Positions 1 through 52,666 of a DNA stretch of 52,666 bases are shown piece after piece. The position numbers were made by a program, and so were the translations under genes. The stretch comes from a virus (taxonomy: Duplodnaviria; Caudoviricetes): the IMG/VR virus record IMGVR_UViG_3300007276_000066, positions 1 through 52,666 of that record. One strand, written 5' to 3'. The first letter of the stretch is position 1, and each line of letters starts with the position of its first letter. The notes below the pieces were generated by a model. The model saw only the letters and a program-made list of their open reading frames with translations. It was not told where the DNA came from and searched no databases.

Positions 1-13
1 ATCAGTATGCGCC
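1..13. repeat. 13-bp terminal direct repeat (left copy), probable cohesive end (cosN)
   Basis: ATCAGTATGCGCC at 1-13 is identical to 52654-52666. On circularisation it is flanked by imperfect dyad symmetry (minus strand AGCAGTG / CGCTGTT). Confidence 0.85.
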
Positions 14-35
14 CACTGCTGACCCTCTTATCGCA

Positions 36-42
36 GGGACCC
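36..42 (-). other. cosQ-like packaging termination signal
   Basis: Minus strand GGGTCCC (lambda cosQ is GGGTCCT), 22 nt before the terminal repeat; similar to the lambda spacing. Confidence 0.55.
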
Positions 43-119
43 CTACACCTTCAGAGATTTGCGGAAATGTCCAGCGTTTTAGTCAACATTACTCAGATGT
101 AATGAATTATTTATGGGTA

Positions 120-135
120 CTGTATGAATATACAG
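120..135. promoter_or_regulatory. LexA (SOS) box
   Basis: CTGTATGAATATACAG matches gammaproteobacterial CTGT-N8-ACAG with an AT-rich spacer. Confidence 0.75.
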
Positions 136-307
136 CTATAGGTTGGTCTGTTCTGTTCGCTCTTGTGTGGTCCGTGACTGTACGCGATGATTCTATCGGT
201 CGCATTGGGCTAATGGTCTGACCGGAATGCTGTAGCCGTCCACTGGCTAAGCCTAATTACTATTTGAGTAATTCTATTCGCCCTTATTCAATCCGTAAAC
301 TATAGGC

Positions 308-335
308 AAAAAAAAGCTACCAATTAAGGTAGCCC
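308..335 (-). terminator. Rho-independent terminator
   Basis: Minus strand GCTACC-TTAATT-GGTAGC hairpin followed by a T-run, just downstream of ORF 359-595. Confidence 0.75.
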
Positions 336-358
336 GTTTAGGTTTTGCTATTGTGATT

Positions 359-595
359 CTAATACCCGTTGTTTAGTGCCCAGTCTTCTATTTTATTCCT
401 AGTGTCTAGCGACACTGGTAGCTCGTCATACTCAGTAGCTCCAAAGATTGCGTTATTATTCATCATATATTCTAAGCTACTGCAATAATCCCCTTTTGAG
501 ATATAGCAATCTGATTGCGGCTCAATATCTGAGATAATCTCTAGCTCCACTAGATAGCCGTCTATTGTGTTAGTTGTCTTGTTATTCATTCTCAT
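359..595 (-). CDS. hypothetical acidic phage protein
   Basis: 78-aa ORF, last gene of the AT-rich terminal block, followed by a terminator. Confidence 0.7.
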   Translation of the reverse strand: MRMNNKTTNTIDGYLVELEIISDIEPQSDCYISKGDYCSSLEYMMNNNAIFGATEYDELPVSLDTRNKIEDWALNNGY

Positions 596-775
596 TCACC
601 ATTAGTTAACTTGTTATATATGCCGTGCAGTATGTCATGGGCTTTAATCTCTACATCACTGGGCTTGATTATAAAGCCCTCACCAGACCCGCTATAATAT
701 GGTAGCTGATAACCCGCCTTTATAAGGTAGCGTTTCCGCTAAGTCTTCTATAAATGTGCAATATCTTGTTTTCAT
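592..775 (-). pseudogene. frameshifted small gene (about 60 aa)
   Basis: ATG at 775 has the same GGTGAAATAAG-ATG leader as ORF 777-1094. The frame stops after 27 codons, but the +1 frame (LIKAGYQLPYYSG...KLTNGE) ends in an ATGA overlap with the next gene. The span is 3n+1. Confidence 0.5.
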
Positions 776-776
776 C

Positions 777-1094
777 TTATTTCACCGCCGAATCAAATTT
801 AGCCATAATTTTATTCGTTATTGGATTTTGACTACAGTTGACTATAAACTCCGGACCATAAGCGCCACCGTCAACACCGATAGTACACACAACACCAAAA
901 AATTTACCGGCGTCAATGTCTATCTCCATATAAGGCGAATACGTTAATAGCTTTACAATTGTCGCCATATAGCCAAGATCCAATGGATAACTTTTATCAG
1001 TGCCTTCTGGGCATGTGATACGTATTATTGCTGAGCTTGGTAAACTATCCACTAATATGCTGAATAGTATTTTTGCCGTTTCCTTATTATTCAT
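777..1094 (-). CDS. hypothetical protein
   Basis: 105-aa ORF with AACGGTGAA ribosome-binding site and upstream TTGACA promoter. Confidence 0.75.
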   Translation of the reverse strand: MNNKETAKILFSILVDSLPSSAIIRITCPEGTDKSYPLDLGYMATIVKLLTYSPYMEIDIDAGKFFGVVCTIGVDGGAYGPEFIVNCSQNPITNKIMAKFDSAVK

Positions 1095-1133
1095 CTTATT
1101 TCACCGTTTTGTTGCTGTTTAGTTGATATATGC

Positions 1134-1162
1134 CAATATACAGCAATAATTCAACCTGTCAA
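1134..1162 (-). promoter_or_regulatory. sigma70 promoter of the TTGACAGGTTGAA family
   Basis: Minus strand TTGACA-ggttgaattattgctg-TATATT. Confidence 0.75.
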
Positions 1163-1200
1163 CAATTCATTTCGTTTATTTCAAAATGATTTTATCCGGT

Positions 1201-1305
1201 CTATTCGTTCTTGCTGGGTTTGGTTATAAACGCCAATAACGCCAAAATCATTACAAGCAATATTTCTAAGAAATTGGAGTATTTTTGATCTGTGAATTTT
1301 TTCAT
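1201..1305 (-). CDS. small hydrophobic peptide (34 aa)
   Basis: MKKFTDQKYSNFLEILLVMILALLAFITKPSKNE, read by hand; below the ORF-track cutoff. Confidence 0.4.
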   Translation of the reverse strand: MKKFTDQKYSNFLEILLVMILALLAFITKPSKNE

Positions 1306-1328
1306 TTTTATTTTAGTTTTTTAGTTTT

Positions 1329-1673
1329 TTAGTTTATTTCATTTTCAAAGAGCGTATCTGACGGGCCATAATTTCTAGCCATCTCGTCAAACATTTTTCC
1401 ATATACTTTCCAGTCCCCGTCCCAGAATCCCGCACCGTGACCGTTGCGAGTTAACCAAAAATCAATACCAGCTTTTTTTATTTCGTCATCCGACAAATAA
1501 CACGCCGCGCGACTATAGAATGATAAGCAATCTATAATGCTTTCACGTTTAAAGACTTCGCATAATTCCGCCCCTGATTCAGGTTGGTCTATATCACCCG
1601 TTTCGGTGAAGTCTATACATTCAAAGTACGCGCCTATAAATTCCAGCTCTTTTATTGTTGGCTCTATAGTCAT
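1329..1673 (-). CDS. conserved phage hypothetical protein (FWLTRNGHGAGFWD motif)
   Basis: Motif recognised from phage early proteins; function unknown. Confidence 0.8.
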   Translation of the reverse strand: MTIEPTIKELEFIGAYFECIDFTETGDIDQPESGAELCEVFKRESIIDCLSFYSRAACYLSDDEIKKAGIDFWLTRNGHGAGFWDGDWKVYGKMFDEMARNYGPSDTLFENEIN

Positions 1674-1675
1674 GA

Positions 1676-2041
1676 TTACGCCACCTCATAGTATTGTGAT
1701 GATCTTTGATAGGTAGCCAAGTACTGGGCTAATGTCGTATAATTCCACTTTGACTGTCCAGTAGCCCAGAATGGAGGGAAACTTGTGAAAATTTCGTTTA
1801 TTGACATTTTGCTAACTTTAGCAATTCTCCACCCCGTGCCCGTTATTCTAGGTTGATCGGTTGTATAATTTCCACTGTAGTTAATACTACCAAGGTCGTA
1901 CTGAAAAGACACAATCCGCTGACCATCAGCATTAGTAAAAAAACCATGCGTTGCGGACTTTGCAATAAATACACGAAAGCCCACTGTTTTTATTTCCTCC
2001 ACTAACTCGTATATTGCTTGTTTTTTATAGTCATTACTCAT
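1676..2041 (-). CDS. hypothetical protein
   Basis: 121-aa ORF with AACGGTGA ribosome-binding site and its own promoter. Confidence 0.75.
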   Translation of the reverse strand: MSNDYKKQAIYELVEEIKTVGFRVFIAKSATHGFFTNADGQRIVSFQYDLGSINYSGNYTTDQPRITGTGWRIAKVSKMSINEIFTSFPPFWATGQSKWNYTTLAQYLATYQRSSQYYEVA

Positions 2042-2080
2042 AAGTCACCGTTTAAAATTGTTTGATTAAGTTGATACAAT

Positions 2081-2111
2081 GTAATATACGCTTACTTATT
2101 CAACCTGTCAA
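2081..2111 (-). promoter_or_regulatory. sigma70 promoter overlapped by an operator-like palindrome
   Basis: TTGACA-ggttgaataagtaagcg(17)-TATATT; GTAAT-N5-CTTAC at 2081-2095. Confidence 0.75.
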
Positions 2112-2910
2112 CAACTATTTTTGACTCTTGAATAAAACCACTAAAATCCTTTTTTGCTGAGCCCTTAGCGTATAAGCCAACAATAAAAGGTTGATTGATT
2201 AAATCGTGTTTTTTTGCGTCCAAAAATCGCAGATCGGTGTCGTCCCCGTTTATAACTGGTAAGCCCTTAAAAGTCTCTGGAATCTCACCGCGAAAAACTA
2301 CGCTTGCGCCTACTGAGTGCTCCCTCACTGCATTCAATACGCTTACAGAATACTTTACACTTGCCCCCGAATAGCTTGCAGTTAAAGCGTAATTTTTTGG
2401 CGCTCTATCTAGCATGTGCATATTCTTAGTGTAGTCGTAAAATTGTAATTCTGGGAAGTGATCAAAAATGTTTTGATTTTTGCCATTCATTAAAAATGGC
2501 TTATTTGTATAATCTACGTCGCTTGTTCCATTTAGTCGAACCGCTGGCGTCATGCCTTTATTTTTTGCCTTTACAATCAAGCTCTCAATTTCTTTATATA
2601 AAGCAATCAAGAAATCATTTTGCTTGGTTATTAATGAAACCGATTTGTTGAGGCGCGATTGCTGAACACTGTTAAATGACCCGCGCCCCGCGCTATATAG
2701 GCAAGCTTCAGCGCATCCCGCTGTTTTTGCATTGGCACATAATGTCCCTTTTTTCATTAGGTGTTTAAATGCTATCTGATCGGGTGCAAGGTAACATATA
2801 CCAGTCAAATAATTGAGCTTTTCGCCCTTTACCGTTTTACTATCTGAACCGATAGAAAGCAGACTATTTAGTCCAGCATTCCTTAAAGCTTGTTTTTTTG
2901 TGATAGTCAA
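2092..2910 (-). CDS. gp88-like protein (radical-SAM-like Cys cluster)
   Basis: LC-x6-C-x3-CL-x3-GRG, VRLNGTSD, FYDYTK and GDDTDLRFLD motifs, typical of the phage gp88 family. Confidence 0.75.
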   Translation of the reverse strand: MTITKKQALRNAGLNSLLSIGSDSKTVKGEKLNYLTGICYLAPDQIAFKHLMKKGTLCANAKTAGCAEACLYSAGRGSFNSVQQSRLNKSVSLITKQNDFLIALYKEIESLIVKAKNKGMTPAVRLNGTSDVDYTNKPFLMNGKNQNIFDHFPELQFYDYTKNMHMLDRAPKNYALTASYSGASVKYSVSVLNAVREHSVGASVVFRGEIPETFKGLPVINGDDTDLRFLDAKKHDLINQPFIVGLYAKGSAKKDFSGFIQESKIVVDRLNK

Positions 2911-2948
2911 AATTTCACCGTTTTGATTAGTTGATTTAGTTGATGGGT

Positions 2949-3260
2949 GTAATTTACGCTTACCTATTCAACCTGTCAACAACTATTTCATCTATTTTAA
3001 AAATGGCTTGTTTGCTTAGCCCATAAGGAGCGGGGGCGCGTATACAGTAAGTTTTTCTTACTTGTCAATAGGCAATAGACCGAAAGTGAGATCTATTTTA
3101 ATCGGTGTAATGGTGGCTCTAAAAGGTAATAATCGCTTACAACGGCACTGAGTCGGTTTTAGCTACTTTTGGCTATTGTCAAGCGTTTTATTACTTTATT
3201 TCACCTTATTTTTGAGCCTAATTCCATTCAGGCATAATTCAACCCGTCAAGCATTATTTC
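2949..3260 (-). promoter_or_regulatory. tandem promoter/operator cluster for the terminal gene block
   Basis: Minus-strand TTGACA/TTGACG near 2980, 3068, 3182 and 3250; palindromes at 2949-2963, 3047-3061 (perfect) and 3126-3140. Confidence 0.7.
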
Positions 3261-3276
3261 ATTTATTTTATTTGAG

Positions 3277-3292
3277 CTGTATATAAACACAG
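3277..3292. promoter_or_regulatory. LexA (SOS) box
   Basis: CTGTATATAAACACAG. Confidence 0.75.
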
Positions 3293-3307
3293 TACCGGAC
3301 CATAGTG

Positions 3308-3323
3308 CTGTATGGATGAACAG
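3308..3323. promoter_or_regulatory. LexA (SOS) box
   Basis: CTGTATGGATGAACAG. Confidence 0.7.
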
Positions 3324-3375
3324 TATGTCGATAAAAAACACCGAAATCGACACATGCCACCAAAATACACACACA

Positions 3376-3443
3376 CAAATTGCACTTTTGATCTTTTTCT
3401 CTATACACAAATTGCACTTCTCATCTATACGCAAATTGCACTT
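3376..3443. repeat. three direct repeats of CAAATTGCACTT
   Basis: Copies at 3376-3387, 3408-3419 and 3432-3443. Confidence 0.85.
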
Positions 3444-3531
3444 GACGTTTATTCTTGAGCCCAGACCAGATGATGTTCATGCCATGTCCACGTTCAATAA
3501 TAACGAACAGGTCCCACTCCTGAACACCCAT

Positions 3532-3568
3532 AAAAAAACCCACCAAGATATCTCAAGGTGGGCTTTTC
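3532..3568. terminator. probable (bidirectional) terminator
   Basis: A-run, CCCACC...GGTGGG stem, T-run; closes the long minus-strand operon. Confidence 0.6.
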
Positions 3569-3628
3569 AGGTTATCAACTAACCAACACAAGCAGGACGG
3601 TGAAGACCTGATTGATTTTTAGATACTA

Positions 3629-3817
3629 TCAGTGAATGGTTGGCTTCTCAAGATGTTTGTCTTCCTGAGCTTTATTAGACTGCATTGCCACAAGAGCAGC
3701 AGTGAAACCGCTTATGTATGCGTTAGCCTCAAACTTTGCTATTGCCTCATCACCATTATTGGCAGCTAAGCTAAGCGTGAACGCTTCCATCCATAACACT
3801 TTCATCGACTCGTTCAT
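3629..3817 (-). CDS. hypothetical protein
   Basis: 62-aa ORF in a tightly packed operon. Confidence 0.65.
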   Translation of the reverse strand: MNESMKVLWMEAFTLSLAANNGDEAIAKFEANAYISGFTAALVAMQSNKAQEDKHLEKPTIH

Positions 3818-3822
3818 TTCAA

Positions 3823-4041
3823 CTAACTCTTATCAACCTTGACGAATATCGCCATGTAACCATCAACCACTTTAAAGTTGTCGTGGCAGAGAACTGGGCT
3901 AATCATCTTCCCTGCCTCAACCACAATCATTTCGTCAGATGACCCAGAAACAGAAGCGCCATTAAGAGCGTTCAGATGAACCTTTCCTTTTGGCACTTTG
4001 ATGTTCTTGGTTGTGACGGATACCATCCTGCAATCATTCAC
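3823..4041 (-). CDS. hypothetical protein
   Basis: 72-aa ORF coupled to the upstream stop codon. Confidence 0.6.
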   Translation of the reverse strand: MNDCRMVSVTTKNIKVPKGKVHLNALNGASVSGSSDEMIVVEAGKMISPVLCHDNFKVVDGYMAIFVKVDKS

Positions 4042-4370
4042 TAAGTTTGCTTGCGAGGCATTACCTTGCTGGTTGACACCTTACGCTTGGATGTGGCCTT
4101 CTTTGTGATTTTCTTGGCGGTCTTTACTGGAACCTTTTTGTAGTCCGGTTTCAGTTTTTCAGTTTTGGCTTTCGGTTTTTCGTTTTCCAAATTTGAAATT
4201 GCATTTTCGGATTTACAAATTGCATTTTCCGTTTTTGAAATTACCGATTGGAAAAATCTATCTCCGGATAGCTTAGGCAGAAGCGCCACCCCGCCGACCG
4301 GAACCATTCCGCTATTATTGACTAACTCTTCTAATTCAACTGGGCTTTGCGCCTCTAAGACCTTATACAT
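4041..4370 (-). CDS. DUF1737-like N-terminus with Lys-rich tail
   Basis: Start refined to ATG 4370 (MYKVLEAQSPVELEELVN...GG...FFQS); C-terminus is strongly basic. Confidence 0.55.
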   Translation of the reverse strand: MYKVLEAQSPVELEELVNNSGMVPVGGVALLPKLSGDRFFQSVISKTENAICKSENAISNLENEKPKAKTEKLKPDYKKVPVKTAKKITKKATSKRKVSTSKVMPRKQT

Positions 4371-5046
4371 AATAGCCAACCAAGATAGCACACCCGACTG
4401 TCGTTGCCACAAGTAAAGCGGCAGTGAAACATAGAGCTGAAGTAAGATGCCCAACTCTACCTTCTGACAAAAGTAGATCATACTCCAGAAAACCGATCTT
4501 TCGAAAGAGTCCAATTCTGTCTAATGAGTTTTGGACGTTTTCCTCAGAGATTCTGGAAATCACTAGCTGCATATCCTCAACAACCTGCTCATGCTTGTTC
4601 TCAACCTCATTAAGCATTTCCTCGTAAAGAGCCTCACACTCTTCCTCGAACTCATCACGCTTATCTGTGTCCTTGCGTAACTGTTTTGACAGCTTTTTGT
4701 TTTCCTTTTCGAGGTATTCGATATGCTCTTCCTTCATGGCATCAGCAATATATTGCCCTGTTATGGCAGCCTTTTCTTTGTGCTGCAGCTCAATCGATAA
4801 GAAAAACTCAACGTCAGAACCCGAAATTGCTTTTCCAGTTTCGTCATAGGCAAAAAGCAACTCAGCCCGTTTTTCTGCTGACTGTTCATAGTTGTGCTCG
4901 TTCTTGAGCCACCGTTTAAATAACTTCAGCACACTCTCAGACTTGCCGCGCTTTGGATCTTCTAATATCGATGCAAGCTGGTGAGATAAGGTTGTGTCAA
5001 TCTCTCGCAAAGCTTTTACTGATTCTGTTTTTTCTAACTTAGTCAT
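4363..5046 (-). CDS. coiled-coil protein with C-terminal transmembrane helix
   Basis: Start refined to the ATG after AACGGTGAA; E/K-rich heptads and a hydrophobic C-terminus. Confidence 0.7.
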   Translation of the reverse strand: MTKLEKTESVKALREIDTTLSHQLASILEDPKRGKSESVLKLFKRWLKNEHNYEQSAEKRAELLFAYDETGKAISGSDVEFFLSIELQHKEKAAITGQYIADAMKEEHIEYLEKENKKLSKQLRKDTDKRDEFEEECEALYEEMLNEVENKHEQVVEDMQLVISRISEENVQNSLDRIGLFRKIGFLEYDLLLSEGRVGHLTSALCFTAALLVATTVGCAILVGYYV

Positions 5047-5092
5047 ACTGTTCACCGTTTTGTTGTTTTGAAAGTTGATTTTTGAAAATTAG

Positions 5093-5590
5093 TTACTGCT
5101 CAAGCCAGCCGGCATTGAGCTGTAAGTCCTGCTCAGTTCCGTTATTGTTGAAATAAGTCATCGTTTTAGGATTAAAAGCTATCCGCATTGACGTCTCGGG
5201 CTCCAAAGGCTTTCTTTTGCTGGCGTCTACCCATATAACTTCGTCAAACAAGCCTATACGAAGACACTCAGCCAGCTCCAACTCACAACGCATGCCTACA
5301 TAGCAGTCGTTATCCTCCATAATCTTCTTGGCTAATCTGGCTCGGTCATTCTTGTTGTAGTCAGATATTAGGATGTGCCACATATCTCTATGCTGATGGC
5401 GATCCTCAAATGCTTCCACCTTGGTCTTGTATGGCTCCATGCCCATGTTGCCGCGCAGGTAGTTGATTTGATCAAACAGGAAGATATCTAATGCTGCCTG
5501 ACTGCTTGACGCATACTTGACTCCAAGTAGCTCGGCTAGGCTGTCCTTTCCATGCTGGGCGTGGCCTATTATCAATAACTGCTTAACCAT
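5093..5590 (-). CDS. P-loop deoxynucleoside-monophosphate-kinase-like protein
   Basis: LLIIGHAQHGKD P-loop; YVGMR and IWVDAS motifs. Confidence 0.7.
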   Translation of the reverse strand: MVKQLLIIGHAQHGKDSLAELLGVKYASSSQAALDIFLFDQINYLRGNMGMEPYKTKVEAFEDRHQHRDMWHILISDYNKNDRARLAKKIMEDNDCYVGMRCELELAECLRIGLFDEVIWVDASKRKPLEPETSMRIAFNPKTMTYFNNNGTEQDLQLNAGWLEQ

Positions 5591-5892
5591 TAGATTAGAC
5601 CCGCTTCTTTTAAAAGAATTATGTCCTCGGCCGTGAACCCTCCTTGCGAAAGAACGACAAGATCAGATGGGCTTGCAACCATCCCTAGACCATGAACCAG
5701 ATCCGATACGCCTGAAGGCTCAAAGACACTCGGGATTGGAATATCCTCAAGAACAACAAAGTCGTTCGTGCCATCATCCCATCGATAGAAAGATCCGCCA
5801 GAAAGGTCTGGCTTAGCATTCAAGGTCAACCCCCCCACACTCAGGTCTGCGCCGTCAGCCACATAAGCTTCCACATATACTTTTTTTGACAT
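5590..5892 (-). CDS. hypothetical protein
   Basis: ORF with AACGGTGAA ribosome-binding site; start refined to ATG 5892. Confidence 0.65.
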   Translation of the reverse strand: MSKKVYVEAYVADGADLSVGGLTLNAKPDLSGGSFYRWDDGTNDFVVLEDIPIPSVFEPSGVSDLVHGLGMVASPSDLVVLSQGGFTAEDIILLKEAGLI

Positions 5893-5908
5893 TCTGTTCA
5901 CCGTTTTG

Positions 5909-6445
5909 TTAGTTGATTGCCCATGCAGGAACCATGTCTCGCATAGGGGTTAGCATTCCCATCGGCACGTTAATCGTGTCGTAGTTGAATTTATTATTGT
6001 TACTCTTATCTATCTCACCTTCCTTCCAGTGAGTGCCGTTGCTGTCCATATCCTCGTAGCTTATTGCCCCAACCAAGGAAGCGTTGATCAATCTATCCTC
6101 ATCCCGCAATAGCGACACAAACACAAAATAGTCCGGTCGCTGATGGTCATGGTTGTATGCCGGAATTGAATTATCAAAATGTGATTTTGGAAAAACCGTT
6201 CTGGCTTTTGTTTTCACATCTACAGTTATCCCAGCCACCCTATAATCGAATACGGTATTGCTCTCATACTGATACTCAATATCATTAGCAGCACACCAAT
6301 CCTCGAAAACAACTTCACCCAAATACCCTACTGAATTAGCTATCCGCCCATAATGAGATCTAGCAAACACTTTGGATCTGGCCGACCGTTCAATTGCCCT
6401 GCCCCTTTGCAGATCATTTATCATGGTTCGCGTATAACTACTCAT
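5909..6445 (-). CDS. PD-(D/E)xK nuclease-like protein
   Basis: GYLGE...FD...VDVKT motif order fits the restriction-endonuclease-like fold. Confidence 0.55.
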   Translation of the reverse strand: MSSYTRTMINDLQRGRAIERSARSKVFARSHYGRIANSVGYLGEVVFEDWCAANDIEYQYESNTVFDYRVAGITVDVKTKARTVFPKSHFDNSIPAYNHDHQRPDYFVFVSLLRDEDRLINASLVGAISYEDMDSNGTHWKEGEIDKSNNNKFNYDTINVPMGMLTPMRDMVPAWAIN

Positions 6446-7035
6446 ACCTGTGATTCCAGTTCTTTATTGAGCAATTCATACTTACTTCTGATGGACCTAA
6501 TATCCTCGATTGAGCGACGGAACTCTGCACACTTATCCAACTCCAGCGCGGCTACCCGTTCAGCTCCTATCTCTGCAGTGAGCCTAACCCTGAATACAGC
6601 AGCCCTGCCAGAGTTATATTGATTACAATTAACACACTGCAGCCTCACGTTGTCCTCGTTGAACCTGCGATCACCCCTAGCGCCTACAGATAAAAAATGA
6701 CCGCACTGGTACTGTCTGAACGGGCTCGTTTCATCGCATGTGTAGCAACCAGAACCAGCGTAAGTCAGCCTAATAAACTTATTGAACGCTTCCTGAGCCT
6801 TAACTGTCTGGAATTTCCGATCATTGAAATTAAGCTCTCGTTTATTATGGGATATCTCCTTTCTAACCTTCTTGCGATGAGCTGCTGCCAGTTTCTTGCC
6901 GGACTTGGCGCAATGCTCTACCCAATGATCGAACGAGCAGTACAGCCTGTTTGCTCTCGGGTCAAAATGAACCCCGTCAGCATCGAGACGGTTATATTCT
7001 TTGCAATAAGGGCATCTTCGTTTTGAGTTAGCCAT
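6442..7035 (-). CDS. ninG: NinG/Rap-like recombination endonuclease
   Basis: N-terminal CxxC...YCS; AQEAFNKFIR; CYTC; QCGHF; RFNEDNVRLQCVNCN. Confidence 0.85.
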   Translation of the reverse strand: MANSKRRCPYCKEYNRLDADGVHFDPRANRLYCSFDHWVEHCAKSGKKLAAAHRKKVRKEISHNKRELNFNDRKFQTVKAQEAFNKFIRLTYAGSGCYTCDETSPFRQYQCGHFLSVGARGDRRFNEDNVRLQCVNCNQYNSGRAAVFRVRLTAEIGAERVAALELDKCAEFRRSIEDIRSIRSKYELLNKELESQV

Positions 7036-7562
7036 TAAGTAGAGTGTCTGCTTGGGAAGGGAACGCTAACACCGAAAACGCTTGCCGTAATCCTATTCAG
7101 CTCTTCGTAAACCAATGAATATTCTTTCCGGTCAGCCTCTGTAGTTGACTCTTTATTGATCACCAGAATTTGTATAGGCTTCCATAAATGCTCTTTAACC
7201 AAGGTTGTGTTCCAGCTAACCTCCGATTTAGTTAAAGATTTCTCTATTGCGTCCAGAGTCTGCTCTGCTATAGCCACCTCTTCTTGCGTATGCCCGTGAC
7301 CCACCAGCTCTTTGCGCAGCTGGTCTATTGTTTTGTTCGCCTGCCTGTTCATTACCTGCCAATAACTCCAGCCTGCAGCATTTAGCGATTCTGCAAGCAA
7401 GGAGCAATACTTATGTATCGCCTTGTTTTGAGCTAACGTTCTGGTCTTAACCACCTTTTTCCAGCTAAACGAATAAACTGCATCAGGCAAAGACAAGATC
7501 AGTGAAGATAAGTTCTGCCTGTCAGTTTTGCTGTGTGTTATTTGCTCGTTCTTATCGCTCAT
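7035..7562 (-). CDS. NinB-like protein
   Basis: KTRTLAQNKAIH and ESTT motifs; lies upstream of ninG; start refined to ATG 7562 (ATGA overlap). Confidence 0.55.
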   Translation of the reverse strand: MSDKNEQITHSKTDRQNLSSLILSLPDAVYSFSWKKVVKTRTLAQNKAIHKYCSLLAESLNAAGWSYWQVMNRQANKTIDQLRKELVGHGHTQEEVAIAEQTLDAIEKSLTKSEVSWNTTLVKEHLWKPIQILVINKESTTEADRKEYSLVYEELNRITASVFGVSVPFPSRHST

Positions 7563-7882
7563 TTCGCTTGCTCCACATGAAGCGAAGATATCCCAGCACC
7601 AAACAAGGCTTCCTGACAGCTCTGGCATGCGTAGCTATGGCCCGTCAGGACTGCGCTTGCTCCCCTAGCCTTATCACCGGCCAACTTAAGAGCGTCCACC
7701 TCGGCATGACCTTCCTGCTTGCAGATAGACTTACATTTGTCGTACCCCTCTCCCGCCGATCTAGGGCAAACCTCTTGTGGGTTGGCGCACCAGTTAGTTC
7801 CTTTGAAAACGTGGCCCGATGGTGTTGATATAACGCAAACAACATGGGTCTTGGCGCATCTGCCTTTTTCGGTTTTATTCAC
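7559..7882 (-). CDS. zinc-dependent cytidine/dCMP deaminase-like protein
   Basis: HAE and ACQSC motifs; GTG start at 7882 overlaps the upstream TGA. Confidence 0.75.
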   Translation of the reverse strand: MNKTEKGRCAKTHVVCVISTPSGHVFKGTNWCANPQEVCPRSAGEGYDKCKSICKQEGHAEVDALKLAGDKARGASAVLTGHSYACQSCQEALFGAGISSLHVEQAK

Positions 7883-8349
7883 ACAATCACCATGCGGAGC
7901 TGTGACGGAGCAACATACTGCGCTATCCATTCCGACAACTGGGCTATTGCGTGATCCCTTGGCTTGTTTATCTTTCCTATAGCCACCCCTTCCAAATGGT
8001 CTCTGCTGACGGCCAGAGTCTCTGCCAGACCAGTGATGGTGAATCCACCGTATCGAGTAAGCAAAAGCATTGCCAAAGTCCAGTCTATGCAATCGGGATC
8101 TCTAATTGCCCTGCCATGAAATCCAGAATTCTCATTTGAGTAATTGAAAATACTCATTTGATTTACCGCATTCATAATCTCATCAGGATTGGCTTTTGCC
8201 TTCTCTAACTTGGCGGCATTCTTCAATGCGTTGAAAGACTTTCTTTCCGAGGAAATTCTATCCATTTCCTCCATGTGCCGATCTATTAGGCAAGATTTAC
8301 TTACCTCTATGGTCGGCCAAACTGCGTCCATTTGCTGATAACGTATCAT
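7879..8349 (-). CDS. protein with C-terminal XRE-like helix-turn-helix
   Basis: FTITGLAETLAVSRDHLEGVAIGKINKP pattern. Confidence 0.55.
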   Translation of the reverse strand: MIRYQQMDAVWPTIEVSKSCLIDRHMEEMDRISSERKSFNALKNAAKLEKAKANPDEIMNAVNQMSIFNYSNENSGFHGRAIRDPDCIDWTLAMLLLTRYGGFTITGLAETLAVSRDHLEGVAIGKINKPRDHAIAQLSEWIAQYVAPSQLRMVIV

Positions 8350-8585
8350 CGCTTTATCGCTCCCTTTGAGTCTCTGTTCTGGTGAGCCATGTCACCTTTC
8401 TCGTATGCCTTAGCTAAAGCCATGTAGACCATAGTTATTACGGTTGTTCTGAATTGCTTAGGAACTTTTAATATCATTGACGCGACAACATCGATGATCG
8501 CCTTGGCTAAGAATCTTGGGCGGATCGTGTGATCCTCTTGGGGCTTATCTTCGCAGCCCAAGTCCATTGCAGTTTGACCACTCAT
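8346..8585 (-). CDS. hypothetical protein
   Basis: 79-aa ORF with ATGA overlaps at both ends. Confidence 0.7.
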   Translation of the reverse strand: MSGQTAMDLGCEDKPQEDHTIRPRFLAKAIIDVVASMILKVPKQFRTTVITMVYMALAKAYEKGDMAHQNRDSKGAIKR

Positions 8586-8935
8586 AATCCACCAGCCTCA
8601 TAAAACAATTTCCCACGCGCTAAGGCGTTTCTGACTGTGCTATCACAAACGCATTCATCTTCAACTACGGCAGCAACAGTTTCCGAAACGCTTGTTAGTA
8701 GAGACTGCTCGTATATTTCCAAGCATTCAGAGTCCTCGAAAATACAGTCAGGCCCCATTTGTTTATTCTCAACCCAAGTATTGTTTGGGTTTTTCCTTCC
8801 GGACATTTGGAATGCGACTGATTGAAAGTCGTCTCCAGAAGCCGTTTCACCGTTGGCTTTGTTCATTTGATTTTCTCTTGATGCTGATTTAGTTGATGGG
8901 TTAATAATGAAGTTTGGATCTTTTAATTTATGCAC
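8582..8935 (-). CDS. hypothetical protein
   Basis: 117-aa ORF coupled to the primase gene. Confidence 0.65.
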   Translation of the reverse strand: MHKLKDPNFIINPSTKSASRENQMNKANGETASGDDFQSVAFQMSGRKNPNNTWVENKQMGPDCIFEDSECLEIYEQSLLTSVSETVAAVVEDECVCDSTVRNALARGKLFYEAGGL

Positions 8936-9894
8936 TAAATTAAGCGGCTTTCACGCAAAACATCGTTCCAGTCTGTGCTCTTTCTGCCCTTAACGAAGTC
9001 TGGGATGTGGACTGTTACCTCAAGTTTTCTTCTGGCTCGTCTGGCAGCTTCTACCGTTTTCTTAGCCAATGAAAAGGCTGATGCCTGCCCAGTAAAGCCA
9101 GCGTCTGAATCGCCAAATATGTGAAATTTGGTAACACCCTCGGGAACCTTAAAGCCTTCCATATTCCCTGAGTTGATGCAGGCCCATGTCGGCACATTGA
9201 ACAGCTCAAATGCGGATAAGGCCGTCTCTACCCCTTCAGCAACACCAAGCTCATCACTAAATTCAAAAAGCTCACAGGCAGCACCTGACAGCTTCTCAAG
9301 CGTAGGCAATATCTTCCTCGATGACTCAATGTTGGCCTTGTCACCCTCATCTAAATATGTAACATGCAAAGTAACCGCCTTGCCGTTCTGAGTGACTAAG
9401 GAAACCATAGAGTCAAACGTGCCGGCCACCTGCCCGTCTTCGTAATAATCAAGCGACTCAACCACCCTTAATCTTGGGCTTATCTGAGCCAGAGTTTTGA
9501 CGGTTAGGCCTCTATGCTTCAAATAGCTCAGGACATGATCGGATGTTTCTGCGGGAGTGGATCTCTTGTACATTTTGTTCAATCGATTCTTGCGCTTTTG
9601 GGTATCATCGACTTTGACTATCTCAACCGATTTAGCATTTCCGATAACCTTGTCAACCTCTCTGGCAGCAGTCCGAAAATCCCAGCCTTTCAGTTCGTTT
9701 AGAAGTGACCACCCATTACCGCCGCCGCACACACATATCCAAGTTCCAGCGCCCTCGTTATCATCAAACCTAAAATCTTTCTTTCTATCGCATAGAGGGC
9801 AATCAACATGCTTTCCTGACAGAAGCTCCTGATCAACGCCCAACATGGGAAGAATGCTGGGCCACTTACCTACCACCGCCATTGCTGTTTTCAT
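8935..9894 (-). CDS. DNA primase (Zn ribbon + Toprim)
   Basis: HVDCPLC...FRFDD...WICVCG zinc ribbon; VAEGVETALS and GDSD Toprim motifs. Confidence 0.9.
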   Translation of the reverse strand: MKTAMAVVGKWPSILPMLGVDQELLSGKHVDCPLCDRKKDFRFDDNEGAGTWICVCGGGNGWSLLNELKGWDFRTAAREVDKVIGNAKSVEIVKVDDTQKRKNRLNKMYKRSTPAETSDHVLSYLKHRGLTVKTLAQISPRLRVVESLDYYEDGQVAGTFDSMVSLVTQNGKAVTLHVTYLDEGDKANIESSRKILPTLEKLSGAACELFEFSDELGVAEGVETALSAFELFNVPTWACINSGNMEGFKVPEGVTKFHIFGDSDAGFTGQASAFSLAKKTVEAARRARRKLEVTVHIPDFVKGRKSTDWNDVLRESRLI

Positions 9895-11435
9895 GATCTA
9901 GCTCCTGAATAATTTGATTTCGCTTTTCTAATATTCAAATGTTGAATGTACTTTTTGAAATTCGCGTCTGGAGCAATCTCTGGATGGTTCTTAATTTCTG
10001 GGAGGTTCGGCCATACTCCAGTTCGCTCTCTGTATTTGTGAGCTGCGGCTCCTGACTTCATTCCTTTTGACTCACACCAAGCCTTCATCATTCCATAAAA
10101 GGCTGCTTTCTCATCCACCGGTGTTTTCTTGTTCCAAGCCTTTGAGTCAGCATCCTCGGTTCTCACTATCTCAACCAAGTTAGCTTCCTTGACCGGTATA
10201 TCTGCGCCCCTCGGCACTGATTCGTGATCACACATAGGGCATTTGCGCTGAGCCTTAAATACATGACCGCAATCACCGCACTTAATCTCAGCAGGCTCCT
10301 TGTTTTCACCGTCTTTTTTCTTCTTAAGGTCAGTAATACTTACCTCTGCGTCCAGCGTCCAAGGCATTTCGTCATCAACGAAGCCGTGCTCCATGACGAC
10401 TCCGGCATGATCAATAACATAGGCTAGATCCTTGCTGTCATGAGGCCGTAGAACCCTTCCTACGGTCTGCATGTATCGAACCAAACTCTTTGTTGGCTGA
10501 GCAACAACAGCGACCTGTAGTGATGGAATGTCTAATCCGTAGCTGGCAATATAAACATTGCACAACACCATTGTTTCTCCGCTCGAAACTCGACCAAGAA
10601 TGTCTTTCCTGTCATCGGTCTCGGTATCGCTGTCCATGTGCTCTGCAGGTATTCCGGCGGCAAGAAACTCCTCGCAGACATGACGGCTATGAGCCTTATT
10701 CACGCAAAACACAACAGTCTGCATTCCATCAGCAAGCCTCTTCCAGTTGTGGACAATCCCACCAATCAATTTAGGATCGTCCATAACTTTCGCTAACTGC
10801 TTCTCGTTATAATCTCCGCTAGTCTTACCGATGCTAACACCAGACAGGTCAGGCTCATCTGCGGCATAGTATTTAACAGGACAGAGATAACCCTGCTCGG
10901 TCATTTCCTTCACGGATAGCGGAGAAAGGCAAAGGTCATCGTAGAATATACCTAGTCCCAACCCGCCAGCCCTAGCCGGAGTTGCCGTAAGCCCCAGAAT
11001 GATTGCGCCGCCCTTGTGGTAGCTCTCTAGGATGGCAATTCTTGACTCTGATGTTGACAGATGAGCCTCATCAACAATCACCAGATCCGCCTCAGGCAGG
11101 TCTATGCCTTTTTTCATACATCGGTGATGAAGCGTATCGAAGCTGCAAACTTGGCATCGTGACGGCCAGATTCGCTCTCCCGCCATTATCATGCCTGCAG
11201 CGATACCGTTGGCAGAGAATACCTTGTGGGCTTGATAGATAAGCTCTCGTCTAGGGGCCAAGAAAACAACCCTTTTGTTTTTTGCTAGAGACCCAAATAT
11301 CATCATCATTGCTATCACGGTCTTACCGCCACCGGTTGCAAGCTGAACAATAATCTTCCTAAAGCCCTTACCAATGGATTCTCTTGCGTTGGTAACGGTC
11401 TGTGTTTGATATCCCCTTGGAGTAATGTTTTTCAT
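9891..11435 (-). CDS. superfamily II (DEAH) helicase with C-terminal Zn finger
   Basis: ATGGGKT, DEAH, TAT and QTVGRVLR motifs; CxxC...CxxC. Confidence 0.92.
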   Translation of the reverse strand: MKNITPRGYQTQTVTNARESIGKGFRKIIVQLATGGGKTVIAMMMIFGSLAKNKRVVFLAPRRELIYQAHKVFSANGIAAGMIMAGERIWPSRCQVCSFDTLHHRCMKKGIDLPEADLVIVDEAHLSTSESRIAILESYHKGGAIILGLTATPARAGGLGLGIFYDDLCLSPLSVKEMTEQGYLCPVKYYAADEPDLSGVSIGKTSGDYNEKQLAKVMDDPKLIGGIVHNWKRLADGMQTVVFCVNKAHSRHVCEEFLAAGIPAEHMDSDTETDDRKDILGRVSSGETMVLCNVYIASYGLDIPSLQVAVVAQPTKSLVRYMQTVGRVLRPHDSKDLAYVIDHAGVVMEHGFVDDEMPWTLDAEVSITDLKKKKDGENKEPAEIKCGDCGHVFKAQRKCPMCDHESVPRGADIPVKEANLVEIVRTEDADSKAWNKKTPVDEKAAFYGMMKAWCESKGMKSGAAAHKYRERTGVWPNLPEIKNHPEIAPDANFKKYIQHLNIRKAKSNYSGARS

Positions 11436-12109
11436 TGGAATGGTTCTCCTTGGGGTAAGGAGTTCTGTTTAGTTATTATGGCATCCATTGGAGAGGGAAG
11501 GTTTTGAGCTGTAGCTGTAGCTGTAGCTGTAGCTGTAGCTGTAGCTGTATTACTTCCGAGGGTCTTCGGAGGTTGTTCGGAGGGGGTTGTAAGCCCCTCG
11601 CAAGCCCCTTGCAAGCCCTTTATTTCCTCCATTACCTTCTGTCGCTTATCAGAGTCCATGCCTTCTTTATTCAAGAGCGACACCTCGTAATCAAGTATGA
11701 TTGAAATCATTCTATCTGCCAGTCTTGCGGTGAATCTGCACACCCTCGGCATTTCCACCATAATGTTCACTGAACCCTTAATCCGATTAATGTCGTAGAC
11801 TGGGAATTTATCTAAATGTTTGTTTAGGTAGACGTATTGGGTGTCCTGACAGAACAGACAGAAACTTTTATCGGGATCATCAGGACGGCTTAGTTCTGCC
11901 TTTGCCTTCTTAAGTCTGGCAAAATCATCCCAGCCTAGATCGCTGACAATATATGCGTCAGGGCAATGGAAAGATCCGATCATGTTCTGGTGCTTGCATG
12001 TCTTAAGATAGACAAACACTAACTTTGCATCATCACTAAGATTTCTAAACGCCGGATGCGTCCAAATTGCACAATCTATGGTCCCGTAACTGACTACTTT
12101 TGATTTCAT
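11432..12109 (-). CDS. replication initiation protein
   Basis: IW-x3-F-x2-LSDDAKLVFVYLKTCKHQNMIG N-terminus typical of phage Rep proteins; dipeptide repeat; first gene of the helicase-primase operon. Confidence 0.75.
   Translation of the reverse strand: MKSKVVSYGTIDCAIWTHPAFRNLSDDAKLVFVYLKTCKHQNMIGSFHCPDAYIVSDLGWDDFARLKKAKAELSRPDDPDKSFCLFCQDTQYVYLNKHLDKFPVYDINRIKGSVNIMVEMPRVCRFTARLADRMISIILDYEVSLLNKEGMDSDKRQKVMEEIKGLQGACEGLTTPSEQPPKTLGSNTATATATATATATAQNLPSPMDAIITKQNSLPQGEPFQ
11508..11620. repeat. (GCTGTA)7 tract plus iteron-like AAGCCC(C)T repeats; candidate origin
   Basis: Seven hexamers at 11508-11549 and three AAGCCC(C)T units at about 11591-11620, inside rep. Confidence 0.65.
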
Positions 12110-12163
12110 GAAGCTTCCTTCTAGAGTTGTTTCGCCCTGTTAAGGCTTGCAAAAATTGCCTTA

Positions 12164-12290
12164 GTATGCAACTCTTACCTTAGCAATCAAATTTATACAT
12201 TGATTCAAATAGGTCAAAGAACCCAAATGAATCACGTTTTATATATCAAATTAAAACGCTATTTGCGTCAACGAAGTAATAATAACTTAC
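12164..12290. promoter_or_regulatory. divergent rep/repressor control region
   Basis: Operator-like GTATG-N5-CTTAC (12164-12178) and GTAAT-N5-CTTAC (12276-12290); TTGACC and TTGACG on the minus strand. Confidence 0.7.
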
Positions 12291-12335
12291 ATTCGCGATG
12301 ACAGCAAGACTTACTTTTAAAAAAGGAGCATAGCC

Positions 12336-12734
12336 ATGTCTAAGTTACATCAAAAGATTAAAGAGGCACGAGCAAGGTCCGGTCTAACACAGGGAGATAT
12401 AGCCAAGGCTTGCGGCCTAACTAGGAACGCTGTGACTTTATGGGAGTCGAGCAATCCAACTCGAAGAACCGCTCCCCAAATCCGCGAGATTAACATTCTG
12501 TGCAAAATGACAGGAGCCCCGAGGGACTGGCTTTTGTCAGATGAGAGCGGACTTAACGATGCTTGGGCTGTAGGCAGCAACTCTAAACTAAGCCCTGCCG
12601 AGGAAGCGTTGATTGTCACTTTCCGGCTATGCAGTCCGACCAAACAGGCCGCGATAATTGCGTTTCTTGAGTTCACCGCCAGCACTAAAGCGCCTGCATC
12701 GCAAGGATCAACCACTGAGTCCCGATTGGGTTAA
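12336..12734 (+). CDS. XRE-family helix-turn-helix repressor without S24 peptidase domain
   Basis: IKEARARSGLTQGDIAKACGLTRNAVTLWE; AGGAG ribosome-binding site; C-terminal LSPAEEALIVTFR helix. Confidence 0.85.
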   Translation: MSKLHQKIKEARARSGLTQGDIAKACGLTRNAVTLWESSNPTRRTAPQIREINILCKMTGAPRDWLLSDESGLNDAWAVGSNSKLSPAEEALIVTFRLCSPTKQAAIIAFLEFTASTKAPASQGSTTESRLG

Positions 12735-12900
12735 GTGATTCCTCCAAGCTAGCCCTAAGACTGGCATCGGCAATACCAGCGACAGCCATCTTTATTTTCA
12801 ACAGCGCGTCTATATCGCCCTGAGTTCTGCTCTTGGGCTTTACGGCTCCAGAGACTATTCTTAGGTCTGCTTTTGAGACAGCGTTTCGAACTACCTTCAT
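12685..12900 (-). CDS. hypothetical protein convergent with the repressor
   Basis: 71-aa ORF overlapping the repressor 3' end by 50 bp; upstream TTGACG-N17-TACGGT. Confidence 0.5.
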   Translation of the reverse strand: MKVVRNAVSKADLRIVSGAVKPKSRTQGDIDALLKIKMAVAGIADASLRASLEESLNPIGTQWLILAMQAL

Positions 12901-12967
12901 ATTTTACCACTTTAAGTTTTACTGAAAGTCAGCACCGTACTCGCATCAATCGGTATCGTCAACCCCC

Positions 12968-13037
12968 CGTAAGTAATTATTAATTACTTACGTAAGATAG
13001 TTATACTTTCTCATATTCTTGTGATAGTATTACTTAC
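12968..13037. promoter_or_regulatory. operator cluster with 25-bp palindrome
   Basis: CGTAAGTAATTA-T-TAATTACTTACG at 12968-12992, with further GTAAG/CTTAC half-sites to 13037. Confidence 0.75.
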
Positions 13038-13076
13038 CTATTGGGAATCAACCCAAACTAACAACGGTATTTAATT

Positions 13077-13313
13077 ATGCAAGTAAGAATTACAAGTCCG
13101 GACTGCCTAGCTGGTCGATTCAAGACTGGGGACATCGCAGAAGTGATTAAACACCACCCGAGATTAACAGAGTTGCGTAAGTGGAACTATCTTGTTGAGT
13201 TCCCAAATCCGCGTTTTTGCGGTACTCAGCCATTAGGTCGTCGCCACCTATTTACATCAAGCCAAGTCGAGAAGATTGGTAGTGCAGTTTCAATACAGGG
13301 GCAGACACTATGA
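13077..13313 (+). CDS. hypothetical protein
   Basis: 78-aa first ORF of the plus-strand early operon. Confidence 0.65.
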   Translation: MQVRITSPDCLAGRFKTGDIAEVIKHHPRLTELRKWNYLVEFPNPRFCGTQPLGRRHLFTSSQVEKIGSAVSIQGQTL

Positions 13314-13441
13314 TTAGAGGAGCAGTTTACTCACCGCCACATAAAGTAAGGCGGCATCAACCAAGAAGGTCTACAACCGTTTTTGACGTAGTTGTTCTAG
13401 CTATTGCTGTACTGGTAATCATGGCCTTGTCATCAATCTAA
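13310..13441 (+). CDS. small membrane peptide (43 aa)
   Basis: ATGA overlap with the previous ORF; ends in VVVLAIAVLVIMALSSI. Confidence 0.5.
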   Translation: MIRGAVYSPPHKVRRHQPRRSTTVFDVVVLAIAVLVIMALSSI

Positions 13442-13467
13442 ACAAAGTATTAATTAGAGGATTTAAA

Positions 13468-14004
13468 ATGCAACAACCAAGCGAAAGTGGCAAGACTCAC
13501 TACCGAAAAGCGTTCAACTCACCCTACCTGTCCAGTGCCGATATTGTCGGGCCGACAGTCTTAACGGTGTCAAAGGCTGAACTTCTGATAGACCAGAGTA
13601 AGCAGTCAAAAGAGTCATTCAACACGATCCACTTCAAAGAAAAAGAGATTCGCTCTGGAGAGCCGTTAAAGCCAATGATCCTGAACGCTGGCAACTCTCA
13701 GATAATGCGAAACCTTTCAGACTCTCATTTCCTTGAGGATTGGGCTGGGCTAAAGATCGCTATTTACGTTGAGAAAAATGTCAAGTTCGGTCGTGATGTG
13801 CGTGATGGTCTGCGTATCAGTCCAGAGGCTCCAGTTGTTGAGTTGCCAGAGCTACTGCCAAGCAACACAGCTAAGTGGAATCAAGCGATCACGGCTTATA
13901 AGCGTGACAAGAACCTGAAAAAAGTATTAATTCATGTCCGCATTTCCTCTGCTAACCAGAAGTTGATTATCGATCAGGCCAAAAAAGAGGAGACGAAAAA
14001 ATGA
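13468..14004 (+). CDS. conserved phage protein, candidate single-strand annealing protein
   Basis: KTHYRKAFNSPYL...PMILN motifs; directly upstream of the exonuclease and ssb. Confidence 0.6.
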   Translation: MQQPSESGKTHYRKAFNSPYLSSADIVGPTVLTVSKAELLIDQSKQSKESFNTIHFKEKEIRSGEPLKPMILNAGNSQIMRNLSDSHFLEDWAGLKIAIYVEKNVKFGRDVRDGLRISPEAPVVELPELLPSNTAKWNQAITAYKRDKNLKKVLIHVRISSANQKLIIDQAKKEETKK

Positions 14005-14837
14005 ACCATACCAACAGCCAAGTTGATGGCGGAGTCGTGCTTAAAAACGGCTTCATGTTCCACGACATAATTCAAAACGAAGAGCTTTGGTACGCAATGC
14101 GCGGATCAAGGTACACAAGCTCAAACGGCAACAAGATCATGGCGAGTAGCCGAGATTACTCAGTGGTGGCTTTAGGCAAGACTGAGTTTGCTGTAACAAA
14201 CAATAAAACCAAGTCCGCGCTGAAAGCCCGTTTTGAATTCAAGGTCGATGCAGAGGCTCACATCCAAGAGCTTATGGCTAAAACGGTGAAAGGATCTTTT
14301 GCAGACAGCGCAATGAAATATGCCGGTGATATTGCTTTGGAGCAGATTACAGGTACCGCGATTGCCAGCAACTACAGTAGTGGCGACATGGAGCGGGGAC
14401 ACGCTGAAGAGCCATACGCTAGAGCTCTGTACGAGAAAGACACCTTCTGTAGCGTTGATAACGGTGGGTTCTTCTGCAACGAGTTTGTTGGGTGTAGTCC
14501 AGACGGCCTTGTTGGTGATGACGGCGTGATTGAAATCAAGTCAGCAATCCCTTCGGTTCATCGTGAGCGAGTCCGAAAGCAGTCTTACGATTCAGCATAC
14601 AAATGGCAGTTGATCGGGAACCTACATTTTACTGGACGGGAGTGGATTGATTTCATTAGTTACTGCTCTTCATACCCAGAAGGCAAAAGATTATTTGTCG
14701 TGAGGTTGTGGGCAAAAGATTTACAGGAAGAGTTCACTCTTCTCGATGATCGCTTGGAAGACTTTAAGGATCTGGTCTTGTCTGCCAAGGACGAGATAAA
14801 CAACGGTGTTTACATAAATATTGGGGAGTCGTTATGA
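14001..14837 (+). CDS. YqaJ/lambda-exonuclease family nuclease
   Basis: MERGHAEEP, GCSPDGLV, IEIKS and YKWQL motifs. Confidence 0.9.
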   Translation: MNHTNSQVDGGVVLKNGFMFHDIIQNEELWYAMRGSRYTSSNGNKIMASSRDYSVVALGKTEFAVTNNKTKSALKARFEFKVDAEAHIQELMAKTVKGSFADSAMKYAGDIALEQITGTAIASNYSSGDMERGHAEEPYARALYEKDTFCSVDNGGFFCNEFVGCSPDGLVGDDGVIEIKSAIPSVHRERVRKQSYDSAYKWQLIGNLHFTGREWIDFISYCSSYPEGKRLFVVRLWAKDLQEEFTLLDDRLEDFKDLVLSAKDEINNGVYINIGESL

Positions 14838-15129
14838 GCAATCAAGAATTAGCAATAATCGAAATACCTGATGATCAGGCGATGTACGCCTACCCCCGCA
14901 CACTTAACGCTAAACGTATCGCTTAATTGATACATAACTCTAGCGTAAAGCAATGAAACACGAACATAAGACATTTGCATGAATTTTGAACGGAGTGAGC
15001 ATGAGTAACGAAGACATAGAGAACTGGCTATACGTGGAGCAGATGAGCGAGGTTTAGTGCAGTCCGGAAACACCAAAAACGTATTATTGAATTTAACGAA
15101 ACAGCAACACAAGAAAAGGAATACAAGTA

Positions 15130-15570
15130 ATGGCTAGAGGCATAAATAAAGTAATTTTGGTGGGAAATCTTGGGAATGATCCAGAGATCAAACATTCAGC
15201 TAACGGGTCCGCTATAGCAAATATAAGCATAGCAACAACTGAAAGCTGGAAGGATAAGAATACCGGCGAACAGCAGGAGAGAGTTGAGTGGCACAGGGTT
15301 GTAATGTTCAACCGGCTTGGAGAGATTGCAGGGGAGTACCTGAAAAAAGGATCTCAGGTTTACATCGAAGGCAAGCTGCAAACGCGCAAATGGCAAGACC
15401 AGAGCGGTAATGACCGTTATTCGACAGAGGTTGTGGCTAACGAAATGCAAATGTTGGGTGGTCGCGGTGATGGATCTTCTAATGGAGCACCACAGCGTTC
15501 ACAGGGAGCCACAAAGCCAGCCCAAGCAGCCCCGCCAACGAATGACTTTGATGACGATATCCCGTTCTGA
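15130..15570 (+). CDS. ssb: single-stranded DNA-binding protein
   Basis: [15 protein letters not shown]...DFDDDIPF. Confidence 0.97.
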
Positions 15571-15637
15571 GAAAACAACTCCTCAAGGCCGGTCAGTGGA
15601 TAACCTGACCGGATCAAACAAGATAACGAGAATTAAA

Positions 15638-15829
15638 ATGGAATTTTTTTACAAGATAGTGGACGGAATCGCTCTCGATAAAATTGAGGCTGACGATATT
15701 CAGGAAGCCGCTGAGATATCAGGGTACTGGGATTATCACGTTGAGTCAGACTGTCTGCTGGAAGTTACTGGCGGCGAAGAGTTTGATGAAGGTATCGATA
15801 TTGTTTTTTCGACAAGCATTGATTACTAG
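15638..15829 (+). CDS. small acidic hypothetical protein
   Basis: Start refined to ATG 15638 (MEFFYKIV...); very D/E-rich. Confidence 0.55.
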   Translation: MEFFYKIVDGIALDKIEADDIQEAAEISGYWDYHVESDCLLEVTGGEEFDEGIDIVFSTSIDY

Positions 15830-15863
15830 AGCACAAGGCTCAGGAACTCATAAAGGTGATGGA

Positions 15864-16217
15864 ATGAGCGAAACAAAACTAAAGCCGTGTCCTTTTTGTG
15901 GTGATACTGAATCCCTTGAGGTATGGCACGACTCTAGGACAATCATTCACCCAGCGTACAGAGTTGGTTGTGATAATTGTGGCGCGCATTCTGGATACAG
16001 CGACAGAGGTGACCATGTGGAAGCATGGAACACTCGCACCGACGTAGCAGATGAAATCATTGCGATGATTGAGGAATCAATGAACGAGCTTCACCGAACC
16101 TACATAAACGCGCAAGGAACGTCTTTATTTACTGCGGCAGAGATAAGGCTAGATTTATCCGAGGACTTATTGGAACAAGCAAAAGCAATCAAGGCTAAGG
16201 GTGAGGTGAGCGAGTGA
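15864..16217 (+). CDS. Lar-like restriction-alleviation protein
   Basis: LKPCPFCG...CDNCGA...WNTR; start refined to ATG 15864. Confidence 0.75.
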   Translation: MSETKLKPCPFCGDTESLEVWHDSRTIIHPAYRVGCDNCGAHSGYSDRGDHVEAWNTRTDVADEIIAMIEESMNELHRTYINAQGTSLFTAAEIRLDLSEDLLEQAKAIKAKGEVSE

Positions 16218-16402
16218 GTATAATTAAAATCTGGCTAAAAGACTTTTGTTGCCGATGGCACATTAAACATGATTTAGAGAATATTTACACAACAAATATA
16301 CATGGTGGTTCAAGAATACCTACGTGTAAACGCTGTGGATATGAAAACATATCAAATGGTTATTGGTGGGTAGATAAAAAGAGGTATGGGGTTATCCCGT
16401 GA
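16214..16402 (+). CDS. small Zn-binding hypothetical protein
   Basis: C-x5-H...CKRCG; 4-bp overlaps with both neighbours. Confidence 0.6.
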   Translation: MSIIKIWLKDFCCRWHIKHDLENIYTTNIHGGSRIPTCKRCGYENISNGYWWVDKKRYGVIP

Positions 16403-16698
16403 CATCACCTTACCTGACACAAACTGACGCTATGACCTATGCCTGTAAGAAGGATCGCGGGTCATTTATTGCATGGGCCAATGAGAATCGATTGACTGGA
16501 AGAAAAGTGGGCGGTAACATGTTGTACGTTAAAGCTGAACTGATAAATGCAATCGAGGCCGGATGTCAACCATTACCAAAAGAGGTGAATCGTGGGTTCT
16601 CAACTGGTCGGAAGGTGGCAAGCAATATCGTAGATCCCTTGGCAGGGTGGCGAAAGCAGAAGCCGAGAAAGCCCGTTACTCAAAGGAGCTTGAACTAA
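16399..16698 (+). CDS. excisionase-like winged-HTH protein
   Basis: YLTQTDAMTY...RKVGG..LY pattern; overlaps the integrase start by 136 bp. Confidence 0.55.
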   Translation: MTSPYLTQTDAMTYACKKDRGSFIAWANENRLTGRKVGGNMLYVKAELINAIEAGCQPLPKEVNRGFSTGRKVASNIVDPLAGWRKQKPRKPVTQRSLN

Positions 16699-17522
16699 GT
16701 GAACCTAACATTAATAGCGCACCATATTTCGACTATTACGCAGCCGAATATCTGGACTGGTATTCAGAGCAATACCCCGCAAGTCTTGAGCGATGCAGAC
16801 AGATTATCATTAGCCACCTTGCGCCATTCTTTGGAGACAGAGTTCTCTCGGATATCGGAGGAAGGCTGGTCAAAGATTATCAACTTACACGAAGGCAAGC
16901 TGCCACCGGAACGTACCTTAAAGAGTTCCGAACTCTTAAAGCCATGCTTAATCGTGCAGTCGAATGGGAGGTTATTGCAGAGAACCCCATATCACACATT
17001 AAGCCTCCAAAAGACAGCAACAGCAAGCCCCCACATTTCTACAGTGTGGAGGAGCTGGTCAAGATTTACGATGCGGCCTACCAGTTCCCTTGCCAATGGA
17101 AGTTCATGGCTAACACCGGAATTCGTTTAGGCGAAGCAATCAATTTCAGGAAGAGCAGAGATGTCAAAGAAAACTCCATACACATTATCAGCACCGAAGG
17201 TGCGCGTACCAAGTCTGGACTTTGGCGAGAAATCCCTTTGTTTGACGGTGCCAGAGTGGCCCTTGATGGAGTTGAGGAAAGATTGTTCAGCTCACACCCC
17301 AAGTCCGTCAGTCGTGCTTTCAGGAACGATCTTCTTCGGTCAGAAGTCGGTGGAGGCTCTCTTCACAGCCTTAGACACACTTTTATCAGCCACCTCTTCA
17401 TGTCCGGAAAGTTCTCAGCAGTAGAAATTCAGCATTGGGCTGGGCATTCCAGCCTAACAACAACCCAACGATACGCACATCACATGCCGCGCAAAGTTGA
17501 CACAGGAGCATTATCATTATGA
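16563..17522 (+). CDS. int: tyrosine integrase
   Basis: TGIRLGE (R), RTKSG (K), HSLRH, WAGH and TQRYAH (Y). Confidence 0.95.
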   Translation: MSTITKRGESWVLNWSEGGKQYRRSLGRVAKAEAEKARYSKELELSEPNINSAPYFDYYAAEYLDWYSEQYPASLERCRQIIISHLAPFFGDRVLSDIGGRLVKDYQLTRRQAATGTYLKEFRTLKAMLNRAVEWEVIAENPISHIKPPKDSNSKPPHFYSVEELVKIYDAAYQFPCQWKFMANTGIRLGEAINFRKSRDVKENSIHIISTEGARTKSGLWREIPLFDGARVALDGVEERLFSSHPKSVSRAFRNDLLRSEVGGGSLHSLRHTFISHLFMSGKFSAVEIQHWAGHSSLTTTQRYAHHMPRKVDTGALSL

Positions 17523-17776
17523 ATAAAACTATCCTCGATAGGATTGCGGAGGAAGTGCATGCGCGAAAAAGAAAAAACGAACCGTCAGCAACCATCGTAT
17601 ACATTGGGCAGCAGGAATCGTCAGAGTTAATGGGCGCAATGTCGGCTGACATAATGGAATTATTCGAAGTAGCAACGAAAGCAGATCCACCAAGAGTTTA
17701 CGGCATGTCTATTTGTGAGATTGACTCCCGTTCCCACCTATCTCTGTCAGATCATGCGTGTGCTAACATGTGCTAA
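17519..17776 (+). CDS. hypothetical protein
   Basis: 85-aa ORF with ATGA overlap with int. Confidence 0.6.
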   Translation: MNKTILDRIAEEVHARKRKNEPSATIVYIGQQESSELMGAMSADIMELFEVATKADPPRVYGMSICEIDSRSHLSLSDHACANMC

Positions 17777-17844
17777 ACATACCCCTAAATACCCCTAAAT
17801 AGGCACATTTAACCCAACAGAAGATCGGCCAAGTGATCGGCCAA
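17759..17844. repeat. paired direct repeats, candidate Int arm/Xis sites
   Basis: TGTGCTAA x2 (17759, 17769), ATACCCCTAA x2 (17779, 17789), GATCGGCCAA x2 (17823, 17835). Confidence 0.7.
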
Positions 17845-17853
17845 ACACCCATT

Positions 17854-17890
17854 AAAAAAGCCCTAACTCGTTGAAAGTTAAGGCTTTTTT
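17854..17890. terminator. bidirectional terminator next to the attP core
   Basis: AAAAAAGCCCTAAC...GTTAAGGCTTTTTT inverted repeat; would lie 3' of the restored tRNA. Confidence 0.75.
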
Positions 17891-17893
17891 AGT

Positions 17894-17944
17894 TGGCGTC
17901 CCCAAGGGGATTCGAACCCCTGTTACCGCCGTGAAAGGGCGGTG
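17894..17944 (-). other. attP core: 3' 51 nt of tRNA-Glu(TTC)
   Basis: Minus strand CACCGCCC-TTTCAC-GGCGGTAACAGGGGTTCGAATCCCCTTGGGGACGCCA: anticodon arm, T arm and CCA, with no 5' acceptor strand or D arm. Confidence 0.92.
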
Positions 17945-18091
17945 CGTAACACTTAAGTCATTGTTTTTATTATCTTATTTTGATTTAGTCCGCTATGATG
18001 GGCTATCTCTTTCTATAAAGGTAAGTCTAGCTTGCATTAGATGTTAGTTTAGATTACTATAACATTCTATCAACTAACCCAAAGGACTCAC

Positions 18092-18541
18092 ATGAAAAAA
18101 CTAATAATCGCCGCCACTTTAACCATTATGGCCTCATGCTCAGCACAACCAGCTTTCGCGCTTAAATTGAGCCCCGAGCAAACAGACACGTTCTTGGGTG
18201 GGATCTCAGAAACTACCGTCACCGCGAAGGGTGATCAAACATACCAAATAACATTCAAGGCCAAGCTTGTTTCGAATCAAACTGAATCGATGAGCGTCCT
18301 AGTGGGGAGCGGCAAGTCAGCACAGGAGATTACGGTCACGCCTTATATACAATATTACTCTGTGACCGTTGGCACTCCTCCTGAGGATAGCTACGTTTAT
18401 ATCAGGGCTTTTAGAGGCGAGGCCGAATTGTTCTTGCTGGAAGGAGATACGATTTATTCATACAGTAATGCAGATGTAGACCACACAATCATTATACGGA
18501 ACCTTAACGTGACGGAGGTTTCTGAAAAACGGTGTCCATAA
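18092..18541 (+). CDS. exported protein with signal peptide
   Basis: MKKLIIAATLTIMASCSAQPAFA; AAGGA ribosome-binding site; operator-like site at 18021-18035. Confidence 0.75.
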   Translation: MKKLIIAATLTIMASCSAQPAFALKLSPEQTDTFLGGISETTVTAKGDQTYQITFKAKLVSNQTESMSVLVGSGKSAQEITVTPYIQYYSVTVGTPPEDSYVYIRAFRGEAELFLLEGDTIYSYSNADVDHTIIIRNLNVTEVSEKRCP

Positions 18542-18574
18542 CCCAGAACCATACCAGCCATGAGAACAAAGCAT

Positions 18575-18603
18575 TGGACTGGCAGTAAGCAATACTTACA
18601 ATG
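18575..18603 (+). promoter_or_regulatory. promoter with perfect GTAAG-N5-CTTAC site
   Basis: TTGGAC-N17-TACAAT; palindrome at 18585-18599. Confidence 0.65.
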
Positions 18604-18979
18604 CTTGATCCTTCAACTTACCGGATCAATTTCATGGAAACCTCAGAAGATTGGGCCAGCGCAGCATTGTTTTTGCTTGCTGTCCTAGCCGTAGCTTACG
18701 CTGGGTCGATTTAACCCGCTTAATACAGCCTATAGTGGTGTTATAGCGGGATATCTCGACTTGGCAATACCAATGGTAGCCTAAAGCATGTCACCCCCCG
18801 TATGGCATGCTTTTATTTTGCATTAACTGTTGACAGGTTGAAGGCGATATGAGACACTCTCTTTGTTGAAACAAAACAGCCATGAACAACGGCAACTATC
18901 CGGACATGGGTCAGATCAAATACAACCCAACACTAAGAACCATTGAGCACGGAAGTGACACTAAATTTTTGGAGAAAGC

Positions 18980-19207
18980 ATGAAGGCGGAAAATAATAAT
19001 ATGGTTAAGCAAAAAACTAGGCACGGATATAATTACTCTCAGCTACTTAACGAGGCCAAGCCTGTTCAAACGATAGGAGGGCGGTGGAAGAGCATCGTAT
19101 CGATACGCCAAGGCAGATACACTGAAGAATGGAATCTGGTCACCGCCGATGGTGGGCTAATCCTTAGCCAGTCCTTAAGTGATGTAACAATATTCATTAC
19201 TCAATAA
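18980..19207 (+). CDS. hypothetical protein
   Basis: 75-aa ORF with GGAG ribosome-binding site, downstream of the TTGACAGGTTGAA promoter at about 18830. Confidence 0.6.
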   Translation: MKAENNNMVKQKTRHGYNYSQLLNEAKPVQTIGGRWKSIVSIRQGRYTEEWNLVTADGGLILSQSLSDVTIFITQ

Positions 19208-19214
19208 ATCAATT

Positions 19215-19269
19215 AATTGTTGACAGGTTGAAGGGAATGTGGGAGAATAAGTTGTGGTTGCAATAAAGC
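19215..19269 (+). repeat. 55-bp exact promoter repeat, copy 1
   Basis: Identical to 19597-19651; contains TTGACA-N17-GAGAAT. Confidence 0.92.
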
Positions 19270-19294
19270 GATCTCAAAAAAACGGTGAAACAGA

Positions 19295-19570
19295 ATGAGT
19301 AATTACAAACCAGCATCAGCGACAATCGACAGGCATCCACTTGTCCACTCAGTCCACTTCCATGAGACCTACCTTATTGACGGCGGAAGTCGAGGTTATG
19401 ACGACTACAAGTACGAGGTGCTTTTAAAGAAGGGCTTTAATTACGAGGGTGCTCACTCAAAAAACTTTTTGAATGTTTCTGATTTTTTGAAACATTCCCC
19501 ATCCATCAAAAGATGCACCGCCGAAACCTGCGAATGTGATGGGAGTGGCGTTGATTGGGGTGAGTTGTAA
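19295..19570 (+). CDS. hypothetical protein
   Basis: 91-aa ORF with AACGGTGAA ribosome-binding site, between the two 55-bp repeats. Confidence 0.75.
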   Translation: MSNYKPASATIDRHPLVHSVHFHETYLIDGGSRGYDDYKYEVLLKKGFNYEGAHSKNFLNVSDFLKHSPSIKRCTAETCECDGSGVDWGEL

Positions 19571-19596
19571 TGGCAACCAAACTAATATTTTGCATC

Positions 19597-19651
19597 AATT
19601 GTTGACAGGTTGAAGGGAATGTGGGAGAATAAGTTGTGGTTGCAATAAAGC
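19597..19651 (+). repeat. 55-bp exact promoter repeat, copy 2
   Basis: Identical to 19215-19269. Confidence 0.92.
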
Positions 19652-19677
19652 AGTTACGAACAAAACGGTGAAATAAA

Positions 19678-20037
19678 ATGAGACAGATTACATTAGAAGT
19701 TCCTTCTTCAAAGCATCACCTAGCAATTCATCGAGTCGATCTGCCAGATCACGCTCGAGTTGAGCATGGAATATCAAGACCCGTAACAGACTGGTTATCA
19801 GTCGAGCTTTCGCACAAACCAGCCGAGCCACTTTTCTGGATCGGCAAGACCGATGCCAGCGATAAGGAATGGCTTATTTGGTACATGGTGTCAGAAAATA
19901 AACCGCTTAAAATGCACGATAGTTTTGGCAAGAACCAAAAGGAAGCAATTCAGATCGGCTTTCGGGATGCGGCAGAATATTTGTCAGATAAATGGAATGC
20001 TCGTGAAACCACTACATTAACGGACGAAACAAAATGA
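19678..20037 (+). CDS. hypothetical protein
   Basis: 119-aa ORF with AACGGTGAA ribosome-binding site. Confidence 0.75.
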   Translation: MRQITLEVPSSKHHLAIHRVDLPDHARVEHGISRPVTDWLSVELSHKPAEPLFWIGKTDASDKEWLIWYMVSENKPLKMHDSFGKNQKEAIQIGFRDAAEYLSDKWNARETTTLTDETK

Positions 20038-20222
20038 AAGCACATATTATGAGAGTGATTAGGGAGTCCGCTGGGGCTTGCTCAATGGGGTTTGTTTCTC
20101 TGCGGCTCAAGGTTGAGGATGAGGATATTGCGAAAGATATGGTGGAGCTTATTAGGTCTGGAAAGCTTGTTGAATGCCCAACCGTTGAGTGCGCTTACGG
20201 CCTACCTGAGTGGTACAAGTGA
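20034..20222 (+). CDS. small winged-helix-like hypothetical protein
   Basis: 62-aa ORF with ATGA overlap. Confidence 0.6.
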   Translation: MKAHIMRVIRESAGACSMGFVSLRLKVEDEDIAKDMVELIRSGKLVECPTVECAYGLPEWYK

Positions 20223-20416
20223 TGATTAAGAACGATAGTGAATATTATGAAATTGAAAAAGTGGATCATCCGCAGCAGTCAACTGGTCTGCCAAACTCAC
20301 ATAAATGGACGCTTTACAAAATAATTGACGGAGTGCCGCATTTGGTTCACGGGTTTCGCCTTAAGCGAGACGCCGTTGCCTACATAAACAAAATGGAGGG
20401 AGATAGAAATGTCTAA
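20222..20416 (+). CDS. hypothetical protein
   Basis: Start refined to ATG 20222 (TGATG overlap). Confidence 0.6.
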   Translation: MIKNDSEYYEIEKVDHPQQSTGLPNSHKWTLYKIIDGVPHLVHGFRLKRDAVAYINKMEGDRNV

Positions 20417-20594
20417 GCAATCAGAGGCCGAGCGTAGAGAATACCTGCGGATCGCTAAACAGAAATCCAGAGCCAAGCTTCGTGCTGAGCGTGGTGAGCC
20501 CGAACCTGATTACCGCACTCCGGAGCAACACAGGGAGAGGCAGGCTAAACTATATAGGGCTAGGCTGGCCAAGAAAGTGCAGGAAGCCGGCTAG
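20409..20594 (+). CDS. small basic (Arg-rich) protein
   Basis: 61-aa ORF with GGAGG ribosome-binding site. Confidence 0.6.
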   Translation: MSKQSEAERREYLRIAKQKSRAKLRAERGEPEPDYRTPEQHRERQAKLYRARLAKKVQEAG

Positions 20595-20639
20595 ACGAGT
20601 ATTAAAGTTATCAACTCAATTAAATTACGGTGAAATCAA

Positions 20640-20879
20640 TTGAAACAATACAAAGAACATTACATCATGCTCGATAGTACAACAGACACTTGGGCGGTCA
20701 TGAATAAGAGCATGCTGCTGGTTAACGCAGATTTCGAAACTGAAGGTCAGGCTATGGGGTGGGTTAACACTAAGATGGGTGGTGAAGAGTTGCCCAGCAT
20801 TGATATCCAGAAATCGTGTCCGGTGGTCAACGGAAGCGTTGATAATGCGAGAAATGAGATTCGAAGGTTGTTGCAATGA
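20640..20879 (+). CDS. hypothetical protein
   Basis: TTG start after ACGGTGAA ribosome-binding site. Confidence 0.65.
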   Translation: MKQYKEHYIMLDSTTDTWAVMNKSMLLVNADFETEGQAMGWVNTKMGGEELPSIDIQKSCPVVNGSVDNARNEIRRLLQ

Positions 20880-21220
20880 GTCCTGAAATTAAATTTAGAC
20901 AAAAGATGCTCAAGCCGGTCCGCGGAAACACCATGAATGATAAGTATACGCTGGTTAAGTGTGTCGCTGAGATACGCAGGAACTCGACAGGTGAGGTGCG
21001 TCTTTACAGAACAGATGAGCCGATATTTGAAGGTGACGCTGAGATATATACATTCAACTGGTCTGACAACAACAACTCTTGTGACTGCAATAGGCGCATT
21101 TTCTTTAACAGCGTGGCCGACATTGAGACGCCTTTTGGCGAAGAGTGCTCAGACGGCCTTTACTCAGTAAATCTCTATACTGCCAGTGATGGTAATTACT
21201 ACTACCGAGAGTTTGAGTGA
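20876..21220 (+). CDS. conserved phage hypothetical protein (W-x5-SCDCNR motif)
   Basis: Last plus-strand gene; converges on the late operon. Confidence 0.7.
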   Translation: MSPEIKFRQKMLKPVRGNTMNDKYTLVKCVAEIRRNSTGEVRLYRTDEPIFEGDAEIYTFNWSDNNNSCDCNRRIFFNSVADIETPFGEECSDGLYSVNLYTASDGNYYYREFE

Positions 21221-21222
21221 GG

Positions 21223-22764
21223 TTACGGATAGTCCGCTAAAGTCTTACCATTAATATGATTGATTAGTGCTCGTTTGCCGTTCGGGAAGACGAGACAATC
21301 AGTCAGCATCCATGTGCTGTATCCCTGAGCGTACTCCATTAAATCAGTGCTTGTACCCATCTGCCAGCACCCCTTCTCAATACAGGGTGTATGGCTGTGA
21401 CCGATGATAGTTTTGCTCTGAGTCTTAGCTAATCCTTTCGCGCTCCCTCTGCTGCCGTTCTGACCCTTATCACCATGCTGTGATATGTCTATTCCGTGAA
21501 GTGTGTGGCGACTGTTGCGGCTTAAAAACTTGTGGCTAGCATTGCATCCCCATTCACCGAAACACACCTCTAATGCGCTTAGAGACGTTCCCAGCATTTT
21601 ATAACTAAGCCAGCCGTGAAACTTTATGTTGTATGGATCTTCTTTTGGGTTGAATCTCATCCACCATTGGTCGAGGTGGTCATTATGATTGCTTCCGACG
21701 ATAAGGTTTTCAGTGTCTTTTCCCAACCGCTCAATGTAATCGATTGATAACCGCACCTCTTTTTCAACACTTACCTTGCCAAGTAATGCTTGCTCAGCCC
21801 TTTCTCTCAGCGTTGAGTGATGGCTTCCTATTTCTTGATTGTGTAAATCGTGCCAAACCTGCGTCTCAGGATTAACCCTATCTATCAACCTTAACTTGCT
21901 CTTGGTGATCTTGGGTATCTCATGACTAACATGCGAATCCCCATGAACGATATCTGCCTGACCATCCGACTTACCATCCTCTGTCCAGTATTCATCCAGA
22001 AAGTGAAAGCCGTCACCATCCCAACCTAATTGAGTGTGATGGAATAGATCCCCGACCCGCTTTATGTATACGGCGTAAACGGTATGATAAAAGTTAGCCT
22101 TGCCTCCAACGTCAGACGAGGTGTATTGAGACCTATTGCATGATCCAGTAGTCATCATCACCTTGGGCATTTCGTCCTTTGGTGTGCCTACCAGCTCCAT
22201 TGCCAGTTGAGGGTGTCCATACACGACACTCTTGTGTCCGCCTAGAGCCTGCTTGCCCGATAACGGATTAACGCTAGTTGCATTGAGACGAACAGCACTA
22301 ACCATCAAGTTCTTGCCTAAGCTAAGATCTTCGGTGAGCGCGTAAGGGTAAATTGCACTGTCCCAGAAGTAACCTTTAGTCGTGTGCATTGCGTTCGGAT
22401 TCTGGTACCGAACAGGAATTACCAGAAGCTGACCATTCCTAGCTTCAATGAACTTCTTGAGAGCGGCTAAGAACGGTTTAATGACCGGAGAATTGTTAGT
22501 CAAGGAGGTGATAACAAAATCCTTACACTTCCTTGCCTCTCTAATGTCTAGCGATGACGGACATTCAATATTCTTATGTGTTGAATACTTATCGTTATGT
22601 GCCGCCAGCTCGATGCCAAGAAGATCCTCAGTCCAGCGCCGGTTCCTTCTCATAGTTCGCTCATCACCGGCAGGTATCCCAGCCTTTTTATGAGCGTCCT
22701 TTAACGAGGATGATTCGTCCCACGCGCCAGCTAATAAGTTGGCTCTTTTTAGCGATATTCCCAT
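21223..22764 (-). CDS. calcineurin-like metallophosphoesterase, T5 A1-like
   Basis: GDSH, HDL, GSNHND, HGD and GHSH motifs in order, plus GHPQL, TTGS and NGKR segments; N-terminal HTH-like region. Confidence 0.65.
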   Translation of the reverse strand: MGISLKRANLLAGAWDESSSLKDAHKKAGIPAGDERTMRRNRRWTEDLLGIELAAHNDKYSTHKNIECPSSLDIREARKCKDFVITSLTNNSPVIKPFLAALKKFIEARNGQLLVIPVRYQNPNAMHTTKGYFWDSAIYPYALTEDLSLGKNLMVSAVRLNATSVNPLSGKQALGGHKSVVYGHPQLAMELVGTPKDEMPKVMMTTGSCNRSQYTSSDVGGKANFYHTVYAVYIKRVGDLFHHTQLGWDGDGFHFLDEYWTEDGKSDGQADIVHGDSHVSHEIPKITKSKLRLIDRVNPETQVWHDLHNQEIGSHHSTLRERAEQALLGKVSVEKEVRLSIDYIERLGKDTENLIVGSNHNDHLDQWWMRFNPKEDPYNIKFHGWLSYKMLGTSLSALEVCFGEWGCNASHKFLSRNSRHTLHGIDISQHGDKGQNGSRGSAKGLAKTQSKTIIGHSHTPCIEKGCWQMGTSTDLMEYAQGYSTWMLTDCLVFPNGKRALINHINGKTLADYP

Positions 22765-22773
22765 TCAGGTATA

Positions 22774-22788
22774 GTAAGTAAAACTTAC
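22774..22788. promoter_or_regulatory. perfect GTAAG-N5-CTTAC palindrome
   Basis: GTAAGTAAAACTTAC in the 47-bp gap before the A1-like gene. Confidence 0.75.
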
Positions 22789-22811
22789 CTTAAAGCCTGC
22801 ACGAAATTGCA

Positions 22812-24254
22812 CTACGCTGTATGCCAAGCTATATTGGTTCGCTCTCTGGACTGCCCCTTAGCGTTCCATTGACCGTCTCTTGCATTAGTGCAAGACATTA
22901 TTCCAATCGGGTCGCCATCGAGAACCCAAGGTATGCTGGATGCTCCTTTAGGCCGGCTCCTTTCTCCGCGAAGGCTGTACTCAATAGGCCAGACGTACCA
23001 CTGAGACTTGGATCGCTTATAACTGACAAAACAATCATTGCCGTCAATATATCTGCCTGCCTGATATTCCTTGCTACGCTTCCATACGCCGTCCTTAGTG
23101 TGATCTGAGATATAAGACCTTTCCCCAATAGTAGAGAATGTGATACGCCCTGATTGATTAAAATCCATGACGTTTGTGCCAGTGCCGTATGGTTTGGCTG
23201 TGGCAGGATTAAAGGTGGAGCGATCAATAGGCGTTCGATCAACCTCTGGTGGGGGAGGTGGAACCGAATAATCAATATTATCCACCGCACCCATTTCAAT
23301 TCTGTTTTGAAGGATGTCGAGACCATGCTGAATTGCCGACATGATTGCACCAGCGTCATGCCATCTTATCCCGCAATACTCAGCCATTGCCAGAACGTCA
23401 GCGATCCTTAATGATCCGGTGTTGCCATTAATTCCTGCGTTGTATTTCCGGTTGTTGGCCAGCACATGATTACTGTTGGCAATGTCCCAAGCCTTAAAGA
23501 CCCTGTTACGCTCAATGAAAGCGCCGGTGTCTTGAAATGACGCAGGAAGGTTCTTGCGTTTGATAAGATGATAATAATCAGGCTTCTCTATTTCAGTAAT
23601 TCGACCCGAAAGTTTTTGCGCGACATATCTTGCTGTCTCCTCCATCCACTCTCTTTTATAATGAGGCATTGATTCTGAGCCTTCAGCATTCCAAGTGTTT
23701 CGCATCAACGCAAACAGGGTGATGTTCCAGTGATGACAGTCTGGGTGATTTAAAGCCCACGCTAGATCTCCAGCGGGACCCCCCATAATAACTGTGAGCT
23801 TGCCTTTCTGGGACTCCTCAACAATCTTAATACCCAGCTCCGATTCGCCATCGCTGTATTCGCTATTGCCTTGATAGACCGGAACATTGAGTGCGGTGGC
23901 TTTCATTATCTTAACAGTCTCGGCCTTATCAACACCGTTCTTTGTGCATGTTACGCCAATGAATTTTGGCTTTTTGCCAAGCTTAGAGACCCCCATCGCT
24001 AAAACGGCAAGAAGATCCTGAGGAGCGTTAGTGTCGCCGCCCTTTTGACTATTAAGATCCAATACTAAATCATCTAGATATATCCAATGGCCCTCTGACA
24101 TATCCGGAATTGAGCTGATAGGAGAATCTTCGTTTTTAACTGCAGCGTCCATATTGAACTTTTTACGCTCAAAGCGATCCTTGGCCCACCCAACCACTTC
24201 CCCCAAAAATAAAGCAGCTACCACCAATATAATTATTTCCAAAATTCCCACCAC
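22812..24254 (-). CDS. membrane-anchored protein with nucleoside-hydrolase-like domain
   Basis: N-terminal transmembrane helix; PVYQG and LTVIMGGPAGDLAWAL resemble IU-NH/DUF1593; PPPPP linker; Trp-rich C-terminal domain. Confidence 0.5.
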   Translation of the reverse strand: MVGILEIIILVVAALFLGEVVGWAKDRFERKKFNMDAAVKNEDSPISSIPDMSEGHWIYLDDLVLDLNSQKGGDTNAPQDLLAVLAMGVSKLGKKPKFIGVTCTKNGVDKAETVKIMKATALNVPVYQGNSEYSDGESELGIKIVEESQKGKLTVIMGGPAGDLAWALNHPDCHHWNITLFALMRNTWNAEGSESMPHYKREWMEETARYVAQKLSGRITEIEKPDYYHLIKRKNLPASFQDTGAFIERNRVFKAWDIANSNHVLANNRKYNAGINGNTGSLRIADVLAMAEYCGIRWHDAGAIMSAIQHGLDILQNRIEMGAVDNIDYSVPPPPPEVDRTPIDRSTFNPATAKPYGTGTNVMDFNQSGRITFSTIGERSYISDHTKDGVWKRSKEYQAGRYIDGNDCFVSYKRSKSQWYVWPIEYSLRGERSRPKGASSIPWVLDGDPIGIMSCTNARDGQWNAKGQSRERTNIAWHTA

Positions 24255-24514
24255 TTACTGTTTATTTGTTTATGTGCTATTTCAAGCCTGCCTAGATCGT
24301 CATAGCAAGCGTTTCTCTCTTTTCTCAAGCCGACCATGATTCGCCAGTAATCCTCTGCTTTCGGATCACTTGGGAGAACGTAGTCAACCCTTGGCAGATT
24401 GGGTCTGAAGTCCAAGCTTTGTGTTTTTGGGGCGCATCCTGTACTAATTAGAGCTATTCCAATAATCAACAAAACTCTTAACGCTGCCGTCTTCAATCGA
24501 ATTTTTAATCGCAT
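24233..24514 (-). CDS. o-spanin-like lipoprotein (Rz1-like)
   Basis: Lipobox-like LISTGC after a hydrophobic stretch; overlaps the i-spanin gene. Confidence 0.65.
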   Translation of the reverse strand: MRLKIRLKTAALRVLLIIGIALISTGCAPKTQSLDFRPNLPRVDYVLPSDPKAEDYWRIMVGLRKERNACYDDLGRLEIAHKQINSKWWEFWK

Positions 24515-24725
24515 TCTCTGCCTCCCTATCTTCCTTGATGTACTGCTCTCTTGATTCTGTTTTGGCGTTCGCTTGGTTCTCCAAAGCTTCTATAGTTGTA
24601 TTCAATTCAGCCGTGATAGCTAACCTTTGCCAATACCCGTATCCCCCGACTATAGCTATACTTAATAGAGCTACAGCCGCCATTTGCGCCAACCGATTGG
24701 CGAGAATCTGCTTTATAATGTTCAT
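24444..24725 (-). CDS. i-spanin-like protein (Rz-like)
   Basis: N-terminal transmembrane helix plus coiled coil, directly after the endolysin. Confidence 0.65.
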   Translation of the reverse strand: MNIIKQILANRLAQMAAVALLSIAIVGGYGYWQRLAITAELNTTIEALENQANAKTESREQYIKEDREAENAIKNSIEDGSVKSFVDYWNSSN

Positions 24726-25171
24726 GATTTTGGAACCTCTGTAATCTTTAATTTAAACTCGTCATAAACTTTCATTTCAGTCCAGAACTCTCTAAATGCT
24801 TGGCCCGAAGTCACCCCGCGTAGCTGGTCGTGGTCTGCGCCAATCATGTCGTTTATCAGAATGCAACCCTCAGTGTTTCGCTCAAAGTTCCCTATATGAA
24901 ATAGAATGTAAGTTCGGCCATCGACACCTGTAACCTCAAAGGTCATGTACCCCTTCTCGTTGTACATTCTTTTTCGGCAAATATATTCACCAGATGGAAT
25001 GCAGCTAACATTCTCGGAGTTTCCCCTCCAAGGCAGTTCAATTGTGAATAGCTTATTCTGGGAAGGTAGGGTCAATAGACCAACAGTTACACCATCCTCA
25101 AGAATGCGCTGCAATGAGACCACCGGAACTTCCTTGAATTTTTTTAGCATCCTTGCCATCAAATCTTTCAT
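24722..25171 (-). CDS. DUF5675-family putative endolysin
   Basis: TIELPW...SCIPSGEY...R..ILFHIGN...TEGCIL; lies upstream of the spanins. Confidence 0.75.
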   Translation of the reverse strand: MKDLMARMLKKFKEVPVVSLQRILEDGVTVGLLTLPSQNKLFTIELPWRGNSENVSCIPSGEYICRKRMYNEKGYMTFEVTGVDGRTYILFHIGNFERNTEGCILINDMIGADHDQLRGVTSGQAFREFWTEMKVYDEFKLKITEVPKS

Positions 25172-25185
25172 TCTAAATCAGCCTA
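25147..25185. repeat. 39-bp imperfect direct repeat, copy 1 (endolysin start)
   Basis: 35/39 identical to 26866-26904. Confidence 0.85.
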
Positions 25186-25219
25186 GGCGGACTCTTATTA
25201 GGAACCGTACACAAACTCA

Positions 25220-25522
25220 TTAAACGGTCGCATCCTCATCTATAACGCCTGATAGCTTGCCGTAAGCGATTGCTAAATCGGTAACTAAAGGCATTGCATC
25301 AGCGAACACGGCCCACTTGTCTTGTGGTAGATTTGGGGACGCGCCATTCATCATTTCTATCCACTCACCGTGTCTAACGGTAGAGTCAATTCTGTCTCCG
25401 TTTTCGTCGCGGTCATAAGCTGACGTTTTAATACGCATGTTTTCAACGTCAATCTCAAAGTGATAAACAAATTGAGAGTAAATGGTGGTTTGTATTACTT
25501 TTGGTGCTGGTAGATTTGCCAT
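25220..25522 (-). CDS. hypothetical protein, possible fibre-associated chaperone
   Basis: 100-aa ORF directly after the fibre-like gene. Confidence 0.6.
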   Translation of the reverse strand: MANLPAPKVIQTTIYSQFVYHFEIDVENMRIKTSAYDRDENGDRIDSTVRHGEWIEMMNGASPNLPQDKWAVFADAMPLVTDLAIAYGKLSGVIDEDATV

Positions 25523-25525
25523 GTT

Positions 25526-26854
25526 TTATCCTGCTGATCTTTTCAGTGTTCCGTTGTCATCCCAAATAGCCCCTGCAACCACTGGGTCTGATGTTGGAAT
25601 GTCTATTATGTATAAATTACCGTTTGAGCCTGTACCTGTTCCAGTGCCAGCCTTAATGGTAAGGTCGCCACCGTCATAATTGCTCGTGAGCGATGTACCG
25701 CCATCAACGGTTAGCCCAGCCTGTGTGAAGTGTTGGTTGTGGTCATAACCGCCGATGTAACTCGCCGCCATGCCACCAGCACTAGGCGATATGAGTAAGC
25801 CGTTGCCGCCGTTTGTGAACGCCCAACTCTTGCCACTATTACCTATGTTGACTTGACCATAAGCGCCATTTAAAAGGCTAGCGCCGAATATCCCGCCGCT
25901 TGCATCAACACTGAATTTCTCAGTGCTGTTATTGCTGATAGATAGCAATTTTCCAAGACTAAAGGTGTTGGTCGTGTTTAACTCAAAAGCTGAGTTGCTC
26001 GCGCCGTCAGCCTTGCTTGAGTCTTGCGTTGTAGTCCAATCAACCCCGCCACCACCGCCAAATTCAGAGAAAGCAACGTACTTAAGATTGTCGCCATCTG
26101 AGGTGTCTTGAACCAATACCTTATCGTCACTTGCCGGTGTCCCTGCGTCCGATAATGTTGCACCGTCTAAGCCGCTAGTTACATCACCCTCTGTAACCGT
26201 GTAGCCTGTGATGAATCCAGAGTCATTTGTTAGGTCGCTAATGTTGTCTGATGGTTGTAGCGCCGAATATGCAAGCGTTCCTTGTGCGCTAGTAGCCTTA
26301 CCATCAATTAAACTCTTTAACGCAACACCTTGAGCCGCAGACAAGACTTCATCTGACTCATTGGTTGTTAGGTTGTCTGCAATGGTTACACCGCCGCCGT
26401 CCGCAACAGCTTCATTGATCAAACTGTTTAGTAATGCGGTGTCGCCCTCAGTTAGACTGCTTATATCGGTAGATAAGGCAACATCAGGCAAGGCAGTCGA
26501 GCCTATACTTATGCCGCCGTGAGCAACAATGAAACGCTCCCCAGTATCGTCATCAATAAACTGGAATGTTATGGCAGCGTTAGATAATTTGTGTGCCGCA
26601 AGCGTATCTTCTTGAGTGGCGCTAAAATAGAACGTGAAATTTCCTGCTTCCACATCCTCCTCATGAGTGAAAGACAAGTCAAAAAGCCTACTATTTGAGC
26701 GTTCGCTTATCCTGACGTATGCCTCGGGGGTTAACCCTTCAAGACTATCCATCTCAACAGTTACCGTTCCCCTCCATGCAGCGCAAGGATAGATTGGTTT
26801 AGGATCCCATCTTTGGGCCTCGTAACCAGACCTCATATTATCAATGTAACTCAA
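25526..26854 (-). CDS. tail-fibre-like protein
   Basis: Fibre repeat motifs DNLTT...LSAAQGVALK, ATSAQG...ALQP and ISDLTNDSGFIT; C-terminal PTSDP-x2-AG-x-IW-x2-NGTLK. Confidence 0.65.
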   Translation of the reverse strand: MSYIDNMRSGYEAQRWDPKPIYPCAAWRGTVTVEMDSLEGLTPEAYVRISERSNSRLFDLSFTHEEDVEAGNFTFYFSATQEDTLAAHKLSNAAITFQFIDDDTGERFIVAHGGISIGSTALPDVALSTDISSLTEGDTALLNSLINEAVADGGGVTIADNLTTNESDEVLSAAQGVALKSLIDGKATSAQGTLAYSALQPSDNISDLTNDSGFITGYTVTEGDVTSGLDGATLSDAGTPASDDKVLVQDTSDGDNLKYVAFSEFGGGGGVDWTTTQDSSKADGASNSAFELNTTNTFSLGKLLSISNNSTEKFSVDASGGIFGASLLNGAYGQVNIGNSGKSWAFTNGGNGLLISPSAGGMAASYIGGYDHNQHFTQAGLTVDGGTSLTSNYDGGDLTIKAGTGTGTGSNGNLYIIDIPTSDPVVAGAIWDDNGTLKRSAG

Positions 26855-26865
26855 TTTTCACCCGT

Positions 26866-26904
26866 GCATCCCTGCCATTAAATTTTTCATTCTAAATCAG
26901 CTTA
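26866..26904. repeat. 39-bp imperfect direct repeat, copy 2 (truncated endolysin start)
   Basis: Minus strand encodes MKNLMAGMHG* versus endolysin MKDLMARM. Confidence 0.85.
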
Positions 26905-26919
26905 ATTCCGAAGGCTCAA

Positions 26920-27237
26920 CTACCCGCTTCGTCTCTCGTCATTCAAATCTTTTAGGAATTCTCTTTGATCCCTTCTATCTTCCCTCGCTGATGCTTGCAA
27001 GGAATCCCTTTCTTGGCGACTCTCAGCGTGTATGTTCTTGACCGTCTCAGAAAACTCTTTGGCAACCTGCTTGTTTGTCTCTATGAGGGCTATACTTACT
27101 TTTGTATTGCTTTTAACTAGCCACCAAACCAGCACCCCTGCGGCAACCAGTATCACCGCAGCAAACAAGCTGCCCACGCCGAACTGCGAAAAAACGCCTA
27201 AAACCTCTGCTGTTCCACTTGCATCCAAATTATCCAT
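26920..27237 (-). CDS. holin/antiholin-like membrane protein
   Basis: One transmembrane helix and a charged C-terminus, in the lysis region. Confidence 0.55.
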   Translation of the reverse strand: MDNLDASGTAEVLGVFSQFGVGSLFAAVILVAAGVLVWWLVKSNTKVSIALIETNKQVAKEFSETVKNIHAESRQERDSLQASAREDRRDQREFLKDLNDERRSG

Positions 27238-27251
27238 ACCCGAACACCTTC

Positions 27252-27653
27252 TTAATTAATAGCCAAAACTTCAAATATGCCTAGGCTTAAAACTAAAGCA
27301 CTCCTGATGTAGTATTTAGTCATACATTCCCCACGCTGTAGGGTCACCGAGCGTAAGTGCAGGAAAGCCACTAAAATTGGCAGAATGTGCCGAAACGGTA
27401 TGTTGGCAACAATTCCATACTTGAACAAAAATTCTTCAGCCCAGTGTTGATGGTACTGGGCTGACCAAGCTCCCTGCCAATATGTTCCATCAACAACCCC
27501 CGCAATAAAATGACCAAATATGGCCAAGGTTAGAGCAGCAGCGGGATCAGACCAAGCAAAGCGGAATCTCCTTACCGAGTACGAGAACTCCAAGGCCACC
27601 TCAATAAAAAGATATAAAGCCCACCACTGAAGAACAATACCTATCGCCGTCAT
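27252..27653 (-). CDS. multi-pass membrane protein (holin candidate)
   Basis: Three to four hydrophobic segments. Confidence 0.55.
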   Translation of the reverse strand: MTAIGIVLQWWALYLFIEVALEFSYSVRRFRFAWSDPAAALTLAIFGHFIAGVVDGTYWQGAWSAQYHQHWAEEFLFKYGIVANIPFRHILPILVAFLHLRSVTLQRGECMTKYYIRSALVLSLGIFEVLAIN

Positions 27654-27982
27654 TTAGCTTCCTTGTTTTTCGCTGTTTCCAATAAAACCTGAGTAATAAG
27701 ATCCTTCATGCCATCCATTTTCCCGTCCACCACATCATTGCGTCTATCAGATTTGTCTGAGTCGAGCCTTCGTATATCTTCCATTCTTAGCCAGTCAGCC
27801 TGACGATTTTCAGCAATTATTCGAAGTGCGGCAGATATGTCTGAATCCATCTTCAAAACCTTTTGATCAATGGATTGAATGTCTTTCTTTGTCTCAATAC
27901 GAAAAACAAGCATGCTTGCAGAGATAGCGACCAAAAAAGCTATTATCGGCCAGTAATCGGAAAGCAATTCACTAAGGCTCAT
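27650..27982 (-). CDS. single-pass membrane protein with coiled coil
   Basis: Start refined to ATG 27982 (MSLSELLSDYWPIIAFL). Confidence 0.6.
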   Translation of the reverse strand: MSLSELLSDYWPIIAFLVAISASMLVFRIETKKDIQSIDQKVLKMDSDISAALRIIAENRQADWLRMEDIRRLDSDKSDRRNDVVDGKMDGMKDLITQVLLETAKNKEAK

Positions 27983-27987
27983 AACGA

Positions 27988-28881
27988 CTAGCCGACTCTC
28001 GTGATTCTGATCCAAGTTAAATACTCAGCTCCATGAATATCTGCGGCGGTATCGTTGTCCTTAGTCTGCACAAATACTTCATCCCCTGCGGTCTGATTGT
28101 ATAGAAACCAGTTAATCGGAATCGTGTTGTACGAGTTGTTGCGCCCCACTGTAATGTTGGTTTGACGCACCACAACCCCTTCAACATCGACGTTCGCAAC
28201 AAGCCTGTCTTCATCGCCTGTCCCCTTGTATGTAATAGCTCCTTGTATGTGATAGTCACCATCTGCGGGTATCGTGAAGATGCCCGTTGTGTGATTAAAA
28301 TCTCCCCCTACATCCACTACTTCTGTTAGCCCATCAAGTGTTTCTTCAGTGTTTGCCACGACAGTGATATCTGAGCCCAAGTAAGCATAAACATGCACAG
28401 CTTGAAGAGCTTCCAGTAGCGCGACCTTGCCATCTGTGTAAGCCTTTGCCGCTTGCTGGCTTGAAGGCTTTTCTGCTGAATCAGACCCCATATCGTCTTC
28501 GTCCAGCAGGAAAGAAGTTGATAGTCGCTCTATTAAAGACTCATCAGACTGGACTCCATAAATAACTAAATCCTTAGTGCCATCAAAATCAAAATCAGTT
28601 GTCCCCGCCGCAGCGGTTCCGACTCTGGATCGCTCAATCTCATCCTCTATTAGAGTGGTTCCGGACAGCCTGCCCTTAATTCTCTTCCAGCTTGGATTAA
28701 AGCTCTGAGTGTTGTACTGAACCATAAATACTCCAGTAAGACCTTCAGCTAACGCCTTGGACGAATCAGCCAGCCCCTCGCTTATAGTTTGAGCGGGAGG
28801 GAGTGGAGCCCCAAGCGTGTACACACCTGAACTTGTTTGTGTCGCCAACTGACGACAATTGCTAAAATATGCTACTGACAT
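27988..28881 (-). CDS. tail fibre/receptor-binding protein with C1q-like C-terminal domain
   Basis: GGDFNHTTGIFTIPADGDYHI signature; located at the end of the tail module. Confidence 0.7.
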   Translation of the reverse strand: MSVAYFSNCRQLATQTSSGVYTLGAPLPPAQTISEGLADSSKALAEGLTGVFMVQYNTQSFNPSWKRIKGRLSGTTLIEDEIERSRVGTAAAGTTDFDFDGTKDLVIYGVQSDESLIERLSTSFLLDEDDMGSDSAEKPSSQQAAKAYTDGKVALLEALQAVHVYAYLGSDITVVANTEETLDGLTEVVDVGGDFNHTTGIFTIPADGDYHIQGAITYKGTGDEDRLVANVDVEGVVVRQTNITVGRNNSYNTIPINWFLYNQTAGDEVFVQTKDNDTAADIHGAEYLTWIRITRVG

Positions 28882-29684
28882 TCGTTAACCGCCGTTACCT
28901 TCATTTGTGCTGTGTATCTATTAAATTTGACATGGGTGTACGATGGGGCGTTGGCCACGCAAAGAAACCACTCACTGTCCGTTGTTTGGTCTTGCTCAAA
29001 TAGGCAATACCCTTCGACTATGCGCCTCGAACAAAACAAGGTTAAAGCCTCCGCCTTCTCAAAACTCTGATTTGCAAATGTAAGGGTCAGGCTTCTAACC
29101 CTTGATCTAGCAATACCTACTGCACCACCATCCGTCTCTACAACATCAAGGCGTAGGCCTTTGTTCTGGCTATCCCCGTAACTAAAGTTGTAGTCCGGCG
29201 TCCAATAGTTCTTGCCTACCATCAACCCAGCAAGAACGAGAGCGCCTGACAGCCCTGAAAATGTAATATCCACAACAGTGGCAGTCACCGGATCATCCCG
29301 AAACAAGAAGCTTTGAGTCTCGTAAAGATCATCTTCTGTCGGCGTTATGCTTGAAGAGAAGGCTGTCATGGTTGTACCGTCACCGGTGAGCACCGACACA
29401 CCCATCCCGTCAGTGACATTCAGCCCCTCAATTGCCACCCGATCAATAGACTTGCCCTCTGGGAAGGTTGTCCTCAGCGTTATTTCAATGTCCCCGTTTC
29501 CCGCATAATCTAATGTGGCGTCCTGAGGAAAGCTTTTACTTTTATCGTATGAGGCAAGAGCCCTGTATAGAGCCCCTTCGTCCACCACCGTAGAACCATC
29601 ATCGACAAGAACTGTTACCGCCCCGTCCAAATAAGGTAGGCTAAGTGAGCCTGAATTAATCATCCTATCCCCTGTCGTAGACAA
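28872..29684 (-). CDS. minor tail protein
   Basis: Position in tail module; W-x-P-x-YNFSYG segment. Confidence 0.6.
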   Translation of the reverse strand: MSTTGDRMINSGSLSLPYLDGAVTVLVDDGSTVVDEGALYRALASYDKSKSFPQDATLDYAGNGDIEITLRTTFPEGKSIDRVAIEGLNVTDGMGVSVLTGDGTTMTAFSSSITPTEDDLYETQSFLFRDDPVTATVVDITFSGLSGALVLAGLMVGKNYWTPDYNFSYGDSQNKGLRLDVVETDGGAVGIARSRVRSLTLTFANQSFEKAEALTLFCSRRIVEGYCLFEQDQTTDSEWFLCVANAPSYTHVKFNRYTAQMKVTAVNECQ

Positions 29685-32600
29685 TAACCGTAAGGTCTGT
29701 CTCTTTAGTGTTCAACTTCCTTGTGCAACGCTTTATTTCAACGTCGAACCCAGACGGGATATCCTCGTGATCTACCCTGCCAACCATACCTCTTCGCAGG
29801 TTGTATCCGACCCCAACAAGGACCAACGTGTAAAGTGACGCCCCCTTTGAGTCTCTAGCAAAAGTCCCAACAAGATAGTCCGCATCGGCCTTCTCAGTTA
29901 CTGGGGAAGGTATTATTCTCGCGGATTTTGGGTTCTGTTCATTTTCAGGACTGGAGACCCTGTTAGGCTCAGTCTCACCCCTCGAAATAGAATCCCAGTA
30001 ATCGAATGAATATGAACTCTGGCGACCAACCGACCCGACCCATTTGACCGAGCCCTTCTTTATGTTTTCAGTTATTGAAAACTCTTCTGGATTCCTAACT
30101 CCGTCATAGCGTTGACGTAGCGTTATCTTGTTATCTTCGCCTACCGTATAAAAGGTGTCTGTGTAAGAAGTAAGCTCACGAATCCGGTCTATTACTGGCT
30201 TTTGATTACTGTAACCTCTTTGTATAATAGGGCCATCAATGCTGTCTGTATGCACTGTTTCAGGAGCCCCAGCAAGCGAAGCCATGTGGTCACAAACCTT
30301 CCTTAAAGTCAGGTCAGTCTTATTCACTAGATCGTCACCCAGTAAAGCTAAATTACTATAACCAAGGTTGCCAATTCCTGTGAACAGGCCACCAACCATA
30401 AAGGTTCCGTCAGCTAACTCCAGAATAGAATTAACCCACCCTGAATACTCCTGCGCTGTATCTCTTTCATCGATAGAATCAAGATCTTCTGCGCTTCGTC
30501 TGGATACACTAGGATGAAACCGTTCGCTCGAGCATGACTTGAAATGACCCGCGATAACTAGGTCCGCACCAACGATCAAGGAATCCTTTATTGTCCCGTC
30601 AGCAGCGATACTGGACTCCCCAAGGCTGGCGTACCCTGCGTAATTGGATGAGGCCGTCTCACCAACGTATTCCGAGACAGATGATCGGCCCGTATCCAAA
30701 TCAAGCTTCTTAATATTGCCGCCGTCCTGATACTCGCCAAATGGATCATCCTCGCCTAAGCCAGAACTCCCTAGCGCCACCAACTCCCCATCGATTATGG
30801 ACAGGTTGAAATACCAATCGTAAAAGATTGAATCGAACTGCGGGGCATGGAAGGCCGTATCGACAACACCCGTACTAGACACCTTCACTACTGATGAGGT
30901 TTCATGTCCGCCTACAGTCTTAAATACGCCCGACATATAAATGTCCGAGCCGTTAATGAGAACGTCAAAGTATTGCTTGTATACGCCAGTAGTCGCCAAG
31001 GCTGGAGGCGAGAAAGTGGCATCTACCGTGCCGTCAGAATTCAATCTAACTGCATCATTTACGGAAGATCCGTTAGCGGAACTTATAGACCCGACAACGA
31101 TTATCTTAGCGTCAGCCTGCTCAATAATAGAATGAACTGATCCAACAATCGTATCTGCGTCAAAACTTGAATCGATTGTCCCATCAACATTAAGTCGAGC
31201 AATTTTGCTTGAGGCTGTCTCGGCCACATTGTCAAAATCACCCGCAATATATATCTTCCCTGCCGCCGAAATTATGGAGCACCTGATAGGGCCGTCGGAG
31301 CCCTTACTTCCTCCAAAATCTGTAGATAGATCAAGGACCCCATCATCACCAATGAAGGCCAAGTTATTGCACTCAACGCCATCCACTTCAGAAAAATCAC
31401 CAACAGAGATAATGACTGAAGATCCGACCTGCTTTAAGTCGTACACCGCCCCATTAAAATAAGCAGGCTTATCGATAGCGTTAATGCCATGAAACTTTCC
31501 AGTCACAGACCGGAATGACTCGTTATGCTTTATCCATCCGTTCGGGTCATAGAGCGTGAAGTCGCTCGGGACTTTACCAAAATCACTTACGTCCGAAACC
31601 TTAAAGCTGTTTCGATAAACGATTTCACTTTCAGAAGAATTGATAGTTTTAACTGAATTAGCCCTAAGGTGATCATTCTCCTCGACTTGGGCTAAGTAGT
31701 CTGCGTAGTGACTTATCTGGACCGTGTAATCAGAACCGGCATCGCCCACCCTATCAGCCTTGAGGTACAAACCATCGACCGCATCAGAACCGCCCAACTC
31801 ACCCGTTCTTTTCTTTCTTCCTGCGTCATACTTGTATTCTTGCCAGCTAGCGTTCACCTTGATCGGTAACTCATCAACGCCGTCATTGGCCACATAGCCC
31901 CAGTTCAGCTCAACATCGTCTCGACCCACAACCCTCGCTCTAAACGTCAGTCTTCGCAGATGCTCAACGTCCGAATCATTCCCCGCAACATCCCTGTCAA
32001 TAATTCTCCCGATCACTGCGGCGGAGCTCTCGTCTTCAGGCTTTAACTCAATAATTTCATCGGATATAAAAGCTCCGTAAGCTCCCGCACTAACTATCGC
32101 GCTAACGACAGAGAGTGATGCTTGGCCTGTGGCTGGAACCCAATCGATTTCAATCTGATCCTTATTTAGATCAACCCATGTAAGCTCTGTTATTCCCGTA
32201 CCAATAGGATCGAAGGTTACTGCAGGCTCGTCTGAATAATGCGAGACCTTTTCACCGTTACCCGCGAAGAAAGATAAGGTGAGATAATTAAGAGGTACAT
32301 TGGATTTGATTGTTAAACGACAAGGCTTTTCCTCATACAGAGTTAGCTCGTCTATCCACATAGCTACTAAATTCCCAGTCGGGAAAACTCCATTGCCCGT
32401 GAAATCGAAAGATATCTCATTTGTCTGAACTCCAGCGAATGTCACAACGCTACTAACATCTTCCCCGTATTCGGGAGACACTGAGATAGGATCAATAGAC
32501 CAATTACCTATAGATATTTCCGGTGATTGATTTATGTTTTGCAGTCTGAGTTTTGCTGCGCTTATTGCCCGATCAAACTTGAACGTAACTCTGCCAGTCT

Positions 32601-33660
32601 TCCCTGATGGTCCGGTTATCTTAAACCAGCGCCCCTTAGTTTCCGTGATCGTTATTGGCTTATCAACAGTGACCGTAACAGGCGTCTTGCCTTTGGATGA
32701 GACAGTCTGCTTATCGATAACCCAAGAGAAATCATCAGCATAAGATGTTACTGCCGATGATGATTGATCCATTCTTATCGACTGACCTTTATTTTGAGGA
32801 GTAAAGACTACCGAGTTGTTTGAGGCTGTTATGCTTATATCAAACGGGGCCGCCGACTGAACTTCCTGAGCATTCACTGATGTGAAAAAGAAGTCAGAGG
32901 CTAAATACGGAGAGCTTACGCCTGACGGTTCAGACATATCTAAGCGGCCATAGGAAATTCCATCTTGGAACCCAGCGTAGGGATAGAAGTTTATGGTCTT
33001 GTCGGGATTATCGGATATAACGCCATCATGGAACTGGCTCAACCCTAACTCTACCGGCTTGGCTGTGCGGTTATTGAAGTTCCCGTAAAGGAAGTCTTTT
33101 GCCTTGCCTGTGGACAGCCCGTAACCGTACTTGTTTAGTGGCCACTGGCTTAGCAGCTCTCGCTGAAACCGCTTCGCTGTTAAGACTAAATCATCGTTTG
33201 CTGTACCGAACTCAAAATAACCCTTAGCGAAAACTGGATACTCGTCTGTGGGTATACGCTCTTCGTCGGCCTGACTTGGGTGTATCGTGCCACCAATTTT
33301 AAAAGTGTAGTTAGTGTTCTCGAAGTTCTTACCAAGCAGGCTTTCGGTCGATCCAGCCTTGTGTATAACAAAGCTAGATATGTCTTCCTTGCCACTACTT
33401 CCAGAATAAGGATCTGATAACTCAGACTTATCCGTAACCTCGCTAGATAAGAGCCTAGTAACATCAAGCAGGCCGGCAGAGCGATTGCTGTAAACAACGT
33501 CAGCGTTAGACGTAAACTCAACAGACGAATCCATGTAACCGAACGCTGAGCCGAAAGCATCGAAGTAATCCCAATCCAATTGTCGGGTATTATTCGAGCT
33601 TGTCTCTAACAGCATTGTCAGATCAGGTACACTCGAGAGTACATCGTTAATATCGTGCAT
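29665..33660 (-). CDS. tail tip/hub protein with delta-60-like beta-propeller repeats
   Basis: Follows the tape measure; repeats GKIYIAGDF...ARLNVDGTIDSSF and KIIVVG...VRLNSDGTVDATF. Confidence 0.75.
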   Translation of the reverse strand: MHDINDVLSSVPDLTMLLETSSNNTRQLDWDYFDAFGSAFGYMDSSVEFTSNADVVYSNRSAGLLDVTRLLSSEVTDKSELSDPYSGSSGKEDISSFVIHKAGSTESLLGKNFENTNYTFKIGGTIHPSQADEERIPTDEYPVFAKGYFEFGTANDDLVLTAKRFQRELLSQWPLNKYGYGLSTGKAKDFLYGNFNNRTAKPVELGLSQFHDGVISDNPDKTINFYPYAGFQDGISYGRLDMSEPSGVSSPYLASDFFFTSVNAQEVQSAAPFDISITASNNSVVFTPQNKGQSIRMDQSSSAVTSYADDFSWVIDKQTVSSKGKTPVTVTVDKPITITETKGRWFKITGPSGKTGRVTFKFDRAISAAKLRLQNINQSPEISIGNWSIDPISVSPEYGEDVSSVVTFAGVQTNEISFDFTGNGVFPTGNLVAMWIDELTLYEEKPCRLTIKSNVPLNYLTLSFFAGNGEKVSHYSDEPAVTFDPIGTGITELTWVDLNKDQIEIDWVPATGQASLSVVSAIVSAGAYGAFISDEIIELKPEDESSAAVIGRIIDRDVAGNDSDVEHLRRLTFRARVVGRDDVELNWGYVANDGVDELPIKVNASWQEYKYDAGRKKRTGELGGSDAVDGLYLKADRVGDAGSDYTVQISHYADYLAQVEENDHLRANSVKTINSSESEIVYRNSFKVSDVSDFGKVPSDFTLYDPNGWIKHNESFRSVTGKFHGINAIDKPAYFNGAVYDLKQVGSSVIISVGDFSEVDGVECNNLAFIGDDGVLDLSTDFGGSKGSDGPIRCSIISAAGKIYIAGDFDNVAETASSKIARLNVDGTIDSSFDADTIVGSVHSIIEQADAKIIVVGSISSANGSSVNDAVRLNSDGTVDATFSPPALATTGVYKQYFDVLINGSDIYMSGVFKTVGGHETSSVVKVSSTGVVDTAFHAPQFDSIFYDWYFNLSIIDGELVALGSSGLGEDDPFGEYQDGGNIKKLDLDTGRSSVSEYVGETASSNYAGYASLGESSIAADGTIKDSLIVGADLVIAGHFKSCSSERFHPSVSRRSAEDLDSIDERDTAQEYSGWVNSILELADGTFMVGGLFTGIGNLGYSNLALLGDDLVNKTDLTLRKVCDHMASLAGAPETVHTDSIDGPIIQRGYSNQKPVIDRIRELTSYTDTFYTVGEDNKITLRQRYDGVRNPEEFSITENIKKGSVKWVGSVGRQSSYSFDYWDSISRGETEPNRVSSPENEQNPKSARIIPSPVTEKADADYLVGTFARDSKGASLYTLVLVGVGYNLRRGMVGRVDHEDIPSGFDVEIKRCTRKLNTKETDLTVIVYDRG

Positions 33661-36600
33661 CGTTTTTCAACTCAGATAAATGTTGATTGGTTTCTTTCTG
33701 GACGGCAATCAACTCAGAGACGGCACTCAACAAGTGAGAGGTATCATTGCTTGAGACGCCACCACTCTGAACGGCCGCATAAATCTTATCGATTGTTCCA
33801 GTCTGGCTTACACTGATCTCTTCCCTGTCTGGAACTGCCCCGATAGTGAACAATTGATCGCCACCAGAAAGACTTGAGCCGCCGTGAGGAACAGTGAATG
33901 TTTTGCTGGAACTTAAGGCAGAAGAATACTCACCAAGGTGATACGCCGATGCACTATTTGAGACAGCCAAGGAGTAAGTCGTTTGACCGCTATAGGCTGC
34001 TGCCATTCTTCTAGCTTCAATTGACGCCCTATCCGTTAAACTTGCCATTCCAGTAGCAATTGAGTCAAAGTTTTCCTGAGCCGATATAGACATAGCATCA
34101 AAGCTAGACTCGAAGGCAGTAACCCCCTCTGCGTTGAAGTTTAGAATCTCCTCTAATGCCCCGCCGCTTGCGTCACGGAATTGCTGCTCCCACTGCTCAG
34201 CGGCCACTCCGGACTGCTCAACGAATAATTTAGCGTCCTCAACTGCAATTTGATAATGCTCACTTATCGAGTTAAATAAAGCGTCCTGACCTGACATGCC
34301 ATTTGCAACCATACTGTCAAAACTTTCATCAACAGCCAGCAAGCTATCTTTGGCCTCAAAAGCAGACTGACCGAAGCCAGTGGCGAAGTTCTCGAAGAAC
34401 AGATTCGATGGATCTATTAACCCGTTATGTATTGCCGTTTCAAAGACTTCGCCGTATGTAACAGCCTCATCCAATCCTGCCGCATACTCAGCCCAAACAG
34501 CCTTGATATCCTCGACATTCTTATCTTTATCCAGAACCCTTAGAGTGCCGAAATCGGAGTTAAGGCTATCGAATCCAGCAGCCCTTAATGCCTCTTCAAA
34601 ACCATCCAGAGTCCGTTGAGCACCGGTGAAGAAACCGCCATTACCCTGCGCCCCGCCATCACTTAATTGTTGGGCAGTTAGGCCTGATCCTTGGATGCCG
34701 TAATTGGCCCCAAAGACTGCAGTATTGCCACCATCAAACCCGACCTCGCCGTTTTCGCCTAGGGCATGCCCTGCTCCCTGCTGGCCGAGCAATTTTGGCA
34801 TGTAGTCTTCTTGAAGTATCTGATCGTAGTCTCTTGCTCCGCCCATTCCGGCAAGAGCCAATATAGCCATTGCCGCCCAGCCGTATGGACCCATTGCGCC
34901 TAAGACTGCCGTTGACCCGCCAGACAAGGCTGCAGCTCCAGCGTAAGTTCCCATTGCGCCAGCACCAAACGTAGCTGCTCCGCGAGCGCCGCCTTGCTGA
35001 ACCCCAGAATACATTCCGTACACACCGCCAGCCACTCCAGCCACCGCCCCAGCAGTCCCTAGCGCACTAAGTCCGTTGCCGGCCTGTGTCGTGCCAGTTG
35101 CGACCGTTGCCGATCCCACAGGAACCGTCTGAACACCCATGCCTGCAGTATTCAAACCCTGACTTGTGTAATTCATGAAGTTAGGATTTACCAGAGTATT
35201 AGCGTACCCAGAATTTGCAATGATTCCCGACACGTTTGCGCCCTGATAAGCCGCTGCCTGACCCCACAAGCCCATCCCTGCACCAGTACCATAAAGCTGA
35301 TAGGCGTTGAGAGCCGCAGAGCCGTAACCCATTGCGCCGCCTTGCTTGATCCCGTTATAGATACCAAAAGCGTTTCCGGCCATCCCCAGACCGTTAACCA
35401 TATTTCCAGTTGCAGCGGTTCCGCCCGTGTAAGCTTGGTAAGCGTTGTAAGCCTGAATGCCGCCATTCGCAACCTGCAAACCACCACCGACGCCACCCGC
35501 TTGTGCGCCGTTATAGATATTAAATACCGCTCCAGCACCCGCGAGAGCTGCAGTGGATTGAGTAGATGTAAGGCCAACCTTGCCCCCAAGACTGTTTACA
35601 AACTGAGTGCTTACTGAAGGCGTCCCGCTCGGGCTTCCACTGGGGGCTCCAGACGACCCGCCAAAACCAGCGCCTTGCTTAGAGGCGTTGAATACCGCGC
35701 CCCAGCTAAAATTCGTGCTGGCGTTACCGTCAAACAAATTGAATGTTTGGAGGATGGCCTCCCTCAATCCGGAAGCAACCAGATCGAATAGCAGTTGCTT
35801 CCAAAGGCTCTTTAAAGCATCACGCAAGCTGTCGCCATTGACGATAACTCCCGCTAAGGTTTGAGATATTCCGTCTAACCGCTCATTAAACTTTTCAGCC
35901 GCATCCTTAGCTTCAACCAAGGCGACAATGCTAGCCTTTTGGCTGGCAGTCATCTTAGCAATGGACGTCCCATTACTGTCGGCAGCGGCCTTCATTAGCC
36001 TATAAACTTCTGCAGCGTTCTCGCCCTCAGTAGCCGTAAGCCTGATTATGTGTAACTGTTCATCTAAAGCAGCCGTAACCTCGTCGGTAGCCCTTTGTGC
36101 CGCGATCTGCTCTAGGTTGCTGGACTTAACAACAGCGTTCGCGGCCACCCTGCTGCCCGTCAGATCTTCAATGGCCTTTTTAGTTTCCTTCAGGCTTACG
36201 GTTTCGGCCTTGTATTTGGCGATAACCTCCTTGATTAGATCAGCGGTTGTTTTGTTAGACTCGTTAAGCTTATCTAACTCAGCCTTAGTCCGCGCATACT
36301 CGCCCTGAAGATCCTTGAGTACCGTTCCCTCTCTGCCATAAGCGGCCTTGAGGTCTGCCATCTTCTTAACAAGATCGGCACGTTTCTTAATTACCTTATC
36401 AACCACTCCGAGTGACGTAGTAGCGGCATTAGAGTTTGAATCGACAGCCTTGGTAAGCTTATTTATTTTCTGTGTAACAACCTCTACAGACACAGCATTT
36501 AATCCATCTGACTGGATTAAGCTTTGTTTGATTTTTTGAAGCCGAGCAAGCTCAACAAGCTGCTCCTTGCGCTTAACTATCTCGGCCGTGATGGACTCAT

Positions 36601-38407
36601 TAAGCTCATCGATGGCTTTCTTTTCTGTTAGTTGAGCCTGTGTGTGCGTCTTTAGAAAATCAGCTTCAGCTTGCCGAGCAGCCGCAACTTTTTGAAGGTG
36701 TTCTTCTTGTTGCGCGATCCTCTCAGAAAGTATCTCTGCTTCAAGCGCAACCAGCCCCATATTGGTTCCGAGGGCTGCAAGCTTTTCGTTATAGAACTCG
36801 ACAGCCTCCGCATTATCGCCCCACCATGCCGCACCACCTGTAGAGCCTTCCTCCATTAAGGACTGAAGCCTGTGCAACTCCTCGTATGATTCGCTAGTCT
36901 TCCTTAACTCCTCTTGGCTTTTAGCCAGCTTTTCATTAAGGTCGAGCATCGTCCGGTCTTGCATGGCCTCATTGAAGCCATTAACCTTGTCGGTTAGTTC
37001 CGGAAACTCAACGCCCAAATCCTCAAGACGGCTCCTTAAGTCAAGCGACTGGTCTTCAGCACTTTTAGCGGACTTAGCAAAACTGTAGAGAGCGAACGCA
37101 GCTATAGCGGCTACACCTACTGGGCCTCCCAGTAACGCCACTCCTGCAGCAGCGCCCCTTGATGCAACCCCCATAGCTCTGACAGCAAAAGTTTGGCGAG
37201 TAATTGCCGCCGCCCCTTGATTCATTGATGCGTTCAGAGACTTAGAAAGAACCAATCTCTTGGCCTGTATTCCGACCAGCTTCTGTTCGGCTATCTCCAG
37301 ACGCTTCGTAGCAACTGCGGCAGAGCCTTTCGCTTTAGCATCGACTAAGGAAGCTTTCGCTAAGGCAATTTTTTCTCGGGTCGCCCGAATGCTGTTTGCA
37401 TTACTGGCCAGAAGCGCCTTATTCTCATTTATTAAGACGGTGGTGTTGCTAACTGTGGCTGAACTAGCAGCCCTGATTGACTGTGTGAATGATATGAGGC
37501 TGTTTGCCGCAACCGTTCCCGCAAGCAAACCGAACCCTGTCACCAGAACGTCGAGATTTTGGGAGAGGTATATAACTCCCTCGCCAAGTGTCTCTGTTAC
37601 GCCATAAACGTCATTGAGAGACGCGATACCCTTCTGGGCCTCATTGGACAGGATCTGTATGGACTGACCGAATGTGACGGGCAGCGATGCGAATTGCGCT
37701 CTAATTAGAGGCGCTGATTTCTGTAATGCGGTGAGGATGTATTCTGTGGTTAGAGCACCCTCAATAGAAAGCTCTCTAAGTCTTGCTTGAGTAACGCCAG
37801 CACCGTCAGCAATTGCCGCCATTAACCCGACAGCATTTTCGCTCAATGATCTGAACTCATCGCCGCGAAGTACGCCAGAGGCTAGGCCCTGAGATAACTG
37901 TAAGAGTGATGCGGAGGTTTCTTTTGCTGTTGCGCCACCCAGAGCGAGTGACTTTGAAACGAGCGAGGTAATCTGAGTTAGCTCTAATCCAGCAGTCTTC
38001 GCCGTACCCATTCTCTGGGCCAAACGAACATAGAAACTGGAGTAGGCTTCTAAATCAGCCCTTGCGTCCTGAGCGCCCCTGAATAGTTCGCGCTGTATTT
38101 TATTGAATTCTGATGTGCCGGAAACGACCAACTTAAGACGGCCATTCAGCAAAGTCATTGCATCAGCGGTCTGTACGAAGTTTCTGGCTAACGTAAGCAG
38201 AGACAATCCGCCCAAAGCTCGACCGAAGTTGCGAGACAACGTGGTAGAATTTTGAACGTCCTGATTGTACCTGCGTATCGACTTGCTTGCTAAGGACTGC
38301 TCAGCATTGAGACTTTTCGCGGCTCTTGTTGTGGCTGATAATGCCTTAACAGCGCCGGTGGAATTTCCGGTTAACTCAAGAAGATATTCCTGTCTTTGTC
38401 TGGTCAT
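33647..38407 (-). CDS. tape measure protein
   Basis: 1586 aa; QLSQGLASGVLRGDEFRS tape-measure motif; coiled coils; Gly-rich C-terminus. Confidence 0.93.
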   Translation of the reverse strand: MTRQRQEYLLELTGNSTGAVKALSATTRAAKSLNAEQSLASKSIRRYNQDVQNSTTLSRNFGRALGGLSLLTLARNFVQTADAMTLLNGRLKLVVSGTSEFNKIQRELFRGAQDARADLEAYSSFYVRLAQRMGTAKTAGLELTQITSLVSKSLALGGATAKETSASLLQLSQGLASGVLRGDEFRSLSENAVGLMAAIADGAGVTQARLRELSIEGALTTEYILTALQKSAPLIRAQFASLPVTFGQSIQILSNEAQKGIASLNDVYGVTETLGEGVIYLSQNLDVLVTGFGLLAGTVAANSLISFTQSIRAASSATVSNTTVLINENKALLASNANSIRATREKIALAKASLVDAKAKGSAAVATKRLEIAEQKLVGIQAKRLVLSKSLNASMNQGAAAITRQTFAVRAMGVASRGAAAGVALLGGPVGVAAIAAFALYSFAKSAKSAEDQSLDLRSRLEDLGVEFPELTDKVNGFNEAMQDRTMLDLNEKLAKSQEELRKTSESYEELHRLQSLMEEGSTGGAAWWGDNAEAVEFYNEKLAALGTNMGLVALEAEILSERIAQQEEHLQKVAAARQAEADFLKTHTQAQLTEKKAIDELNESITAEIVKRKEQLVELARLQKIKQSLIQSDGLNAVSVEVVTQKINKLTKAVDSNSNAATTSLGVVDKVIKKRADLVKKMADLKAAYGREGTVLKDLQGEYARTKAELDKLNESNKTTADLIKEVIAKYKAETVSLKETKKAIEDLTGSRVAANAVVKSSNLEQIAAQRATDEVTAALDEQLHIIRLTATEGENAAEVYRLMKAAADSNGTSIAKMTASQKASIVALVEAKDAAEKFNERLDGISQTLAGVIVNGDSLRDALKSLWKQLLFDLVASGLREAILQTFNLFDGNASTNFSWGAVFNASKQGAGFGGSSGAPSGSPSGTPSVSTQFVNSLGGKVGLTSTQSTAALAGAGAVFNIYNGAQAGGVGGGLQVANGGIQAYNAYQAYTGGTAATGNMVNGLGMAGNAFGIYNGIKQGGAMGYGSAALNAYQLYGTGAGMGLWGQAAAYQGANVSGIIANSGYANTLVNPNFMNYTSQGLNTAGMGVQTVPVGSATVATGTTQAGNGLSALGTAGAVAGVAGGVYGMYSGVQQGGARGAATFGAGAMGTYAGAAALSGGSTAVLGAMGPYGWAAMAILALAGMGGARDYDQILQEDYMPKLLGQQGAGHALGENGEVGFDGGNTAVFGANYGIQGSGLTAQQLSDGGAQGNGGFFTGAQRTLDGFEEALRAAGFDSLNSDFGTLRVLDKDKNVEDIKAVWAEYAAGLDEAVTYGEVFETAIHNGLIDPSNLFFENFATGFGQSAFEAKDSLLAVDESFDSMVANGMSGQDALFNSISEHYQIAVEDAKLFVEQSGVAAEQWEQQFRDASGGALEEILNFNAEGVTAFESSFDAMSISAQENFDSIATGMASLTDRASIEARRMAAAYSGQTTYSLAVSNSASAYHLGEYSSALSSSKTFTVPHGGSSLSGGDQLFTIGAVPDREEISVSQTGTIDKIYAAVQSGGVSSNDTSHLLSAVSELIAVQKETNQHLSELKNDARY

Positions 38408-38786
38408 TCCTTGCTCTCACTAATCCTTGTTCGATGGCTTGCAAATCTTCTAAAATGCGCCCACTTTTCTTCCGTGAAAATTGGGTCCTGAGATAGGTCA
38501 TAACGCCTGTGTAGTTAAGCCCTATGAACTTCAGACCGCTTTGGTCTGAGGCGTACACTCTCTGAGTAGAGAGTTCTTTGTTGAATAGGTTGAACGAGTG
38601 AATGTTTTCTTCAAATAGCTCAAACTCCTCTATGCCATCGCGCTCGTGTTGTGCGGCCTTGTAGGACTCCTCATCGAAGCCCATGAAAACTGCATCAGCC
38701 AGCTCCTCATCTAATCGTTCTAGAATCAGTGCTGGCTGGCTATCAGCGGGGGTTCCGAGCCAGACCCCAGCCTCTTCTAGTTTTTT
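38376..38786 (-). CDS. tail assembly chaperone T portion (-1 frameshift product)
   Basis: Entered through A-AAA-AAC at 38786-38780; GLNY motif; lies before the tape measure. Confidence 0.75.
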   Translation of the reverse strand, partial: KKLEEAGVWLGTPADSQPALILERLDEELADAVFMGFDEESYKAAQHERDGIEEFELFEENIHSFNLFNKELSTQRVYASDQSGLKFIGLNYTGVMTYLRTQFSRKKSGRILEDLQAIEQGLVRARNDQTKTGISS

Positions 38787-39232
38787 ATGCGACCACCGGT
38801 GGCGCTCCACACACCAGACACAAGCGCAAGACGATATACCGGACTGTCAACTACTTCCTTGAGGTTCGCCTTATTGAACTCAACCGGATTGTCTTCGCTG
38901 TCCTTCAGATCCCATCCCTTGAGCCGGCTCAATGCTGCGTCCTCACCTTCATCAATAATGCTATCAATTTCAGCGCCCAAGCCTTCAAGCAGCTTGTCGT
39001 CAATGTCTGGAAAGCCGTCATCGTCCTCGGCCTCAAGAGCTGTTTCAATTTGCTCTTGAATCTTCTGAACTTTCTTGCTTCGCCCCTGAGACTGCTTGAC
39101 CATCTTCTTCTGTTCGCTAATAGTCATCCGAACGTAGCTGGCCGTAAACTTGACCTCTTCCTCGTCGGGAAGCTCGATAATTATTGGAACCTGAACGTGC
39201 TGCTCTAGACCGCGTATTTTTAAACCACTCAT
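38777..39232 (-). CDS. tail assembly chaperone G
   Basis: LKGWDLKD...VEF; lies between tail tube and tape measure; ends ATA AAA AAC TAG. Confidence 0.8.
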   Translation of the reverse strand: MSGLKIRGLEQHVQVPIIIELPDEEEVKFTASYVRMTISEQKKMVKQSQGRSKKVQKIQEQIETALEAEDDDGFPDIDDKLLEGLGAEIDSIIDEGEDAALSRLKGWDLKDSEDNPVEFNKANLKEVVDSPVYRLALVSGVWSATGGRIKN

Positions 39233-39255
39233 ATCAATCACCGTTTACCGTTAAA

Positions 39256-39270
39256 GTAAGAAAATCTTAC
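39256..39270. promoter_or_regulatory. perfect GTAAG-N5-CTTAC palindrome
   Basis: GTAAGAAAATCTTAC between the tail tube and chaperone genes. Confidence 0.75.
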
Positions 39271-39347
39271 CTGTTTGACCGTAGAAAGATTGCGGGTGTC
39301 GTCACGGTCAACAACAACACCCGCCAGCCCCGAGGGGCCTTTTTCTA

Positions 39348-40343
39348 TTAAGCTGCGTACCAGCCGAAAGTTAACTCATCAGAGCGCACTTCAAGCTGAC
39401 ATTGAATGCCCTGATTGCCGTCACTTAGAGCAACAAGCTTAGGGTTGACCATCCGACAAACAGCGTCTAGCTTCAATATATGGCCGACGCGAGTATCGAA
39501 CACCAAAGCGAAATCGTAGTAGTTCAAGCCAGCCAGATCATTAGCCCAAGCCCAAATATTACTAGAGTCCATATCAAGCATCATGAACGTAATATCGATG
39601 GTCATTTTCTCTTCCATCAAGTTAGTCTCAGCGCAATTAACAACGTCAGTCCGGCTTTGAGTCCAGCCCAATTTAGGAATAACTAATGAGTGAGCGCAAA
39701 GTGCCTGACTATTAAACGTCAACGTCGTAAAGCTGGCTGCGGAGAATGGCAATGGCGAGACAAATGATGTTGGCTGTGTAGTCCCAAGGGCTGTTGCATC
39801 CACCCGAGCAGGCTCTACATAAGTTCCAACAAAGTCATTGAACATCAACTTAGGGAAGTCAGATGAGAAGTCCATCCCAGCAGTTCCACGCGCATCAATA
39901 GTCTTATACTGATCAACATCAAAGCTGGTAGGGCTGTTTGTGGTCACTTTCTGGTTTACAGCGAGAGTAACAACATCTATCGCCGTCCGATCAGACAAGG
40001 AGAATGTCACTTCATTTGCCACCGAAGTATCCATGTCCCATCCGGAAGCCTGTAAGAATGGAGCGCAAGGAGGCTCAAAAATAGCTGTCCCGCCATCATC
40101 GCCGCCACCAATTAAATCCATTTCCCACTTAACTGTGTTTGTTTGGCTTGTAGCACGTTCAACGGTATCTCGGCCAGAACTGCCGTCATACTCAATGCTT
40201 GCTCGTTCGCCAGTAAGGGCATCAAACTCAAGCGCCTTGGTGCGAACAATATCGGTCGTAGCAAGAGTTTCGCCCGTACCAAAAACTGCTTGGACTTTTC
40301 CGTACATAGCCTTTGCTTTAGCGTTAATTTTAATTCCGGCCAT
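39348..40343 (-). CDS. major tail (tube) protein
   Basis: 331 aa; canonical position; followed by hairpins at about 39292-39340. Confidence 0.75.
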   Translation of the reverse strand: MAGIKINAKAKAMYGKVQAVFGTGETLATTDIVRTKALEFDALTGERASIEYDGSSGRDTVERATSQTNTVKWEMDLIGGGDDGGTAIFEPPCAPFLQASGWDMDTSVANEVTFSLSDRTAIDVVTLAVNQKVTTNSPTSFDVDQYKTIDARGTAGMDFSSDFPKLMFNDFVGTYVEPARVDATALGTTQPTSFVSPLPFSAASFTTLTFNSQALCAHSLVIPKLGWTQSRTDVVNCAETNLMEEKMTIDITFMMLDMDSSNIWAWANDLAGLNYYDFALVFDTRVGHILKLDAVCRMVNPKLVALSDGNQGIQCQLEVRSDELTFGWYAA

Positions 40344-40348
40344 ATCTC

Positions 40349-40501
40349 TTACTTATCCCCTTTAATGTTTGCTTTAGGCTTGGCTTCTGGCACAACACTT
40401 GCTGGCTTATCCACCGGTTTATTTGATGCAATAATCTTAGTCTCAATTGTTGAGCCCTTAATAACTACATTTCCTTCCTTGTCTCTGAATTTCCTTGGCA
40501 C
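40349..40501 (-). CDS. small hypothetical tail-region protein
   Basis: GTG start after GGAGG; fills the gap between terminator and tube genes. Confidence 0.45.
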   Translation of the reverse strand: MPRKFRDKEGNVVIKGSTIETKIIASNKPVDKPASVVPEAKPKANIKGDK

Positions 40502-40502
40502 A

Positions 40503-40931
40503 TTAGCCTCCGACTTTAAATGTTGTGTAAACTTCGCCCCATAGAAGAAAGACAGAATGAGTGTCAATCAACTCGCCACCAACGTGCTCCATCTGGGAAT
40601 ACGGATTATTCCGAGCCAAATCGTCCGAATCGACGTATTCGTAACCGGTATAAATATTGCTTAATGCTTTCTGGCATGCGTCAAGATCCTCTAAACGGCA
40701 TGCGATATTGAAAGCAAAATAATGATCCTTTTTTTGTACAGTCGAGCCAGTGTAATCAGAACCGGAAGATGACACCTTATGCGGCGTTATCCAGACGGAA
40801 GGGTTCTTATTATCCTTCAACGCCTTCATGTGAGTGTACAGACCAGCCTCCTTGAAAAGAAAGCCACCGCCACCGTCACTGTAAGCAAGGATTGTATCCT
40901 TGGTGTCCTCAAGTAACTGCACTACATTCAT
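40503..40931 (-). CDS. tail terminator-like protein
   Basis: Position and size. Confidence 0.6.
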   Translation of the reverse strand: MNVVQLLEDTKDTILAYSDGGGGFLFKEAGLYTHMKALKDNKNPSVWITPHKVSSSGSDYTGSTVQKKDHYFAFNIACRLEDLDACQKALSNIYTGYEYVDSDDLARNNPYSQMEHVGGELIDTHSVFLLWGEVYTTFKVGG

Positions 40932-41494
40932 GGTCTAAGCCCTATCGCTCTCATAAAATGATGATTAAATCTCTTGGCGTACTGTGTTTGCATTAGCGCG
41001 TCCAGCTTGCCGTTATTTGCTACCGCGCCAGCCATTTCCGGAACAGATATCGTCCTTAAAACCTTGATGCCGGACTTCCTCTTCTTGTATTTGGATGAGG
41101 CTTTTTCTTCTGCGGTCAGTCGAGCCCAAATCAACTCATGGCTAATTCTAGCTATCTTAAAGCTGCCTTTGACTAGACTGCTCCCACCACCCTTTCTGAC
41201 GCTGACTCTCCAGCCAGTCTTAGCTTGGCTTGTGCCAAACCTTCCAAGGTTCGGTCTGTAATCCCTGAATCCCAGCGATACTCGACCGGACTCCTTATTG
41301 TCCGCTCGTAGGAATGTCTTGCTCTTAACCGTCGCCGCATTTACGTTGTACTCGGCGCGAACCTGCTTACTTAACTCGGTTAAAACATTCTTACCTGTGT
41401 CTCTTAAAGCCATCTTATGAGCCTTAACAACTGGCGCTACAGAGTAGACCTCCATCAACTTGCTCATATTCACTGGCTTAAACTCTAAACTCAA
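40928..41494 (-). CDS. lambda gpZ-like minor tail protein
   Basis: Basic protein; VRAEYNV and TISVPEM segments; position. Confidence 0.65.
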   Translation of the reverse strand: MSLEFKPVNMSKLMEVYSVAPVVKAHKMALRDTGKNVLTELSKQVRAEYNVNAATVKSKTFLRADNKESGRVSLGFRDYRPNLGRFGTSQAKTGWRVSVRKGGGSSLVKGSFKIARISHELIWARLTAEEKASSKYKKRKSGIKVLRTISVPEMAGAVANNGKLDALMQTQYAKRFNHHFMRAIGLRP

Positions 41495-41790
41495 AACGTA
41501 ACCTCAATGAGCTTGAAATAACCATCGTCCTTGACAGTCCTTCCAAGCTCGTATGAGATACCGTCATCTTCAGAAACGAGAATGTCGCCAATCTCGTATT
41601 CTGGTAACGCTGATGCCAATACTTCAATCGCGTCTGCGATAACAACAAGTTCATCCCGCTCACCCATGACCTCGATGCCGTGATGGTCTAGGAATTTAAT
41701 ATCCCTAGCCGTACCGACAACTGGCTGAAAGTTTGCTAGATGGCCGTGAGCACGGAATGTACTCACGGCAATTCGTTGTTCCCTACGCAT
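41491..41790 (-). CDS. head-tail joining protein (gpFII-like)
   Basis: GD-x7-G-x2-Y...DDG pattern; follows the capsid gene. Confidence 0.65.
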   Translation of the reverse strand: MRREQRIAVSTFRAHGHLANFQPVVGTARDIKFLDHHGIEVMGERDELVVIADAIEVLASALPEYEIGDILVSEDDGISYELGRTVKDDGYFKLIEVTF

Positions 41791-41796
41791 TAAAGA

Positions 41797-42774
41797 TTAA
41801 GCGTTGCTTACTTTAACGATTGCAGTAGGGCGTGTGCAGATATGCAGAGGGTTGGATTGAGTCTCCACAATCCAGCCTTTGCCGCCCTCTTTTTCCCAGC
41901 CTTTAGAGTACATTGGCAAGCCCATTGTGTTAACGGTCTCGTTGTAGTCAGCAGGAGCGTAATAAGATTGAAACAGTCCGCTAACGCCTTCTGGAACCGC
42001 ATACGCAGTGTTATCTTCAATTTTCACAAGAGAAGTACCTTCGTACTCTTCAAAGATAGCGCCGCCATAAGAAAACCCAGCGCGAACGTCATCACGGTTC
42101 ATGCCGCTATCCATATAGCGTGAATACTGCTCTTTCACTTCAGCGTTCTCAATGAATGCGTCAAAGAAAGTAGGTGAGCACAAGAAGCGAACTCCCTTAA
42201 AGCCTACACCGCCCAATGCAGTCTTGATCTGTCGCTTAATTGCAACAACATCAGTACGAGGAGTGGTTGTAGCTACAAGAATGTCAGCCGTTGTCTGGCT
42301 CACGCTCATTTCCGTGAAAAGGTTCAACAGTACGCTTGTGCCGTCCGCATCATAAACGATCCCTTTAAGCGCACCCATACGCAAATGCTCTTGGGTGTAC
42401 ATAATGTCGTCGTGATGCTTTTTGACCTTCTTCGCCAATTTAGCTGAAACTGCCTCAGTCTCGCTTTGCGTTCCGAATGCGCGAACATTCTGGAGTTCTG
42501 ACGCTTGGACGCTGGAGCGTTGAGGAAGGTGTATTGTGCTGAAGTTGCGAGACTTGTACTTACTGATCTCGCGCTGTTTTGGCTCTGAGCCACGCGCAGC
42601 AGCAGGAACCAACTCAATAGAATCAGCGCCGAAATCCAAGCGAACATCAGTTGTATCAATGCCCTCATTTGAGAAATAGCCCAACTCAGTAATTCGCTGC
42701 GGAATGTACTCAATATCCTGTACGGCGGCGGTTAGTGTTTCAAGCTCGAAAACGTCCGTGTTAAAATTTGCCAT
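41797..42774 (-). CDS. major capsid protein (lambda gpE family)
   Basis: LTAAV, EHLRMGALKG, APADY..TVNT.G and ETQSNPL motifs. Confidence 0.92.
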   Translation of the reverse strand: MANFNTDVFELETLTAAVQDIEYIPQRITELGYFSNEGIDTTDVRLDFGADSIELVPAAARGSEPKQREISKYKSRNFSTIHLPQRSSVQASELQNVRAFGTQSETEAVSAKLAKKVKKHHDDIMYTQEHLRMGALKGIVYDADGTSVLLNLFTEMSVSQTTADILVATTTPRTDVVAIKRQIKTALGGVGFKGVRFLCSPTFFDAFIENAEVKEQYSRYMDSGMNRDDVRAGFSYGGAIFEEYEGTSLVKIEDNTAYAVPEGVSGLFQSYYAPADYNETVNTMGLPMYSKGWEKEGGKGWIVETQSNPLHICTRPTAIVKVSNA

Positions 42775-42786
42775 TAGTGTTTCTCC

Positions 42787-43143
42787 TTAAACGACTTTAA
42801 TGTTTTGTGAAAGAAGAATTACCTTAATGGCATCCTTCTCTGCGTCGAGGTTAACGTCGCCCGTATAGGTCAGGCGAGACTCTTGCAGCGTCGCAATTCG
42901 CGTCAAAGCAACAGCCCCAACAACGTCAGCGCCTGAAGCGTCAACAGCGTCGTATAACACCGCAACAGGATTGCCTGATCCGGCAACTAGCGGCACATAT
43001 TTGCCTGTGTCAAGCTCAACAACCGATCCAGCGACCGAGAAGTTAGTGCCTGTAAGGACTGTTACATTGTCTCGGCTTAGGTAATCCTTTGCCTCGGAGA
43101 CAATAAACTCTCCTGCGTGGTTTGTTTCTGTAGATGTAGCCAT
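42787..43143 (-). CDS. head decoration protein (gpD-like)
   Basis: HAGEFIVSEA...SRD and AVLY..VDAS motifs. Confidence 0.85.
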   Translation of the reverse strand: MATSTETNHAGEFIVSEAKDYLSRDNVTVLTGTNFSVAGSVVELDTGKYVPLVAGSGNPVAVLYDAVDASGADVVGAVALTRIATLQESRLTYTGDVNLDAEKDAIKVILLSQNIKVV

Positions 43144-43155
43144 TAAAAAATCTCC

Positions 43156-43623
43156 TTATTTGTTGTCGTAAACGGCGTATAAGTTACGAGTTACTTTTTG
43201 AGCACTCGCGGGAATGTGGGCTGAAATGTCCTCGTCAGCCGACTGAGCATCTAGGATGGCTCGGGCAACTTCAGCGGGGTTAGACCCGTTACTCAAAACT
43301 GAAGCGGTTTGCTCAGCGGTGAATTCTGCAGCAGTAAGAACATCACGCAATGCGTCATAGCTTTGGATGCTGTCGTTTACAGTTGAGGCCGTTGCTTTAG
43401 AAGCAATAAGACCTGCGATTAGGTGCGGAACACCTGCGTTTGAGCAAAGCGTCGCAAGCTCACCGGCATCCATAGAAGCCTCTGGGTCTGCGGACTCAAC
43501 TACAGTTTCAACTGTGGCTGTAGCTTCTGGAGCCTCTACGTCCGCAATTTCAGCGGTAGCATCGGCACTTGCAGTAGCACCAGCACTTACTGGGACCACC
43601 TCATCATTGCTTTCGTTAATCAT
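43156..43623 (-). CDS. nested in-frame scaffolding protein (Nu3-like)
   Basis: Internal GAGGT ribosome-binding site before ATG 43623; Ala/Glu-rich product. Confidence 0.65.
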   Translation of the reverse strand: MINESNDEVVPVSAGATASADATAEIADVEAPEATATVETVVESADPEASMDAGELATLCSNAGVPHLIAGLIASKATASTVNDSIQSYDALRDVLTAAEFTAEQTASVLSNGSNPAEVARAILDAQSADEDISAHIPASAQKVTRNLYAVYDNK

Positions 43624-44475
43624 TTTGTTTAATACCTCGTTGTATGACATTACGCCATCAGCCAAGCCGACTTCGACTGCCTCCGACCCTTGATATACCT
43701 CGGCCTCAGTAGCCATCACTGACTCGACTGACATGCCTCGATTTCTTGCTACCGTGCTGGCGAACATGACTCTGGTTGAGTCTATTCGAGCCTGCATATT
43801 CTCTCGGACCTTTGCTGGGAGAACTTCGTATGGATTGCCTTCTACTTTGTGTGCTCCGGAATGGATTAAAGTGACCTTGCGGCCCTCTTTTTTCATCTTC
43901 CCTGACACCTCTTGGTGGGCGATCAAAACTCCAATTGACCCAGATATCCCCGTCCTTGGGGTATAAATACTGCCGCAGGATGACGCCAATGCGTATGCGG
44001 CGCTTGTGGCTTTCTCACCTATAAAGGCTACCGTCTCCTTCTCGCCTCGGAACTGGTAGATAAAATCACAAAGATCAAAACATCCGGCAACTTCGCCACC
44101 TGAAGAATCGATATCAAAAAGTATTTTACTTACAGACGCATCGTCTACAGCCTCGATAAATTGAGCTTGAACTCCGTCATATCCTTGTACGCCTGAGCTT
44201 GGCCCTATATAGCCACTCTTATTAACAAGAGTCCCCGCTACAGGTATAATCGCAACTCCCTGCTCTACCTGATACGACCTACCATTCCTGCGTGAATTAT
44301 TGCCCGAAAACATACGAGAATCTGCACTGATTTTCTCAGCGTCAGAACCTACAATTTCAGTCATCCCGATGCGATCAGCGATGGCCGTCAGGAACACTGC
44401 GGCGTAGTCCTGATCCAGCATTAACGGCGTGTTGTAAATCCTAGTTGCTATCTGAGTCAGATTCATTCTTGTCAA
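43156..44475 (-). CDS. S49 prohead protease (gpC-like)
   Basis: DIDSSGGEV, SAAYALAS, GSIGV and GLADGV motifs. Confidence 0.9.
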   Translation of the reverse strand: MTRMNLTQIATRIYNTPLMLDQDYAAVFLTAIADRIGMTEIVGSDAEKISADSRMFSGNNSRRNGRSYQVEQGVAIIPVAGTLVNKSGYIGPSSGVQGYDGVQAQFIEAVDDASVSKILFDIDSSGGEVAGCFDLCDFIYQFRGEKETVAFIGEKATSAAYALASSCGSIYTPRTGISGSIGVLIAHQEVSGKMKKEGRKVTLIHSGAHKVEGNPYEVLPAKVRENMQARIDSTRVMFASTVARNRGMSVESVMATEAEVYQGSEAVEVGLADGVMSYNEVLNKMINESNDEVVPVSAGATASADATAEIADVEAPEATATVETVVESADPEASMDAGELATLCSNAGVPHLIAGLIASKATASTVNDSIQSYDALRDVLTAAEFTAEQTASVLSNGSNPAEVARAILDAQSADEDISAHIPASAQKVTRNLYAVYDNK

Positions 44476-45931
44476 CGTCCTCTGTTAAGTTATGTTCGTC
44501 TTCCAGCTCTTTCTGTCTAGCCCTGTAAAGGACGTTCTCTTCCTGAGCTGACTTTGCGTCGCCTGACCTTTTACGAGCCTCTGAGTGGACTGTGGTTAAG
44601 CCCATTTCGATTCCCAGCTTAGCCGCTTGCAGATCTTGGACAGGGTGTTCGTATGCCCAGCCTTGTGGCGTCCAATCGCACTTAAGGTACTCACTTCTTT
44701 GAGTGGAATAATTTGGTAGTGTTAATCGGTCGTGAAGGACTATTGCATCCGTCCACCATGCCTGTACTTGGGCGCACACCTGACCAACCATGTAAATATC
44801 TTGTATCGCGCCAATCTCTCGCTTAAAGCTGTTCATCGCAGAACGCCATAAACGATCACTCTTTATCTGGGACCAGTCCCCGCTCATCAACTCGTAGGGG
44901 ATTCCGTGATCACTGGCAATCGACATTAGCTGTTGTCGCATGTAGTCCGAATAGAACTCTCCACCCTTCTCAGCATCAAATAGATTGAGTGTTTCGCCTG
45001 CCGCCAACTCAGTGATTGATCCTGCCGTTGTACTTACGTCGGGAGTTTCTTCATCGCCGGTAATTGGCTGGCCCGTTATTGCGTCGAGCTGCTGGCCTTT
45101 ATCATTCCATTTAGCTTCCGTTTCAATTGTCCCAGTGAATGCCGATTTAAGCTTTTTGCGCTCTAATTCGTAATCGTCATACTGCTCTAGGTTCGCGTTC
45201 TTAAACAACGACGCGCTATTGATCGGAACCCCGCGAAGCTGACCATTTCGGGTTGGTATGAAATGATGAATAACATCCTTCGCTAAAACTCGAACGCGCT
45301 CATTACTTAATCCACTAAAACCTATTTTTTCGTCTGGATGATTGATAAAGAAGTGATAAGCGACGCGCTCACCAGATCGATTCAACTCAACCCCAGCCCG
45401 AACTATATTTCCGTTAGTCAGCAGGTCATCGTATGACGCATCTAACATTTCCGACTCAAGAATCTGAACCTGAATCGGGACAGCAAGACTAGATCTTGAC
45501 TGCTTACGTCTGCGACGAATAAATACCTCGCCCGACTCATTACGCGCCCGTGATATCAATCTTAGGCCAGCGTAGAAATTGCCAACGCCATCAGAAACCA
45601 GCTCTTTACAGCTCTGACTCCATAACTCCGTGATAGCGTCATTTAACTTGGGGTTCTTTAGCTCGAACCTAGGCTTTATGCCAGAACCTATCTCATGACT
45701 TACTAGCTGCCTGTGAGCATTCTTTATGTGCGGCGAATTACGAGAAGCGTCCTGAGATCTGCCTTGGATAACCCTAAGCTCGGCAACAACCGCAGAGTTT
45801 GGCCCAGCCTTTCGGGTAGTCATCGAGCCTGCTCTACGACCCCTTGATCCAGAGACGTAATTAGTTGATCGGCCCATCTGCTTTAGATTGTCTGCGCTGG
45901 AGATCGGCAACCCTGAAGAGTCTAATATCAA
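44441..45931 (-). CDS. portal protein (lambda gpB family)
   Basis: ESGEVF, QILESEML, GQLRGVP and GIPYELMSGD motifs. Confidence 0.92.
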   Translation of the reverse strand: MILDSSGLPISSADNLKQMGRSTNYVSGSRGRRAGSMTTRKAGPNSAVVAELRVIQGRSQDASRNSPHIKNAHRQLVSHEIGSGIKPRFELKNPKLNDAITELWSQSCKELVSDGVGNFYAGLRLISRARNESGEVFIRRRRKQSRSSLAVPIQVQILESEMLDASYDDLLTNGNIVRAGVELNRSGERVAYHFFINHPDEKIGFSGLSNERVRVLAKDVIHHFIPTRNGQLRGVPINSASLFKNANLEQYDDYELERKKLKSAFTGTIETEAKWNDKGQQLDAITGQPITGDEETPDVSTTAGSITELAAGETLNLFDAEKGGEFYSDYMRQQLMSIASDHGIPYELMSGDWSQIKSDRLWRSAMNSFKREIGAIQDIYMVGQVCAQVQAWWTDAIVLHDRLTLPNYSTQRSEYLKCDWTPQGWAYEHPVQDLQAAKLGIEMGLTTVHSEARKRSGDAKSAQEENVLYRARQKELEDEHNLTEDVDKNESDSDSN

Positions 45932-46144
45932 TTAAAGCCCCCTATCGACACACAGCCGATATGATTTTTTGTACGGCTTTGCTGAGCCATTAATCTCTTT
46001 GATTAACTTGGCCTCAAGAGCCAGCATTTCATCAAGGTTGCGATAAGTTACAGCCCTGCCGTTGTGCTTAACGCTGAATTCACCGGAAGCCATAGCGTCC
46101 TGTAAAATCTCCAACCTTGCAGCTAATTCGGTGCTATCCGCCAT
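45932..46144 (-). CDS. head completion protein (gpW-like)
   Basis: SG..SV..NGRAVTYR; lies between TerL and portal. Confidence 0.8.
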   Translation of the reverse strand: MADSTELAARLEILQDAMASGEFSVKHNGRAVTYRNLDEMLALEAKLIKEINGSAKPYKKSYRLCVDRGL

Positions 46145-48173
46145 TTCTAACCCTTCGCCTCGGTCGTGATTTAATTGTTTGTCTGACGCCCTTAGTTATG
46201 ACGTTAGAGTTTGTGTCCATTTCAGCAGCCCATATTGGGGGCCGGAGCCAATCAATCTCATGTCCGCCTATGTGATGCCAGACTGCTCTGGCATAAGTAA
46301 ATAAGTCGAACGTCTCGTTGGCTTTACCTCTGATCTGATCCCATCCATCGGAACCCCTGACCTCGGCATTAAATAATTCTTCGTAATGAGCGTCTTTAAA
46401 ATCAGAGCTGAATGTGACAAATCCATTGCCATCCTCATCCCTTTGAAGGTCGTTATAGACCATATCTTTAAGGCGGTGAGTGTTCACCATTAGCACCGGA
46501 ACATCGCCCGTGCTTGAAACCTTAGACCCTGACCTTTTTGTAGAGTCAGGCATGGTCTTATTAACCAATGGGGCCGACTGTGACGCCTTAAACGTCTTAC
46601 TGTCTCCCTTAACTAGCCAAACCCTATCTTGAGCCTGAAAGCTAAGCTCCCTATACCAGTCTAGAGCCCTGTCATAAACCCCATCCTCACCGCCGCAATC
46701 GACGCATAATATGTGATTCATTAACTCTTGATCGCCGCCAAGCTTGAGTGTGCTTGTGGACAAATCGGTTAAAATATCCCAGTCTTCAATCATTGTGGAT
46801 GGATCTATTCGACCTCCACGCTTAGAGTCAACCAATGCAAATCTATCCATCGGCCAAGTTCTATTTCCTTTACCGAAACCAGTCCTTAAAACCTCGAACC
46901 TAGCCTTAGCGCCACCCTGTACATCAACCGATGTAATGATGACTCTAACTCCCTCAGGAACATGGAATTTAGGTGTGTCAATGGCTCTCTCCTTGTATTT
47001 CTCGAAGCCCTGAACCTCTGATCTTCTTGCCTGCTCGATATACGGGCTGGCAAACATCTGATTGCATGTATTTTGCAGCGATAATTCTAATCCGTTCAGC
47101 TCAAAGTCTTCCTTTGCGCGGATATATGTTAAGGCTAAATTTGACCAGCTATTAAAACTGGCAAACCAACCCGAAACCCAAAACGACGCTCTCTTGCTTT
47201 GACGGCCAAGACCGATTAGATTTCCACTACGGTCAATTCCCTGACCTTCCTTAACCCATGCTCCTGAGGCTCTGAATTCTCGCTCCTGACTTACCTCTAT
47301 CAGACCTCCACATAATACGCACTTAAGGCATACTTGGTCTGCACGTTCTTCCGGACTTCCATGCTCCGGAACCCATAACGAAAGATCTGGGTTTGGGTTC
47401 GGAATGAAGTAATCATCACAATGAGGGCATTGCCCATAAGCGATCCTTCGATCACCTGTATTGTACAGCCCGAGAATTCCACTTGTAGGTGGAGCCTCAT
47501 GACTCCCTTCCGATGCCACCCATTTAGGGTCTATAACTGGTCTTGCTGGTGTCGATTCGGCAATTACCATACCTTTCGACATAAAACTTTTCGGACGTTG
47601 AGCGGCCTGTTCAAATACGCCACCCTCCTTACCAATGTTGTCCTGATAACGGTCATAATCCGTCATGAGCATCAAAGGTACTGGCTTTCCCGCCAAAGCA
47701 TTCTTTGATGGGTGGGCGAATCTAATTATCGTCCCAGCCTTAGTCCACTTATCGTAGACGTTATCCTTGCCCTTGCCTGAAACCATGCAAGGCTGCAGCA
47801 TGGGCGAATCCTGTATCATTCTGTCGAATCTGGTGGCGGAGAAATCTCGCGCATCACCTTGACTCTTCTCGATGAGCATCATGTCTGTCGGATTATTTGC
47901 AATCCGGTCGGCCATGACATTTAAAACTAGAGATTGGGTTTTACCAATCTGAGCTGGAGCCACTAAAACTATCGAATCAAACTCTCTACTCCTTGAGAGA
48001 TTTGCAGGCTCACTCATTAGATGAGAAAGCTCTGGGTTAAACGGCCCAGCTATTGCTGCCGACTTAAGAACAACCTTATCAGCAGCGTTCTCAGACACCG
48101 ACATTTGAGCTGCCGGTCTTAGTATGTCTAGAGCTTCTGAAAAGACTTCAACCGATGAACCGAAATGTGTCAC
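46134..48173 (-). CDS. terL: terminase large subunit (lambda gpA family)
   Basis: PAQIGKT Walker A; ESTP; CPHC...CVLC; VDVQ nuclease motif; NETFD. Confidence 0.95.
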   Translation of the reverse strand: MTHFGSSVEVFSEALDILRPAAQMSVSENAADKVVLKSAAIAGPFNPELSHLMSEPANLSRSREFDSIVLVAPAQIGKTQSLVLNVMADRIANNPTDMMLIEKSQGDARDFSATRFDRMIQDSPMLQPCMVSGKGKDNVYDKWTKAGTIIRFAHPSKNALAGKPVPLMLMTDYDRYQDNIGKEGGVFEQAAQRPKSFMSKGMVIAESTPARPVIDPKWVASEGSHEAPPTSGILGLYNTGDRRIAYGQCPHCDDYFIPNPNPDLSLWVPEHGSPEERADQVCLKCVLCGGLIEVSQEREFRASGAWVKEGQGIDRSGNLIGLGRQSKRASFWVSGWFASFNSWSNLALTYIRAKEDFELNGLELSLQNTCNQMFASPYIEQARRSEVQGFEKYKERAIDTPKFHVPEGVRVIITSVDVQGGAKARFEVLRTGFGKGNRTWPMDRFALVDSKRGGRIDPSTMIEDWDILTDLSTSTLKLGGDQELMNHILCVDCGGEDGVYDRALDWYRELSFQAQDRVWLVKGDSKTFKASQSAPLVNKTMPDSTKRSGSKVSSTGDVPVLMVNTHRLKDMVYNDLQRDEDGNGFVTFSSDFKDAHYEELFNAEVRGSDGWDQIRGKANETFDLFTYARAVWHHIGGHEIDWLRPPIWAAEMDTNSNVITKGVRQTIKSRPRRRVRNGG

Positions 48174-48649
48174 TGGAATTCCCCTAACAGGTCAGCCATG
48201 AGATTCGATTTATGCTCAGCGATAATCCTTGTCATCGATTTGATTTGATCCGAAGCTAAGCCACACTCAAGCTCAATCCTGTCTGGGATAATATCTAGCC
48301 CAAGAGACAAACTCTTAAACGCAGTAGCGGCAGTCTCCCTAACTTCCTCTACAGGTATTAAACTTCTCTGAAGGGCCTCAACTTGAGCCTTTTTTAACTC
48401 CGCATCGTAGTGGTGTTTACGGTTTATCGGCTCCATACGTTCAGGATCACGCTCATCATCATCGCCTAACTCAACCTTGCCTCGGGTGATTAATAGCGGT
48501 GCAAGCGCGATAGCTGCAACAGCGATACTCCACTCATGGCGCTTACCGTTAATATGGCAAGGCTCATAAACTTCACTGATATATGTGTCAATTGAGCGAC
48601 GATCAACATCAAATTTGTTAGCCAGCCAGCTCTTGCTGTAAGTTTCCAT
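48170..48649 (-). CDS. terS: terminase small subunit (Nu1/DUF1441-like)
   Basis: N-terminal HTH; LIPVEEV and LDIIPDRIE; overlaps the terL start. Confidence 0.85.
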   Translation of the reverse strand: METYSKSWLANKFDVDRRSIDTYISEVYEPCHINGKRHEWSIAVAAIALAPLLITRGKVELGDDDERDPERMEPINRKHHYDAELKKAQVEALQRSLIPVEEVRETAATAFKSLSLGLDIIPDRIELECGLASDQIKSMTRIIAEHKSNLMADLLGEFQ

Positions 48650-48880
48650 TCCATTGTTTGACCGTTCAGCGCCGATTTATCCTTGCGCTCAACGTGTGCG
48701 CTTATTGCTATTCATCCTGAATTAGCTAACCATTTTCACTCATCGGGAAATATGGTCGAGCATCCTTGCTCTTAACAGCCAATCCTTTGGCTTACTGTGT
48801 TTGTTCTGAGTTGCGATACTAGCTCAGAGTCTAGATTCAATTCGCTCGGGATCGCCCAAGCTGGGTATCGCCACCCATTG
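48645..48880 (-). promoter_or_regulatory. structured terS leader with GGA-loop hairpins (CsrA/RsmA-type sites)
   Basis: GAGCAAGGATGCTC, ATTCAGGATGAAT, AGCCAAAGGATTGGCT, GCGCAAGGAT...GCGC, and two ATGGA at the start codon. Confidence 0.55.
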
Positions 48881-48898
48881 AATTATTAAATTCTCACG

Positions 48899-49114
48899 CT
48901 AGGTTCGCTTAAACTTATCCGGATATTCGCTCTCCAGACCCGCCCCTTCGACCTTAACCTTAACAACCTTATGGAACTCTACAGCCCCATCAGGCCGAGA
49001 GCGCCGATAAGACCCTCTCTCAGATATAACTTGCGCGTGTTCCAATGCGCTGTCCATTTCCGGCACAGAGTATTCGTAGTACCCGTGAGCGACATAAACC
49101 TTTATCTTGTACAA
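48899..49114 (-). CDS. hypothetical protein
   Basis: Start refined to TTG 49114 after an AGAGG ribosome-binding site. Confidence 0.6.
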   Translation of the reverse strand: MYKIKVYVAHGYYEYSVPEMDSALEHAQVISERGSYRRSRPDGAVEFHKVVKVKVEGAGLESEYPDKFKRT

Positions 49115-49382
49115 GGTCAAATGCCCTCTTTGCCAACAATGATTGTCCAGCCTTCTGAGCACGACCATTCTGCGGCGATTAGGTTAAAACCCTCAATTCC
49201 GTTGTTATCTGGTAAGCCTGTAGGGTCTTTCGTGATAATTCCTTCTTTACTCAAAACCAAGCCTCGTCATCCATCGACAACACCCAATTATCATCTGAGA
49301 TCAAACCGTTATCGTCATCAAGCATGAGTGCAAATCCCCATTTAAGTTAATTAAAGAATGCGTATTTATAGCATTACGCTGG

Positions 49383-49413
49383 GTAAGATATACTTACCTA
49401 GACGCCCTGTCAA
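49383..49413 (-). promoter_or_regulatory. promoter upstream of the packaging genes with perfect palindrome
   Basis: TTGACA-N17-TATCTT overlapped by GTAAGATATACTTAC (49383-49397). Confidence 0.75.
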
Positions 49414-49426
49414 GAACTTTGTGGAA

Positions 49427-49735
49427 TTAAGATACCTGCAGGCACTCGCGAATAAACATTCTCACTGACGGGGAGCCGGAGAATTCTTCACCACCCCCCA
49501 AAAATTCAATTTCGCCATCGACCCCATTACCATCAATAAGTTCGCCAACCATCGCATCCCACTGAGTCGTTCCGCCGTGAGTTACCCCGTAGCCGGATCT
49601 ATCCGCCTCATCGAGGAGTGATTCTCTAAGCTCTAAGGCTGTTTGGCATGACATTGGGTGACTCGCATTGTTTTTGTTGTTGGTTATTAAGTGAGTTAAT
49701 CTTACCCCACCTGTCCAAGGTCTATCTGCACACAA
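49427..49735 (-). CDS. hypothetical protein (start uncertain, perhaps the later MSCQ)
   Basis: Acidic C-terminal part looks coding; the 5' part contains an operator-like site (49691-49705). Confidence 0.5.
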   Translation of the reverse strand: MCADRPWTGGVRLTHLITNNKNNASHPMSCQTALELRESLLDEADRSGYGVTHGGTTQWDAMVGELIDGNGVDGEIEFLGGGEEFSGSPSVRMFIRECLQVS

Positions 49736-49754
49736 ATTGAAATCCTAGAGTTGC

Positions 49755-49910
49755 TGGGGTAAGGAGTTCTGTTTAGTTATCGTGGCATCCATTGGAGAGG
49801 GAATCAGTTGTAGTTGTAGCTGTAGCTGTAGCTGTAGTTGTAGCTGTTATACTTCCGAGGGTCTTGCAAGGGTCTACGAACCCCCTTCGAAGGGGCTTGC
49901 AAGGGGCTTC
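49755..49910. repeat. diverged second copy of the rep C-terminus/origin segment
   Basis: 49755-49865 aligns with 11451-11566 and includes seven G(C/T)TGT(A/T) hexamers. Confidence 0.9.
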
Positions 49911-50021
49911 CAAATAACCATTCCTTCTTTGCCAAATAGACCTATAAACCGACCTTGTTACACAGTTTGGGATTGTTTTGGCCCACACCTCTATTTGTAG
50001 GGTTGATGTTGGCCCCATCAC
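49773..50021 (-). pseudogene. rep-derived fragment ORF
   Basis: Shares KTLGS and the TA-repeat with Rep, then shifts frame; lacks the Rep N-terminal domain. Confidence 0.5.
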
Positions 50022-50272
50022 CCATAAGCCCCAAATCGACCAGCAATTAGCGACGCGATTCTATGTAATTCAGCATCACACCATCGCCGGATAATGTAGC
50101 TCCTAGCAAGGCTGATAGCTGTAAACCAAGCCACTAAAACCATGTCAGTTCCGAACGTAATGTGTATGTCGAACATGGGGAATAATATCAACTGGCTAAT
50201 TAAGGCAATCACCGATCCGATGATTACGTTTATGGCTGCCTCGATTAGAGATTCCACTTTTGACTGTTTCAT
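50018..50272 (-). CDS. conserved two-helix phage membrane protein
   Basis: QSK..SL.EA..NV.IG...FTAIS..RSYIIRRW pattern. Confidence 0.8.
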   Translation of the reverse strand: MKQSKVESLIEAAINVIIGSVIALISQLILFPMFDIHITFGTDMVLVAWFTAISLARSYIIRRWCDAELHRIASLIAGRFGAYG

Positions 50273-50469
50273 TTCGACCTCAGGCTGGCTAGGCTATTGC
50301 GTAACTTTTCCGCCCTGAGCATATTGTGAGACTCCATTAACTCACCCTCAAGATCCTCTATGCGCTGGGCCGCATCTAGGAATATTTCAGGAGACGTAAT
50401 CATGTGGGTTCGCTTACTCACTAGAGCTGCGTTACCCCTCAACCTTTCAACCAATGTGCTCATACTCAC
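50269..50469 (-). CDS. hypothetical protein
   Basis: LVERLR...AAQRIE.LE pattern; 4-bp overlaps. Confidence 0.65.
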   Translation of the reverse strand: MSMSTLVERLRGNAALVSKRTHMITSPEIFLDAAQRIEDLEGELMESHNMLRAEKLRNSLASLRSK

Positions 50470-50705
50470 TCTCCTCTCTTCCTTGCTGCTCTCACAACAG
50501 AATCTAAACTCACACCCCAGTTCTCAGATGCCCAGAGCTTATATCTGGTTCTTCCGGAACCTTTCGGACCTTTCACCCTTGGAGGCAGTCCGAGTAAAAA
50601 AGCATCAAGCATTTTCTCGCTTATCTTGCCATTCGGAGCCCTTCTCATCATTGGGTTTAGGATCATTTCGACCATATCTTTCATATTTACGACCGCCGGC
50701 TGCAT
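50466..50705 (-). CDS. hypothetical basic protein
   Basis: Fits the operon packing. Confidence 0.55.
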   Translation of the reverse strand: MQPAVVNMKDMVEMILNPMMRRAPNGKISEKMLDAFLLGLPPRVKGPKGSGRTRYKLWASENWGVSLDSVVRAARKRGE

Positions 50706-50869
50706 GGTGAACTCCAGCCAATATCAACAGCGAAGAAAAACATAGTTAGGGTAAGGGCTCTCATTTCATACTTCTTTGAGTGGGTCAGCGCGAACAAGTG
50801 TCGCTCAGACCATCCACCGGAAGTCCTAGTTATCACTCCAGTTATCTGAAACTCTTTTGAAATTACCAT
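50687..50869 (-). CDS. hypothetical protein
   Basis: ATG 50869 after AACGGTGAA ribosome-binding site. Confidence 0.5.
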   Translation of the reverse strand: MVISKEFQITGVITRTSGGWSERHLFALTHSKKYEMRALTLTMFFFAVDIGWSSPCSRRS

Positions 50870-50895
50870 TTTATTCACCGTTATTGTTTAGTTGA

Positions 50896-51043
50896 TTTAT
50901 TTGAAGTGTGGGCTGGTCGGTTAACTCCAGCTTTCTTCGATTAGTGCGTCCATCTAATCAACCGATACGGCATGACCGCTCTTATGCGTTCACTTAATGC
51001 CTCAGGCTTCTTCGATTCTCAGCACCGCCACACATCAAATAAA
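50896..51043 (-). ncRNA. structured RNA, C4/IsrK-like architecture
   Basis: 16-bp closing stem (one mismatch) enclosing several hairpins, the last being GCTGG-AGTTAACCGA-CCAGC. Confidence 0.55.
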
Positions 51044-51249
51044 ACTACTTTTAAAGTGGGGTGATCAATTTATAGGTTGATCACCCCTTAAAGATCCGGT
51101 TTCTCTGCCATACCGGAAGATGGATATTGCCCTTTCTGAATCTCTTACAATGCGCCTCATCAGGTAATGGCGCTAAACCTGTTAACTAGCCCATGATTGG
51201 CCACCCCTCGTTTTGGTTGTTAAGTGCAAGTCTGGTTCGTTCCAGAAAG

Positions 51250-51282
51250 GTAAGATTAACTTACCTGTTTGAGATAAGCAAG
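51250..51282 (-). promoter_or_regulatory. promoter with perfect palindrome over the -10 box
   Basis: TTGCTT-N17-TAATCT; GTAAGATTAACTTAC at 51250-51264. Confidence 0.7.
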
Positions 51283-51294
51283 GCTTTCTTTTGA

Positions 51295-51531
51295 TTAATT
51301 CACAATCACTTCAGATTCAGTCTCGATCCAAACCTTAGCCCCGCAAGACAGAGGTTTGTCTGGACTGTATACGACTGTGCTAGGGCCGAGTATCTCAACT
51401 GAGCTGCCGTAGGTGTTGTCCTTGTAACTCTTGACCGTGATGCAAGGCTCCATTACATGATGAGGGTCTTCGGCTCTGGCTTTAGCGTTACGGCGAATAA
51501 CGTGCTGGTTGATATGGATTCTAAGTTTCAT
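51295..51531 (-). CDS. conserved phage hypothetical protein
   Basis: IHINQHVIR...PCITVK...GPS.VVYSPDKPLSCGAKVWIET. Confidence 0.8.
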   Translation of the reverse strand: MKLRIHINQHVIRRNAKARAEDPHHVMEPCITVKSYKDNTYGSSVEILGPSTVVYSPDKPLSCGAKVWIETESEVIVN

Positions 51532-51958
51532 GTTTTAGTCCAGCCGTAGGGTACGGTATCGCGGAGGGATACGCGGCAACTCCATCAGGCAAATGTGCCT
51601 CATCAAAAGATTTGCCCGTCATAATTTGACGCAATAGCTCGTAAGGGTGATGCCCGTAATTTTGGTGATCGGACAGTTCTGAGTTTATAGTCTTGTCAAT
51701 CAAAGCAGACTTGCGATCAATCGACTCATCGAAAACAATAACGTCAATCAATCGACACCCTCCAGCCTCATCCTCATGCAGAACAAGCCACCCCACATCC
51801 ATGTCCTCGACGGCCTGACCCCATCCATCTGAATACCCAGCGTAATGCAGCAAGTGAGAGTCGCACCATTTGAAGGTATCAGACCAGACCTTGCCATCGT
51901 AATCCCAGACCAATACAAACTGACCGGTCTCTGGTAATTCCTTTCTGTACTTATTCAT
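51521..51958 (-). CDS. hypothetical protein
   Basis: Start refined to ATG 51958 (ATGA overlap). Confidence 0.65.
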   Translation of the reverse strand: MNKYRKELPETGQFVLVWDYDGKVWSDTFKWCDSHLLHYAGYSDGWGQAVEDMDVGWLVLHEDEAGGCRLIDVIVFDESIDRKSALIDKTINSELSDHQNYGHHPYELLRQIMTGKSFDEAHLPDGVAAYPSAIPYPTAGLKHET

Positions 51959-52167
51959 GCTTGCTCCAAACAGTCGTTGCAAAATGGCTCATCAAATTCA
52001 TCGAAGTTAATCTCGTCTGGGTCACACCACCAACCACAGGTTTCGCACCTCATGGTTATTGTTTCAATCGTGGTGATGTCCTCACAACTCAAATCCATTA
52101 AATCAAAATACTCACATGATCCAAGAAGGTCTTCGGCAATCTCTACTGCGCTTCGTTTGTCTGTCAT
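51955..52167 (-). CDS. small acidic Zn-finger protein
   Basis: CETCGWW...CNDC. Confidence 0.7.
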   Translation of the reverse strand: MTDKRSAVEIAEDLLGSCEYFDLMDLSCEDITTIETITMRCETCGWWCDPDEINFDEFDEPFCNDCLEQA

Positions 52168-52445
52168 TACGATTTCAACCCCTTGTACTTGCGAACAAGA
52201 TTGGCTCTGAGCCGGTTAGCGTTCGTTACACCTAAATAAGCTCGGTCGGTATGGATACCTCGTCTTACGGCCTCCAGATCCTCCTTGGTCTTTGCAGTAA
52301 TGATGTAATCCTGATAGTAATCAAAATTGACAGCTCGCTGCTGGCATCCGGTTCTGTTGTGTTGGGGGCCACGCTGAGCCATGACTTGATTGTGCGAGAC
52401 TCTTGGGATTGACCCGCGCTTAAGGTTTGCTTGATACGCTTCCAT
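52167..52445 (-). CDS. hypothetical protein (first gene after cos)
   Basis: 92-aa ORF with AAGGAAGG ribosome-binding site. Confidence 0.7.
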   Translation of the reverse strand: MEAYQANLKRGSIPRVSHNQVMAQRGPQHNRTGCQQRAVNFDYYQDYIITAKTKEDLEAVRRGIHTDRAYLGVTNANRLRANLVRKYKGLKS

Positions 52446-52546
52446 GACCTTCCTTGATTAGCTGATTGTTGGTTGTCAGATCCATTATGTGTATTCGATG
52501 ACAGCCCTTATGCACAATTAAACCAACTTGGAAAAGGCGGGGAAAA

Positions 52547-52619
52547 GTGGTGGAAAGCAAGGCGGCGCTTAGTTCCGTTTCAATTAAATCAACAGGTTAC
52601 ATAAGGCAACTGTGGTGGA
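52547..52619. other. cosB-like region: IHF site flanked by repeats
   Basis: AATCAACAGGTTA (52587-52599) matches WATCAANNNNTTR; GTGGTGGA at 52547-52554 and 52612-52619. Confidence 0.6.
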
Positions 52620-52653
52620 TCGCTATAGATTTGAAAATGTCAGGCAAACAGCG

Positions 52654-52666
52654 ATCAGTATGCGCC
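52654..52666. repeat. 13-bp terminal direct repeat (right copy)
   Basis: Identical to 1-13. Confidence 0.85.

Follow-up and report, generated by a model that had tools for sequence, protein, structure and literature searches.

The question raised by this locus is whether a short inverted repeat, GTAAG-N5-CTTAC, which recurs across a phage genome from position 2,081 to 51,264, is an operator, and, if so, for which protein and for which genes. The phage is an uncultivated temperate phage from freshwater, represented by a record of 52,666 nt (IMGVR_UViG_3300007276_000066), the whole of which was analysed and is called the window here. Its large terminase has at most 36% identity to that of any cultured phage, and a search for close relatives found none; on these comparisons, its lineage is very isolated. 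The attP matches an enterobacterial tRNA-Glu. Only 9.9% of the window is intergenic in the gene map made in this analysis.

The original prediction listed six perfect copies of the dyad, and all of them are found (at 3047, 18585, 22774, 39256, 49383 and 51250). As it claimed, this is far above chance: the mean of dinucleotide shuffles is 0.04, and six copies were reached in none of 100 shuffles. When up to one mismatch is allowed, the number rises to 16 against 1.39 expected, comprising all seven one-mismatch sites of the prediction and three that it had not listed (8290, 10329 and 41797). Of the one-mismatch sites, chance alone would give about 1.4 and three sit in or on genes, and the sites at 2081 and 2949 are paralogous copies, hence not independent. 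The spacing is strict. Among all spacings from 0 to 30, N5 alone is enriched (six copies, compared with 0-1 at each of the others), and GTAAG-N5-CTTAC is the top dyad among all 4-6-mers at N0-15 (P=4e-11). The sites were said to be essentially all intergenic. This is true for 6/6 perfect and 7/10 one-mismatch sites, but not for 8290..8304 and 10329..10343, which lie within gene 7879-8349 and the helicase gene, respectively, or for 41797..41811, which falls on the stop codon of the capsid gene; each of these three may be a chance occurrence. Two-mismatch sites are intergenic in 7 of 30 cases, while the relaxed form GTAAK-N5-MTTAC gives 11 sites, dispersed over 2-51 kb and every one of them intergenic. 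The half-site centres are 10 bp apart, approximately one helical turn, the centre is AT-rich (29 of 30 bases, compared with a background of 54%), and AG is often found directly 5' of the dyad. Since the core is a perfect dyad, a dimer is implied as the binder. The spacing, the AT-rich centre, the intergenic placement and the overlap with promoters described below support the view that the dyad behaves as a protein-binding operator.

It was also predicted that many copies overlap a -10 box or a promoter spacer. Indeed, 7 of 19 sites overlap a sigma-70-like promoter scoring at least 8/12, compared with 3.9% of 20,000 random positions, and 4 of 19 overlap one scoring at least 9/12, compared with 0.64% of such positions. 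Promoters for replication, recombination and packaging are among the candidates for silencing at the 8/12 level. One case is the perfect dyad at 49383..49397, which precedes the small terminase gene by about 740 nt and covers the -10 of P49413, the near-consensus promoter ahead of the packaging genes (minus strand: TTGACA 49413-49408, 17 nt, TATCTT 49390-49385). At the left end, GTAAG-N5-ATTAC variants at 2081..2095 (in the minus-strand reading) and 2949..2963 cover the -10 of P2111 (TTGACA-17-TATATT, 11/12) and of P2979 (TTGACA-17-TAAATT, 10/12), the latter being the promoter of the GP88-like gene and a paralogue of the 2081 cassette. The same gene has two more sites upstream, a perfect dyad at 3047..3061 that fills the 17-nt spacer behind TTGACA 3068-3063 (minus), and a third site of the ATTAC type at 3126..3140 without a clear promoter (7/12). 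The perfect dyad at 18585..18599, after a lipoprotein gene near attP, overlaps a plus-strand promoter-like TGGACT-16-TACAAT (9/12).

Further promoter overlaps are in the immunity region, around a gene for a 132-aa XRE protein (12336..12734, plus strand). Between the replication operon and this gene, a one-mismatch site at 12164..12178 lies over TTGATT-16-CATACT (minus, 8/12) and just downstream of TTGACC-16-TAAATT (minus, 9/12). Within this site, position 12175 shows T>C in one contig of low depth from a different sample. A GTAAT-N5-CTTAC site at 12276..12290, also upstream of the XRE gene, has a right half that begins a -10-like TACATT (7/12), and a two-mismatch site at 12300..12314 (plus) ends 21 nt before the XRE start codon. 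On the other side of the gene, the predicted cluster is real (12969..13037). It consists of a 23-bp perfect palindrome (12969-12991) with an inner GTAAT-N5-ATTAC dyad at 12973, and two-mismatch sites at 12992 and 13023. The cluster occupies the divergent region between a 71-aa ORF (minus) and the operon for a 78-aa product, exonuclease, SSB and integrase (plus), and it overlies TTAATT-16-TATACT (plus) and TTGATT-16-TACTAT (minus), each scoring 8/12.

The overlap with promoters does not extend to the sites at 22774, 39256, 41797 and 51250, where promoter scores are 4-6/12; about 29% of random positions reach 6. Gated promoters had been proposed for the packaging genes, the tail chaperone and the A1-like gene; an overlapping promoter is present for the first, while the sites ahead of the other two (39256 and 22774) reach 6/12 only. 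The perfect dyad at 22774..22788 precedes the ATG of the A1-like gene (21223-22764, minus) by 9 nt and has no -35. This gene lacks a Shine-Dalgarno sequence, an AAGG being on the other side of the dyad from the start codon, and TACTAT at dyad positions 13-18 would put the transcript start on the ATG. The one at 39256..39270 lies in the gap that separates the major tail gene from that of the tail chaperone, 21 nt past a 12-14-bp hairpin (39324-39292, minus). The one at 51250..51264 has 7-bp arms (AGGTAAG-N5-CTTACCT), lies 30 nt past the stop of gene 51295-51531, and accompanies a weak promoter (6/12). Two one-mismatch sites also have no promoter: 18021..18035, with a CTTGC half, beside attP (5/12), and 49691..49705, for which none was found under the criteria used and which, should ATG 49654 be the start of the 49427 gene, is probably intergenic.

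Is the dyad then a part of the promoters? The promoter cassette TTGTTGACAGGTTGAA carries a dyad in P2111 and P2979, to which P49413 is related, and occurs without it in P1162, P18830, P19220 and P19602, the last three of which lie in a small-gene block beside attP. Because one cassette occurs in both forms, the dyad is considered to be an add-on operator rather than a piece of the promoter, and the two forms provide a natural experiment ready for reporter assays. What the DNA itself shows is the motif with its spacing, the location of the sites and their overlap with promoters.

As to the binder, the XRE protein is the best candidate. It belongs to the HTH_3/HTH_31 families, and its model shows an N-terminal HTH of the 434/P22/SinR type followed by a helical C-terminal part of two helices; a family search found no peptidase S24 self-cleavage domain in it. 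No other sequence-specific DNA binder could be recognised in the immunity region, and the XRE gene is flanked on both sides by the sites described above (12164, 12276 and 12300 on one side, 12969-13037 on the other). Only two relatives were found among 5.8 billion proteins. The sole retrievable one is a distantly related CI-like repressor (HTH plus S24) of another record, G001, with 36% identity over the HTH and an identical recognition helix, TRNAVTLWE. In the G001 record, 6 of 14 CTTAC/GTAAG pentamers lie within 1.2 kb of the repressor gene (per-window P about 3e-6). One of these sites overlaps a promoter-like TTGACA-16-TTACTT (a pair read by eye), and the one ahead of the repressor start codon matches the 12300 site at 16 of 24 bases. 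The G001 sites have the pentamer and the inner AAG-N5-CTT in common with the window, but no perfect N5 dyads. There is also no genome-wide operator network in G001, the two copies of AAG-N5-CTTAC in its 44.3 kb both adjoining the repressor gene.

The dyad may instead be a real operator read by another regulator, either a Cro-like or other phage product, such as the 71-aa, 78-aa or 156-aa protein, or a recruited host regulator. This is possible though unlikely. Every site adjacent to the XRE gene has 1-2 mismatches, whereas all six perfect ones lie 5.8 to 39 kb away from it in window coordinates, and most small proteins of the phage match no family, so that binders could be hidden among them. 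The standing of XRE as the sole recognisable binder of its region argues against this, as does the clustering of the same pentamer at the gene of its G001 relative, whose recognition helix is identical. Nothing pointed to DNA binding by the 71-aa or the 78-aa product. The 156-aa product of gene 7879-8349 had been put forward as a second HTH protein, but it matches no HTH family, and its structure model is unusable (pLDDT 41). Neither a cro gene between XRE and the replication genes nor an antirepressor was identified. The observation that no N, Q or cII gene could be recognised was repeated here at the level of family matches, which most small proteins lack, and no sigma or activator family was found among the phage proteins.

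One feature is not foreseen by a plain symmetric operator. The mismatches are all or nearly all in the half that is downstream relative to transcription, and T is at position 18 in 11 of 17 sites. In the perfect sites, nnT follows the dyad (giving TACnnT) in 5/6 along transcription (P about 0.007), compared with 1/6 on the opposite side. We infer that this asymmetry comes from the overlapping -10. It could also mean that the dyad belongs to a phage-specific promoter type, in which a bound activator replaces the -35 at TACnnT promoters (22774, 39256, 51250, 3047 and 18585) and acts as a repressor wherever a strong -10 lies under the dyad. In phage P1, an activator stands in for the -35 at late promoters. 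The absence of a -35 at three of the TACnnT sites, and the geometry at 22774, where transcription would start on the ATG of a gene without a Shine-Dalgarno sequence, would fit this. Nevertheless, such an activator is highly unlikely: RNA polymerase would cover the dyad centre, which would fall near -17 (-12 if the other register applies), a position typical of repressors; the strongest dyad-bearing promoters need no activator; no sigma or activator family came up; and TACnnT by itself is weak promoter evidence. It is extremely improbable that the dyad works in RNA, as a 5-bp-stem, 5-nt-loop hairpin serving, for example, as a processing, antitermination or translation signal: such a hairpin would explain why the flanks run in the direction of transcription (on the plus strand, CTTACCT is found 14 times and AGGTAAG twice), is similar in size to boxB-type elements, and would lie between AAGG and the start codon at 22774, but it is weak (-5.4 to -7.9 kcal/mol), its loops are not conserved, one-mismatch variants break the stem without compensation, the dyads on the -10 of P2111, P2979 and P49413 precede the starts of those transcripts, and there is no Rfam match.

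With somewhat better than even confidence, we infer that GTAAG-N5-CTTAC is the operator of a dimeric phage HTH repressor, most likely the 132-aa XRE protein, which silences many units directly; the identity of the binder, the repression and any role in the late operon are proposed from sequence. An XRE dimer would bind GTAAG-N5-CTTAC, or the relaxed GTAAK-N5-MTTAC. The sites at 12164, 12276 and 12300 would cover the replication-operon promoter and the promoter of XRE itself, the 12969-13037 cluster would cover the divergent promoters, and further copies would lie over the -10 or spacer of P2111, P2979, P3068, P18575 and P49413, of which P49413 precedes the packaging and structural genes. By occupying these sites, the repressor would deny RNA polymerase access to each promoter, and thereby one protein could silence many units in the lysogen. 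A strong terminator at about 3569-3531 (dG -23.7, z -5.1) ends the early operon, so that units downstream need their own promoters. The perfect sites at 22774, 39256 and 51250, which have a -10-like TACnnT and no -35, may guard weak internal promoters or block read-through.

A more far-reaching version, which we regard as doubtful, is that XRE uses the dyad in two ways, by promoter occlusion and as a roadblock or guard at promoter-less copies, so that the whole lytic programme runs from repressor-gated sigma-70 promoters without an antiterminator or late activator; the original prediction had likewise put the repressor in the place of an N/Q cascade. The roadblock copies would be those at 41797, 39256 and 22774, inside the 28-kb structural operon, and the one at 51250 upstream of it. 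By analogy, and with equal reserve, the phage would then be a lambda-like siphovirus with a dyad-symmetric counterpart of mycobacteriophage stoperators.

If XRE binds, a dyad-symmetric example with a small XRE repressor would join the few dispersed-operator immunity systems (P1, L5-like phages), and the lysogeny repressor would have direct control of the packaging and structural operon through an ordinary sigma-70 promoter. The perfect late-operon sites that are poor in promoters would offer a test of roadblock silencing outside mycobacteriophages.

Among known systems, lambdoid phages confine their operators to the immunity region. As with CI of lambda, 434 and P22, the dyads flank the repressor gene and overlap divergent early promoters; in contrast to these, most copies, including all perfect ones, are outside the immunity region, XRE has no S24 domain, and no cro separates it from the replication genes. 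The XRE HTH is closest by sequence to the 434 repressor (E 0.026), and its fold is near those of P22 c2 (rmsd 2.0 over 63 columns) and 434 Cro; the P22 c2 operators probably resemble the dyad in their inner half-site, with a centre that is shorter by one base. In architecture, about 130 aa with an N-terminal HTH, a helical C-terminal part and no cleavage domain, XRE is similar to short prophage repressors of the DicA, RstR and SinR kind. Membership of these families is not supported, since its scores against the DicA model (E 1.6e-5, 24.7 bits, cut-off 101) and the RstR model (E 4e-5, 23.8 bits, cut-off 80) are below the cut-offs and there is no clear two-domain fold match, SinR being the top Foldseek match (E 7e-3, rmsd 11.7).

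In P1, late genes are reached via the activator Lpa and not directly. The 22 operators of P1 C1 are described as "widely dispersed", and they are 17 bp long and asymmetric (PMC8546580). The present phage is similar in having many scattered operators, over separate lytic functions, for what would be one repressor, the candidate XRE; it differs in the 15-bp dyad, in the small HTH_3/HTH_31 candidate and in the presence of a copy on P49413, upstream of the packaging genes. The L5-type sites, according to a second source, are asymmetric 13-mers in more than 20 copies, and their binder is a monomer that has two DNA-binding domains; those of L5 gp71 are at promoters and in short intergenic gaps of long operons, oriented with transcription, and such stoperators block elongation depending on orientation (PMC9283540). 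In the window, the structural operon has sites at 22774, 39256 and 41797 in gaps of 47, 106 and 6 nt, and both the AG flank and the asymmetry of the mismatches are aligned with transcription, although the dyad core itself has no orientation. The present system departs from L5 in its perfectly dyad-symmetric core, in the number of its sites (about 11-16) and in its candidate protein, XRE, which contains a single HTH and two helices. Dispersed operators as such are already known from P1 C1 and L5, and this phage most likely provides a further example.

Six perfect copies of the dyad GTAAG-N5-CTTAC occur in the window against 0.04 expected, a count reached in none of 100 shuffles, and 16 copies are found at no more than one mismatch against 1.39 expected. 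The enrichment is limited to N5 among spacings of 0-30, and when every inverted repeat of 4-, 5- or 6-mers with a spacing of 0-15 is counted without bias, this dyad ranks first (P=4e-11). By our own gene map, intergenic sequence makes up 9.9% of the window; all six perfect sites lie there, as do 7 of the 10 one-mismatch sites and 7 of the 30 two-mismatch sites, and five of these last seven fall next to the XRE gene, in the intergenic regions on its two sides. Relaxing the innermost base of both halves to G or T (GTAAK-N5-MTTAC) yields 11 sites, every one intergenic. Thus counts, spacing, ranking and placement bear out the motif network of the original prediction, which has good support as a feature of the sequence. 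The one-mismatch sites listed earlier are real, but 8290, 10329 and 41797 (each named by its first coordinate) were overlooked; 8290 and 10329 are within genes and may be chance matches.

Among other explanations, the dyad might act as an RNA element. This is unlikely, because the sites form only weak hairpins as RNA (-5.4 to -7.9 kcal/mol), the loops differ between sites, and compensatory changes were not seen; an Rfam search also returned 0 matches. Spread by a repeat element is ruled out, since the flanks of perfect sites are unrelated except in two cases, namely the 7-nt CAAACAG common to 39256 and 51250, and the pair 2081 and 2949, paralogous copies of one cassette that are not to be counted independently. 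Chance or base composition is excluded by the shuffle counts and the unbiased dyad ranking. In viral_contigs, a longer 7-N5-7 form matched at least 112 loci, and the 80 listed were each on a different contig; these matches are taken as chance level. A literature search with the motif letters gave only unrelated work among the matches listed.

The anatomy of the sites points to a protein ligand. The half-site centres are 10 bp apart and the central five bases of the perfect sites are A/T at 29 of 30 positions (54% background), and each of these features is typical of binding by a dimeric HTH protein on one helix face. Read along local transcription, 16 of 17 sites have GTAAG as their upstream half, and the count rises to 17 when 12276, which is in a divergent region, is taken from the opposite strand; all or nearly all mismatches are in the downstream half. 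AG usually stands immediately before the site (A in 14/17, G in 10/17), and T stands three bases past it in 11/17. These asymmetries fit a -10 hexamer that overlaps the site in either of two registers, the first at dyad positions 8-13 as TAnCTT or TAnATT (2081, 2949, 49383), the second at positions 13-18 as TACnnT (22774, 39256, 51250, 3047, 18585, 12276). At 19 sites, pairs of -35 and -10 hexamers in which the -10 overlaps the dyad were scored against the textbook consensus hexamers, and the best pair per site was kept. Scores of at least 8/12 were reached by 7 of the 19 sites and by 3.9% of 20,000 random positions, and scores of at least 9/12 by 4 of the 19 and by 0.64%. The best pairs, which are also among the top matches of a consensus scanner, are P2111 (TTGACA-17-TATATT, site 2081), P2979 (TTGACA-17-TAAATT, site 2949) and P49413 (TTGACA-17-TATCTT, site 49383).

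An internal control is provided by a promoter cassette (TTGTTGACAGGTTGAA...), which occurs seven times, once as the related P49413 and otherwise on the minus strand at 1149-1188, 2098-2137 and 2966-3005, and on the plus strand at 18821-18842, 19211-19232 and 19593-19614. It heads at least six small transcription units, often with a common leader (ATCAACTAAATCAAC..AACGGTGAAA) ahead of the start codon. The dyad covers the -10 in P2111, P2979 and the related P49413, whereas other sequence takes its place in P1162, P18830, P19220 and P19602. Since the cassette exists with and without the dyad, the dyad is separable from the promoter, as expected of an operator. P18830, P19220 and P19602 head small genes beside attP, near a lipoprotein gene, and these genes may well be expressed from the prophage. 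The attP core is presumably a 51-nt tRNA-Glu fragment (17894-17944), 98% identical to enterobacterial tRNA-Glu, which lies ~370 nt beyond the integrase gene and is not part of a whole tRNA. Metagenome contigs of other organisms join there and go on as tRNA-like sequence. Directly beyond attP, 18092-18541 encodes a 149-aa product with a lipoprotein-type signal (…TIMASC…).

The candidate binder is XRE (132 aa, 12336-12734, plus strand); no other product of the immunity region is recognisable as a sequence-specific DNA binder. We infer both the binding by XRE and the mechanism. A family search matches XRE to HTH_3/HTH_31 and finds no S24 domain in it, and among solved structures the 434 repressor is closest to it in sequence (E 0.026). 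In its model (pLDDT 75), a five-helix HTH is joined by two C-terminal helices, and fold matches include SinR, controller proteins, 434 Cro and P22 c2; matches to DicA and RstR models are weak and sub-threshold. On one side of its gene, sites 12164, 12276 and 12300 lie over the promoter of the replication operon and the promoter region of XRE; on the other, a cluster at 12969-13037 lies over a back-to-back divergent promoter pair. A 71-aa helical ORF (12685-12900, minus strand) converges on the XRE gene with a 3'-end overlap of 50 nt, and its promoter-like pair (TTGATT-16-TACTAT) is covered by site 13023. If this ORF is real, its transcript would be antisense through the XRE gene. Atlas searches with the 71-aa and 78-aa products turned up no lead, and a 156-aa product has 2 homologues and a model of pLDDT 41.

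One relative of XRE was found in viral_contigs and none in genome_contigs, an alignment scan of metagenome_contigs returned only the same record, and only two other homologues were found among 5.8 billion proteins. A back-translated recognition-helix pattern also found only that record in viral_contigs; its single match in genome_contigs was spurious and non-HTH. The record, G001, is a 44-kb virus of 64% GC. Its CI-like repressor (HTH plus S24) adjoins a P22_Cro-like gene and is 37% identical to XRE in the viral_contigs search (36% over the HTH), with the recognition helix TRNAVTLWE in both. Around the repressor gene, 1.2 kb holds 6 of the 14 CTTAC/GTAAG pentamers of G001 (P ~3e-6 per window, ~1e-4 corrected). 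Three of these cluster sites read GCA(A/C)AG-N5-CTTACTT, one overlaps a promoter-like pair read by eye (TTGACA-16-TTACTT), and the one before the repressor start matches site 12300 at 16 of 24 bases. The G001 sites are imperfect dyads, and a dispersed network was not found in that record. By this comparison of sequences, TRNAVTLWE may be loosely tied to the half-site.

It had been proposed that XRE directly silences many promoters, including late ones, in place of an N/Q cascade. For the late operon this is supported only in part. A dyad does lie on P49413, which precedes the small terminase gene by ~740 nt without a predicted minus-strand terminator between, but promoters at 22774, 39256, 41797 and 51250 are unsupported, since they score only 4-6/12 and ~29% of random positions reach 6. 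Site 39256 is 21 nt past the strong hairpin that follows the major tail gene and precedes the chaperone gene, which has its own ribosome-binding site (GGTGA). The A1-like gene lacks a Shine-Dalgarno; site 22774 precedes its ATG by 9 nt, and the TACTAT of the site (positions 13-18) would place a transcript start exactly on that ATG, which hints at a leaderless message. These two sites could be operators of weak internal promoters or, by analogy, roadblocks like L5 stoperators. As in the original prediction, no N, Q or cII gene was recognised; family searches of the phage proteins gave no match to an N, Q, cII, sigma or late-activator family, which is weak evidence because most small proteins match no family. 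A strong intrinsic terminator (3531-3569, minus strand; dG -23.7 kcal/mol, z -5.1, then a T7 run) ends the early replication/nin operon, and separate promoters, several of them with the dyad, serve the units past it. This arrangement is compatible with replacement of N/Q. Just downstream of this terminator, three direct repeats of ~20 nt (AAGTGCAATTTGYGT...; 3368-3443, minus strand) lie upstream of a degenerate cassette promoter copy (TTGACG at ~3248) and could be sites of another regulator, or iterons. A palindrome with 11-bp arms (GGGGTGATCAA-N8-TTGATCACCCC; 51058-51087) lies ~180 nt downstream of the 51250 dyad, within a stretch of 415 nt free of genes; as RNA it reaches -19.2 kcal/mol (z -4.8), and its interrupted T tract makes it no clear terminator. 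Upstream of the late region, a 70-aa product with two CxxC pairs (51955-52167, zinc-ribbon-like) could be a small regulator.

The window, 52,666 bp long, corresponds to an entire IMG/VR virus record with a completeness rating of 100%. Positions 1-13 are identical to 52654-52666, the terminal 13 bases, which suggests a circular assembly cut at this point; the join is spanned by an intergenic region and a membrane-like plus-strand ORF (52547-52666 joined to 3-221). The minus strand carries the helicase loader, helicase, primase, NinG and a GP88-like gene from 12109 down to 359, and small genes, lambda-like terminase, portal, protease, decoration, capsid, tail and the T5 A1-like gene from 52445 down to 21223. 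On the plus strand (12336-21220) are XRE, a YqaJ-type exonuclease, SSB, Lar and integrase, then the tRNA-Glu fragment and a small-gene block. The helicase-loader 3' end and gene 49773-50021 have a duplicated segment in common (11451-11614 and 49755-49913), made up of 49 nt at 96% and an (AGCTGT)n-type repeat after it; alternating Thr/Ala runs are encoded in both. The phage comes from freshwater metagenomes, and no RNA run is among the sequencing runs listed for it. Megablast against cultured phages matched only the tRNA-Glu fragment, identity of the large terminase to that of any cultured phage does not exceed 36%, relatives of the GP88-like protein are scattered, and searches of the contig collections with the major tail and A1-like proteins found no relatives. 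Contigs from four other freshwater runs are near-identical to the window, with five single-contig differences outside conserved host-like stretches, and are thus uninformative about site conservation. One contig of depth 2.2 from another freshwater run has T>C at 12175, inside site 12164, which may be an error.

Dispersed operators are known from Streptomyces phage phiC31 and Bacillus phage SPbeta; a literature search for the conserved inverted repeats of phiC31 gave no relevant match. From its sequence, the window would be filed with dispersed-operator systems such as P1, where one repressor has 22 asymmetric 17-bp sites according to PMC8546580, and the L5-like phages, whose stoperators serve one repressor and are defined here by the features given in PMC9283540. 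Unlike in those phages, the site in the window is a dyad, which implies a dimeric binder, the candidate repressor is a small XRE protein, and one copy lies on a near-consensus sigma-70 promoter before the packaging genes.
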